A DNA stretch of 32,000 nt from an uncultured bacterium (GTDB lineage: Bacteria; Patescibacteriota; Gracilibacteria; UBA1369; PNNO01), in contig OY969931.1 in the NCBI GenBank assembly GCA_963704705.1, positions 300,001-332,000 of the forward strand, read 5' to 3'. How positions within the stretch are numbered: position 1 is the stretch's first letter; each line of letters starts with the position of its first letter. Below the pieces are notes generated by a model. The model made no database searches. It saw nothing but the letters and a program-made list of their open reading frames with translations, and was not told the origin of the DNA. Made by a program: the position numbers and the translations under genes. Shown here piece by piece: positions 1 through 32,000 of this stretch.

Positions 1-24
1 TAAAGCCTTTAATGTATTATGGAA

Positions 25-73
25 ATCACTGAGTGATCTTGGATCACTTAGTAATTCAGGATTACCGAGTAAT
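25..73. promoter_or_regulatory. Triple 13-bp palindrome array (ATYAC-N3-GTRAT, 18-bp register) immediately upstream of recF
   Basis: ATCACTGAGTGAT 25-37, ATCACTTAGTAAT 43-55 and ATTACCGAGTAAT 61-73 are each separated by exactly 5 nt. The array ends 6 nt before the recF ATG. A second array of the same design lies at 25517-25565 (27/31 identity over the two-palindrome core). Function (operator versus intergenic repeat element) is not established. Confidence 0.55.
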
Positions 74-79
74 TTAAGT

Positions 80-1165
80 ATGAAAATTAAATCCATAAAA
101 CTCGAAAATTTCAGAAACTATGAAAAGCTTGAACTTGAGCTTAATACCGATAAAAACGTTAATCTTTTCATTGGTGATAATGCTCAGGGTAAAACCAATT
201 TTCTGGAAGCAATAACGGTATTATCACTTGCTAAATCATTCAGGGCAAGCAAACACGAGGCAATGATTAAATGGGGAACTGATTATGCAAGAATTGTTGG
301 GAATTTTGATAACACTGAACTTGAATTTTTTGTGAGCAAACAGCCGAAACAATTGAAAAATCTCAAAAAAAATGGAGTTAATGTCGCTGTTAAAGATTTT
401 ATAGGGCAATTAAATATTGTTTTGTTTCATCCTGAAGATTTAAACATGCTTTATCTTTCACCGAGTCTTAGACGTCAATATATAAATACTGTTTTGTCGC
501 AGGTCGATCCCCTTTATTTTGATTCTCTCGTTCAATATAACCGATTATTAAAACAAAGGAATAAAGCGTTATTTTTAATCACAATTGGCAAAGCAAAACA
601 TACTGAACTTGATGCCTGGGATGAAAAATTGGCTGAATACGGCTCATATATTTATAAAAAAAGAATTGAATTTGTAGAATATTTTAATAAACCGTGCGCG
701 GATAATTATCATAAAATCTCTGATACAAAAGAAAAGATTAATCTTTCTTATACTTGTTCATTCAAAGCTCCGCATACTGAAAAGGACGATTATATGGATG
801 CACTTGAAGAAAATCGTGAGTCAGATATTACATATCAACAAACTAGAAAAGGCATTCATCGTGATGATATTGAGTTCTTTTTTAATGATAAAAATGTTAA
901 TGACTTTGCTTCCCGTGGTGAAATGAGGACTTTGCTTATTGCATTAAAGTTAACTGAAATGGCTTTTATTGAAGATCAAACCGGAAATAAGCCAATATTG
1001 CTGCTTGATGATGTCTTCTCGGAATTGGATAAAAAACGACAGAATTTTTTAATTGAGGCTGTTTCAACACATCAATCATTTATTACTGCAACCCATCACG
1101 AATTATCGTTTAAAATATCGGATATTTTTAATGTCAAAGCTTCCGAAATTCATAAGATCCAATAA
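80..1165 (+). CDS. recF: DNA replication and repair protein RecF
   Basis: 361-aa ORF. The N-terminus MKIKSIKLENFRNYE and Walker A FIGDNAQGKTNFLEAI are typical of RecF, as is the C-terminal LLLDDVFSELD Walker B/signature region. ATG start, TAA stop. Confidence 0.95.
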   Translation: MKIKSIKLENFRNYEKLELELNTDKNVNLFIGDNAQGKTNFLEAITVLSLAKSFRASKHEAMIKWGTDYARIVGNFDNTELEFFVSKQPKQLKNLKKNGVNVAVKDFIGQLNIVLFHPEDLNMLYLSPSLRRQYINTVLSQVDPLYFDSLVQYNRLLKQRNKALFLITIGKAKHTELDAWDEKLAEYGSYIYKKRIEFVEYFNKPCADNYHKISDTKEKINLSYTCSFKAPHTEKDDYMDALEENRESDITYQQTRKGIHRDDIEFFFNDKNVNDFASRGEMRTLLIALKLTEMAFIEDQTGNKPILLLDDVFSELDKKRQNFLIEAVSTHQSFITATHHELSFKISDIFNVKASEIHKIQ

Positions 1166-1185
1166 GGTTTATTGATTACTGCTGT

Positions 1186-1214
1186 TTGCGAAAACCTTTA
1201 TTTTATGCTATAAT
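1186..1214 (+). promoter_or_regulatory. Sigma70-like promoter for the PrsW-like gene
   Basis: -35 TTGCGA (1186-1191), 17-nt spacer, extended -10 TGcTATAAT (1206-1214), about 43 nt upstream of the ATG at 1257. Sequence pattern only. Confidence 0.45.
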
Positions 1215-1256
1215 TTAGAAAATACATATAAATATAAAAAATTGGAAGTTTATAAT

Positions 1257-2108
1257 ATGTCAAAAATCGGGATACTTGCAGTTTCTATTTTATTGGCATT
1301 TGTACCAATAATAATGTGGGGATGGCACTTTTTGAAAAAACATTCCGAAGTACGCAGAATGGTGATTTTGACTTTCATTGCGGGTGCTTTGTCTGTTACT
1401 CCGCTATTATTATATAAATTTTTGTGGAATTTCTTTCCATGGATTAATGCCTTTATTTGGACCAGAAATTTAAATGTGGATATTATTGGTTTATCTTCTG
1501 TCATGATTGTTCCTTTATCTGTTTTGGTAACTTTTTTATTGGTTGGTGTAATTGAAGAAGTTTCCAAGATTTCAGCAGTTAAATTCATGGATAAAGATAA
1601 ATTCAGAAATGTTGATGATGCTATTGAATTCGCGATTATAGCCGGACTTGGCTTTGCTTTCATTGAAAATGCGATTTATTTTTACAATATAATAATGAGC
1701 AGAGGTTTTGATGATTTTGTTTTCCCATTTGTGTTCAGATCTCTTTTTTCAACATTTGCTCATGTAATGTTTAGTGGAATTTTTGGATATTTTTATGGAG
1801 TTGCTCATTTTGCAGATCCGATACTTAAAAAAGAACTGCGTGAAAAACGGCATCCAATATTGCAATTTCTGCATAAATATATGCATATAAAACGCAGAGT
1901 CATGTTTCATGACGAAATGATCCTTGAAGGATTAATTGTCGCTGCAACTCTGCATGGATTTTTTAATATCATCCTTGAAATGGAATGGATATTTGCGATA
2001 GTGCCGTTCCTGTTCGGTGGTTACCTTACTTTGAGTTACTTATTGGAAAAGAAAGAGAATCTTATTAATTTAAAGAGGTTACTTCCTGTTCGAACTAGCG
2101 GCGATTAA
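1257..2108 (+). CDS. PrsW-family intramembrane protease (polytopic membrane protein)
   Basis: Multiple hydrophobic helices plus the motif series IEEVSK, GFAFIENAIYF, FAHVMFSGIFGY and LHGFFN, matching the PrsW pattern EExxK / FxxxE / HxxxxxxG / HxxxN. The ORF track starts at a TTG (1242); the ATG at 1257 (MSKIGILAV...) is the more likely start. Confidence 0.75.
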   Translation: MSKIGILAVSILLAFVPIIMWGWHFLKKHSEVRRMVILTFIAGALSVTPLLLYKFLWNFFPWINAFIWTRNLNVDIIGLSSVMIVPLSVLVTFLLVGVIEEVSKISAVKFMDKDKFRNVDDAIEFAIIAGLGFAFIENAIYFYNIIMSRGFDDFVFPFVFRSLFSTFAHVMFSGIFGYFYGVAHFADPILKKELREKRHPILQFLHKYMHIKRRVMFHDEMILEGLIVAATLHGFFNIILEMEWIFAIVPFLFGGYLTLSYLLEKKENLINLKRLLPVRTSGD

Positions 2109-2777
2109 TTTTAAAGCCATTTGGGGTTTATTGGTTATTACCCCGTAAATATTTTTATTTTTGATATATTTTATTATTTTTTCCGGATCATCAATTGTCC
2201 ATGTGAAAACCTTGATTTTGAGCATACTGGCGATTTTTGCGATTCCGAATTTAATGTAATTAAAATTAAGCATTAAGTATTTGGCTTTGCATTTGCGCAT
2301 TCTGAAGAAAAGCATAAGGTCTTTTAATATATTAAAGAATCCTCTTTTACCTATAATAAGCCCTGTTTTCATTTCAGGCGCCAATTTGTGGATTTTATAT
2401 AAAACATCATCCAAAAAAGAGACAATAATCACATTATCATTAAAATTTTCTTTTAATATATGAATTGCTTCTTTTTCGTAGCCCTTAGCCTTTATTTCAC
2501 AAAGCAGTTTGATTTTACCTTTTGTTAATTTAAGTGTGTCTTTGAATAAAGGTACCTCAATTCCGCTTAAATTGAGCAATTCTTTATATGTAATATCTTC
2601 AATCTTTTGTTTTTGGATATCAGGATCATGAAAACAAACTATCTGTTTGTCTTTAGTTTCTCGAATATCTAATTCAAAAAATGGACACTTAAGTTCGATG
2701 GCTTTGCCATAAGCTTTTAAAGTGTTTTCGTGGAAAAATTCTTTTCCGCCTCTATGTGCAACTATAATATTTGCCAT
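2079..2777 (-). CDS. Glycerophosphodiester phosphodiesterase (GDPD family)
   Basis: 232 aa. IVAHRGG...HENTLKAYGKAIE...FELDIRETKDKQIVCFHDPD matches the GDPD catalytic HR(G)...E.T...ELD...HD motif series. The 3' end overlaps the convergent PrsW-like gene by 30 nt. Confidence 0.9.
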   Translation of the reverse strand: MANIIVAHRGGKEFFHENTLKAYGKAIELKCPFFELDIRETKDKQIVCFHDPDIQKQKIEDITYKELLNLSGIEVPLFKDTLKLTKGKIKLLCEIKAKGYEKEAIHILKENFNDNVIIVSFLDDVLYKIHKLAPEMKTGLIIGKRGFFNILKDLMLFFRMRKCKAKYLMLNFNYIKFGIAKIASMLKIKVFTWTIDDPEKIIKYIKNKNIYGVITNKPQMALKLIAASSNRK

Positions 2778-2831
2778 ACTTTACTGATTTTAGCTTAAAA
2801 ATACTTGATTTACCAAGATATTTGTGATATT

Positions 2832-2860
2832 TTGACAACTGCACTTTTTTCCAGTGTAAT
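2832..2860 (+). promoter_or_regulatory. Sigma70-like promoter for uvrA
   Basis: Perfect -35 TTGACA (2832-2837), 17-nt spacer, -10 TGTAAT (2855-2860). It lies 16 nt before the ATG at 2877, implying a very short leader, and it supports the 2877 start rather than the TTG at 2805. The -10 is embedded in the palindrome TGTAA-ttaat-TTACA (2855-2869). Confidence 0.45.
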
Positions 2861-2876
2861 TAATTTACAAAGTTTT

Positions 2877-5762
2877 ATGGGATCCGGCAATATTGTTATT
2901 AAAGGCGCAAGAATCCACAATTTAAAAAATATCGATGTAGAGATACCTCGTGACAAACTTGTGGTTGTAACAGGTTTAAGTGGATCAGGCAAGTCATCTT
3001 TGGCTTTTGACACTATTTATGCTGAAGGTCAAAGAAGATATGTTGAAAGCTTATCTACTTATGCCAGACAATTTTTGCAATTAATGGAAAAACCTGATGT
3101 TGATTCAATTGACGGGCTTTCTCCTGCGATTTCTATTGATCAAAAGACAGCGCCCCGAAATCCGCGTTCAACTGTTGGAACAGTAACTGAAATTTTTGAT
3201 TTTTTAAGATTATTATTTGCAAAAGTTGGAACCCCACATTGTCCTAACTGCGGCGATAAAATCAATAGACAGTCGACATCTCAAATTGTCGAAACAATCG
3301 CTAAAATGCCTAAAGATAAACGAATTTTACTGCTTTCTCCTGTAGTCAGAGACAAAAAAGGGCGTCATCAAAAGGTATTTGAGCAAATTAAAAAAGATGG
3401 ATTTGTACGTGTGCGTGTTGATGGGGAAGTAATGAGTGTTTTGAATATCCCTGAACTTGATGAAAATATTAAACATTCAATTGAAATAGTGGTTGATCGT
3501 CTTGTTGTTAAAGATTTTGAGACAAAATATAAAAAATTATCATCAGGACAGAAAATTGAGCTTCCAAATCCTGACAGATCGCGTTTGGCTGATTCGATCG
3601 AGGTCGCCATTAAGGCCGGAAATGGCTTAATGATGGTGGTGGATCATGATTCAGGGAAAATTGATACATATTCTGAATTATTTGCCTGCACAAAATGTAA
3701 TATTAATATTCCTGAGATTTCTCCGCGAACATTCAGTTTTAACAGTCCGCATGGTGCCTGTGAAACTTGTCATGGACTTGGTACAAAGCTTGAAATTGAT
3801 CCTGAACTTGTTTTACCTAATAAAAGTTTAACTTTAGCTGAAGGTGCTATTAATCCATGGAGCGCTACAACATCACATTTAACCTGGTATAACAGAATAC
3901 TTGAGGCAGTTGCTAAAGCCTACAAATTCAGTATGGATGTTCCTGTGGGAGAATTAACCGAAGAGCAGATTGAATTAGTTTTATTTGGAACAGGTGACAG
4001 AAAATATAAGGTTCAAATAGACAGACATGACGAAGGGGCATTTTCAGGTGAATATAACACTACTTTTGAGGGTGTAATCCCGAATCTGGAGAGAAGATAT
4101 CGCGAAACAGACTCGGATTACATTAGAAAAAAGATAGAACACTATATGAGAATTTTAAAATGTCCGGATTGTAAAGGAAATCGGCTTAGACCAGAAGCTT
4201 TATCTGTTTTGATAGGAGAAAAATCAATTATTGAAGTAACAAAACTTTCAGTAAAAGAAGCTCTAAACTTTTTTCAAAATCTGAAATTAACTGAGATGGA
4301 ACAGGAAATCGCCAGACAAATTCTTAAAGAAATTATGAACAGAATTAGCTTTTTGGAAAATGTGGGTTTAAGCTATTTAACCTTAAACAGATCAGCAAAT
4401 ACGCTTTCAGGAGGTGAAGCTCAGAGAATCAGATTAGCAACTCAAATAGGATCGCGCCTCTCAGGCGTTTTATATGTTTTGGATGAACCAAGTATCGGAT
4501 TGCATCAAAACGACAACGATAAGCTAATTAAAACACTCATTTCTCTTCGCGATCTTGGAAATACCGTAATTGTGGTTGAACACGACATAGATACAATGCT
4601 CCATGCGGACTATTTGCTTGATATCGGACCTGGCGCAGGCAAAGAAGGCGGAGAAGTTGTTTCTCAGGGAACACCCGAAGAGGTAATGAAAGACCCTAAT
4701 TCTGTTACCGGCCAGTATTTATCAGGAAAAAAAGAAATTCCGGTTCCGAAAAAAAGACGTAAAGGAAACGGGAAAAAGCTTATAATAAAAGGCGCAAAAC
4801 AGCATAATCTTGATAATTTGGATGTTGAATTGCCTCTTGGTATGTTTATTGGAATTACAGGAGTTTCAGGATCTGGAAAATCTACTTTGATAAACGATAT
4901 TTTGGTAAAAGAAATGTCCAGGGTGATTTATGGTTCAAAACCATTACCAGGAAAGCACAATTCAATCGAGAATATTAAAGAAATCGACAAAATTATTAAT
5001 ATCGATCAATCACCGATTGGCCGAACACCGCGTTCAAATCCCGCAACTTACACAGGTGTTTTCACTGATATTCGTGATTTGTTTGCGCAAACTCCAGAAG
5101 CTAGAATGCGCGGTTATAAAGCAGGCCGATTCAGCTTTAATGTTAAAGGCGGCAGATGTGAAGCATGTGCCGGAGACGGAATGAAAAAGATAGAAATGCA
5201 CTTTTTGCCTGATTTATATGTAACTTGCGATGTTTGTAAGGGAAAAAGATACAATAATGAAGCTTTGGAAGTTAAATATCGAAGTAAAAACATTTCAGAA
5301 ATTTTAGATATGACAGTAAGCGAAGCTTTAGAGTTTTTTCAATCTATTCCTTCAATTAAAACCAAGCTTAAAACTTTAAAAGAAGTTGGACTTGGCTATA
5401 TTCACTTGGGTCAGCCGGCAACTACACTTTCGGGTGGTGAAGCTCAGCGTATAAAATTGGCTTCAGAGCTTTGCAAACGTTCAACTGGCAAAACTTTTTA
5501 TGTTTTGGACGAGCCAACAACTGGTTTGCACTTTGATGATGTGAAAAAGCTTCTCGACGTACTGCAACGGCTTGTAGAAAAGGGAAATACGGTTTTAACA
5601 ATCGAGCATAACCTTGACGTTATTAAATCTGTAGATCATGTGATTGATTTGGGGCCGGAAGGTGGTGATGAAGGCGGCAAAATCATTGCAACAGGTACAC
5701 CTGAAGAAGTCGCTAAGGTTAAAGGTTCATATACAGGGCAGTGGCTTAAGAAGTATTTATAA
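2877..5762 (+). CDS. uvrA: Excinuclease ABC subunit A (UvrA)
   Basis: Two ABC ATPase modules: [28 protein letters not shown] and [15 protein letters not shown] Walker A motifs, two LSGGEAQRI signatures, and zinc-finger CxxC pairs (CPNCG, CTKCN..CETCHG, CPDCKG, CEAC..CDVCKG). The ORF track extends to a TTG at 2805; the ATG at 2877 ([18 protein letters not shown]) matches canonical UvrA N-termini. Confidence 0.97.
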
Positions 5763-5923
5763 ATTTGTTATTATAATCGAAACCGCTCCACCTAAGGTAA
5801 TTGTTTTTGAATTTATAAGTATGGAATATTTTGACATCCATCAAATCATATAGTCTGGTAGGATTACTATCCCCGGGGATGAGATTCTGGCGAAAAATTT
5901 AGACAAATCGCTGTCAAGTATCG

Positions 5924-5955
5924 AAGCCTTTGTTTCTTCTTTAAAGGCTTATTTA
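5924..5955 (+). terminator. Weak hairpin terminator candidate about 160 nt downstream of uvrA
   Basis: AAGCCTTT (5924-5931) pairs with AAAGGCTT (5943-5950) around an 11-nt loop, followed by an A/T-rich tail (atttaa). The stem is AT-rich and the T-run poor, hence the low confidence. Confidence 0.3.
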
Positions 5956-6240
5956 ATAATAGATGGTCATTTTATCAATAAAATGTCTAATTTTGCTTAA
6001 ATCGCATAAAATTGCGCGAGATTGTGTAAAATTTAATAAAGTTTAATCAAATTGTGTGAAATTAAATTAAACTTGTCAAAATTGTTGAAATATTATTAAA
6101 GTTGTGTTATATATAATAACGCTATTTGAAATTTAGGCAGATTTAATTAGATAGTCTGAAACTTGCTAAAGTTGCGTGAAAATGATAAAATTTTAATAAG
6201 GTTTAATAACCTTTATCAAAATTATATAAAATAAAATAAG
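5951..6240. repeat. 10-bp-phased A/T-tract repeat region with a 30-bp super-period (about 29 consecutive decamers, no indel)
   Basis: Decamers in register: atttaataat, ..., attgcgcgag, attgtgtaaa, atttaataaa, gtttaatcaa, attgtgtgaa, attaaattaa, acttgtcaaa, attgttgaaa, tattattaaa, gttgtgttat, ..., acttgctaaa, gttgcgtgaa, aatgataaaa, ttttaataag, gtttaataac, ctttatcaaa, attatataaa. Most start RTT and end AA(A). TTGYGYRAA-type decamers recur at 6012, 6022, 6052, 6082, 6102 and 6172. The region ends at the GTG start of the HTH gene. Confidence 0.7.
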
Positions 6241-6533
6241 TGGTATCTGAAAAGTTATTAACTACGGAGCAAGTTGCAGGAATATTGCAAGTTCACCCAT
6301 TCACTGTCCTGAAGTATATTAAGACAGGAAAAATTAAAGCGATTAAGCTTGGACGTGTATGGCGAATTAGAGAAAGTGATGTTGAGGGGTTCCTCGAAGA
6401 AAGATCCATGGCTTCTAAAGAACCGAAAGATACACCAACCATATCTCAGAAAACATCAACCGAAATAAAAGAAATTGATTTAGACGAAAACCTTCTGCCA
6501 AACGATAAAAGCGACCATTATATTCTTGAATAG
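6240..6533 (+). CDS. Excisionase/MerR-type helix-turn-helix DNA-binding protein
   Basis: 97 aa with a GTG start. LLTTEQVAGILQVHPFTVLKYIKTGKIKAIKLGRVWRIRESDVEGFLEE matches the excisionase-family HTH pattern (L.t.eeaA..L.vs..tv.r....G.ip..k.G..wri....l..wl). The C-terminal half is acidic and low-complexity. Confidence 0.75.
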   Translation: MVSEKLLTTEQVAGILQVHPFTVLKYIKTGKIKAIKLGRVWRIRESDVEGFLEERSMASKEPKDTPTISQKTSTEIKEIDLDENLLPNDKSDHYILE

Positions 6534-6546
6534 AATAACGCTTACT

Positions 6547-6717
6547 ATGATCTTTAATTGTATTAGTTGCGGTAAGGCCGTTTCGAGCCTTCGTGATGTT
6601 TGCCCTTACTGTAAATCAGACATTACAGAAATAAACGAAAAATTAAACCAGCCTCAAAAAGACGATTTCTTTAAAAGTAAAATTAAAGGAACGATACTAG
6701 CGCTGGTGCAACGTTAA
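6547..6717 (+). CDS. Small zinc-ribbon protein (CxxC-N10-CxxC)
   Basis: MIFNCISCGKAVSSLRDVCPYCKSD... has two CxxC pairs at the N-terminus. The ORF track begins at a TTG (6526) overlapping the HTH gene; the ATG at 6547 is more likely. It is a short ORF with no recognisable family. Confidence 0.45.
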   Translation: MIFNCISCGKAVSSLRDVCPYCKSDITEINEKLNQPQKDDFFKSKIKGTILALVQR

Positions 6718-6765
6718 CTTAAAAATTCGATCTCCTTTTAAATACAAGCCCTAGAAAAGCCTTAG

Positions 6766-6802
6766 CAAAAAACTCCCTTATAATTTCCCCGGGAGTCTTT
6801 TG
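6766..6802 (-). terminator. Rho-independent terminator between convergent genes (stronger on minus, potentially bidirectional)
   Basis: ACTCCC (6772-6777) pairs with GGGAGT (6791-6796). On the minus strand the hairpin is followed by a T6 run (the complement of the A-run 6767-6772); on the plus strand it is followed by CTTTT (6797-6801). It sits about 50 nt after the stop of the last gene of the giant-protein operon. Confidence 0.5.
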
Positions 6803-6847
6803 CATAAAGCCGGCTAAAGCTTTAGTATGTTAATCTATCGAATTTCG

Positions 6848-7879
6848 TTATTGGCATTGGCGTTCACTGGATTTTTTAGTGCATGTTTTTAGTTTTGATA
6901 AAGGTTCGAATGTAGCATTTACTATATCGATAATTTCCTGAATTTTTTTGTCATATTCAGATGCCACAGTATCATTGCCTTTTTTATATTTGGCTTCGTA
7001 TTCGGCACGAACAGAGGCTGAATCTATTTTTCTGACATACTCTTCAGAGGTATCAACAATTTTTGATTGAATATCTACAATCGTAGGTTCACCAGAACCT
7101 GATTTTTCACCTTCTTTATATAACTCATTTACTATCTGATCAGGGGTTTTGATAGAAGGAATGTTATTTAAACGCATATTTTCAATTCCTTTAACAAAGC
7201 CCTCCATTGCTTTACTTGGAGTTGAAATAGCTTTGCCCCAGTTATCTTTAACTGATTTAGCCTGATCTCCCAGAGATTTGATGTTTTTTACAAAACTGTC
7301 CCATTTTTTCTTTAGTTCTTCAAAATCCGCATCTTTGCATTGACCATATCTGGCTCCGATTTTATCTTTGTATTTTGCTTTGAATTTATCGAATAAAGTT
7401 TTTAATTCCTCATCAGTGAAATCAGTATTATCTAAAACAAATGCCGATCTCATCATGCTATATACTTTTTCATCCGGAATTGTCTGAATTTCACTAACCG
7501 GAATATCAATAAAGTTTCTGACATAGAATAGCTCAGCCTTTGTTTCATTATATTTTACTTCCAGTGTTACTCCCTGCTCTGCATTACACTTTAAGAATGC
7601 GTCTTTTATTTGTTTGCTGATTGCATCAAGCTGTTTGATTAATTGGCTAATATCATTGTAATGACAGATATTCTTGCTGTATCTGTCGAATAAATCCTTC
7701 CAATACTCTGAAAAATCATTATACGAAAGCTGGGAGGTAACAAAGTTCTGCCAATTATCAAAACAGGTTTGATTTACTTCAAGGTTTTCCAGGTTATCGC
7801 CGTAGGCAGGGGAGATTGTTAGCCCAATTAAGGCTAATGCAAGTATTGATGTCCAAATTTTAGTGAATAGATTTTTCAT
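6848..7879 (-). CDS. Secreted hypothetical protein, helical, C-terminal ...ERQCQ (cassette gene 4)
   Basis: 343 aa with a Sec-type signal peptide MKNLFTKIWTSILALALIGLTISPAYG|D. The sequence is K/E/D-rich and heptad-like, with several Cys including the penultimate residue. Its start lies 7 nt after the stop of the upstream gene. Confidence 0.75.
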   Translation of the reverse strand: MKNLFTKIWTSILALALIGLTISPAYGDNLENLEVNQTCFDNWQNFVTSQLSYNDFSEYWKDLFDRYSKNICHYNDISQLIKQLDAISKQIKDAFLKCNAEQGVTLEVKYNETKAELFYVRNFIDIPVSEIQTIPDEKVYSMMRSAFVLDNTDFTDEELKTLFDKFKAKYKDKIGARYGQCKDADFEELKKKWDSFVKNIKSLGDQAKSVKDNWGKAISTPSKAMEGFVKGIENMRLNNIPSIKTPDQIVNELYKEGEKSGSGEPTIVDIQSKIVDTSEEYVRKIDSASVRAEYEAKYKKGNDTVASEYDKKIQEIIDIVNATFEPLSKLKTCTKKSSERQCQ

Positions 7880-7886
7880 AAATATG

Positions 7887-9395
7887 TTAAGTACAGTAAG
7901 GAGTATTTGCGAAGTTATTGCAGGCTTCGACCATTTTATCCATTAATTCTTTGATTGATTTAAAATAAATTTTCCATGCATCAAGTTCTTCAATTAAAGT
8001 TTGATATTGTTTGTTTTGAAGTTCGGTTTGCAGAGTTTTAGTACCTGCAACCTGAGACTGAACTGATTCTGCTGTTTTTCCCTGAATTATTTGCGTTGCT
8101 TTATTAATAACCTCCTGAAGAGATCCGTCCGGGCTTGCATTGCTTATAGCTTTACTTGTAGCTCTGTCTTCAACATTTTGATCCGAACCGGTATTAGTGC
8201 CTGTATCAAAATAGTAAGGATTATATTTCTCAAGGAGTGTTTGCCATTCTTTTTCAATATTTAACTTAACGTACATATCGGTATTTGCCTGTTTTGGAGG
8301 AGGAACCGCCATTGTAATAACATTCATATTTGCACCAATATTTGTGAATGAAGACTTACATTTAGGCATTTCAAACAGATTTCCCGAAACTTTGTTTGCT
8401 GTAAGTGGTTTGCTCAGCATCTTATCAAGTTCTTTGTTCATGTTTTGTATATGGCAGAAAATACAATTATCTGTTTTTGAATATACTTTTGAAGCTCCAA
8501 AATCGAATTTTACTTCAATACAGAAGAAAGCCCCATCCGGACATAAATATTTAGCTGGCCAGTCATCAGGCTTTGCCAATGGAAAGCCTGAATCATCAAA
8601 AGTAATACCTGCGTCCTGTTGATTTTCCTGTCCCGCGCCTGCATTTTGTTGATTTTGTTGGTTTTCTTCAAATGCATTTAATGCATTTTCAAGATTATTT
8701 TCATCCGCAAGACAGCTAAGTGCGCTAAATTCATCCTGAATCTCAGTTGTTTGAGTTGGAGTTGTTGATGATGATGGAGTTGTTGTTTGATCTCTACCAA
8801 ATAAGTCGTCGATTACAGCTGCTTCTTCAGGGTCTGTAAAATCAAAATCAGGTGTTTGGAATTTGCCTCCAAACGAGCTTATTGATCCTTCATTAAACAG
8901 AATTACCTCTATTACAGTCAAATCATATAAAATATCAAAGTCTGAGTTTGAAGTATCGCCATCTTTGAATATTTCCGTTGGGCTAACCTTATTAACAAGA
9001 TCACTTCTTAAGTTCTCTGTATCAAGTTTAGTATAATATTCCTGATACATTACTTGATATTTAGTTGTAAGATCCTGGATTCCTTCATCTTTGTTTTTAC
9101 TTAGAATCGGAGATAGATCGCCTTGTGTAATTACTTTATCTACATCATCACTAGATAATTTAAGTTTTTTACCTGCTTCTTTGGCAGCTTTTTTGGCAGG
9201 ATCCACTCCAACTTTTTGATAAATATCCAAATATAAATTCTGAGCAACCGCTTCTTTTGTTGCTTTTTTAGCTTGTGTAATTAATTCATCAATACTTGCA
9301 GGGTTTGAATTGCTTGCAGCATAAGTTGTACTTAGTGCAGCTCCTGCAATAAATAATGTTATAAAAGCCAATATGTAGATAATGATTTTTTTCAT
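7887..9395 (-). CDS. Secreted hypothetical protein with T/S/P and N/Q linkers and a Cys-rich core, C-terminal ...TPYCT (cassette gene 3)
   Basis: Signal peptide MKKIIIYILAFITLFIAGAALSTTYA|A starting at the ATG at 9395 (the ORF track start at 9410 adds MYLVT and would overlap the upstream gene). Low-complexity TTTPSSSTTPTQTTE and ENQQNQQNAGAGQENQQ linkers. Cys cluster CPDGAFFCIEV...NCIFCHIQ. Penultimate Cys. Confidence 0.75.
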   Translation of the reverse strand: MKKIIIYILAFITLFIAGAALSTTYAASNSNPASIDELITQAKKATKEAVAQNLYLDIYQKVGVDPAKKAAKEAGKKLKLSSDDVDKVITQGDLSPILSKNKDEGIQDLTTKYQVMYQEYYTKLDTENLRSDLVNKVSPTEIFKDGDTSNSDFDILYDLTVIEVILFNEGSISSFGGKFQTPDFDFTDPEEAAVIDDLFGRDQTTTPSSSTTPTQTTEIQDEFSALSCLADENNLENALNAFEENQQNQQNAGAGQENQQDAGITFDDSGFPLAKPDDWPAKYLCPDGAFFCIEVKFDFGASKVYSKTDNCIFCHIQNMNKELDKMLSKPLTANKVSGNLFEMPKCKSSFTNIGANMNVITMAVPPPKQANTDMYVKLNIEKEWQTLLEKYNPYYFDTGTNTGSDQNVEDRATSKAISNASPDGSLQEVINKATQIIQGKTAESVQSQVAGTKTLQTELQNKQYQTLIEELDAWKIYFKSIKELMDKMVEACNNFANTPYCT

Positions 9396-9400
9396 AGTTA

Positions 9401-10021
9401 CTAAGTACATTTAGCGGTTGTGGCATCAACGAATTTAGACGGAAGCTTTTCAATCTCCTGTCTTAATTCGGATAGCTTTTTGTTATATTTTGTTAAAGCT
9501 TCAATTAATTTTTCAAATTTTTCGTGCATTCTATAGGTAGGCAGGATTTCATTGTAAGTATCCAAAGCCATATCTAATGCCTTTTTGGCTTGCGTTAACT
9601 CATTATCAATAGTTAAAGTCTGGCTTGCAGATAAAATCCCGATCTTTGCTAAACCTTCTTCCTGTCCCATTGAAACTGTTTGTTTTCTTTTTCTTAGTGC
9701 TTCCGCGTATTTTTCATATTCGTCGGCAACTGCTATTGAAAGACAGAATGTTGAGTAATTGTTCTCGCTGCATTCGTCTGCCGTAGGTATTTTTGTTGTA
9801 CCAGAACCTTTATCTCCTTGTTTTAACAATTTTAGTTTTGAATTGAATATGTCATTTATTCGTTTATGGTAAAGCACTTTAACTTCTTCGAAAGTTAATT
9901 GTTCTTTGTCGTATTGATTAATTGTTGCTGCCTGAAGCGTTCCGTAGAACAATCCTGATGCCAAAATTAATACTGCAAGTACGAGTGTAAGTCCGAATTT
10001 TATTTTTTGTTTTTGTATCAT
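9401..10021 (-). CDS. Secreted or anchored helical hypothetical protein, C-terminal ...TAKCT (cassette gene 2)
   Basis: 206 aa with an N-terminal hydrophobic signal, MIQKQKIKFGLTLVLAVLILASGLFYGTLQA|A, and a coiled-coil-like remainder. The start overlaps the upstream stop as ATGA (10018-10021). Penultimate Cys. Confidence 0.75.
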   Translation of the reverse strand: MIQKQKIKFGLTLVLAVLILASGLFYGTLQAATINQYDKEQLTFEEVKVLYHKRINDIFNSKLKLLKQGDKGSGTTKIPTADECSENNYSTFCLSIAVADEYEKYAEALRKRKQTVSMGQEEGLAKIGILSASQTLTIDNELTQAKKALDMALDTYNEILPTYRMHEKFEKLIEALTKYNKKLSELRQEIEKLPSKFVDATTAKCT

Positions 10022-10551
10022 ACGCAGTTTTTAATAAAACAAGGTACGCGGCCTTTTAATGTTAGCCATTTACCATAAAGCTGCATAACAGCTTTAAACA
10101 TTTCATCCATTTTTTTATTTATTGCTTTAAGTTTTTCCATTACTGCTGAAGTTGTTTTTACGTTTGAAGTCTGTTCAAAATAACTCCTTAATTGTTTTTC
10201 CATAAGGTTAATTTCGCTGGTTACCATCTGGCTGCATTTAAGTTTTTGTGCAGCTGTTCCAAAAAGTTCAAAATTGTCTTCAGGTAAATATTCATTATAT
10301 TTTTGATAAAGATCTTTTTTATATACATCGAATCTCTTTAAAGCCAAATCAAGCAAAGAAGAATTAGTTTTTTTGCTTTGAAAATGTTCCTGCATATAAG
10401 TTCTCATTTCCGCGCTTTTCTGCTCAAGGAAAGGTTTCATGTTTGCTACACAATTATTGTCGGCATCCGCTGCAAAAGCAGTTGGAAGTCCTCCCGCAAA
10501 AATCGAGAAACTTATTAATATTGCCAATATTTTTTTAAGTTTATGGTTCAT
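10018..10551 (-). CDS. Secreted helical hypothetical protein, C-terminal ...IKNCV (cassette gene 1)
   Basis: 177 aa with signal peptide MNHKLKKILAILISFSIFAGGLPTAFA|A and a helical K/E-rich body. Its ATG (10549-10551) lies inside the last codons of the giant ORF (11-nt overlap in a different frame). Penultimate Cys. Confidence 0.75.
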   Translation of the reverse strand: MNHKLKKILAILISFSIFAGGLPTAFAADADNNCVANMKPFLEQKSAEMRTYMQEHFQSKKTNSSLLDLALKRFDVYKKDLYQKYNEYLPEDNFELFGTAAQKLKCSQMVTSEINLMEKQLRSYFEQTSNVKTTSAVMEKLKAINKKMDEMFKAVMQLYGKWLTLKGRVPCFIKNCV

Positions 10552-13500
10552 ATTTAAAGGTTAATTCGTTACTTTTTGAGAAAATCGTAGACAAGTCGCC
10601 ATTCGCAATAACAGCAAACAGAATGTCGCCTATAATTAAATCCGCCTTATGATCAAGCGCAGAAAGACATGGACATGAATTGCAATCATTCTCGACAACA
10701 TACACTCCTTCATCTAAATTCTGTCTTGGATCAAAGCCTCCTTCTTCTATTCTTCCAGTTGTAATAAGCTCGTCATCCTGAGGATAGTCCACAGGATTTG
10801 TTCCTCGTTCAACTTCAACACCATCATATGTGCCTCCATCATCAGTGTCAGGATCAAAAGGATCGGTTCCGAATCTGTATTCATCCAAATTACTTAAGCC
10901 GTCTCCATCAGGATCAAGTCCCGCATCATTTGGATCATTCGGATCAAGACCATTTTGAATTTCCCATATATCCGGCATTCCATCACCATCAGTATCGATT
11001 ATGTAACAATCAAACGCCTGCAGTACTCTGTCCGCTATTGCTGCGAACTCAGCACGTGTTAATAATTTATTAGGCTGCGAAGCTTCACTTGGAGTGAGAA
11101 TATAAGTTTCTTTTACCTCGCTTTCTTTAAGAAGGCGAGGGGATATATCAACCGCAATATTCATATATGGAACATACCATGCCTGATCTTTTGAAGGCTG
11201 AACATCAGCCAGGCTTATTATTCCCTGTTTTTCAAGAGCTTCCAAAACAATCTTTACTGCTTCAGCTCTTGTAATTGTTGCTTCCGGTTTATAAGGGTTC
11301 AAACCTGATTCCTGGTCGATCTCACCAACATAACCTGTAACAAAGCCCTGTAATGTAGCTTCTTTAATAACAGGATAATAATAATTATTCTCATCAAACG
11401 GCATGTCAGAATAAAGATTAGGTTCTTCATGTGCTTCCGGCCTAGGAATAATACAAAGCATTTTCAGGATAATATCAGCAAAATCTTTTCTTGCAATAAA
11501 TTTGTCAGGATTAAAATCATATTTACCGTCAACTATTTCTCCCATTAAAATATTTTTTTGTGAAAGATTTACAATTGAATCATAATAAGGGTGATCTTCA
11601 GGTACGTCATCAAATGGCGAGCCAGCAGCTTTATTTGGATTTTTACCCCAGCTGACTTCATCACCGTCACTAAATCCATCACCGTCAGTATCAGGATTAA
11701 GGGGATTAATTCCAAGCCTGAATTCTTCTAGATTTGAAAGTCCGTCTCCATCAGAATCCAAGTTGGCATCATCTGGATTTCGCGCATCAAAGCCGTATTG
11801 CAATTCAAAATTATCACTCATTCCATCACCATCAAGATCGCTTGTACTAATTTCTTTAGGAAGACCGATTTGATCCCGACTCACAATTTCCGCTTGTTTG
11901 CCGTTATTAATTGAGATAAATACTTCCGCGATAACATTTGAATCATAAAGCATTTCAATTACAAGGGGTTCGTTTGTGTCAGTTACAGGTTTAAGTCTTA
12001 AATCAAGTTTATCATCAAAGAAGTAAATGTTTCCGCCTGAATCAACAATTGAAACTCTCGAATCAGAGCTTGTATCTCTTATTTCCGCACCACCGGTAAA
12101 GTTGGGATCGTCAGCAGGCAGACTGCTAATTTCAAATTGATCGTTTGGATTTGTATCTTTAATATGTGTACCTTCAAGTTCGAATATTGAACCAATATCA
12201 AAATTAAAATCGCTATTGTGAATTGTTACATCAGTATTTAAATCAGGAATCAGCAAAACAGTGGTCATTATTTCGTTTGTTGATTTTTCAATTACAACCA
12301 TTCTGGTTGGCATACTTGGGAATGTTGCTTCATAAACATCCACATAATAATTTTCATCTAGAATTATTATTCTTCCGGTATATGTATCGATTTCAGCTAC
12401 AACCTTGCCATCAACATTTTTAACTAAAATCGCATCATTGTAATTTAAGCCGTCAACTCTGAAATTACCTTCTTCGTCAGTTGTCGTTTCTGCAATCTTA
12501 CTGACTGCACCATCACGTTTTCTAACAAGAGTAATTGGAATATCCTGTGCCACAGGATCAATTGAACCAGTAATTAATTCGCTTGTAGCTGATGATTCAT
12601 TAAGAGTGATATCAGGCGCAACAACTTCAATGTTAATTATTTGTTTACCGATATTTCCTGATTCATCCACTGCATTAAGACCATATTGAACAGTACCGAG
12701 TTTTTCAAAAGGACCGATCAGAAATATTGGGTGACTCGGGATTGAATTCATGTAGTCGTTATCATTTGCCGGATCACCATCGTTATCTGAATCTTCTTTA
12801 ATATTTGTATCAATATAGAATTGTTTAATTTTTCCGTTTGTATCAAAAGATTTTGAAGCATCCAGCCGTAACGTCTGCATAACAATCACCTGTTTATCGG
12901 ATGGGCCGGCTTCCACAAATGGCTTTTGATCATCAGAACAAATCTGAGGTGCAAATATTTTTGTTTCAGTTGGATTGCCTTTTTTGCCATTATTGCCGAT
13001 CGCATATATTTGAGAATAATAATTTCCTTCTTCTGATTGAAGGTTAATAAATGGATTGTTCGGATCAGTAAGTTCAATTATTTTAAGCGAATCTTCAGGT
13101 CCGAGAATTGTTTTCGCACCATTAGCAAAAGTGATTTCCATTGTTCCGCTTTGCATTTGAATTGTTTCATTGAACTGTAAAAGCATTCCTCGTTCAGCTG
13201 ATGTTTCGTTTATAAGTTCATCAGTCGGAGTAATAAGTTCAACTTTTCCGCTTGTAACCTGGATTTCAATATCGTCTGTGTATTTTTGTGAAACCGGTAT
13301 TGTTCTGTTTGCGGATATTTCAAGATTTTGCTGAACTCCTTCTTCAGGGTAAATTATCATTTTCGAGTCTTCCATTGTATGAATTATCTGTCCTTTTTGT
13401 AGAATTTGTCTGCCTGAACCTGAATTTAGGATTTGTCTGGACATGCCTTTTAATGTCGCTTGTCCACTGAAATTTGATATATACGCAAGTCCGTCAGCTA

Positions 13501-16500
13501 CTGTTGATCCAAAGAAATATGAATTTTTAAGCGGTTCAACTGTGTCTCCATTTTTAAATATCATTTTTACATCGGCGTCTTCGTTTATTGTGCTTGAATT
13601 TTCCTGTAAAAACATATTGGTAAAGAAGTTGCTTCTGAATTCCGCGCGCCCCGTAACTACTGTGACTTCAAAGTCACCCGGTGTATAGTCAGGTAACTTA
13701 ATAATTGTATCAGGTCCAAGGAATATCTGGCTCGAATCAGAGAAACTGATTGCAACTTGAGTATTAGGATCCGAACCTGTTTCTATTGAATCTCCGAAAT
13801 TATAAAGTTCCGATGATTCACCATTAACAGTATAAGTTCCTTCCACAGCTGTAATCTCGAGGTCTTGTTTAATTCTACCTACCGTAATAGTTTGTTCTTT
13901 GTTTTCAATAACAACAATTTTATCCGAAGGGGTATAATCAGTTGAATCAAAATCAGCCAGGCTATCTTTATTAACAATCTCATAACCGGATATAGAACCT
14001 TCACTTAAGCCCTGCCAGTCAAAGTCACCTTCGGTTCCCACATCATAAGTAACATTGTAATTATTTACTGTTGGAGCCTCCGGAATATAATCATCTAAAT
14101 TTGCCACTTTTGCATTTTGTGAATTGTACTTAACAAATTCACTTGCAGGAGGTTTAGTGTAATTTTCTTTTAAATATACATTTCCGCCATAAGAATAAAT
14201 AATATCTTCATCTTCGTCTTTATCAATATCAGCAATAATTGAATTGTTTGGAAGACCAATCTCGCCTTCATACATTAGGATTCTTTCATTTACTCCTGTT
14301 GCAGGATTAAAGACATACAATCCTGTAAGTTCTGTTTGTCCGTCAGGATTTGTCACCTGCTCTTCACTAATTACATTTGGAGAAATAGCATTTGTATTTA
14401 AAGCTATAAGTCTCGCTGTATTTTTTATTCCTTCAAAAGATTCACTTTCGGTTTTCTTTTTAATGCTTAACGGTACAGGCTCAGCTGAAGCGGTTTGTCT
14501 TGTTTTAATATAATCATTTAATCTCGGAGCATTATCTGCAAGTGCAACTAAGCGGTCATAATCTTCTCCAACCGACTGACTGAATAATTGGTCGCTATCA
14601 GTATATGCAATTAATGCATCGCGTAAATTAGTATGATAATTAGTTGCCATTTCCGGAGGAAGATCTTCATTTTCAATGGAAGTTTTAATTTCTTCATAAG
14701 AACTATTTAAAGCATCTGGATTAATATAACTTTGTGTTGCGACAAGTTTAATCGGGTCAGGATTATAAGCCTGCGGACTTGGAATTTCAGGTACGGCAGG
14801 CACTTCTGGTATTGATGGGATCTCAGGAGTAGGTATTTCTATTTCTGAAATAGCCTGAGAAATTTCAGCGGAAACTTTACTCAAATCAGTTGCAATGCCA
14901 TTCCACGCTTTTGCAACTTCTTCGATCGACTTATAAATTGAATCTGTTTCGAGCCTTAAATCAACCTTTAGGTTTAATTTGATTTTATCAATCGAAGGAA
15001 TATTAACTGCGGGAGATTGTACGCTGAACAATGTATCTATTGGCAAAGACGTACTGCTTGAACGCGCTGTAGCAGCTTCTATATGCGATTTCAAATTTGA
15101 AACAGGAATTGGCAGTAAGTTTTTTTTCAATAAACACATTATTTTAATTGCAACTGAAAGACCATCCAAAGCAGTATCTATATTTGATGAAAGCTCAGGA
15201 ATTTTTGGCGGATCAGGTAAGTCAGGCAATTGTGGCAAAGGCATTGGCGGCAAGTCAGGCAATTCAGGGAATTCTGGAATCTCAGGTAGTTCAGGAATTG
15301 AAACACTTAACACCGAAGAAGCATTTTTAATAATATCCAGATTTTGTTCAATTTGTTTTAAAATATTTTCAACTTCTGGTGGCAGTGGAACACCCGGCTG
15401 AGTCGGCAATTGCGGAAGCGTTGGGAAGGTCGGCAATTGGAAATCAGGCAATTTTGGCATTATTATTTGTTCCTTTTTAAACTGAATATCAGGAAGCACA
15501 ACTTTTAATCCAAGTTGAATCTGAGAGAAGTCAAAATGGAAATCCGGCCACTTAGGAAATTGAATTATAGGTGGCTGTGGTATTGCGCCGGTGAACAATT
15601 GCGCAAGCAGCTGCATCAAACTGTATCTTTCAGTTTTACAGCTATCGCAAGTCTTCATATAGTCGGACATGAGTTTACTAATTTTTTGCCATGTTTTAAG
15701 CAGATTTTTTATGTCTAAAGTAACCTTTTGCCATCCATTAATTTTGCTGACCTGTTTTTTAAAGTATCCGCCCATGTAAGTAACAATAGTGTCGAGGTAG
15801 CAAATTAATTGTTTAATGTATTTTGTTTTAACATTTTTCCATTCCAGAATTTTAGCCGGTAGTTTTTTATATTCTTCTAAAAGCTTAAGATTTTTTTCAA
15901 CGCTTGCGATTGGTTTTTCGATTGAAGCAAACGCAGACAAACATTTATTTTTTAATTCAGGCTTAAGATCACACGGTATTTTTAATTGAACTTTTAATTG
16001 TTGTAATTGAATTTTCGCTTTAGCCAGCCAGTTTTGAAGTTCCGCCTGTAATTTTGGAATTTCTGCTGCAGATAAAGCAGGTATTTTCATTTGAATTGAT
16101 TTGACTTCAAGATCAATTAAAGGAAGTTTATTCACATATGTAAGAACATCCTGGAATGTTTTAAAGTTAGCTGTAGGAGGAGTTTCAGAAACAAATGAAC
16201 TTGGGTTCGGATAATAAACATATAAATCAGGCAGATCCGATAATTTAACCATAATTTCCTCAATCTGTTTTGCGAACCAATCCGTTATAACGCCAGGGAA
16301 GCCAGGTACTTTTTTATTTGTATTTGAAGAACCACTCGGTTTATATCCGCCAAGCAAAGAGGTCCCGGTTAATCCGCCATTGCCTTCTCTTGGATTAATT
16401 GAGCCTGAACTGCCTCCACCGCCGCTCAATAAACTTGTACCGCTTGCTGAACTTATTACATTAGTTGCTTTAGCCATTGCGCTTTCAAAAGCTTCTGAAA

Positions 16501-19500
16501 TGGCTTGGCAGGCTTCAGGAGGAAGTAAAGGAATAATTAGACTCCAACATTGACCAGCAATACAAACCGAATTAGCAAGATGAGCAGTAAGAGTTGGACT
16601 TAAATAAATTGTAACAGGTCCATAAACAAATACTGGGGTTCCCGGGTCAGCTCCAGCCGGTGTTCCCATAACATTTATAGGTCCCGGAGCCAAGAATGCC
16701 ATATTAATTGGAGTTGGAATACAGCCTCCTTTACAACTGAATGTATCAATTATTTTGCTTATTTCATCAGCTACATTATCAACAGCCCCATTTACTTCAT
16801 CCCAGGCATTTGGTACACCATCACCATCTGCATCACCTTCATTAAGATCTTTAGCCATATCTTCGATTTCACTTGGCAGACTATCTGCAATACCATCACC
16901 ATTTGCATCTTCAATTCCAAAAGGTAAATCAGGTTTCTGTGCTTGTGCAGGGTCAGTTACATACCTGCTATAGCTCATTCTGCCTGTTTCCTGATCTTTT
17001 GAAACAGAATATAAGAATAAATTTTTACCTGAATTGTTATTTGATGGATTAGCGCTTATATCAAGGAATCCATCTTTAGGGAAGTTAGCGTCAAAATTAG
17101 AATTAAGGTCTAAAGCAATTTCAGGAACATTAATTACATTCATTTCATAAGTTATAAGTCTGCTTTCACCTGAAGGTATTGAAGGGATAGTCACAGCCCA
17201 TGGTCTTAAGCTCATACCAGTATCAATAACCTGAATGTCCTGATTACAATTTATACATTTTAAACTGTCTGGATTAAATTCAAGTGTATCGGTTATAAAA
17301 TCACTTAACATTAAATTATTTATTTCATTCGGACTGTTATTAAACAGAGTTATCGTGTAGACAATTTTATCGCCCATTGCCAGTGTGGATCCGTTTATAT
17401 CAACGGCTTTCTTTGAGCTGTCCGTACTTCCGAAAATTGGATCAGCATCCATATAAATAAATGGAACTTCTTCCTGTGCCGCAAAAACCGCTGGGTCGGC
17501 ACCAAGAGCTTCAAGTTGTGCCTGTGTTGCCGCATCAACAAATTCGTTATTTGAAGCGGATCCGGATTTCATTGTAATAGACTGGAAATTAAAGTCGTCA
17601 TCAAGATATGGAATTTTTTTTCCTTCCGAATCCAATACAAAGTTACCATTCGCATCAATAACATATTCAAGCTCTACTGGCATTCCATCATAATGAATAA
17701 GAACTTCATTTTTGAAATCACTACTGCCATCGATGCTCATTCCAAGGTTTTCTACAATTTGTCCGTTTGTATCAATTACCCCTTCGTTGTTGTAATAAAT
17801 TTTTATATTTCCTGAAAGCTCGGCAAGAACAATATCTACATACCCATCATTGTTCATATCACCGATCTTTATACTTGAGACTTTGTCATCCAAATCAAGA
17901 TCCAAGTGAGTTCTTGTAAAATTGCCTTCGTGATTTTCATATAAATAGAAACAAACTTCATCTCCCACACAAGGATCTTTTGTTGAAACAAGCAAATCAT
18001 CATATCCGTCATTATTAAAGTCGGCCGAGGCAATACTGTAGATGCCATTTGTTATGTCCAGAAGAAGACCTTTATCTTTATAAGGCCTTGCTGAAAGCTG
18101 CCTTTGTAGAAGTCTGACTTCGCCACTTTCGTAGGCCAGAATAATGTCATCAAGACTATCGTTATTGTAATCAGAAAGTACCATTTCCTTTATTGTATCG
18201 TCACCGGAATATAAAGGTTGTCCAATGTCTTTTGTGTAACCTGCTGAAGTAATTTGGTTCTTTAAGCCAAGTCTTACAGTAGGGTCGCCAAGATTAATTC
18301 CAATGTCAGTTGCGTATGGGATGTTAGAAACCCCCACGCTGTTGCCGCCCGCAAAGAATAATGAATGTTTGTTGTCACCATCTAAGCCAACTCCCATTAC
18401 ATCGTTTATTTTTTCGAGTGATGTATACGAGAATCCAGGGGCACTTGAACCAACAACTTTCAAGTTTTTATCGCTTATTAATACACCTTTTGGTTCTTTT
18501 GTTGATGATCCTGCTACTGTTTGAGAAACAATGTAATCATCAGAAAGCTTTTTTACAAAAATTCCATTAGATGTTATCGCAGAATTGATTTTGGCATCAG
18601 TATTTAAGTTTTTCGCATAAATAATTTCAGCGATTTTTTCATCAGCATATAAAACATCAAGCACAAGGAATGAACTTTCAGTATCACTTAATTTAATTTC
18701 CATTAAATTATCAGATACTTTCAATTTCCCTCCGCTTGAGATTCTAAGTCCTTCATTTCCGTTAACAGTTATTCCTGCTGCATCGCTTAGTTCAACAAAT
18801 TTAAACATCTCATCTTCAGTTTGTTTTATTAAATATATTCCTTCCTGCAGCATTTCTGTATTTGCGAAATCAACAATGTTTATTGGCATGCCTCCCGGAT
18901 ATTCATAAGTTACCTCTGCAACATCCTGACCAGTTTCCGGATTGCTTATAATAACGCTATTTGGAGCATTGAAACTTGATTCAAGTGAACTGTCGCCAGT
19001 CATACTTATTCCGCCATTTGCGTCTATTGTAGCCAAAGGCATATTTGGATTTGCGTCCACTGTTAATGCTGTAACAGCCTGAACATTACCTTTAAATAAA
19101 ATTTCTCCTGCCGCATACTTTTCCTGCGTTGGGTCACCAAATGGGCCTCCAAGCATTGTTCCATATAAAGCATCGGGATAATCACCAACAATATCTTCTG
19201 AACTTATTTTAGTAAGCGGATATAAATTTATAGTACCCGAAGTCAGCCCAGGACTTGAGGCCACCAGGTGAACTTCACCTGAAATTCCTTTGCCTGCAAT
19301 TGTAACTTCAGCCTTCCCTTTGTTGACGATTGCAGAAGCATCTGAAGTGATCTCTCCGTATTTCGAAGTTTCATCAGTAATTCTGAATGTTAAAGGTGTT
19401 TGATTGTCGAATTCAACAAAATTTCCATTCATATCATAAATTTTCGCAGTTACTGTAGTGCTGTCGTTGCTTGAATTAAATGTGTCCGAATCTGTTTCCA

Positions 19501-22500
19501 GCTTTATTTCGAAAGGCTGATAAGCAATTGAATAAATTTGTATCAAGCCCGGATCAAGCCCGATTGAAGTCGCGCTAACTTCTTCAATTCCAGATTTTGT
19601 TGTTGATTTAAATGTAATTGTCGCCTCACCATTTTGTAAATCTTTTACTGGATCGGTTGTAAATGCTCCGAGGCTTTCGTCAGCTGCCTTGAATATAATC
19701 TGTTCATTATATCCTGTTAAAATACTGCCGGTTCCATCAACAGCCTGTGCTCTAAGCTGAATAGTGTCTGATCCATTGGCATAAATAAATTCTTTTCCAG
19801 GAATGATTTCAAGTTTAATATCATCGCGAGATGCAACGGTTGTACTCGCAGATAAATTTAAGTCATCTTTATTTAGTGTGGCGTTAATCTCAATATCACC
19901 TTCCAGTTCTGTTGAGAATAAATCCACATTAACAAATCCTTCATAAGTATCAAGCTGTATGCCTTCTTTGTTTTTATCAATATCAGCATTTATATCAAGA
20001 ACTCCGGGACCGCTAATATTTACATCAATATCAAAGAAATCATTATTTACAACATTGTTGTTGATATCATAAAGAGTGATTGTTAATGGTGTTTTTGAAA
20101 GCCCGCCTGTTTTAATTACATTAGAACGCGGAGTGATTTCCATTCGTACAGGTGGCTGAGGCTCTGCAAAAACCTGATGAGGCATTGTTGGCAATGAACC
20201 AGTAACGAGTTTTGCTCCTACATCAATTACTCCGGCATTCGTTGTTGAAGTGATTGTATTAACTGCTGTTCCGTTTTGAACTCGTACTTTTGTTTCACCA
20301 AGCTTAGCATCTGTTGTAGACGTATCTTTTAAAAAGAATTCAATTACACTGTTATTGTCACTTTCTATAATGTCTCCTTTTTCATCAAGTACTTCAGCTG
20401 CAAGGAATAATGTAGACAATCCGTCAGCTGTGAAAGTGTCTATCAAATTCAAAACCTGCTCCTGCACACCTTCTGTGATTATCTGAAAAGCAGTGTCTTT
20501 TTCAATGTTATTGCCAAGCGCCACTATTCCCACTCCAAAAGCCGGATTGCCTGTGTCGTCACCTCCACTTAAAGGGTCGGTGTTCTGAAGCCATACTTCA
20601 TCACCATCTTGAGTACCTCCGCCATCAGTGTCCGGATTTCTCGGATCAGTATCATTGTTATATTCATGAATATTTATAAGTCCATCAGAATCAAAGTCAT
20701 AATATGCATCTGATGAATCAAATTTATCCAAACCATTTGCATCTTCCCATATGTCCGGAATTCCATCTCCATCACTATCCAAAAACGCATCATCAGACGG
20801 ATCAAGTGGATTTTTATTGCTTACAATTTCAGTAAGGTCATCAAGCCCGCCCTGGTCAGTATCAGCTGATGTAATTGAAGTGTTGTATTGGTAAATTTCT
20901 ATGTTATCTGGTAATCCGTCGCCATCCTGATCAAGCTTGTAGCAATCAAACACTTTAGTAATATTTTGTACCATAATCGCAAATTCAGCTCGGGTAATAG
21001 GTGATGTAATATAAGTTTCGAATACATTACTTGGAGAACTCAGCTCATTATCAACCCAATCTTTGAATTCTTCTTCTGAATAAGTATTAAATGGCGCAAG
21101 TGATGGATTGGTTTGTTCAGGATAAATATTTTCGGATTTTGCTTTAAGTACATATCTGTAATACCACGGCTTTCCTGCTTCATAATAATCAAGGCTGTCT
21201 ATTCCTGCGGCTTCAAGGATCACTTTGACCGCTTCAGCACGGCTTATATTGTATTGGGGTTTAAAATATCCGGCATCTTTTCCAGCTGCATAACCTGCTA
21301 CAATTCCTTCATTTTTACCTTCTTTAACACAATATCCAAACTCTTCAGAAATATCCGAATCAGGAAAAGGACTGGGAGCGTAAATAGAATCCACTTTTTG
21401 TTTAGCAGCATCTGAAAATTTAGAGCAATTCACACATGTTATACCAAGAACCATTCTAAGATATTCTTCACGTGTAATTAAATCGTTCGGTCTAATTGTA
21501 TTATTCGCACCTCTCGTGATTACACCTTTAAGTAGGAGGCTGGTAAATGCACTATAAGATGCCTGAACCGGATCCAAATCACTAAATAACTTCGCGTCTT
21601 TTTTAAGTGGATCATATCCGCTTGTAATTTCTTCTCCATCTCCAAAGCCATCTTTATCTGTATCTTTATCGATTCTGTTTGTGCCTATAAATGTTTCTTC
21701 CAAGTCTGTAAGCCCGTCCTGGTCACTGTCATTTTCATGGCTGCTTTGAGCAAAAGCTGTTTTGCTGATTTTTTCAATAAGTTTGCTAAGCAAATCAGGA
21801 AAGTCGCTTGTTACATTAATCTGGCTTTGCCTGTAGCTTATATAAAATTCAGCCAGATCATTTCCGCTGCCGTCTTCAATAATAAAAATATAAGGTTCAT
21901 CAGTTTTATCCGGATTTTTTACTATTATAAAATGTTCATCCGCCACATAAACCTGTCCTTCATCTGTTATTCTTGCGATTCTTTGTGTATATGGTCCGCT
22001 ATTATCAAGAAGATAAATTGAATTATTTAATTCATACGGAATAACATAATCATTAGTTCTGATATCTTTAACATGGATTCCATTTAATGTTAGGGCGTTT
22101 TCTTCAAAGCTAAAATCAGGTTGCTGCAATGTAACAGATTTTTCATCAGGAACAACCATTACAGCCGCAACCAAATTACCTGTTCTGATTTCAATTATAC
22201 CTACACGCAATCTTTTATCTGGTTCTGATTCAAACACTTCTATATCGTAGGCTTCATTTTTAATCGTAATTTTGCCTGTGTCCGGGTCGATTTCCGCAAT
22301 TATTTCACCCGCATCATTTTTAACCACATATCCGTTTAATACTTCCTCTGTAAAAGTAGGAGGTTCAACAGTTTGAAGTTCATAAGTATAAACCCGAATT
22401 TTTCTGGCTTCACTTCGCAAACTTAAAATATTTGAAGTTAATATTGCTGGTCTGTTAACAGACTCAGCTGAAATATTAAATGAGCCAGGCACATCTGTTG

Positions 22501-25435
22501 CCCTTATATAAAATATGGCTTCTCCGTTAATAAGATTAAGGCTTTCAGGCCCATCTATCTGTACTCTGGATTCTGCTTCATTGCTTAAGTTAAGTTTTAC
22601 CTCAGTAAATGAATCAAAATTATTTACAGCACCGGTTGTATTTACAGCACTTACTTTAACTTCATATTTTTCAGTGCTGCCGGTTACAAGCAAACCATCT
22701 TCATTTCCGAATTCGATTGATAAACCAACCGAGGCTTCTGCCCCATCCGGAATGCCATTACCATTTTTATCTTTTAATGATTCCTGAACCGCGTCACCCT
22801 GTTCGCTGATTGGGAATTCACCGCAAGCCGGCTGAAAGCTTATATTGCTTACTGAACTTCCAATCTCAGTTAAATACTGAACAATATATGCAAACCAGGC
22901 TAATAGGTTGCGACCGGTTACTTCGTCTCCTCCGCTGTCCTCTTGAGCAGCTTCTTCAGCCGCAAGGCCAGGATCTAACTGTGATTCCGGATCAGCATAT
23001 TCCCCGTCAGTATCAGCAATGTCAGGGGTTTTATTTAAAGCGAAGTCAATTTCATTTGAATCACCTTGAGCAGTTAAGTAAAAATATTCATAACCGTTTG
23101 TGTTTTCACCAACATATGCATCAGCATTTCCATCCAAATAATTTTTAATGGCATATGCGTGTTTCTGATCAATAGTGAAATTTATCCAGTTAATTGCATC
23201 AGCAACTTTATCCTCTTCATCCTGTATTAATCCTGTTAGCTGACCGTCAATTTCAACCACATTAGGATCATAACCCGGTAAACTCATGAGATAATCCTCA
23301 AGTTCGGATAGCTCGGTATTTAAATCATCAATAGAAGCTTTTCTAAAAGTGTTTGGGTAGATTATTTCCTGATAATCACCTCCCATATCCTGAAAAGCAA
23401 CAAACCTTGGATCATTTACCGGCATTGATTCAATATCTCCTTCTTTTAAATGTTTTTGGATTGTTTCAAGAGTAGGTTCTTTATGATAAGTAATGCTATT
23501 GATTGTGGTTAGCGTAGGACTAAATACATGAGAAATATCAAGCTTCACTCTTTTTATCCCTTCAAAAGGTGGATTTTCAAGAATGAATTCATTTTTATGA
23601 CTTCCAAGAAGCTTTATTCCGATTTCATACGGATTATTCGCATCGATTTTATATTTAAGATTATATTCATCTTCTTCATCAATCAGTCCGTCACCATCAT
23701 TATCCACACCATCAAAGCCTCCATACATATCAAGGATGTCTTTAAAAGTAAGTCTCGGACTGTTAAATAAAATAATATCTTCCGCAGGTCTGTATTTAGA
23801 ACCAGGTAATGGAATAGCATCTTTTTGAGCTTCACTTAAATAAGGATTTGCAATTTGCAAAAGATAATTTGTTGCTTCAGCAATATAATCATCAAATCTT
23901 GTTTTTTCCCTGAAATCGTAACATCCTGCATAAGTTAATGCCTCTAAAGGAACATTATCAACATGTACACCAAAATTTTCATCATAAACAGGGTCAACAG
24001 CCAAATCAGGAAAACATCTTTCAGGATGATCTGTGTTGCTTGCATCACATCCACCGTAACCAGTGCTGTCAGTTGCATCCGGATTATATACTCTGTTAAA
24101 TTCGGTGTTACCTCTGTAAAGTGTGCATTGTTTTGGATCTGTGACTTCAATTCCAGCCAAACCATTAAAGTGAATAGTGCTAAATCCGCCTTCTAAATGT
24201 TTGCTGTTATTAATAAACCTTTGCTGAACAACATTTATATTATTGTTATTATCCAGCGTAACCATTCCGGTTATTGTAGCATCTTCAATAAAACTAAAAG
24301 GGGACTGTAAAGTTTCAGCAACTTCATCGATCTTTGCTTCAATCTTGTCATTAACTTCTCTTAAGTATTCCTGTGAATATAAATCTTTAGCGGAAATTAG
24401 CTCAACAATTGAATCCCAGTTATCCCATCTGCCGGTGCCTGCCATTAAATCATTGGCTTTTTGCAGATAGTTTTCGAATAACTGGTGAAATTTAACTGCG
24501 TAAGCCTGGATAATTGTATGACTTTGCGCATCAGGCAAATCTTCAAACATTGCCGGATCAACAAAATCAGACAAATCTTTATCTCCATCAAGAAGTTCGG
24601 TTAATAAGTCTTTGGTATATCTGTAATATGCAAAGTCTTCCAAATGACTCGCGTAATTTTCATATCTTTTTAACACTGTTTGATCCAAAAGATTTTGTTC
24701 CCAGATCGTGTCAGCATATAATGCTTTTTCATCAAATTCAGTAAAATCAGGATTACCGCTGTGATATAAATGATTTTTATCAAAATATTCAGCAAGTTGA
24801 GTTTTTGCTTCTGCGCCTGTACGAGAAGGTTTTATTACCCCGTGCCAGACTTCGGGCTTTGGACTTAATGCTTCGGTGTTATATTCGAAATCTCTGGTAT
24901 CAATATTATAAATATATGATTTATCTTCAAAATCAGTATATGGAAGCATGCTAATAAATTTGAATCCGTTTTTATTTACAACCGGCAAAGGGACATCACC
25001 TATAGTTATTACACCTTCAAGCTGGCTTTTACCGCTTTCTGTCTCATCACCTTTAAAATATAAAGTTTCAAGAGCCCTCGAAATATCATAAGGAGTTTGA
25101 CTCGGATCAACTTTTAGAATTATTGATTTAGTAAATGTATCAGCCATCTGGACATCTTTTGCAAAACGATTAACCCTGTCTCTTAAAGTAAGAGAACTAA
25201 GTTCACCCCCATATTGTCCGATTAATCCGTTATATTGCTGATTATCTTCAAATAAACCATCTTCAACCAAAACAGCAATAAGCGATGTAACCTTGGTTGG
25301 CGCGTTTTCATTTCCAGACAGGCCAAATTGAGCGCTTGCCATTGGCGCTGTGACAAATTGTGTAAACAGGATCGCGGGGATAAGCAATCCTGACACAAAA
25401 TTTAAAAGTGAATTTTTGATTTTTGTTTTGTCCAT
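10541..25435 (-). CDS. Giant secreted mosaic surface protein (4,964 aa): SLH, TSP3-like, Ig-like, FG-GAP, PKD-like modules and an unassigned central region
   Basis: A single stop-free frame of 4,964 codons in AT-rich DNA, with ATG at 25433-25435 and TAA at 10541-10543. Signal peptide ...FTQFVTAPMASA|Q. Domain motifs readable by eye are listed as sub-features below. All antisense ORFs inside it are short and low-complexity. Confidence 0.9.
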   Translation of the reverse strand: MDKTKIKNSLLNFVSGLLIPAILFTQFVTAPMASAQFGLSGNENAPTKVTSLIAVLVEDGLFEDNQQYNGLIGQYGGELSSLTLRDRVNRFAKDVQMADTFTKSIILKVDPSQTPYDISRALETLYFKGDETESGKSQLEGVITIGDVPLPVVNKNGFKFISMLPYTDFEDKSYIYNIDTRDFEYNTEALSPKPEVWHGVIKPSRTGAEAKTQLAEYFDKNHLYHSGNPDFTEFDEKALYADTIWEQNLLDQTVLKRYENYASHLEDFAYYRYTKDLLTELLDGDKDLSDFVDPAMFEDLPDAQSHTIIQAYAVKFHQLFENYLQKANDLMAGTGRWDNWDSIVELISAKDLYSQEYLREVNDKIEAKIDEVAETLQSPFSFIEDATITGMVTLDNNNNINVVQQRFINNSKHLEGGFSTIHFNGLAGIEVTDPKQCTLYRGNTEFNRVYNPDATDSTGYGGCDASNTDHPERCFPDLAVDPVYDENFGVHVDNVPLEALTYAGCYDFREKTRFDDYIAEATNYLLQIANPYLSEAQKDAIPLPGSKYRPAEDIILFNSPRLTFKDILDMYGGFDGVDNDGDGLIDEEDEYNLKYKIDANNPYEIGIKLLGSHKNEFILENPPFEGIKRVKLDISHVFSPTLTTINSITYHKEPTLETIQKHLKEGDIESMPVNDPRFVAFQDMGGDYQEIIYPNTFRKASIDDLNTELSELEDYLMSLPGYDPNVVEIDGQLTGLIQDEEDKVADAINWINFTIDQKHAYAIKNYLDGNADAYVGENTNGYEYFYLTAQGDSNEIDFALNKTPDIADTDGEYADPESQLDPGLAAEEAAQEDSGGDEVTGRNLLAWFAYIVQYLTEIGSSVSNISFQPACGEFPISEQGDAVQESLKDKNGNGIPDGAEASVGLSIEFGNEDGLLVTGSTEKYEVKVSAVNTTGAVNNFDSFTEVKLNLSNEAESRVQIDGPESLNLINGEAIFYIRATDVPGSFNISAESVNRPAILTSNILSLRSEARKIRVYTYELQTVEPPTFTEEVLNGYVVKNDAGEIIAEIDPDTGKITIKNEAYDIEVFESEPDKRLRVGIIEIRTGNLVAAVMVVPDEKSVTLQQPDFSFEENALTLNGIHVKDIRTNDYVIPYELNNSIYLLDNSGPYTQRIARITDEGQVYVADEHFIIVKNPDKTDEPYIFIIEDGSGNDLAEFYISYRQSQINVTSDFPDLLSKLIEKISKTAFAQSSHENDSDQDGLTDLEETFIGTNRIDKDTDKDGFGDGEEITSGYDPLKKDAKLFSDLDPVQASYSAFTSLLLKGVITRGANNTIRPNDLITREEYLRMVLGITCVNCSKFSDAAKQKVDSIYAPSPFPDSDISEEFGYCVKEGKNEGIVAGYAAGKDAGYFKPQYNISRAEAVKVILEAAGIDSLDYYEAGKPWYYRYVLKAKSENIYPEQTNPSLAPFNTYSEEEFKDWVDNELSSPSNVFETYITSPITRAEFAIMVQNITKVFDCYKLDQDGDGLPDNIEIYQYNTSITSADTDQGGLDDLTEIVSNKNPLDPSDDAFLDSDGDGIPDIWEDANGLDKFDSSDAYYDFDSDGLINIHEYNNDTDPRNPDTDGGGTQDGDEVWLQNTDPLSGGDDTGNPAFGVGIVALGNNIEKDTAFQIITEGVQEQVLNLIDTFTADGLSTLFLAAEVLDEKGDIIESDNNSVIEFFLKDTSTTDAKLGETKVRVQNGTAVNTITSTTNAGVIDVGAKLVTGSLPTMPHQVFAEPQPPVRMEITPRSNVIKTGGLSKTPLTITLYDINNNVVNNDFFDIDVNISGPGVLDINADIDKNKEGIQLDTYEGFVNVDLFSTELEGDIEINATLNKDDLNLSASTTVASRDDIKLEIIPGKEFIYANGSDTIQLRAQAVDGTGSILTGYNEQIIFKAADESLGAFTTDPVKDLQNGEATITFKSTTKSGIEEVSATSIGLDPGLIQIYSIAYQPFEIKLETDSDTFNSSNDSTTVTAKIYDMNGNFVEFDNQTPLTFRITDETSKYGEITSDASAIVNKGKAEVTIAGKGISGEVHLVASSPGLTSGTINLYPLTKISSEDIVGDYPDALYGTMLGGPFGDPTQEKYAAGEILFKGNVQAVTALTVDANPNMPLATIDANGGISMTGDSSLESSFNAPNSVIISNPETGQDVAEVTYEYPGGMPINIVDFANTEMLQEGIYLIKQTEDEMFKFVELSDAAGITVNGNEGLRISSGGKLKVSDNLMEIKLSDTESSFLVLDVLYADEKIAEIIYAKNLNTDAKINSAITSNGIFVKKLSDDYIVSQTVAGSSTKEPKGVLISDKNLKVVGSSAPGFSYTSLEKINDVMGVGLDGDNKHSLFFAGGNSVGVSNIPYATDIGINLGDPTVRLGLKNQITSAGYTKDIGQPLYSGDDTIKEMVLSDYNNDSLDDIILAYESGEVRLLQRQLSARPYKDKGLLLDITNGIYSIASADFNNDGYDDLLVSTKDPCVGDEVCFYLYENHEGNFTRTHLDLDLDDKVSSIKIGDMNNDGYVDIVLAELSGNIKIYYNNEGVIDTNGQIVENLGMSIDGSSDFKNEVLIHYDGMPVELEYVIDANGNFVLDSEGKKIPYLDDDFNFQSITMKSGSASNNEFVDAATQAQLEALGADPAVFAAQEEVPFIYMDADPIFGSTDSSKKAVDINGSTLAMGDKIVYTITLFNNSPNEINNLMLSDFITDTLEFNPDSLKCINCNQDIQVIDTGMSLRPWAVTIPSIPSGESRLITYEMNVINVPEIALDLNSNFDANFPKDGFLDISANPSNNNSGKNLFLYSVSKDQETGRMSYSRYVTDPAQAQKPDLPFGIEDANGDGIADSLPSEIEDMAKDLNEGDADGDGVPNAWDEVNGAVDNVADEISKIIDTFSCKGGCIPTPINMAFLAPGPINVMGTPAGADPGTPVFVYGPVTIYLSPTLTAHLANSVCIAGQCWSLIIPLLPPEACQAISEAFESAMAKATNVISSASGTSLLSGGGGSSGSINPREGNGGLTGTSLLGGYKPSGSSNTNKKVPGFPGVITDWFAKQIEEIMVKLSDLPDLYVYYPNPSSFVSETPPTANFKTFQDVLTYVNKLPLIDLEVKSIQMKIPALSAAEIPKLQAELQNWLAKAKIQLQQLKVQLKIPCDLKPELKNKCLSAFASIEKPIASVEKNLKLLEEYKKLPAKILEWKNVKTKYIKQLICYLDTIVTYMGGYFKKQVSKINGWQKVTLDIKNLLKTWQKISKLMSDYMKTCDSCKTERYSLMQLLAQLFTGAIPQPPIIQFPKWPDFHFDFSQIQLGLKVVLPDIQFKKEQIIMPKLPDFQLPTFPTLPQLPTQPGVPLPPEVENILKQIEQNLDIIKNASSVLSVSIPELPEIPEFPELPDLPPMPLPQLPDLPDPPKIPELSSNIDTALDGLSVAIKIMCLLKKNLLPIPVSNLKSHIEAATARSSSTSLPIDTLFSVQSPAVNIPSIDKIKLNLKVDLRLETDSIYKSIEEVAKAWNGIATDLSKVSAEISQAISEIEIPTPEIPSIPEVPAVPEIPSPQAYNPDPIKLVATQSYINPDALNSSYEEIKTSIENEDLPPEMATNYHTNLRDALIAYTDSDQLFSQSVGEDYDRLVALADNAPRLNDYIKTRQTASAEPVPLSIKKKTESESFEGIKNTARLIALNTNAISPNVISEEQVTNPDGQTELTGLYVFNPATGVNERILMYEGEIGLPNNSIIADIDKDEDEDIIYSYGGNVYLKENYTKPPASEFVKYNSQNAKVANLDDYIPEAPTVNNYNVTYDVGTEGDFDWQGLSEGSISGYEIVNKDSLADFDSTDYTPSDKIVVIENKEQTITVGRIKQDLEITAVEGTYTVNGESSELYNFGDSIETGSDPNTQVAISFSDSSQIFLGPDTIIKLPDYTPGDFEVTVVTGRAEFRSNFFTNMFLQENSSTINEDADVKMIFKNGDTVEPLKNSYFFGSTVADGLAYISNFSGQATLKGMSRQILNSGSGRQILQKGQIIHTMEDSKMIIYPEEGVQQNLEISANRTIPVSQKYTDDIEIQVTSGKVELITPTDELINETSAERGMLLQFNETIQMQSGTMEITFANGAKTILGPEDSLKIIELTDPNNPFINLQSEEGNYYSQIYAIGNNGKKGNPTETKIFAPQICSDDQKPFVEAGPSDKQVIVMQTLRLDASKSFDTNGKIKQFYIDTNIKEDSDNDGDPANDNDYMNSIPSHPIFLIGPFEKLGTVQYGLNAVDESGNIGKQIINIEVVAPDITLNESSATSELITGSIDPVAQDIPITLVRKRDGAVSKIAETTTDEEGNFRVDGLNYNDAILVKNVDGKVVAEIDTYTGRIIILDENYYVDVYEATFPSMPTRMVVIEKSTNEIMTTVLLIPDLNTDVTIHNSDFNFDIGSIFELEGTHIKDTNPNDQFEISSLPADDPNFTGGAEIRDTSSDSRVSIVDSGGNIYFFDDKLDLRLKPVTDTNEPLVIEMLYDSNVIAEVFISINNGKQAEIVSRDQIGLPKEISTSDLDGDGMSDNFELQYGFDARNPDDANLDSDGDGLSNLEEFRLGINPLNPDTDGDGFSDGDEVSWGKNPNKAAGSPFDDVPEDHPYYDSIVNLSQKNILMGEIVDGKYDFNPDKFIARKDFADIILKMLCIIPRPEAHEEPNLYSDMPFDENNYYYPVIKEATLQGFVTGYVGEIDQESGLNPYKPEATITRAEAVKIVLEALEKQGIISLADVQPSKDQAWYVPYMNIAVDISPRLLKESEVKETYILTPSEASQPNKLLTRAEFAAIADRVLQAFDCYIIDTDGDGMPDIWEIQNGLDPNDPNDAGLDPDGDGLSNLDEYRFGTDPFDPDTDDGGTYDGVEVERGTNPVDYPQDDELITTGRIEEGGFDPRQNLDEGVYVVENDCNSCPCLSALDHKADLIIGDILFAVIANGDLSTIFSKSNELTFKYEP
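10793..10997 (-). repeat. TSP3-like Ca-binding aspartate repeats (module B, distal)
   Basis: DTDGDGMPDIWEIQNGLDPNDPNDAGLDPDGDGLSNLDEYRFGTDPFDPDTDDGGTYDGVE, followed by an 83-aa C-terminal tail containing DCNSCPC. Confidence 0.65.
10997..11630 (-). other. S-layer homology (SLH)-like triplet B
   Basis: FDDVPEDHPYYDSIVNLSQKNILMGE...FIARKDFADIILKML; YSDMPFDENNYYYPVIKEATLQGFVTGY...ATITRAEAVKIVLEALEK; ...LLTRAEFAAIADRVLQAF. This is a paralogous copy of triplet A. Confidence 0.65.
11630..11850 (-). repeat. TSP3-like Ca-binding aspartate repeats (module B, proximal)
   Basis: DLDGDGMSDNFELQYGFDARNPDDANLDSDGDGLSNLEEFRLGINPLNPDTDGDGFSDGDE. Boundaries approximate. Confidence 0.65.
12615..12950 (-). other. 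PKD-like Ig-fold domain (tentative)
   Basis: PFVEAGPSDKQVIVMQTLRLDASKSFDTNGKIKQFYID...VQYGLNAVDESGNIGKQIINIEVVAPD has a layout like the PKD pattern (A.ag.d..v..g..v.ldgs.S.d.dg.i..y.Wd...........vtl.v.D..G). Confidence 0.4.
14760..16750 (-). other. Unassigned central region of the giant protein (Cys-framed hydrophobic segment, G/S-rich stretch, coiled-coil with Cys pairs, Pro-rich spacers)
   Basis: SCKGGCIPTPINMAFLAPGPINVMGTP...CIAGQCWSLIIPLLPPEAC; SGGGGSSGSINPREGNGGLTGTSLLGG; heptad-rich KLQAELQNWLAKAKIQLQQLKVQLKIPC...KNKC...MKTCDSCK; then the Pro-rich blocks. I recognise no family. Confidence 0.5.
15180..15300 (-). repeat. Proline-rich P-[ED]-[LIF]-P repeat block
   Basis: This stretch encodes PELPEIPEFPELPDLPPMPLPQLPDLPDPPKIPE. 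A second, shorter block, IEIPTPEIPSIPEVPAVPEIPSPQ, lies at about 14770-14845. The antisense Gly/Ser-rich ORF 14979-15401 is its mirror image. Confidence 0.8.
17130..17400 (-). other. DUF11-like conserved-repeat beta-sandwich domain (tentative)
   Basis: GDKIVYTITLFNNSPNEINNLMLSDFITDTLEFNPDSL...GESRLITYEMNVINVP resembles the G..v.Ytitv.N.G...a.nv.v.D.lp..l.f pattern. HMM confirmation is needed. Confidence 0.35.
17780..18215 (-). repeat. FG-GAP/VCBS-like repeats (three)
   Basis: VLSDYNNDSLDDIILAYESGEVRLL, ASADFNNDGYDDLLVST and IGDMNNDGYVDIVLAELSGNIKIYYN follow the D-x-N-x-D-G-x-x-D Ca-binding loop pattern of integrin-alpha-type beta-propeller blades. Confidence 0.6.
19215..20470 (-). repeat. 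About four tandem bacterial Ig-like (Big/invasin-type) domains
   Basis: Roughly 100-aa beta-rich units recur with the pattern ...T.TA...D..GN.V......V.F......G......T...G.A.v.l.s...G...v.A... . Examples are TVTAKIYDMNGNFVEFDNQTPLTFRITD...NKGKAEVTIAGKGISGEVHLVASSPGL and IQLRAQAVDGTGSILTGYNEQIIFKAAD...NGEATITFKSTTKSGIEEVSATS. Boundaries approximate. Confidence 0.6.
20555..20945 (-). repeat. TSP3-like Ca-binding aspartate repeats (module A, distal)
   Basis: DQDGDGLPDNIE, DTDQGGLDDLTE, DSDGDGIPDIWEDANGLD, DFDSDGLINIHEYNNDTDPRNPDTDGGGTQDGDE. Boundaries approximate. Confidence 0.65.
20945..21595 (-). other. S-layer homology (SLH)-like triplet A
   Basis: FSDLDPVQASYSAFTSLLLKGVITRG...ITREEYLRMVLGI; FPDSDISEEFGYCVKEGKNEGIVAGY...YFKPQYNISRAEAVKVILEAAGI; ...ITSPITRAEFAIMVQNITKVF. 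These fit the SLH pattern F.D......a....l...gi..G......p...itRaE.a..l. Boundaries approximate. Confidence 0.65.
21595..21745 (-). repeat. TSP3-like Ca-binding aspartate repeats (module A, proximal)
   Basis: DSDQDGLTDLEETFIGTNRIDKDTDKDGFGDGEE is of the D-x-D-x-D-G-x-x-D type. Boundaries approximate. Confidence 0.6.
25331..25435 (-). other. Sec-type signal peptide of the giant protein
   Basis: MDKTKIKNSLLNFVSGLLIPAILFTQFVTAPMASA|QFG has a basic n-region, a hydrophobic core and an A-x-A cleavage motif. Confidence 0.7.
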
Positions 25436-25471
25436 TTTTTAGCCGGCTTGATATTTATTAAATATCATATT

Positions 25472-25500
25472 ATTTTACCATAAATAAGCCAAAATGTCAC
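25472..25500 (-). promoter_or_regulatory. Sigma70-like promoter of the giant-protein operon
   Basis: Read on the minus strand: -35 GTGACA (25495-25500), 17-nt spacer, extended -10 TGgTAAAAT (-10 hexamer at 25472-25477). It lies about 37 nt upstream of the ATG at 25435. Sequence pattern only. Confidence 0.45.
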
Positions 25501-25516
25501 GGGTAAATAGATAAAA

Positions 25517-25565
25517 ATCACCTAGTGATTTCATATTACTCGGTAATCCCACATTACTAAGTAAT
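25517..25565. promoter_or_regulatory. Triple 13-bp palindrome array (ATYAC-N3-GTRAT, 18-bp register) just upstream of the giant-gene promoter
   Basis: On the plus strand, ATCACCTAGTGAT 25517-25529, ATTACTCGGTAAT 25535-25547 and ATTACTAAGTAAT 25553-25565 are separated by 5-nt spacers. The array lies between the pilin terminator and the -35 element. It has the same design as the array at 25-73. Confidence 0.55.
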
Positions 25566-25573
25566 TCAATATA

Positions 25574-25617
25574 TAAAAAAAGCCGATCCTCCGCTTATTT
25601 AAAGGGAAAATCGGCTT
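25574..25617 (-). terminator. Rho-independent terminator after the pilin gene
   Basis: On the minus strand, AAGCCGAT...ATCGGCTT forms an 8-bp stem (25610-25617 pairing with 25580-25587) followed by a T6-7 run (the complement of 25574-25580). It begins 14 nt after the pilin stop. Confidence 0.7.
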
Positions 25618-25630
25618 AATTTAAATTGTT

Positions 25631-26158
25631 TTATAGGAGTCTCATAAAGTATGTATCTCCTTCACTTGGTTGGGCTGATCCATCAAATGATTCTGGATCA
25701 TCATTAGTATTATTTTTCTTTGGCGTTTCCATTACAGTAGCAATAATATATTCAATTCCATTTTCACCTATACGTTTGTAATAATATTGTCCATTCTCTA
25801 CACAGTCACCTGGATCAGTTACTTCTGTTGATAGACTTCTGTTTGGAGATGGATCTTTTGGAGGAGTTCCACCTTTAAAGTAATCAACAGCAACTGAATC
25901 TGAGCCTCCTGGTTCAATAAATACACCGTCAGCATCACCTGTGAAACAAGCACCAGCACCTAATGCCAATGGGTAAGTACCATAGTCAGAGTTAAATGTT
26001 TCAAGAGCAGTCACTAAATTATTAATATCTCCTTCTCTTGCAGCGTCCCTTCCTCTAGAGAGAGCATCTCTAATAGTCGGGTACAATGAAGCAGCAAGTA
26101 CGCCGATAATCGCAATTACTATAAGTAATTCGATTAGTGTGAAACCTTTTCGTTTCAT
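25631..26158 (-). CDS. Type IV pilin (major pilin candidate)
   Basis: MKRKG|FTLIELLIVIAIIGVLAA is the canonical class III (prepilin peptidase) signal with Gly-1/Phe+1/Glu+5. The globular C-terminal domain has two Cys. The ORF track start at 26185 adds 9 residues; the ATG at 26158 gives the usual short leader. Confidence 0.9.
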   Translation of the reverse strand: MKRKGFTLIELLIVIAIIGVLAASLYPTIRDALSRGRDAAREGDINNLVTALETFNSDYGTYPLALGAGACFTGDADGVFIEPGGSDSVAVDYFKGGTPPKDPSPNRSLSTEVTDPGDCVENGQYYYKRIGENGIEYIIATVMETPKKNNTNDDPESFDGSAQPSEGDTYFMRLL

Positions 26159-26224
26159 GGTTAAATGGTTAAAGTTATATTCCAATTAAACATTATACAA
26201 TATTGAAAAATAAATGCAAAAAAA

Positions 26225-27496
26225 TTATGTAGTTCCTATTACTGAAGACATATTAAGTATTGGCAGCATAACCGCAGCAACAAGCCCTCCAACAGCTATT
26301 CCAACAAAAACCATAATTATCGGTTCCATTACTTTTGTAAGACTTTTTACAGCTGTATCAACCTGTTCATCATAAAATATCGCCAATTTTTTACTAACAT
26401 CCTCCAATTGCGCTGTTTGTTCACCGACTTCAATCATATTCACGAGCATATTCGGAAATTCTTTGCTGTTTCTTAGAGTTTCGGCTAAAGGTATACCACC
26501 TCGGATATCATCGCCTGCATGTTTGATTTTCCGCTTATAGACCTCATTTTTCATTGCATTTCCAATTATATGTAATGATTGAGTAATTGATACCCCCGCA
26601 CCCAATAAATTTCCAAGACTTCGCGCAAATTGGGCAAGTGTGGATTTTCTTACCAAGTCACCAATTATTGGTATTTTAAGCATAAAAATATCCCAGTAAT
26701 TTTTACCTTCTTTTGTTTTTTTCAATGTAATTATTCCTACAACAAATATAGTTATGCCCAAAACAATCGCTATAGCATTATTTCGCATAAAATCACTTAA
26801 CCCTATTACTAACCTGGTTATAAAAGGAAGTTCTGTTCCTGTTTCAAGAAATAACTGAATAATATTTGGTACAACAAATACCATCATTAAAAACATTACA
26901 ATGAGCAAGATTGTTAATACCACTATTGGATAAGTAAGAGCGCCTTTAACTTTTGCAATAGTACGCGCGTTTTTCTCCGTCTCTTTTGCCATATCTTTTA
27001 AAATATCGTTTAAATGGCCTGAAACCTCACCGCTACGTATCATCCCAACCTGTGAATCACTGAAAATTTTAGGATTTTTCTCCATTGACCCTGACAGGCT
27101 TTCACCTTCTTCAATTTTAATTGCCATGTCATTTATGGCTCTTTGAAATTTTTTGTTTTTTGCATTTTGATCAGCCAAGGTTTCAAGTGCTCTGATAATT
27201 GGAATTCCTGCGTCTACCATAACCGCAAGAAGCCTGAAAAATACAGCTTTCTCCTGCAATTTTACTTTTCCCATTTCAACAAGCTTATCATCAAACCTTC
27301 TATACAAATCAAGGAAAAAATTCCCTGTTTGTTCAAAACCAAGTTTCTTTTTTAAAGCAATTTTATCTTTACTTCTGCCTATATTTAAAACGATTTTTCC
27401 CTCAAGTTTAGACTCGACTTCTTCTATTTTCTGAGCCTTATTTAATTCAAATGTTTCACCGGCTGTTTGTTGAGCAAAATCTTTAGCTTTCTTCAT
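26225..27496 (-). CDS. pilC: Type IV pilus assembly platform protein PilC (GspF/T2SS-F family)
   Basis: 423 aa. Two T2SS-F repeats (..FSDSQVGMIRSGEVSGHLNDILKDMA.. and ..FPNMLVNMIEVGEQTAQLEDVSKKLA..), each followed by hydrophobic helices. Overlaps pilB by 14 nt. Confidence 0.93.
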   Translation of the reverse strand: MKKAKDFAQQTAGETFELNKAQKIEEVESKLEGKIVLNIGRSKDKIALKKKLGFEQTGNFFLDLYRRFDDKLVEMGKVKLQEKAVFFRLLAVMVDAGIPIIRALETLADQNAKNKKFQRAINDMAIKIEEGESLSGSMEKNPKIFSDSQVGMIRSGEVSGHLNDILKDMAKETEKNARTIAKVKGALTYPIVVLTILLIVMFLMMVFVVPNIIQLFLETGTELPFITRLVIGLSDFMRNNAIAIVLGITIFVVGIITLKKTKEGKNYWDIFMLKIPIIGDLVRKSTLAQFARSLGNLLGAGVSITQSLHIIGNAMKNEVYKRKIKHAGDDIRGGIPLAETLRNSKEFPNMLVNMIEVGEQTAQLEDVSKKLAIFYDEQVDTAVKSLTKVMEPIIMVFVGIAVGGLVAAVMLPILNMSSVIGTT

Positions 27497-28886
27497 TTTG
27501 TTTAGTTTGAGGAATTTGAGCAGTTTGTTTGATTTCGATTGTTGGCTGAGGTTTAGGATTTTTCGCTACGTTCGCTTTGCTCACTCCAGGGGCTTCGCTC
27601 CCTTCGGTCGCTCCAGAGACCTCCGCTGACGCTTCGGTCTGGTCTTCCATTTTTCTTGCAACTCTGTAAACTTCATCAAGGCTTGTTTCACCCTGAAGAG
27701 CTTTAATTACACCAGCCTGTTCAAGTGTAATCATGCCTGTTCTCATTGCGATTTCTTCAATTTCAAGCGAATTGGCACGTCTTAAAATGGCTTTTCTAAG
27801 CTCATTATTCATCTTCATCACTTCAAATAAACCAAGACGGCCAGTGTAACCAACGCCATCGCATTTATCACAACCCTTACCTTTATAAAATTTCATTCCT
27901 TTTAATAAATTTCTATCAAATGGTTCATCAGCATGAATCAATCCTACCAGATGTTCTATATGGTCAAGTAAATGAGGATCAACCTGATCTTCAATTTTAC
28001 AGTTTTCACAGATTTTTCGTACAAGACGTTGTGCAATAATACATTCAATTGTTGAAGCCATTAAAAATGGCTGAACTCCCATGTTATCAATACGTGTAAG
28101 CGTTTCGATTGCACTATTGGTATGTATTGTACTAAATACCAAATGGCCAGTTAAAGACGCTTCGATAGCTGTATCAACGGTTTCACGGTCACGGATTTCT
28201 CCAACCATTATAATGTCCGGATCCTGACGCAAACCAGTACGCATACCGAATGCAAAGGTATAATTGATATCCGGATGCACTTGTGACTGATTAAGTCCGT
28301 CAACAGATATTTCCACCGGATCTTCAATTGTCATTATATTCACATCAATTTTGTTCAAACGGTTTAAACAAGAATACAAAGTAGTTGTTTTACCTGAACC
28401 CGTAGGCCCGGTATTTAATATAATTCCATTTGGAGATTTTAAACTTTCTTCAATAAAATGCATTGCATTACCCTGCAAACCAAGTTCAGGAAGATCAGGA
28501 ATTTTTCGCGATTTGTCCTGAATACGCATTACAACTTTTTCACCGTTTACGGTAGGTAAAGTTGAAATACGAAGGTCCATCTCTCTTCCGTCACGGGTTG
28601 TAACTGTTGAGCGTCCATCCTGCGGAATTCTTTGTTCATCGATTTTTAAATTCGACATGATTTTAATGCGCGAAACCACAGCAGGGTGAATATTACTCGG
28701 ATATTCAACTATCTGACGCAAAACACCATCAATTCTATATCTTATACGAATTGTATTTTCCTGCGGTTCAATATGAATATCAGAAGATCTGATATCAAGT
28801 GCATAACTTATAGTATTAAGAACAAGCTGAGGGATATTTCCCGATATAATCGCATCCTGTAATAGTTGTAGTTTTTCAGCAGGCAT
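27483..28886 (-). CDS. pilB: Type IV pilus assembly ATPase PilB (GspE family)
   Basis: Walker A GPTGSGKTTTLYS, Asp box, Walker B PDIIMVGEIRD, His box TGHLVFSTIHTN, and the tetracysteine motif CENC...CDKCDG. It has an unusual ~55-aa E/A/S/T/Q/P-rich C-terminal tail. Confidence 0.95.
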   Translation of the reverse strand: MPAEKLQLLQDAIISGNIPQLVLNTISYALDIRSSDIHIEPQENTIRIRYRIDGVLRQIVEYPSNIHPAVVSRIKIMSNLKIDEQRIPQDGRSTVTTRDGREMDLRISTLPTVNGEKVVMRIQDKSRKIPDLPELGLQGNAMHFIEESLKSPNGIILNTGPTGSGKTTTLYSCLNRLNKIDVNIMTIEDPVEISVDGLNQSQVHPDINYTFAFGMRTGLRQDPDIIMVGEIRDRETVDTAIEASLTGHLVFSTIHTNSAIETLTRIDNMGVQPFLMASTIECIIAQRLVRKICENCKIEDQVDPHLLDHIEHLVGLIHADEPFDRNLLKGMKFYKGKGCDKCDGVGYTGRLGLFEVMKMNNELRKAILRRANSLEIEEIAMRTGMITLEQAGVIKALQGETSLDEVYRVARKMEDQTEASAEVSGATEGSEAPGVSKANVAKNPKPQPTIEIKQTAQIPQTKQNEES

Positions 28887-28888
28887 AA

Positions 28889-29527
28889 TTATTGTTCCGA
28901 AGTTACCGATCTAAAATACGCATTCATGGAAGCGTTGAAGTTTATTTCATCCTGTCCGCTTGTATTGCCAATTGATCCGCTAGGACTTATAAAGTTTATT
29001 GTTATAGTTGTTATTTCAATTAATCTGTTTTTTTCGCTTAAGGTTCCGCTGTTTTCAACAAACTCAAGAAATTTAAAGAAATTATCATAAGAGCTGTGAA
29101 TTGTCATTTTAAATGGCATCACAGAATAATCCTCACCTTCAACTTTTTCTGATTTCAAATACTGCAAATTGTTTATAATAAAAGGATTTTTTATTCTATG
29201 AATATCATTAGCAAATTGTTCCAATGTTCTGGTCAATTTTGTATGGCTTTCATTTTCAGGAAAAACCAGTTCAAGCTCTGTTTGTATTGTTTGATTTAAT
29301 TGTTGAATTCCCTCCTGTTCATTTGCCAATTCAGTTGAAATTATTTCTTCATTATTTTCCAGGTTATTAAAAATTTCAATGTTAGACTGTGTTTCAGCGC
29401 GAACATCAATAAATTTCAAAACATTGTTGAATGTAAAATATCCAACAATTCCAAACAATAAGACACTTAAGACTACGTAAAGTCTTAATTGAAAATAATC
29501 CGATTTAAAGATTGAAGTTGTGTCCAT
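28889..29527 (-). CDS. PilO-like pilus assembly protein (bitopic)
   Basis: 212 aa with one N-terminal TM helix (LRLYVVLSVLLFGIVGYFTF), a coiled-coil and a C-terminal segment YSVMPFKMTIHSSYDNFFKFLEFVENS...RLIEITTITI resembling the PilO ferredoxin-like domain. The operon position, between the PilN-like gene and pilB, fits this call. Confidence 0.55.
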   Translation of the reverse strand: MDTTSIFKSDYFQLRLYVVLSVLLFGIVGYFTFNNVLKFIDVRAETQSNIEIFNNLENNEEIISTELANEQEGIQQLNQTIQTELELVFPENESHTKLTRTLEQFANDIHRIKNPFIINNLQYLKSEKVEGEDYSVMPFKMTIHSSYDNFFKFLEFVENSGTLSEKNRLIEITTITINFISPSGSIGNTSGQDEINFNASMNAYFRSVTSEQ

Positions 29528-30747
29528 TAAAGCTTCGTTAAATAATCTTCATCAAGATTCAGTTCGATTCTGAAAGAAGAGACATACCCTTTTTCTTCTG
29601 AACCTGATTTAGGAAATGATCTGTTATCAACGTTATAGAACAATTGAGATTGCTCCAAAGCATCAATAAGATTCGCAATTAGCGTAAATGTAGTTCCGTC
29701 ATCTCTTTTTGCCTGACCAATTAATATAATCTTATTTGTTTCTGAATCGAAATCAAATGCAGAGTATTTTATTCCGCCCAACTCTTCAAAGAATCCTGTA
29801 TTGTAAAGTGTATCAATACTTTTTGTGATTCGTTCAATCTCGTCAAGAATAACAGCCCATCTTACTCTGTGTGCTTTTAAATTGCTTATATCAGTAAAAT
29901 CATTTTTCAATATTTCTAAAGATTCTTGTGTAAGTGCAAATAGTTTACTGTCATCCTGTGGAAGATCCATCCTAATATCATCAGTATTTTTTGAGAAAAA
30001 TGCTGAAAGATTTTTATTATTAACAAGCTGAAGCGCAGCTGAATATGTGTTTATCTCCTGCAATATATTTTGAGTTGGTTCTTCTTTGTTAAGTACATTA
30101 ATTTCATTTCTTAGTTCTGTTTTAAGTGCATCATTAAATTCCTGCTCATCAATTTTACCTACTTTTATGGGTTCGCGGTATTTAGCCTGAGCATTAACAT
30201 AAGCAGTAAGTATTTGATCCTGAATTGATGCCAGTTCATCGCTTGGTTGCGCAGCTGTTCTTGCTACTGAATAACTGTCAGATAAGTAAGAGAGCTCTTG
30301 AAGATAAGATGCCATCAATACATAGTTCTTTTGATTGATTGATGTTTGCAAGGTAAGGATATCCTGTTTTGAATTATCCAGTTGCTGAGCTGTATTTGGG
30401 CCTCTTAGACCTGCGAGTAAATCAAATTCCGGATTAAGTTCTGCATAAAAGAACCCAATCGAAAGTATTGATAAAGTAATTACAAAGTAAAAAAAGAATT
30501 TTGCTATTTTTAAATTACGTTTAGTTGGATCAAAAGCCCCAACTATTTTTTTATCAAGTTCCGGAATAGGGCCCAGAATTTTTTCTTCTGGTTTTTCTTC
30601 TGCTTCCTTTTTTTCTAAAACGCCCTCAACAAGCTCAGTTGTTTGAGGTTTTTCTTCTGCTGCAGGAGATTTTTTTTCGAATATGTTTGTATAGAGATTT
30701 CCTCCCTCTTCCTGGCCTTTTTCTTTTTTTGTTGTATCTTCAGGCAT
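29527..30747 (-). CDS. PilN-like bitopic pilus assembly protein with a long acidic N-terminal extension (tentative)
   Basis: 406 aa. About 85 aa of K/E-rich cytoplasmic N-terminus, one TM helix (FFFYFVITLSILSIGFFYA), a long coiled-coil, then the C-terminal ...NKIILIGQAKRDDGTTFTLIANLIDALEQSQLFYNVDNRSF..., which fits the PilN pattern (l.l.G.a.s...v..f...L..s..F..v.l). The stop and the next start overlap as TAATG. Confidence 0.45.
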   Translation of the reverse strand: MPEDTTKKEKGQEEGGNLYTNIFEKKSPAAEEKPQTTELVEGVLEKKEAEEKPEEKILGPIPELDKKIVGAFDPTKRNLKIAKFFFYFVITLSILSIGFFYAELNPEFDLLAGLRGPNTAQQLDNSKQDILTLQTSINQKNYVLMASYLQELSYLSDSYSVARTAAQPSDELASIQDQILTAYVNAQAKYREPIKVGKIDEQEFNDALKTELRNEINVLNKEEPTQNILQEINTYSAALQLVNNKNLSAFFSKNTDDIRMDLPQDDSKLFALTQESLEILKNDFTDISNLKAHRVRWAVILDEIERITKSIDTLYNTGFFEELGGIKYSAFDFDSETNKIILIGQAKRDDGTTFTLIANLIDALEQSQLFYNVDNRSFPKSGSEEKGYVSSFRIELNLDEDYLTKL

Positions 30748-30769
30748 TTTTATTTTTTATTTTCCTTAT

Positions 30770-30798
30770 ATTTTAGCAAATTTCAGGCTAAAAGTAAA
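30770..30798 (-). promoter_or_regulatory. Sigma70-like promoter candidate for the pilus operon
   Basis: On the minus strand: -35 TTTACT (30793-30798), 17-nt spacer, -10 TAAAAT (30770-30775), about 22 nt upstream of the ATG at 30747 and immediately downstream of the rplL terminator. Sequence pattern only. Confidence 0.35.
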
Positions 30799-30810
30799 GT
30801 ATCCGGATAT

Positions 30811-30849
30811 AAAAAAGACCATCACTTATTAGAAAGTAACGGTCTTTTT
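30811..30849 (-). terminator. Rho-independent terminator after rplL
   Basis: On the minus strand, GACCGTTACTTtctaatAAGTGATGGTC forms an imperfect hairpin (outer stem GACC/GGTC at 30841-30844 and 30817-30820) followed by T6 (the complement of 30811-30816). An A-run on the other side makes it potentially bidirectional. Confidence 0.6.
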
Positions 30850-30859
30850 ATAAGTATAA

Positions 30860-31273
30860 TTATTTCAACTCTACAGTTGCACCAGCTTCTTCCAATTTTT
30901 TCTTTAATTCTTCAGCTTCTTCAGCTGGAACATTTTCTTTAACTGGTTTTGGTGCGCCATCAACTAAATCTTTAGATTCTTTTAGTCCAAGACCAGTGAT
31001 TTCACGTACAGCTTTAATTACAGCAACTTTCTGTCCGCCAGCAGCAGCCAAAACTACTGTTTTGTTTCCATTTCCTTCGTCAGCATCATCAGCTCCGCCA
31101 GCAGCAGGAGCAGCAGCCATTGCCATAGGGGCAGCAGCAGAAACACCGAACTTGTCTTCCATTGCTTTTACAAGGTTTGCAAGATCAAGAACGCTTAGTT
31201 TCTCAACTGAGTCAAGAATTGCTTGCGCATCTTTTGATAATTTTACTTCTTCTTTTGTTGCATCATCAGACAT
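30860..31273 (-). CDS. rplL: 50S ribosomal protein L7/L12
   Basis: 137 aa. N-terminal dimerisation helix region ([26 protein letters not shown]), Ala/Pro hinge, and a C-terminal domain [55 protein letters not shown]. Confidence 0.97.
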
Positions 31274-31311
31274 TTTTAATGTTGTTAAGGATAATTAGAA
31301 GTATATTAAGT

Positions 31312-32000
31312 TTATTTATTTTCCGGATCCGAAGCCGCAGGCGCAGGATCTTCTTGAGGAGGTTCCTCAGAAGGTTTTGTATCTTCCGCTTCAGCTTTAG
31401 CCTCTTCTTCAGCAACAGGAGCCTCTTCAGGCGCAGCCTCAGCAGCAGGCGCAGCCTCAGCAGCAGGCGCAGGAGCCTCTTCAGCTTTTGGCGCTTCTGC
31501 AGGGCTTTCTTTTTCCATTTTATCTCTGTACGCATCAACAACTCCTACAAAAGTTCTCATTAATGAATAAAGAACTCCGTGAAATCCGCTTATTGGAGCA
31601 TTCATAGAGCCAACCAATTTCGCAAGAAGTTCTTCTTTTCCAGGAATTTGTGCAAGTTCCATTGCTTCTGCATGAGTTAAAGCTCTTCCTTCCATGAAAG
31701 CGCTTAAAAGTTTTATTGCTTCATGTGTTTTTGAAAAATCATAAATTGTTTTTGCAGCAGCAATTTCGTCACCCATGCTAAATGCAACTCCAACCTGTCC
31801 CACCAATCCTTCTTCCGGAATTTCATCAAATCCTGCGTCTTTTGCAGCGATTTTAATTAGAGTTTTTTTTGCTACTTTAAACTGAGAATCTTTTTCTCTT
31901 AATTTGCTTCTTAAATCCTGAATATCTTTTACTGAAATACCTTGATAATCAGAAAAAACAACAGATTTAGAATTTTTAAATAAATCAACTAATTCTGCAA
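31312..32000 (-). CDS. rplJ: 50S ribosomal protein L10 (5' end outside the window) with an A/P/E-rich C-terminal extension
   Basis: The ORF-track start is an internal TTG. The same frame stays open to the window edge and reads AELVDLFKNSKSVVFSDYQGISVKDIQDLRSKLREKDSQFKVAKKTLIKIAAKDAGF..., the canonical L10 N-terminal half, and ...AKLVGSMNAPISGFHGVLYSLMRTFVGVVDAYRDK is the L12-binding helix region. rplJ-rplL synteny agrees. Confidence 0.93.
   Translation of the reverse strand, partial: AELVDLFKNSKSVVFSDYQGISVKDIQDLRSKLREKDSQFKVAKKTLIKIAAKDAGFDEIPEEGLVGQVGVAFSMGDEIAAAKTIYDFSKTHEAIKLLSAFMEGRALTHAEAMELAQIPGKEELLAKLVGSMNAPISGFHGVLYSLMRTFVGVVDAYRDKMEKESPAEAPKAEEAPAPAAEAAPAAEAAPEEAPVAEEEAKAEAEDTKPSEEPPQEDPAPAASDPENK
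31431..31472. repeat. 18-bp tandem repeat (2.4 copies) inside the rplJ tail
   Basis: GCGCAGCCTCAGCAGCAG occupies 31431-31448 and, identically, 31449-31466, followed by a partial GCGCAG. On the minus strand it encodes AAEAAP-AAEAAP. Confidence 0.85.

Follow-up and report, generated by a model that had tools for sequence, protein, structure and literature searches.

A conserved four-gene cassette of predicted secreted, cysteine-containing proteins next to a giant SLH-domain protein gene in Peregrinibacteria

Gene organization of the locus

In the window (the whole stretch of 32,000 nucleotides analyzed here), an ORF that encodes a giant protein of 4,964 amino acids (aa) is followed immediately downstream by four co-oriented ORFs on the minus strand. 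This cassette consists, in order of transcription, of genes for predicted secreted proteins of 177 aa (S177, 10018..10551, minus strand), 206 aa (S206, 9401..10021, minus strand), 502 aa (S502, 7887..9395, minus strand) and 343 aa (S343, 6848..7879, minus strand). Translation of the third gene from an upstream ATG at position 9410 (7887-9410) would yield 507 aa; the start at the ATG at 9395 is favored because the homologs mostly open with MKK. The giant gene runs 11 nt into S177, the S177/S206 junction is an ATGA overlap, S206 and S502 are separated by 5 nt (a 10-nt overlap if S502 starts at 9410), and S502 and S343 by 7 nt, exactly the arrangement described in the original prediction from which this analysis started.

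That prediction also placed a terminator after the last gene (6766-6802), which proves to be real. A long intrinsic hairpin (6758..6811, minus strand) lies between the cassette and a convergent gene of the excisionase family (HTH_17; 6240..6533, plus strand), and RNA folding of 6755-6850 on the minus strand gives -28 kcal/mol (z = -3.2), with none of 200 shuffled sequences folding as well. The combination of an A-tract, a GC stem and a U-tract makes this terminator potentially bidirectional. A consensus terminator scan missed the hairpin because its loop is 13 nt long; within the cassette, the consensus scan gives only weak hits at chance level (14 found, 11.6 expected). The HTH_17 gene stays linked to the cassette even in two loci that lack the giant gene (L014/L015).

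The giant protein (10541..25435, minus strand) contains a signal peptide, two sets of SLH domains, TSP3 repeats, Big_1/invasin, FG-GAP and DUF11 domains, and 30 cysteines. Upstream of its gene, across a gap of 195 nt, are type IV pilus genes (25631..30747, minus strand), namely two genes without annotation (406 and 212 aa) and those for PilB (T2SSE), PilC (T2SSF) and a 184-aa prepilin. The same pilus gene order precedes the giant gene in two other loci (L064 and L065).

Protein families and database searches

None of the four proteins has a match in Pfam, NCBIfam, PHROGs, PADLOC or among PDB sequences. The Pfam and NCBIfam profiles yield no match to ABC/MFP/TolC, TpsB/POTRA or usher/chaperone components and only sub-threshold coiled-coil noise (e.g., TraP at 19 bits, where the cut-off is 135), so that accessory proteins of type I (T1SS), two-partner or chaperone-usher secretion were rejected as candidates. 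Type IV pilins and minor pilins were rejected as well, given that no protein of the cassette matches PF07963 or TIGR02532 at E <= 1; the neighboring 184-aa pilin scores 3.6e-10. The searches agree with the original prediction, which assigned none of the four to a known family and regarded none as a pilin, a T1SS component or a two-partner secretion component. As judged by sequence, none of the four can be placed in a described family. S206 and S177 are possible remote paralogs (hhalign probability of 79%, E = 1.7e-5).

The S502 family includes 32 close homologs and 406 clusters at 50% identity (204 at E <= 1e-30), and all its named members are from Peregrinibacteria. The S177 family is represented in 46 loci and the S343 family in 56. 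The gene order S177-S206-S502-S343 is fixed in 62 related loci, 40 of which contain detectable copies of all four genes, and the S177/S206, S206/S502 and S502/S343 junctions are no longer than 20 nt in 42/45, 47/48 and 54/55 cases, respectively. Such features far exceed what chance would produce: dozens of independent loci, from metagenomes as well as genomes, retain all four ORFs uninterrupted and in this order. The cassette is a real, widespread and conserved four-gene unit of Peregrinibacteria, a group of the CPR.

Export signals

All four proteins start with a signal-peptide-like N-terminus that consists of an n-region containing K or R, a single hydrophobic core and an AxA-type site, with predicted cleavage at AFA|A, LQA|A, TYA|A and AYG|D (S177, S206, S502 and S343, respectively). 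A heuristic test, distinct from SignalP, that combines a K/R n-region with a 12-residue core with KD > 1.8 recovers such signals in 46/46 S177, 47/47 S206, 49/52 S502 and 51/52 S343 family members, in support of the Sec-type signal peptides originally proposed for all four. A second hydrophobic segment beyond the signal peptide is absent from all four families: past the signal peptide, KD(19) reaches no more than 0.55-1.19 in the four proteins of the window, and there are almost no 19-residue segments with KD > 1.2 past the signal peptide among the 197 family members. These proteins do not appear to be lipoproteins, given that none has a cysteine at position +1 of the predicted cleavage site and that the first cysteine lies at least 7 residues into the mature protein. 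Anchoring to the cell wall via SLH domains or an LPXTG-sortase system was rejected, too, considering that there is no SLH hit in Pfam and that the C-termini end in C-x without a hydrophobic tail.

Conserved cysteines, motifs and heptad helices

Each family has a few conserved cysteines, as originally noted. S177 contains 4 (positions 34, 106, 171 and 176). S206 has three invariant ones, an odd number (84, 93 and 205), the last of which is the penultimate residue, is invariant in 47/47 members, and belongs to the invariant C-terminal motif FP.KF(I/V)DAT(S/T)..C-x. S343 has 6 (39, 72, 98, 181, 333 and 342), and S502, the most conserved member of the cassette, has 8. The S502 protein also contains a near-invariant acidic motif, E.F..GD.S(D/N)S.FD...DL..IE.ILF (residues 141-167; 8895..8975, minus strand), with columns that are invariant or at least 90% conserved across 150 sequences; this motif may be a Ca2+-binding site. 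Further downstream, the sequence CIFCH (CxxCH; residues 311-315; 8451..8465, minus strand) resembles a heme c site. A c-type cytochrome was nevertheless rejected because the histidine is replaced by Glu (or S, M or T) in a large distant subfamily, CxxCH is absent from 55 of 172 sequences, and the cysteine pair is missing in L057, L058 and P0030. The joint loss of C311 and C314 in these three identifies them as an intramolecular pair.

In all four families, the strongest 3.5-residue hydrophobic periodicity is found in the last 35-50 residues (z of 4.0, 3.9, 9.4 and 7.4 for S177, S206, S502 and S343, respectively). The predicted C-terminal heptad helices, together with the short cysteine tail that comes after each of them, comprise residues 141-177 of S177 (10021..10131, minus strand; C171 and C176; z of 4.0), the end of S206 up to the penultimate Cys205 (9404..9559, minus strand; z of 3.2-3.9), residues 449-502 of S502 (7890..8051, minus strand; C492 and C501; z of up to 9.4) and residues 302-343 of S343 (6851..6976, minus strand; C333 and C342; z of 4.1-7.4).

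An AlphaFold (AF2) model of S502 alone (pLDDT of 72, pTM of 0.41) contains confident helices at the N-terminus (54-140) and at the C-terminus (426-496), the latter a single helix of about 70 residues with pLDDT of 85-95. The center of the model (about 250-370), which is the most conserved region of the protein, is non-helical and of low confidence. Thus, the original characterization of the proteins as helical applies to S502 only in part. A search of PDB folds with the S502 model, a check suggested along with the original prediction, identifies no fold match.

Covariation of cysteines between the proteins

The cysteines in the C-terminal tails covary between different proteins of the cassette. 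In 37/37 loci, S177-C171 and S502-C501 either both occur or are both missing, and the same is true of S502-C492 and S343-C333, with 0 discordant loci for either pair. On an approximate NJ tree built with the tails masked, each of these cysteine columns changed twice, and a random two-change character reproduces the pattern of the partner in 50 and 61 of 200,000 simulations (about 3 in 10,000); with two evolutionary events per pair and several column pairs implicitly examined, the corrected p value is about 1e-3 rather than 1e-4. When one tail cysteine is lost, the remaining one in that tail stays invariant, so that the two tail cysteines of the same protein are probably not paired with each other. 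Furthermore, the summed number of cysteines in the four proteins stays odd (21, 19, 17 and 23) in 35/36 loci while single proteins change by one. Intramolecular pairs behave as expected and are lost together within one protein (C39/C98 and C72/C181 in S343, C311/C314 in S502). These observations provide direct support for interaction of the cassette proteins and suggest that the four interact with one another, with S177-C171/S502-C501 and S502-C492/S343-C333 being candidate interchain disulfides.

Predicted assembly and its relationship to the giant protein

The above features are best compatible, with a probability that we put at about 45%, with a heteromeric coiled-coil complex stapled by disulfides. 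Its subunits would be produced together with the giant SLH-anchored protein, on which the complex is probably docked. Under this scheme, the four Sec-exported, soluble, disulfide-rich proteins would come together extracellularly as a single hetero-oligomer in which the C-terminal amphipathic heptad helices bundle into a coiled coil and the cysteine tails are stapled by interchain disulfides. S502 would be the hub and form disulfides with S177-C171 via C501 and with S343-C333 via C492. S206, given its odd number of invariant cysteines, would add a fourth chain in which one cysteine is left for some additional partner. The complex is most likely attached by docking on the giant protein because the four proteins have no wall or membrane anchor of their own and are encoded on the same predicted message as the giant protein, with overlapping stop and start codons. 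Once docked, it would belong to the cell-surface apparatus that lies next to the pilus in Peregrinibacteria, presumed to be episymbionts, and it could have a role in host attachment.

Analysis of the genomic contexts in related genomes, another check proposed at the outset, reveals linkage with the giant gene in 37 of the 41 loci with a visible upstream side, and in 36 of these 37 the giant stop and the S177 start are at most 20 nt apart or overlap. This adjacency is weaker evidence than it appears because the whole region is syntenic, the succession rplJ-pilus-giant-cassette-HTH-uvrA-prsW-recF being collinear across deep clades, and because two separate lineages (L014/L015 and L061/L063) contain an intact cassette among unrelated housekeeping genes, with neither giant nor pilus genes nearby. 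Moreover, no segment of the giant protein resembles the cassette proteins, there is no cysteine covariation between the two (all 21 cysteines in the C-terminal 2,900 aa of the giant protein are invariant), and the rate covariation is weak (partial r of 0.17-0.44). The original interpretation is thus supported in part, namely as regards the lack of known families and the conserved linkage, whereas its proposal that the four proteins are stoichiometric partners of the giant protein is an inference from operon structure. The stand-alone loci, the collinearity and the lack of homology and covariation with the giant protein would also fit an autonomous extracellular complex, e.g., one associated with the envelope or the pilus, with its place after the giant gene reflecting frozen gene order and not physical partnership. 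We consider this possibility doubtful, although it is the strongest of the alternatives, in view of the tight stop/start junctions, the persistence of the linkage in L057 and L058, where the other (downstream) flanking genes differ, and the lack of an anchor in all four proteins; in addition, the stand-alone loci represent two derived lineages that are nested in the tree among giant-linked ones.

The operon position, the translational coupling and the export of all four proteins could also be accounted for if these were extracellular folding or assembly factors, i.e., chaperones, for the 4,964-aa protein and not permanent subunits, and the near-invariant core of S502, which includes the CxxC, might then be a redox or binding site. 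This is unlikely: there is no similarity to PrsA, Dsb, thioredoxin or any chaperone family, L057, L058 and P0030 do without the CxxC pair, the cassette persists without an adjacent giant gene, and the interchain cysteine covariation together with the terminal heptad helices points to a stable structural assembly.

A multi-component toxin of the ClyA/Hbl/Nhe type, forming alpha-helical pores or otherwise membrane-active and directed against a host cell, is suggested by the fact that a presumed episymbiont encodes, in one operon, several helical proteins of about 20-50 kDa with export signals and by the weak, non-significant resemblance of the S343 profile to apolipoprotein A-I (E = 0.035). Nevertheless, this possibility appears very improbable, given that KD(19) past the signal peptide does not exceed 1.2 in any of the four, leaving no candidate for a hydrophobic tongue or helical hairpin, that there is no Pfam match to HBL or ClyA even at E <= 1, that S502, the sole protein modeled, matches no PDB fold, and that the conserved disulfides would impede the large refolding typical of such toxins. 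Finally, small genes immediately 3' of that for a very large secreted protein could encode orphan toxin modules or immunity proteins if the giant protein carried a polymorphic toxin, but this is highly improbable because all four carry export signals, their number, order and sequence are conserved across the lineage, the opposite of the rapid turnover of immunity cassettes, and there is neither a toxin domain at the C-terminus of the giant protein nor a PADLOC hit.

Comparison with known systems

Laminin and fibrinogen, components of the eukaryotic extracellular matrix, are heteromeric coiled-coil rods locked by terminal interchain disulfides. The predicted complex is similar in that different secreted chains would join by long heptad helices, with cysteines at the helix ends bridging the chains; unlike laminin and fibrinogen, to which it has no sequence or fold relationship, it is bacterial, consists of four very unequal chains, and its assembly is so far a prediction. 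Tripartite alpha-pore-forming toxins (Hbl, Nhe, AhlABC) are likewise specified by operons that each encode several mainly helical, secreted proteins of comparable size, but the cassette proteins differ from these in having conserved disulfides and no hydrophobic membrane-insertion segment or Pfam match.

The locus also resembles those of type IV pilus tip or accessory complexes (minor pilins with large PilY1/PilC-type adhesins) in that pilB, pilC and a prepilin gene are followed by the gene for a large FG-GAP/beta-propeller adhesin-like protein and by those for small accessory proteins. In contrast to such complexes, the cassette proteins have Sec-type rather than prepilin signals and no N_methyl match, the giant gene is set apart by its own upstream gap, and the cassette also occurs far from pilus genes. 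An anchored scaffold that bears non-anchored partners is a known arrangement among SLH-anchored S-layer systems. As in the S-layer and S-layer-associated proteins of monoderm bacteria, the SLH triplets of the giant protein would tether it to a wall polymer; unlike in these systems, none of the four cassette proteins has an SLH or other wall-binding domain, and no lattice-forming protein is identified.

A bolder possibility, which at present seems doubtful, is that a heterotetrameric coiled coil of the four proteins, covalently stapled by interchain disulfides and carried by an SLH-anchored scaffold of about 5,000 residues that is encoded beside type IV pilus genes, constitutes a previously undescribed extracellular organelle, the host-contact device of this lineage. 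If true, attachment in this uncultured CPR group would become testable with defined proteins. The passages on giant surface proteins in the reports on Peribacter riflensis (PMC4736985) and Vampirococcus lugosii (PMC8080830) describe large, cysteine-rich CPR proteins with signal peptides and FG-GAP/integrin, DUF11 and related kinds of domains that are proposed to mediate attachment to host cells; a conserved set of small secreted partners does not figure in those passages. The neighbor of the cassette, a large extracellular protein with FG-GAP and DUF11 domains from the same bacterial clade, is similar to the giant proteins described there.

Gene organization and protein features

The products of the four-gene cassette, designated here by their lengths in amino acids, are exported, soluble and disulfide-rich, and their tightly packed operon nearly always continues from the gene for a giant SLH-anchored surface protein (4,964 aa, 10541–25435, minus strand). 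The minus-strand ORFs of S177 (10018–10551), S206 (9401–10021), S502 (7887–9395) and S343 (6848–7879) agree in coordinates, lengths and junctions with the original prediction; the conserved start of S502 is the ATG at 9395, given that the homologues start with MKK. The terminator postulated after the last gene is recovered as a folded hairpin at 6811–6758 (−28 kcal/mol, z −3.2), which a consensus terminator scan missed because the loop is 13 nt long; the remaining matches of that scan are at the chance level. The predicted signal peptides are likewise apparent, each protein having a signal-peptide-like N-terminus with one hydrophobic segment and an AxA-type site. Beyond this segment, nothing hydrophobic is found in S177, S206, S502 or S343, and the same holds for almost every homologue. 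Charged residues make up 24–30% of each protein, and the cysteines, which had merely looked conserved, are indeed so. The proposed helical bodies stand only in part: an AlphaFold model of S502 contains one long confident helix (residues 426–496), but the most conserved central part of this protein is modeled, with low confidence, as non-helical.

The window is AT-rich (GC about 35%), and the cassette terminates a single long co-oriented run of minus-strand genes that begins with rplJ and rplL and continues through a pilus gene block (25631–30747, minus strand) to the giant gene. The block encodes proteins of 406 and 212 aa without Pfam matches, PilB (T2SSE match), PilC (T2SSF match) and a 184-aa prepilin. 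Within the 195-nt gap between the prepilin and giant genes (25436–25630), a promoter-like sequence (GTGACA and TAAAAT at 17-nt spacing, with a TG extension; 25500–25472) lies 37 nt ahead of the giant's start codon, the promoter-like matches overall being at the chance level. On the far flank beyond the cassette are a convergent excisionase-family HTH gene (HTH_17; 6240–6533, plus strand), tail-to-tail with the cassette, and then uvrA, a glycerophosphodiester phosphodiesterase (GDPD) gene, prsW and recF. The GDPD gene (2079–2777, minus strand) is confined, at its position between uvrA and prsW, to the window and the nearest relatives, L003 and L004; all other loci lack it there, which marks it as a small insertion specific to this lineage in a neighborhood that is otherwise frozen.

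Searches for related families

The orphan status originally assigned to all four proteins holds, with no match to described families. Searches of Pfam (E ≤ 1) and NCBIfam yield sub-threshold coiled-coil noise only, PHROGs and PADLOC give no match for the four proteins, and distant family members likewise lack Pfam matches. Single-sequence and profile searches against all PDB sequences again return coiled-coil noise and nothing meaningful. The AlphaFold model of S502, built from 150 sequences (pLDDT 72, pTM 0.41), matches no fold in PDB or BFVD, and a literature search found nothing on this cassette. The protein families and the module match nothing described, and are new as a set of families.

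A CxxCH motif made S502 a candidate heme c protein; this assignment was rejected because the histidine is replaced by glutamate in a large subfamily and the cysteine pair is dispensable. Common paralogy of all four proteins was rejected as well. An hhalign comparison of the mature regions gives probabilities of 79% for S177 and S206 and 32% for the C-terminal parts of S343 and S502, the higher scores obtained earlier being due to the signal peptides. The four families are thus at most remotely related, with negligible similarity beyond the S177–S206 pair.

Distribution and gene order

There are 32 close homologues of S502, and an exhaustive profile search retrieves 406 clusters (50% identity), of which 204 reach E ≤ 1e-30; a word-indexed search with the distant-family alignment finds 5 proteins only. 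The relatives are labeled Candidatus Peregrinibacteria, Peribacteria or Patescibacteria. The comparison covered 12 genome loci, 48 metagenome loci of a distant subfamily and two contigs of an intermediate subfamily (L-numbers denote these related cassette or pilus loci). Iterated family HMMs recover one and the same order, S177-S206-S502-S343, in every locus; the complete set of four is detected in 40 of 63 loci, most of the others being cut by contig ends, and the junctions are almost always 20 nt or shorter. In L009 (9947–11542), two separate ORFs of 297 and 229 aa make up the S502 homologue, and the giant ORF is split in L009 and L029; these splits are frameshifts, pseudogenes or assembly errors.

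Cysteine covariation and C-terminal helices

Conserved cysteine columns were tabulated locus by locus. Two pairs of tail cysteines from different proteins, S177-C171 with S502-C501 and S502-C492 with S343-C333 (numbers are residues), are each present or absent jointly in all 37 loci with the complete set of four proteins. An instructive case is L031, which retains the first pair and has lost the second; most of its clade shows the reverse. In a tree calculated after masking the C-terminal tails, each covarying column underwent two changes, and a random two-change character matches the partner pattern in 50 and 61 of 200,000 simulations. After each loss of a tail cysteine, the other tail cysteine of the same protein is invariant, which makes a bond between the two unlikely. 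Joint losses within one protein (S343 C39/C98, S343 C72/C181 and S502 C311/C314) serve as a control and identify ordinary intramolecular disulfides. The cysteine total of the four proteins is odd in 35 of 36 loci, even though single proteins shift by one, and S206 always has three; one cysteine is therefore left over, with a partner outside the set, in a homodimer, or as a free thiol.

Hydrophobic periodicity of the heptad type (3.5 residues) is strongest, in each of the four families, over the last 35–50 residues, immediately before the cysteine tail. Together with the covariation and the long S502 helix, this suggests a bundle of the C-terminal helices with cross-linked cysteine tails, in which S502 would be the hub.

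Linkage to the giant protein

The expected conserved linkage is observed: in 37 of the 41 loci in which the upstream side of the cassette is visible, the S177 start lies no more than a few bases from the end of a homologue of the giant gene. L057 and L058 retain the giant and the cassette despite different downstream genes. An intact cassette with unrelated housekeeping neighbors, and with no giant or pilus genes nearby, is found in L014, L015, L061 and L063. The first two of these loci had given the impression that the linkage is clade-specific, a notion rejected on the basis of the survey of 48 metagenome loci. In the tree of cassette proteins, the four stand-alone loci form two separate lineages nested among the giant-linked ones, which makes the separation secondary. 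The putative partnership with the giant is nevertheless not obligatory at the level of gene order. Moreover, the whole rplJ-to-recF region is collinear in both deep clades, so the adjacency is strong yet not independent evidence of partnership. The main alternative is an autonomous complex whose position is historical, a reading that we consider tenable but less likely than not.

The pilus block stands directly before the giant gene in both deep clades, as seen in L064 and L065; L065 carries two genes of opposite strand between pilin and giant. L066, a related pilus locus, lacks a giant gene, and genes for proteins of 547, 1,050 (SLH) and 956 aa follow its pilus block instead.

Besides a signal peptide and two groups of wall-binding SLH domains, the giant carries TSP3 repeats and domains of the Big_1/invasin, FG-GAP and DUF11 types; its Pfam-less center (about 2900–3700) mixes hydrophobic, proline-rich and K/E-rich helical segments, and residues 2880–3720 are helical and rich in cysteine. 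Comparison of giant segments with the cassette proteins found no homology. Of its 30 cysteines, all 21 in the C-terminal 2,900 residues, including a C-terminal CxxCxC (4918/4921/4923), are invariant across 22 homologues. Giants of the distant clade have two additional cysteine pairs (columns 2532/2553 and 4824/4853). Being invariant wherever alignable, the cysteines of the giant are uninformative on the partnership, and mirror-tree rate covariation between cassette and giant is weak and not decisive. For Peribacter and Vampirococcus, a role in attachment has been proposed for large extracellular proteins rich in cysteine (PMC4736985, PMC8080830); the passages of these papers retrieved by term search do not mention small-protein partners.

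Proposed arrangement

We propose that the four proteins form a disulfide-stapled heteromeric coiled-coil complex that would sit on the giant at the cell surface, beside the pilus machinery, and may contribute to contact with host cells. The placement on the giant is suggested by the lack of an anchor in the four proteins and the presence of SLH domains in the giant. A chaperone role is possible, with the structural signals counting against it; a pore-forming toxin is unlikely because a hydrophobic insertion segment is absent; and a role as immunity proteins is excluded, since the four carry export signals and their set is fixed and conserved.

CPR bacteria account for a large share of bacterial diversity and are thought to live attached to other cells; we know of nothing reported on the manner of attachment in Peregrinibacteria. 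CPR genomes commonly encode conserved hypothetical surface proteins, but the present set stands out as lineage-wide, tightly organized and amenable to a specific assembly model. What emerges from the analysis is a five-gene surface module, present across the lineage, that comprises the genes for a giant anchored protein and four small secreted proteins. The model for the small proteins is concrete and falsifiable, with two named predicted interchain disulfides, and turns four "hypothetical proteins" into targets for multimer modeling, metaproteomics, and antibody or cryo-ET localization, even if the eventual function may prove to be a conventional accessory role in surface adhesion.

Other genes near the cassette and a divergent variant

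The HTH_17 gene is tail-to-tail with the cassette in most related loci with a visible downstream side, including the giant-less L014 (13132–13464) and L015 (7407–7700), where all other neighbors differ; it is absent in L057–L059, L061 and L063. This gene may encode a dedicated regulator or simply be a sticky neighbor. In both stand-alone lineages, DsbD/CcdA-type thiol-reductant transporters are encoded within 2–8 kb of the cassette, namely DsbD_TM with a thioredoxin-like protein in L014 (19435–21350) and a DsbD_2-HMA-cupredoxin fusion in L061 (4956–6386); this may be a coincidence or may relate to disulfide handling of the cassette proteins. The cassette of L057 (8235–13011) is highly divergent: the homologues of S177 and S206 each measure 290 aa, with 6 and 7 cysteines, and several canonical cysteines are replaced and new ones gained, which suggests a rewired disulfide network.

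Follow-up and report, generated by a model that had tools for sequence, protein, structure and literature searches.

We describe here a four-gene cassette on a 32,000-nt stretch of DNA (GCA_963704705.1 OY969931.1:300001-332000; here referred to as the window) from an uncultured Peregrinibacteria-type (CPR) bacterium, and our analysis points to a covalent link among three of its products: the helices of proteins A, C, and D are probably bundled in parallel, with three interchain disulfides closing the C-terminal end. This reading draws mainly on six Cys residues at the extreme C termini of these proteins, which are gained and lost in pairs that join one protein to another.

The cassette genes are located on the minus strand in the order A (10018-10551; 177 aa), B (9401-10021; 206 aa), C (7887-9410; 507 aa as listed, with the real start probably being M6 at 9395), and D (6848-7879; 343 aa). 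They are always found directly downstream of the gene for a giant exported protein of 4,964 aa with 30 Cys residues (10541-25435, minus strand), in which SLH, TSP3, FG-GAP, Big_1/invasin, and DUF11 domains were recognized; relaxed scans of its central region yielded no family. The five genes are tightly packed, with stops and starts that overlap or nearly abut: the start of A overlaps the stop of the giant gene by 11 nt, and the start of B overlaps the stop of A (ATGA). The giant-A-B-C-D order is kept in 23 of 23 related loci, at identities as low as 22 to 36%; four further loci from a metagenome scan (L023 to L026) were spurious. Protein A is helical and has a predicted Sec-type signal peptide. 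Scans of Pfam, NCBIfam, and PHROGs revealed no known family for A, B, C, or D, with no significant match in PHROGs, and PDB sequence profiles returned only low-complexity helical noise. A profile search gathered 406 cluster representatives of protein C. When the four families were compared with hhalign, A matched the N terminus of D with a probability of 82%, and these two regions may be distantly related. The remaining pairs appeared to be unrelated, and hence the common terminal Cys is not simply the legacy of one ancestor.

Upstream of the giant gene and on the same strand, the window contains type IV pilus genes (25631-30747). These encode a 184-aa type IV pilin that matches N_methyl/TIGR02532 (25631-26185), PilC (26225-27496) and the PilB ATPase (27483-28886), both named from their sequences and the pilin context, a weakly PilO-like protein of 212 aa (28889-29527), and a 406-aa protein (29527-30747). 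A divergent gene on the plus strand (6240-6533) encodes a 97-aa excisionase-family HTH protein ending in DHYILE; such a gene adjoins D in every locus extending that far, and its product is possibly a regulator. A PrsW-family membrane protease is also kept in the neighborhood, among housekeeping genes (uvrA and recF). A phage origin of the locus was ruled out, as it is chromosomal and lies between uvrA/recF and the type IV pilus operon, and no relative of the cassette was present among the viral contigs searched.

The first-pass annotation of this DNA had noted that all four cassette proteins carry Cys as the second-to-last residue, and the sequence bears this out (VPCFIKNCV, DATTAKCT, FANTPYCT, and KKSSERQCQ). 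The chains end in RVPCFIKNCV (A; ..PCFIKNCV), LPSKFVDATTAKCT (B; ..TTAKCT), EACNNFANTPYCT (C; ..CNNFANTPYCT, following a helix of ~70 residues), and LKTCTKKSSERQCQ (D; ..CTKKSSERQCQ). Its view that Cys is otherwise sparse and that the shared position is unlikely to be a coincidence also holds, and chance can be excluded: Cys accounts for 21 of 1,233 residues (1.7%), the P value for four of four at one given position is ~8e-8, and a penultimate Cys was seen in 0 of the 44 ORFs of 150 aa or more that lie outside the cassette in the related loci. The description was incomplete, however, as a further conserved Cys precedes the terminal one by 4 or 8 residues in A, C, and D. The terminal Cys residues, with their codons, are thus a1 (C171; 10039-10041) and a2 (C176; 10024-10026) in A, c1 (C497; 7920-7922) and c2 (C506; 7893-7895) in C, d1 (C333; 6881-6883) and d2 (C342; 6854-6856) in D, and b (C205; 9407-9409) in B. 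The core Cys residues are C34 and C106 in A, C84 and C93 in B (where all three Cys residues are invariant), C233, C290, C297, C316, C319, and C351 in C, and C39, C72, C98, and C181 in D.

The Cys-X end is well conserved. A C-x8-C-x end was present in all 32 close homologues of the 507-aa protein, and a Cys-X end was present in 15 of 17 members of the 177-aa family (the other two end in CISG) and in 16 of 17 members of the 343-aa family (the other one ends in QCKN). This conservation does not extend to deeper relatives of A, C, and D, in which the Cys is located at positions -1 to -5 or is absent; only in the 206-aa family (B) is it strictly penultimate throughout, in 39 of 39 homologues and 23 of 23 loci. 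The core Cys residues are invariant in all 23 loci, and only a1, a2, c1, c2, d1, and d2 vary, which rules out a lineage-wide loss of Cys as the explanation.

The variation of these six residues follows a simple pattern, in which a1 is gained and lost with c2, c1 with d1, and a2 with d2. All six are present in the window clade and at two other loci (L030 and L038, with D incomplete in the latter). The residues a1 and c2 are lost at three loci (L027, L031, and L033), c1 and d1 are lost at L032, and both of these pairs are lost at L028 and L034; all six are lost at L029, L037, and, where readable, L036, and a1 and c2 are shifted together at L035. Across 13 independent lineages, three of which were without the end of D, this matching was discordant in 0 of 33 comparisons and was the sole one of 15 possible matchings with a count of zero. 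The scheme had been drawn from the first five distant loci, and seven later loci served as the test. At L032, moreover, a prediction made in advance from the presence of c2 alone in C was borne out: d1 is missing from D, and A has retained both a1 and a2. On a rough tree, a quick NJ tree that makes event counts approximate, a1 and c2 changed together at least twice in addition to their one joint shift, and c1 and d1 did so twice; the support for the a2-d2 pair comes from a single evolutionary event and from parity. As a positive control, a within-chain Cys pair of the giant protein (4824/4853) appears and vanishes jointly. On one short contig (L022), W replaces a1 and the end of the C gene is off the contig, and this locus is possibly a discordant intermediate.

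Two Cys residues near the end of each of A, C, and D, together with even total counts in the window clade (4, 8, and 6), would also be expected if each chain were stapled to itself (a1-a2, c1-c2, and d1-d2) by a C-terminal loop stabilizing the last helix or blocking exoproteases, similar to the disulfide loop at the C terminus of type IV pilins. We consider such staples unlikely, because the residues in question do not travel together: a2 stands without its within-chain partner in 5 lineages, c1 in 3, c2 in 1, and d2 in 3, so that the within-chain pairs are each discordant in 3 to 5 lineages, and the matching made up of them is among the worst of the 15 (12/36 discordant). In addition, B has no nearby partner Cys at all. 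Parity points the same way. In the C family, the number of Cys residues outside the last 16 residues is even in 174 of 180 proteins, and 48 of the 180 keep c1 alone, giving an odd Cys total; that they do so despite an even core indicates that c1 is independent of c2. A form of protein A with 3 Cys residues occurs in precisely those loci in which C has 7 Cys residues or D has 5. Strictly taken, the data leave room for within-chain loops in the full six-Cys state that were re-paired in derived lineages; in that case as well, the three tails would have to come together.

In the interchain arrangement that we favor, A, C, and D, probably together with B, would be exported subunits whose production is coordinated with that of the giant surface protein. 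Once outside the cytoplasm, A, C, and D would pack in parallel through their C-terminal helices, which show a heptad pattern, and be locked by three bonds, A-C (C171-C506), C-D (C497-C333), and A-D (C176-C342), such that every chain is bonded to both others, and the internal Cys residues (2 in A, 6 in C, 4 in D, and 2 in B) would form ordinary within-chain disulfides. According to this proposal, the location of Cys at the extreme end reflects the closure of a parallel bundle at that point rather than a signal function of Cys-X. In all four families, a heptad-like pattern covers the ~35 residues ahead of the terminal Cys, with conserved hydrophobic positions repeating every 3.4 to 3.7 residues. 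AF2 gave a poor model for C (pLDDT of 50) with a helix at residues 431 to 501, and for B it gave a helical bundle (pLDDT of 74.5) with a helix at residues 124 to 191 and a low-confidence tail at residues 192 to 206; a Foldseek search of the B model against the PDB gave no fold match (best E value of 0.4). A disulfide-bond-formation protein and exported proteins rich in Cys have been reported for Peribacteria genomes (PMC4736985). The earlier suggestion of a disulfide tether to another cassette protein is supported for three of the four proteins by the pairing seen for A, C, and D, and B is not covered by it. A helical hairpin closed with the N-proximal Cys (DADNNC and NQTC), which had been suggested as well, is contradicted by the survival of C34 and C106 of A and of the four internal Cys residues of D where the terminal Cys residues are lost.

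It was also suggested that the terminal Cys marks a sorting or processing signal. In a wider form of this reading, Cys-X-COOH would be a new signal, conceivably also for lipid or cell wall attachment, that is handled by a dedicated enzyme. Such a signal could account for the invariant penultimate Cys of B (39 homologues and 23 loci) behind a conserved motif, and the tail lengths of A, C, and D drift over an evolutionary span in which that of B stays fixed; the nearby PrsW-family protease could be seen as a candidate, but its setting among uvrA and recF means that the linkage may be plain synteny, and the operon itself contains no candidate enzyme. Since the Cys of A, C, and D is found anywhere from -1 to -5, is dispensable in whole clades, and is not followed by the hydrophobic or basic, charged tail that is typical of known sorting signals, this reading is quite improbable. 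Among known signals, LPXTG/sortase, PEP-CTERM, GlyGly-CTERM, MYXO-CTERM, and PGF-CTERM were rejected, as only 1 residue (up to 4 in relatives) follows the Cys; no hydrophobic segment after the Cys and no NCBIfam match was found for A to D. A CaaX-type prenylation box, with Cys at -4 ahead of two aliphatic residues and X in a cytosolic protein, was rejected as well, given that the Cys in the window is at -2 and that Sec-type signal peptides are present. Binding of a metal by the terminal thiols of several chains, as a Zn or Fe-S clasp resembling the Rad50 zinc hook, would make use of seven thiols contributed by four chains, and a CxxC (C316 and C319) is present in C as well. However, the thiols are lost stepwise (7, 5, 3, and 1 remaining) and always in the same pairs, which fits two-partner bonds, whereas a four-ligand site would fail after the first loss; the setting, moreover, is extracytoplasmic. 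A metal site is therefore very unlikely. Least probable of all is that the terminal Cys residues tether A, C, and D individually to Cys clusters in the giant protein. The constant adjacency and tight coupling of the genes and the odd size of the clusters (DCNSCPC and that at 2901-2976) would fit such a tether, but across the last 1,550 residues of the giant protein, the a1/c2, c1/d1, or a2/d2 pattern is not shared by any Cys column, and the six variable Cys residues fully account for one another.

The sequence features on which the tether to the giant protein had been based are real: it ends in TFKYEP and carries DCNSCPC, SCKGGC, CIAGQC, and TCDSC, and each of the 16 homologues compared shares its Cys residues at 4166, 4661, 4810, 4918, 4921, and 4923. 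They may be of relevance to B. Its terminal Cys, which is preceded by a conserved P-x-[KR]-F-[IV]-D-A-T-T motif, makes the Cys count of this protein odd, and Cys205 would therefore be a seventh, unpaired thiol bonding outside the A-C-D ring. It is possible, if short of probable, that it bonds to a second B chain in a homotypic manner, by analogy to C152 of lambda Rz, and we regard a free or otherwise modified thiol as just as plausible; a bond to the giant protein is a somewhat more tentative option. More doubtful is the idea that the Cys-X-COOH end of B docks the ringed A-C-D bundle covalently to the giant protein or the envelope.

The proposed arrangement resembles several known systems in its way of working. 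In the disulfide ring of fibrinogen, the two closely spaced Cys residues of each chain are bonded to both other chains. Fibrinogen is composed of three different chains in a parallel coiled coil, the end of which is marked by this ring (PMC5741905 and PMC5713436). A (C-x4-C), C (C-x8-C), and D (C-x8-C) resemble it in having such pairs, all at the C terminus, but the spacing in the fibrinogen ring is x3 rather than x4, x8, and x8, and the A-C-D proteins are bacterial (CPR), with a ring that would lie at the extreme C terminus and that is dispensable in some clades. A fibrinogen-like ring in A-C-D is inferred from co-variation, and with regard to homology, no Pfam or PDB sequence match was found for the cassette and no Foldseek match for B. 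Laminin beta and gamma chains are likewise part of a heterotrimeric coiled coil with a C-terminal interchain disulfide; laminin is, however, a eukaryotic matrix protein with one bond instead of a ring and has no homology to the cassette. In bacteriophage lambda, the i-spanin Rz forms a periplasmic coiled coil in which the penultimate C152 makes an intermolecular disulfide needed for the function and stability of the complex (PMC5295617). Rz ends in EQCR, similar to the RQC[QKP] end of D and the lone penultimate Cys of B. The cassette proteins match Rz in Cys position and helical character, and co-variation suggests an intermolecular role for their Cys. The Rz bond is homotypic, linking a homodimer, whereas those of A-C-D would be between different chains; Rz also retains a membrane anchor at its N terminus and has a lipoprotein partner, Rz1. 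Homology to Rz was not detected with PHROGs, and the chromosomal locus is without the context of a phage lysis cassette. Lastly, the D-region of type IV pilins, which are also exported, has two near-C-terminal Cys residues, and the cassette adjoins a type IV pilus operon; however, the pilin loop lies within one chain and pilins carry a G/FxxxE prepilin signal, whereas A to D carry signal peptides of the ordinary Sec type, and their terminal Cys residues do not co-vary within the chain. The cassette proteins were rejected as type IV pilins or pseudopilins, as the prepilin motif was present only in the protein encoded at 25631-26185 and in none of A to D.

CPR bacteria (Patescibacteria) account for much of the diversity of bacteria and are believed to live in attachment to other cells, and to our knowledge the parts of their attachment surfaces are almost unknown. 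The work presented here defines a conserved five-gene module, consisting of a giant SLH/TSP3/FG-GAP protein and four orphan helical proteins, which may be part of a surface apparatus for host attachment, and proposes a concrete covalent architecture for it, a first view, open to testing, of a cell surface assembly that is otherwise unstudied. It also illustrates that the gain and loss of Cys across neighboring genes can reveal protein contacts where structure prediction fails. Should the ring be confirmed, we know of no other hetero-oligomeric disulfide-ring coiled coil in bacteria. If, in addition, B were to dock the bundle as outlined above, the five products would constitute one covalently linked CPR surface organelle, which may contact host cells beside the type IV pilus.

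The gene cluster lies in AT-rich DNA (GC content of about 35%), and relatives of its proteins are found in MAGs and SAGs of Peregrinibacteria, Peribacteria, and Patescibacteria. On the minus strand, a set of type IV pilus genes downstream of those for ribosomal proteins L10 and L7/L12 encodes a 406-aa protein, a 212-aa weakly PilO-like protein, PilB, PilC, and a pilin with an N-methylation motif. It is followed by the gene for a giant exported protein of 4,964 residues (10541-25435, minus strand) with SLH, bacterial TSP3, FG-GAP, Big_1/invasin, and DUF11 domains and, directly after it, by four small cassette genes, here referred to as A to D (6848-10551, minus strand). The start of A (177 aa) and the stop of the giant gene share 11 nt, the start of B (206 aa) overlaps the stop of A (ATGA), the probable start of C (507 aa) is its sixth codon, 5 nt past the stop of B, and D (343 aa) is separated from C by 7 nt. 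The listed start of C at 9410 is probably wrong, judging from its homologues, which begin at MKK six codons on (9395-9410), with M6, K7, and K8 being invariant; with a start at M6, the apparent overlap of C with B disappears. All four proteins start with a signal sequence that is first basic, then hydrophobic, and lastly of the A-x-A type, and none of the four proteins had a family match in Pfam, NCBIfam, or PHROGs scans.

The giant-A-B-C-D order was found in all 10 long related loci, in which D is followed by an opposite-strand excisionase-type HTH gene, uvrA, a PrsW-type protease gene, and recF. A C-family profile matched 406 proteins among 1.84 billion representatives (204 with E < 1e-30), and all 12 matches traced to contigs lay in the same arrangement, with identities to the window proteins of only 22 to 36%. 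The module is conserved and occurs far beyond close relatives. The HTH protein (6240-6533, plus strand; ending DHYILE), the divergent neighbor of D wherever a locus reaches that far, is a possible regulator of the A-B-C-D operon; in the window and in locus L001, its gene overlaps a small ORF (6526-6717, plus strand) with two CxxC pairs in a zinc-ribbon-like pattern. The PrsW-family intramembrane protease (1242-2108, plus strand; NCBIfam NF033739, E 4.6e-12) is encoded a few kilobases from the cassette, beside uvrA and recF, even at only ~25% identity (L031 12685-13533 and L037 12865-13701, among others); this linkage may be plain housekeeping synteny or may reflect an enzyme acting on the exported proteins.

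The first-pass annotation had pointed to a penultimate Cys in all four cassette proteins, and locating the codons bore this out, the ends being VPCFIKNCV (A), DATTAKCT (B), FANTPYCT (C), and KKSSERQCQ (D). Since Cys makes up only 1.7% of the residues of A to D, its occurrence at one position in four of four proteins (probability of ~8e-8) is not due to chance; this position is occupied by Cys in none of 44 further ORFs from related loci. In hhalign comparisons, no relationship among the four families was detectable except one between A and the N-terminal region of D, and the shared terminal Cys thus reflects a common constraint and not a relic of duplication. Close relatives keep it in 32/32 C, 39/39 B, 15/17 A, and 16/17 D proteins, and the Cys clusters named by the same annotation in the giant are likewise present and conserved. 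The number of residues after the terminal Cys of A, C, and D drifts between 0 and 4 among relatives. D ends ERQCQ in the window (6848-6862) and RQC[QKP] across its family, and lambda Rz, with its functional C152, ends EQCR; this likeness is probably a coincidence, although that Cys joins two chains in both of these envelope coiled coils, the bond of D being a proposed one.

When each family was aligned across 23 loci, the internal Cys residues of A (C34 and C106), B (C84 and C93), C (six), and D (four) were unchanged, and only six C-terminal ones varied: C171 and C176 of A (a1 and a2), C497 and C506 of C (c1 and c2), and C333 and C342 of D (d1 and d2). All six are present in the clade that contains the window cassette and in loci L030 and L038 (D of L038 being cut off), and all are absent from L029, L037, and, as far as readable, L036. 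Residues a1 and c2 are jointly absent from L027, L031, and L033, c1 and d1 from L032, and both pairs from L028 and L034; in L035, a1 and c2 have both moved to new nearby positions. A has three Cys exactly where C has seven or D has five. Among the 15 possible matchings of the six sites, a1-c2/c1-d1/a2-d2 is the sole one free of discordance (0/33 comparisons). This scheme, derived from the five distant loci read first, was recorded together with the prediction that C protein P0180, which has c2 only, would be accompanied by a D without d1 and an A with both Cys; L032 matched exactly, and six further loci were all consistent. On a quick neighbor-joining tree, a1/c2 changed at least twice, apart from the joint shift in L035, c1/d1 was lost twice, and a2/d2 was lost once. 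On the short metagenome contig L022 (247-292), the a1 codon of A, which is TGC (Cys) in the close relative L018, is TGG (Trp), with the end of the C gene being off-contig; the difference either stems from a sequencing error or captures an intermediate state.

Assignment of the module to a sorting-signal family, the CaaX system, pilins, or spanins was rejected, as a defining feature of each was looked for and is absent. The all-within-chain matching is discordant in 12/36 comparisons. The C family on its own gives independent support: of 180 proteins, 100 carry both c1 and c2, 48 carry c1 alone, 1 carries c2 alone, and 31 lack both, and 174 of the 180 have an even count of Cys once the last 16 residues are set aside. 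Thus, 48 diverse proteins stably keep a Cys without a partner in their own chain, which is not accounted for by a simple loop within the chain. In the window, giant positions 4824 and 4853 (about 10874-10965, minus strand) hold W and Y, and in L027, L028, L031, L032, L034, and L035 both hold Cys; this within-chain pair is gained or lost as a unit, which shows that disulfides of this system come and go as pairs.

The ~35 residues ahead of the Cys region have, in each of the four families, conserved hydrophobics at a period of 3.4 to 3.7 residues, with a hydrophobic fraction of 0.49 to 0.73 at a/d positions versus 0.20 to 0.27 elsewhere. The AF2 model of C, poor overall (pLDDT 50), has a helix at residues 431 to 501 that ends just ahead of c1, and that of B is a helical bundle (pLDDT 74.5) with the final 15 residues unplaced. 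The most likely mechanism, with the bonds deduced from covariation, is an A-C-D disulfide ring: the three proteins would be exported, their C-terminal amphipathic helices would pack in parallel, and three interchain disulfides (A-C, C-D, and D-A) would lock the end of the bundle. Closure of the bundle end would account for the location of these Cys near the extreme C terminus. The ring would be an add-on: in whole clades one, two, or all three of the proposed bonds are missing, with the proteins and their gene order retained. Genomes of Peribacteria are reported to encode a disulfide formation protein along with numerous Cys-rich exported proteins (PMC4736985).

Three Cys are found in every B protein. 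One of them, C205, within the conserved motif P-x-[KR]-F-[IV]-D-A-[TS]-[TS]-x-x-C-x, is invariant and exactly penultimate even where the ring is gone; hence, it works outside the ring, with candidate roles being linkage to a second B chain or to the giant, or a modification. The last 1,550 residues of the giant hold six universal Cys, including the DCNSCPC triple. C2905 (SCKGGC) is Gly in L008 and L010 only, leaving one Cys fewer, and these are exactly the two genomes in which A ends CISG and B ends CL; the available parts show no change that compensates for it. As the window giant has an even total of 30 Cys and C2905 is lost in two relatives, parity is no arbiter of B's partner. Giant residues ~3110 to 3170 (about 15930-16110, minus strand) form a heptad-like helix ending LKIPC-x9-C (C3155 and C3165), followed by a Pro-rich stretch (PELPEIPEFPELPDLPPMPLPQLPDLPDPP). 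A and C have similar helix-PC-x(4-8)-C ends, and this region of the giant could thus be a docking site for the small proteins.

The module would work like the end-stapled coiled coils of the fibrinogen or laminin type. We know of no hetero-oligomeric form of such end-stapling from bacteria. The disulfide rings of fibrinogen lock the end of a helical bundle on the same principle (PMC5741905, PMC5713436), and C152 of lambda Rz is a precedent from a bacterial virus for an envelope coiled-coil protein whose chains are linked through the penultimate Cys (PMC5295617). The literature searched contained no description of the module or of the A to D families, and what came nearest were general comments on surface proteins of CPR bacteria that are giant or rich in Cys. 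We rate the finding as a structural device that is itself known but occurs here in new protein families, within an unstudied CPR surface module whose A, C, and D proteins may be structural partners of the giant surface protein during attachment to a host.

Follow-up and report, generated by a model that had tools for sequence, protein, structure and literature searches.

A large part of bacterial diversity belongs to the CPR (Patescibacteria), whose members are believed to live bound to other cells, and we know of no attachment molecule identified in them outside Saccharibacteria. In the window, the whole stretch of 32,000 nt that was analysed, which comes from an uncultured Peregrinibacteria/Peribacteria bacterium, one minus-strand frame runs from an ATG start for 4,964 aa (10541..25435; hereafter the giant). 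An initial annotation had described it as one ORF whose length was very unlikely to be fortuitous, encoding a secreted, wall-tethered attachment fibre of mosaic adhesin type. The ORF is present as claimed, and the chance of such a stop-free run of 4,964 codons is about 1e-146 given the base composition of the window. Alternative genetic code 25 was considered and rejected, as no in-frame TGA interrupts any called ORF; stop codon usage in the called ORFs is TAA 15, TAG 2, and TGA 1.

More than 120 collinear homologues of 4,000-6,160 aa were recovered, the collinearity running from end to end across over 100 of them. A minimum of 149 species genomes contain relatives, at one locus each, and among these are three complete chromosomes of 1.3-1.5 Mb. 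According to database records, the family belongs almost entirely to Peribacteria/Peregrinibacteria (Patescibacteria/CPR). Full-length homologues at 92%, 61%, and about 50% identity measure 4,954, 4,977, and 4,929-5,016 aa, respectively, and all are collinear with the giant; such agreement speaks against a frameshift, chimerism, or repeat collapse. Judged by sequence, the giant is a genuine member of a large family of predicted surface proteins of about 4,000-6,100 aa. Conservation is even over the 5,000 aa of this family, in which 24 of the 30 cysteines of the giant are invariant, four are kept at 92-98%, and two at 65%. The mosaic adhesin label fits such a protein poorly, since its end-to-end collinearity, single copy per genome, and near-invariant cysteines are unlike what is seen in repeat-variable adhesins.

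Giant surface proteins of CPR bacteria have been noted before, in Vampirococcus lugosii (PMC8080830), in Peribacter riflensis (PMC4736985), and in a survey of proteins longer than 5,000 aa (PMC11573180). Those proteins were predicted to lie in the envelope, carry DUF11 and integrin-type domains, and were treated, alongside type IV pili, as likely factors of attachment, and Peregrinibacteria were reported to be enriched in proteins above 5,000 aa (PMC8080830, PMC4736985, PMC11573180). The giant comes from the same broad lineage and lifestyle as these proteins, which the papers describe in general terms only. A full-text literature search likewise brought up nothing beyond general remarks about giant CPR proteins, and nothing on the architecture, the duplicated SLH cassette, the central domain, or the locus of pilin, giant, and four downstream genes (D1-D4) presented below.

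Export through the Sec pathway is predicted from a signal peptide at aa 1-35 (25331..25435, minus strand), where a basic n-region (MDKTKIKNS) is followed by a hydrophobic core at aa 10-28 (Kyte-Doolittle 1.9) and an ASA|Q site, as read from the sequence. The core is the sole strongly hydrophobic, uncharged segment of the protein; three other windows exceed the hydrophobicity cut-off of 1.5, in all of which charged or polar residues or a pair of prolines are found. Kyte-Doolittle windows over the whole protein revealed no membrane helix besides the signal peptide. The signal peptide of the initial annotation was thus seen again, and the predicted secreted, surface location is upheld by it together with the lack of a further membrane segment. 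A sortase-anchored protein was rejected as a candidate, as LPx[TSA]G is absent anywhere in the giant and the C-terminus has no sorting signal consisting of a hydrophobic segment and a basic tail. With a net charge of -436 and 13 DxDxD[GN] motifs, the giant resembles the RTX, Bap, LapA, and MpIBP adhesins, which are likewise very large and strongly acidic, carry Ca-binding motifs and Ig-like arrays, and have a presumed role in surface contact. These adhesins, however, have a C-terminal type I secretion signal, whereas the giant has an N-terminal Sec signal and no match to HemolysinCabind/RTX nonapeptide in the whole-protein Pfam scan, and a type I-secreted RTX adhesin was rejected on these two grounds. 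The giant also lacks their long arrays of near-identical repeats, having instead a fixed architecture at one locus per genome.

Pfam was scanned with the whole protein (matches listed to E <= 1) and with tiles (listed to E <= 0.5). This segment-wise HMM check supported the TSP3, SLH, Ig-like, FG-GAP, and DUF11 domains that had been read by eye. TSP3_bac (PF18884) scored 45.3 bits over the whole protein and 90.1 bits in five stretches of the last tile against a cut-off of 25, which, with the 13 acidic motifs, agrees with the TSP3-type repeats reported. The estimate of about four Ig-like units also held, with domains at aa ~1650-2075 (19211..20488) marked by tile matches and internal repeats; Invasin_D3 (49.6 bits), Big_1 (33.1 bits), and Glyco_hydro2_C5 (44.4 bits) match in the tile of aa 1501-2000 and together extend over aa ~1670-2075, and the best Glyco_hydro2_C5 stretch in the whole-protein scan is aa 1977-2069. 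Three recognisable FG-GAP/VCBS blades, the number originally counted, lie at aa ~2400-2560 (17756..18238), where FG-GAP_3 (32.2-32.8 bits, cut-off 26.9) and FG-GAP (34.0 bits in the tile) match aa 2422-2552 and DxNNDGxxD motifs stand at aa 2472 and 2526. A complete FG-GAP/VCBS beta-propeller has about seven blades, against which only three can be recognised here. The proposed DUF11-like unit was recovered at aa 2681-2769 (17129..17395), where PF01345 (cut-off 24.6) reaches 29.7 bits in the tile scan and a borderline 24.0 bits in the whole-protein scan, and TIGR01451 scores 27.4 bits against 24. The PKD-like units did not survive, as no PKD model matched the whole protein at E <= 1 or any tile at E <= 0.5.

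The Ig-like, FG-GAP, and DUF11 domains are situated between two cassettes that carry the predicted wall anchors, all on the minus strand. Cassette A (aa 1037-1630; 20546..22327) consists of a beta module, TSP3, three SLH segments (aa 1284-1500), and a run of TSP3 repeats, and cassette B (aa 4337-4890; 10766..12427) of a beta module, TSP3, three SLH segments (aa 4607-4812), and TSP3. The two SLH triplets therefore lie where the initial annotation had placed them, at roughly aa 1280-1500 and 4600-4810. SLH (PF00395) is the top Pfam match in all six segments, with 57.7 bits for the whole protein; the individual scores are 28.4, 25.2, and 15.6 bits in triplet A and 22.8, 14.1, and 16.5 bits in triplet B, so that three of the six fall under the Pfam cut-off of 20.8. 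Five of the six segments retain a TRAE-type motif (TREE, SRAE, and TRAE in A; ARKD, TRAE, and TRAE in B), and most homologues have TRAE where the giant has ARKD. Three motifs make up one wall-polymer-binding domain in SLH proteins of solved structure, Bacillus anthracis Sap among them. Solved SLH proteins match both triplets, with the profile of triplet A reaching 8bz2 (E 1.3e-7) and Sap 6bt4 (6.5e-5), and a phmmer search with triplet B reaching the Sap chains 9g93 (E 0.0029) and 3pyw (0.0042). Sap (PDB 3PYW) and SpaA of P. alvei resemble the giant in having three tandem SLH motifs with TRAE-type signatures, and, by analogy with SLH-anchored proteins of single-membrane bacteria, Sec export and non-covalent wall attachment would be expected for the giant too. 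Sap and SpaA, however, carry one terminal triplet, whereas the giant, which is 5-10 times larger, carries two about 3,100 aa apart, each within a duplicated TSP3-bearing cassette. A csaB-like gene was not found within the window.

Self-comparison aligned cassette A with aa 4337-4875 at about 30% identity, and the two cassettes (~590 aa in A and ~550 aa in B) are, by this sequence relationship, old duplicates of each other. Of 121 sequences (120 homologues plus the query), 97 carry both triplets at orthologous positions, 2,841-3,545 aa from each other. With both anchors in place, the ~3,100 intervening residues would arch between two wall-pinned points, the central domain lying at the apex or close to it, and the ~1,000 residues at the N-terminus would extend as a free arm. 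This looped, two-point topology, which had been suggested from the placement of the triplets, is plausible and is not universal in the family: 21 homologues of 4,049-5,143 aa have the C-terminal anchor alone, and two-point pinning is on that account not essential. Four of the shorter homologues, aligned in detail, are missing exactly cassette A, without any collinear counterpart.

It is possible, if a minority view in our judgement, that the giant is instead a simple stalk, with only the C-terminal SLH module anchoring it to its own wall and cassette A doing something else, such as attaching to a different polymer or layer or to the wall of a partner cell, or mediating self-association. Such an arrangement would be in keeping with the near-universal presence of cassette B, which only three homologues lack (2,844-4,491 aa long, one of them marked as partial), and with the absence of cassette A as a clean block from a whole subclade. 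The cassettes are also strongly diverged, with a neighbour-joining (NJ) distance of 0.81 between A and B compared with 0.49-0.59 within types, which would permit differing specificities, and the region of triplet A has invariant cysteines of its own (1334, 1337, 1369, and 1498). Among these, the CxxC at 1334/1337 has no counterpart in the SLH region of cassette B, whose only cysteines are 4661 and 4810. Against the stalk stand the conserved TRAE-type motifs in all three segments of A, the match of its profile to solved wall-binding SLH domains, and its retention at the same position in the 97 sequences; the target polymers of the two modules are not distinguishable from sequence.

About 45% of the giant is without a Pfam match. 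For three large unassigned regions on the minus strand, searches against the PDB by sequence, and with profiles of two of them, gave nothing below E = 0.01. The N-terminal region (aa 36-900; 22736..25330) has no Pfam or PDB match and contains four invariant cysteines (437, 463, 474, and 505); residue 437 is the first cysteine anywhere in the giant. An AF2 model of its aa 36-560, built from trimmed alignment rows of 16 sequences over these 525 aa, reaches a mean pLDDT of 58, its confident part being limited to an alpha/beta subdomain at aa ~49-145, and the best E-value in a Foldseek search with it was 0.06. A gingipain/C25-like cysteine peptidase was tried for this region and rejected, as no Pfam match was found and Foldseek with the low-confidence model gave gingipain K at E 0.14 and a TM of 0.16. 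The central signature region (aa 2890-3720; 14276..16768), also without a Pfam or PDB match, combines a cysteine-rich beta subdomain, long helices, and proline-rich PxLP stretches. Its core, modelled from 25 sequences, is partly confident (pLDDT 65) and had no Foldseek match in the PDB or BFVD. A profile search with the central region found 557 clusters, 335 of them at E <= 1e-30, and nearly all of the listed matches are giant proteins with the domain in mid-protein; by this measure, the central signature domain is unique to the giant family. The region that follows (aa 3721-4336; 12428..14275) is beta-rich and has FecR-like and transthyretin-like matches below cut-offs, and cassette B is followed by a conserved C-terminal tail (aa 4891-4964; 10544..10765) with an invariant CxxCxC at 4918, 4921, and 4923.

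The giant is preceded by genes of a type IV filament. The locus reads rplJ-rplL, two membrane proteins, a PilB/GspE-type ATPase, PilC/GspF, a prepilin, the giant, and four secreted proteins (D1-D4), with the genes from U1 and U2 to D4 on the minus strand. U2 (212 aa) and U1 (406 aa; together 28889..30747) are single-pass membrane proteins conserved in two of the fetched loci (L001 and L003), and they occupy the position where PilN/PilO-like alignment proteins would sit. The assembly ATPase (27483..28886) scores 421 bits with T2SSE and 497 bits with PilB, the platform protein (26225..27496) scores 194 bits with T2SSF and 304 bits with GspF, and the GspG/PilA-like prepilin of 184 aa (25631..26185) has an N_methyl score of 39.4 bits and the processing site KRKG|FTLIELLIVIAIIG. 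All three component types, including a prepilin that carries the N-methylation motif, stand beside the giant, and their best NCBIfam matches are PilB, GspE, GspF, and GspG, all under equivalog cut-offs. Neither a PilD prepilin peptidase nor a PilT retraction ATPase was found in the window or in six fetched loci, although other parts of the genome may encode them, and no secretin gene is present at the locus. The same gene order occurs in five of the six fetched loci, with only the prepilin visible upstream in the sixth (L002); of 24 further loci, 20 have a prepilin gene ahead of the giant. The order of PilB, PilC, and prepilin is retained in relatives at only ~30% identity. The conserved block also takes in rplJ-rplL and uvrA, and part of the synteny may for that reason be general genome collinearity rather than functional coupling. 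A hairpin with a T-run lies 3' of the prepilin gene and a promoter-like site lies ahead of the giant, so that pilin and giant may be separate transcription units.

Downstream of the giant follow D1 (177 aa, ending PCFIKNCV; 10018..10551), which overlaps its stop by 11 nt, D2 (206 aa, ending TTAKCT; 9401..10021), which overlaps D1 by 4 nt, D3 (507 aa, ending ACNNFANTPYCT; 7887..9410), which overlaps D2 by 10 nt, and D4 (343 aa, ending CTKKSSERQCQ; 6848..7879), at 7 nt from D3. As predicted from this arrangement, D1-D4 are translationally coupled genes for secreted partners of the giant. All four occur in this order in 54 of 58 genomes, almost all of the proteins end in a conserved cysteine or cysteine pair, and the C-terminal half of D2 is paralogous to D1 (HHalign probability 84.7%). 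U1, U2, and D1-D4 have no family match in Pfam or NCBIfam. The locus recalls that of PilY1/PilC, where a large protein, whose Ca-binding region of beta-propeller type may have a counterpart in the giant, likewise adjoins pilin genes and four small accessory proteins, the minor pilins. The giant nevertheless has no match to Neisseria_PilC/PilY1 in Pfam or NCBIfam, and it carries wall anchors that a pilus-tip protein would not need; a PilY1/PilC tip adhesin was rejected on the former ground. D1-D4 were likewise rejected as minor pilins, as their N-termini are of Sec type and not of prepilin type. The internal cassette duplication, the pilus-like operon upstream, D1-D4, the share of sequence without a Pfam match, and the constancy of the cysteines were all absent from the initial annotation.

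The explanation that we favour, and hold to be rather likely, is that the giant is a Sec-exported, Ca-binding, disulphide-stabilised surface structure, held by SLH modules and working with the adjacent type IV filament in cell-cell attachment. After Sec export, it would fold outside the membrane, with disulphides and Ca2+ giving the fold stability. Its C-terminal SLH module would tether it non-covalently to wall polymer, and the N-proximal module would do likewise in most lineages. Together with D1-D4, the giant would form a fixed envelope structure that acts with the filament in host attachment. Of the wall-tethered attachment fibre first proposed, the predicted surface location and the two complete SLH triplets stand, whereas the fixed family architecture is unlike that of a variable adhesin. 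This functional reading comes from gene order and domain content. The unmatched ~45% and the weak AF2 models (pLDDT 65 and 58) would also allow a different activity, such as an enzymatic one, and the three SLH segments under the cut-off and the subclade without anchor A also weigh against this explanation.

Fixed architecture is likewise what would be expected if the giant and D1-D4 were structural parts of the type IV filament machine and not an adhesin, a reading that we consider unlikely. Together they would then form a collar or portal for the pilus that spans wall and surface layer and stands in for secretin and alignment parts, which are missing from a single-membrane cell. One locus per genome, collinearity, and near-invariant cysteines are typical of machine components, the place between the prepilin gene and four tightly coupled partners is fixed across deep divergence, the SLH modules would hold such a structure in the wall, and a secretin gene is missing from the locus. 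However, no likeness to pilus components was found in sequence or fold (no match to Neisseria_PilC, secretin, or PilMNOP), Ig-like, FG-GAP, DUF11, and TSP3 domains typify extended fibres of the cell surface, and between the pilin gene and the giant there is a terminator-like site. To our knowledge, known single-membrane bacteria have type IV pili without needing a component of this kind. Quite doubtful, in our view, is a bolder proposal in which prepilin, PilB, PilC, giant, and D1-D4 would constitute a lineage-specific, hitherto undescribed envelope organelle, with the giant as a two-point-pinned, disulphide-cross-linked scaffold through or alongside which the filament acts to capture hosts. 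Under that proposal, the giant would not be a passive adhesin, and it would be built largely from folds without known relatives.

It is improbable that the giant is the main lattice protein of an S-layer. SLH modules are the classic anchors of S-layers, homologues bear the database name 'S-layer homology domain-containing protein', and surface layers have been reported on CPR cells (PMC4736985, PMC13059738). However, smaller SLH proteins of 348 aa and 1,050 aa are encoded nearby in relatives (L003 and L002, respectively), and no likeness to known S-layer crystallisation domains was found. With a mass of 540 kDa and more than 15 heterogeneous domains, the giant also lies far outside the lattice proteins known to us. 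That the long ORF is an artefact of assembly or annotation (a chimera, a collapsed repeat, or a fused gene pair) is barely conceivable, as this worry stems from length and metagenomic origin alone and has no positive support, the independent homologues of similar length come from many samples and are collinear end to end, the closest of them is 92% identical at 4,954 aa, and the internal duplication is, at ~30% identity, too old to be a recent collapsible repeat.

For the attached, surface-held protein favoured here, the locus provides a concrete and conserved candidate for attachment, consisting of a core protein of ~5,000 aa, four predicted secreted partners, and a type IV filament set. The presence or absence of cassette A by lineage is a natural experiment, and the two SLH modules are expressible, assayable parts. 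The family-specific central domain, for which there is no known fold, could act as a marker. If the two-anchor arch is true, it would be an unusual mounting of a surface structure. As far as domain content and gene order indicate, the giant probably belongs to the apparatus by which these tiny bacteria attach to other cells.

A single minus-strand open frame of 4,964 codons had been read from the sequence, and this frame is present at 10541-25435, beginning with ATG. Since the stop probability per codon is 0.066 at the G+C content of the window (~35%), the chance of a stop-free run of this length is ~1e-146. The genetic code is standard across the window (stops TAA 15, TAG 2, TGA 1), with no in-frame TGA in any called gene. 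The giant protein encoded by this frame is exported. Its N-terminus carries the claimed Sec signal peptide, recognized by reading from a basic n-region, a hydrophobic core at aa 10-28, and ASA|Q, and the rest of the sequence contains neither a further convincing membrane segment nor an LPxTG motif. Its net charge of -436 makes the protein strongly acidic.

Scanning the full-length sequence and ten tiles of it against Pfam and NCBIfam supported most of the domains named in the initial annotation. TSP3_bac was matched, the Ig-like units correspond to Invasin_D3, Big_1, and Glyco_hydro2_C5 matches at aa ~1650-2075, FG-GAP was matched at aa ~2400-2560, and DUF11 at aa 2681-2769, whereas the proposed PKD units found no match in these scans. 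The two SLH triplets lie where they had been placed, at aa 1284-1500 (triplet A) and aa 4607-4812 (triplet B). When the six predicted SLH segments were scanned singly, SLH was the best family for all six, three of them above and three below the curated cut-off. The giant protein carries both wall-binding modules and Ca-binding repeats.

Pfam matched nothing in four stretches that together make up ~45% of the sequence (aa 36-900, 2076-2400, 2890-3720, and 3721-4290). Searches of PDB sequences returned nothing for aa 36-900, 2890-3720, and 3720-4340, nor did profile searches of the PDB for the N-terminal 525 residues (aa 36-560) or the central core (aa 2893-3480). For this core, AF2 gave a model (pLDDT 65, pTM 0.37) in which a small beta subdomain holding the invariant cysteines is followed by very long helices (model residues 233-370, pLDDT ~80) and, after these, by proline-rich segments; Foldseek found no match to the model in the PDB or BFVD. 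The model of aa 36-560 (pLDDT 58) is confident solely for an alpha/beta subdomain at aa ~49-145; its best PDB match has an E of 0.06, and gingipain K follows at 0.14. Because no cysteine occurs in the first 436 residues (the first is at 437), the gingipain K match is a lead rather than evidence.

The second anchor belongs to a cassette that has been duplicated: when the protein was compared with itself, aa 1037-1624 (cassette A) and aa 4337-4875 (cassette B) proved paralogous at ~30% identity. In both, a beta-rich module is followed by TSP3 repeats, then three SLH motifs, then further TSP3 repeats. Among homologues, A-type triplets score 144-338 bits against one another (476 bits in the homologue with 92% identity) and only 18-55 bits against B-type triplets, as in the reciprocal search, which argues that the duplication is old and that both copies were kept at orthologous positions. 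Of the query and 120 homologues, 121 sequences in all, 97 have both triplets, separated by 2,841-3,545 aa (median 3,119). Another 21 homologues, of 4,049-5,143 aa, have the C-terminal triplet alone. Four of these, aligned in detail, follow the query collinearly to residue ~1020 and again from ~1645-1765, and their sole counterpart of the 1037-1630 block is the paralogous C-terminal cassette. Two-point anchoring therefore appears dispensable in one subclade. In a neighbor-joining tree the A copies form one clade and the B copies the other, with single-anchor B copies basal, a topology compatible with one gain or several losses of cassette A and unable to decide between them.

In solved SLH structures, three motifs make up one wall-polymer-binding domain, and each triplet is thus plausibly a complete anchor. 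Triplet B matches Bacillus anthracis Sap directly (9g93, E 0.0029; 3pyw, E 0.0042), the triplet A profile matches solved SLH proteins (8bz2, E 1.3e-7; Sap 6bt4, E 6.5e-5), and TRAE-type motifs are conserved at all six SLH positions across the family. From these conserved motifs and their positions, it is plausible that both modules bind the cell's own wall, in which case a loop or arch would follow. Binding of the own wall by the C-terminal anchor alone is the less likely arrangement, though one to be taken seriously, and it concerns topology, not function. Other, smaller SLH-domain proteins are encoded near the locus in two relatives (348 aa, L003 6430-7476; 1,050 aa, L002 1-862), so SLH anchoring is seemingly used by several envelope proteins of the lineage.

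Every gene from 31806 down to 6848 lies on the minus strand. The first, rplJ (L10; 31312-32000), is cut by the window end; its frame stays open to that end, making a listed 164-aa ORF an internal-start artefact, and its product has an unusual C-terminal extension of ~60 aa in which Ala, Pro, and Glu abound. It is followed by rplL, by U1 (406 aa) and U2 (212 aa), single-pass membrane proteins without a family match, and by genes for a PilB/GspE-type ATPase (27483-28886), a PilC/GspF platform protein, and a classical prepilin (KRKG|FTLIELLIVIAIIG) directly upstream of the giant gene. Compared with the PilB model, the ATPase is missing about 180 positions at the start, and it ends in a low-complexity tail of ~55 aa enriched in Ala, Glu, Pro, and Gln. 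Downstream of the giant gene, D1-D4 (177, 206, 507, and 343 aa) each encode a protein with a Sec-type signal peptide and no family match. The overlap is 11 nt between the giant stop and the D1 start, 4 nt between D1 and D2, and 10 nt between D2 and D3, while D3 and D4 are separated by 7 nt; genes packed this closely are suggestive of translational coupling. At the C-terminus, nearly all D proteins have a conserved cysteine or pair of cysteines (for example D1 PCFxKxC, D2 TTxxCT, D3 PCxxLxxKxxC, D4 CxKxxxxxQC), with a cysteine in the last 12 residues of 50-63 of 60-64 sequences per family, and the conserved tail of the giant protein holds an invariant CxxCxC. The C-terminal halves of D1 and D2 are paralogous (HHalign probability 84.7%).

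In six relatives with fetched contigs (giant identity 27-33%), five keep the order rplJ-rplL, U1, U2, ATPase, platform, prepilin(s), giant, D1-D4, small HTH_17 gene, and uvrA, with rplJ-rplL beyond the locus edge in L003; in the sixth, L002, the prepilin alone is visible upstream. L002, from a record labelled Gracilibacteria, has three PIN-domain genes with small partner ORFs between prepilin and giant (6343-8913), which resemble insertions of toxin-antitoxin type into a locus that is conserved in other respects. Among species-genome loci whose flanks were long enough, 54 of 58 have D1-D4 behind the giant in the same order and on its strand, and 20 of 24 have a prepilin gene immediately upstream of it. 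Part of this synteny may be general collinearity, as the block includes rplJ-rplL and uvrA; the stronger signals are the overlapping giant-D1-D4 genes and a pilin-giant adjacency that persists despite insertions (L002, L003). Throughout a bacterial class, then, the giant is linked genetically with four secreted partners and with a set of type IV filament genes.

A hairpin (AGCCGAT...ATCGGCT, then seven T) lies 3′ of the pilin gene (~25465-25605, minus strand), and just ahead of the giant start, at 25500-25472, is a promoter-like GTGACA-17-TAAAAT that has a TG upstream. Since these elements separate the pilin gene from the giant, the giant and D1-D4 may be transcribed apart from the pilus genes, as a unit just downstream. 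It is rather unlikely that the giant complex itself belongs to the pilus machine, as a wall portal. On the plus strand beside D4, a 97-aa HTH_17-like ORF (6240-6533) overlaps a 63-aa ORF (6526-6717) with a four-cysteine zinc-ribbon-like motif. All six related loci likewise have an HTH_17 gene next to D4 and opposite to it in strand, with a ~55-65-aa ORF beside it in most, and the two ORFs together could regulate the operon.

A search with the whole giant returned at least 187 relatives at E <= 1e-10, named in their records 'S-layer homology domain-containing protein' and assigned to Candidatus Peregrinibacteria, Gracilibacteria, or 'Patescibacteria group'. Among the 120 listed, all but two measure 4,000-6,160 aa (the others, 2,844 and 3,404 aa, are apparently truncated), and the closest share 92% (4,954 aa), 61% (4,977 aa), and ~50% identity. 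An alignment of 41 full-length sequences is collinear from end to end, with fairly even identity to the query (0.19-0.55 per 100-residue block). The cysteine framework is nearly invariant: of 30 cysteines, 24 are present in 40/40 homologues, four in 92-98%, and two in 65%. At query aa ~290-330, many members carry a 100-200-aa Asp/Cys-rich insertion with DxDxDG repeats and a DGCPGVCG motif, which is absent from the window protein and its closest relatives. A central-region profile run against 1.84 billion representative proteins matched 557 clusters, 335 at E <= 1e-30, and nearly all matches listed are giant proteins with the domain mid-protein. A one-genome-per-species scan found 149 relatives; 80 loci were kept, each from a different genome, and all but three have titles naming Peribacteria, Peregrinibacteria, Gracilibacteria, or Patescibacteria, with three complete chromosomes of 1.3-1.5 Mb. 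The architecture is fixed, with one locus found per genome. That the giant is the S-layer lattice protein is improbable. The giant ORF is neither an artefact nor an orphan, and the chance that it is an artefact is negligible.

The giant protein belongs to a known kind, the SLH-anchored surface protein. Its family bears automatic names only in databases, and a survey of proteins >5,000 aa found Peregrinibacteria to be enriched in them and described these proteins as uncharacterised (PMC11573180). Searches of literature outside subscription journals turned up no paper on the duplicated SLH cassette, on the signature domain at the centre of the protein, or on the pilin-giant-D1-D4 locus. Export, anchors, Ca repeats, acidity, cysteines, fixed architecture, and locus ties favor a stable envelope structure over the fast-evolving mosaic adhesin of the initial annotation. 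In agreement with general proposals on giant proteins and pili in CPR bacteria (PMC8080830, PMC4736985), the giant is probably a wall-anchored surface assembly, which would be stabilised by Ca2+ and disulphides, held on the wall by its SLH modules, and would act with the adjacent type IV filament in cell-cell contact.
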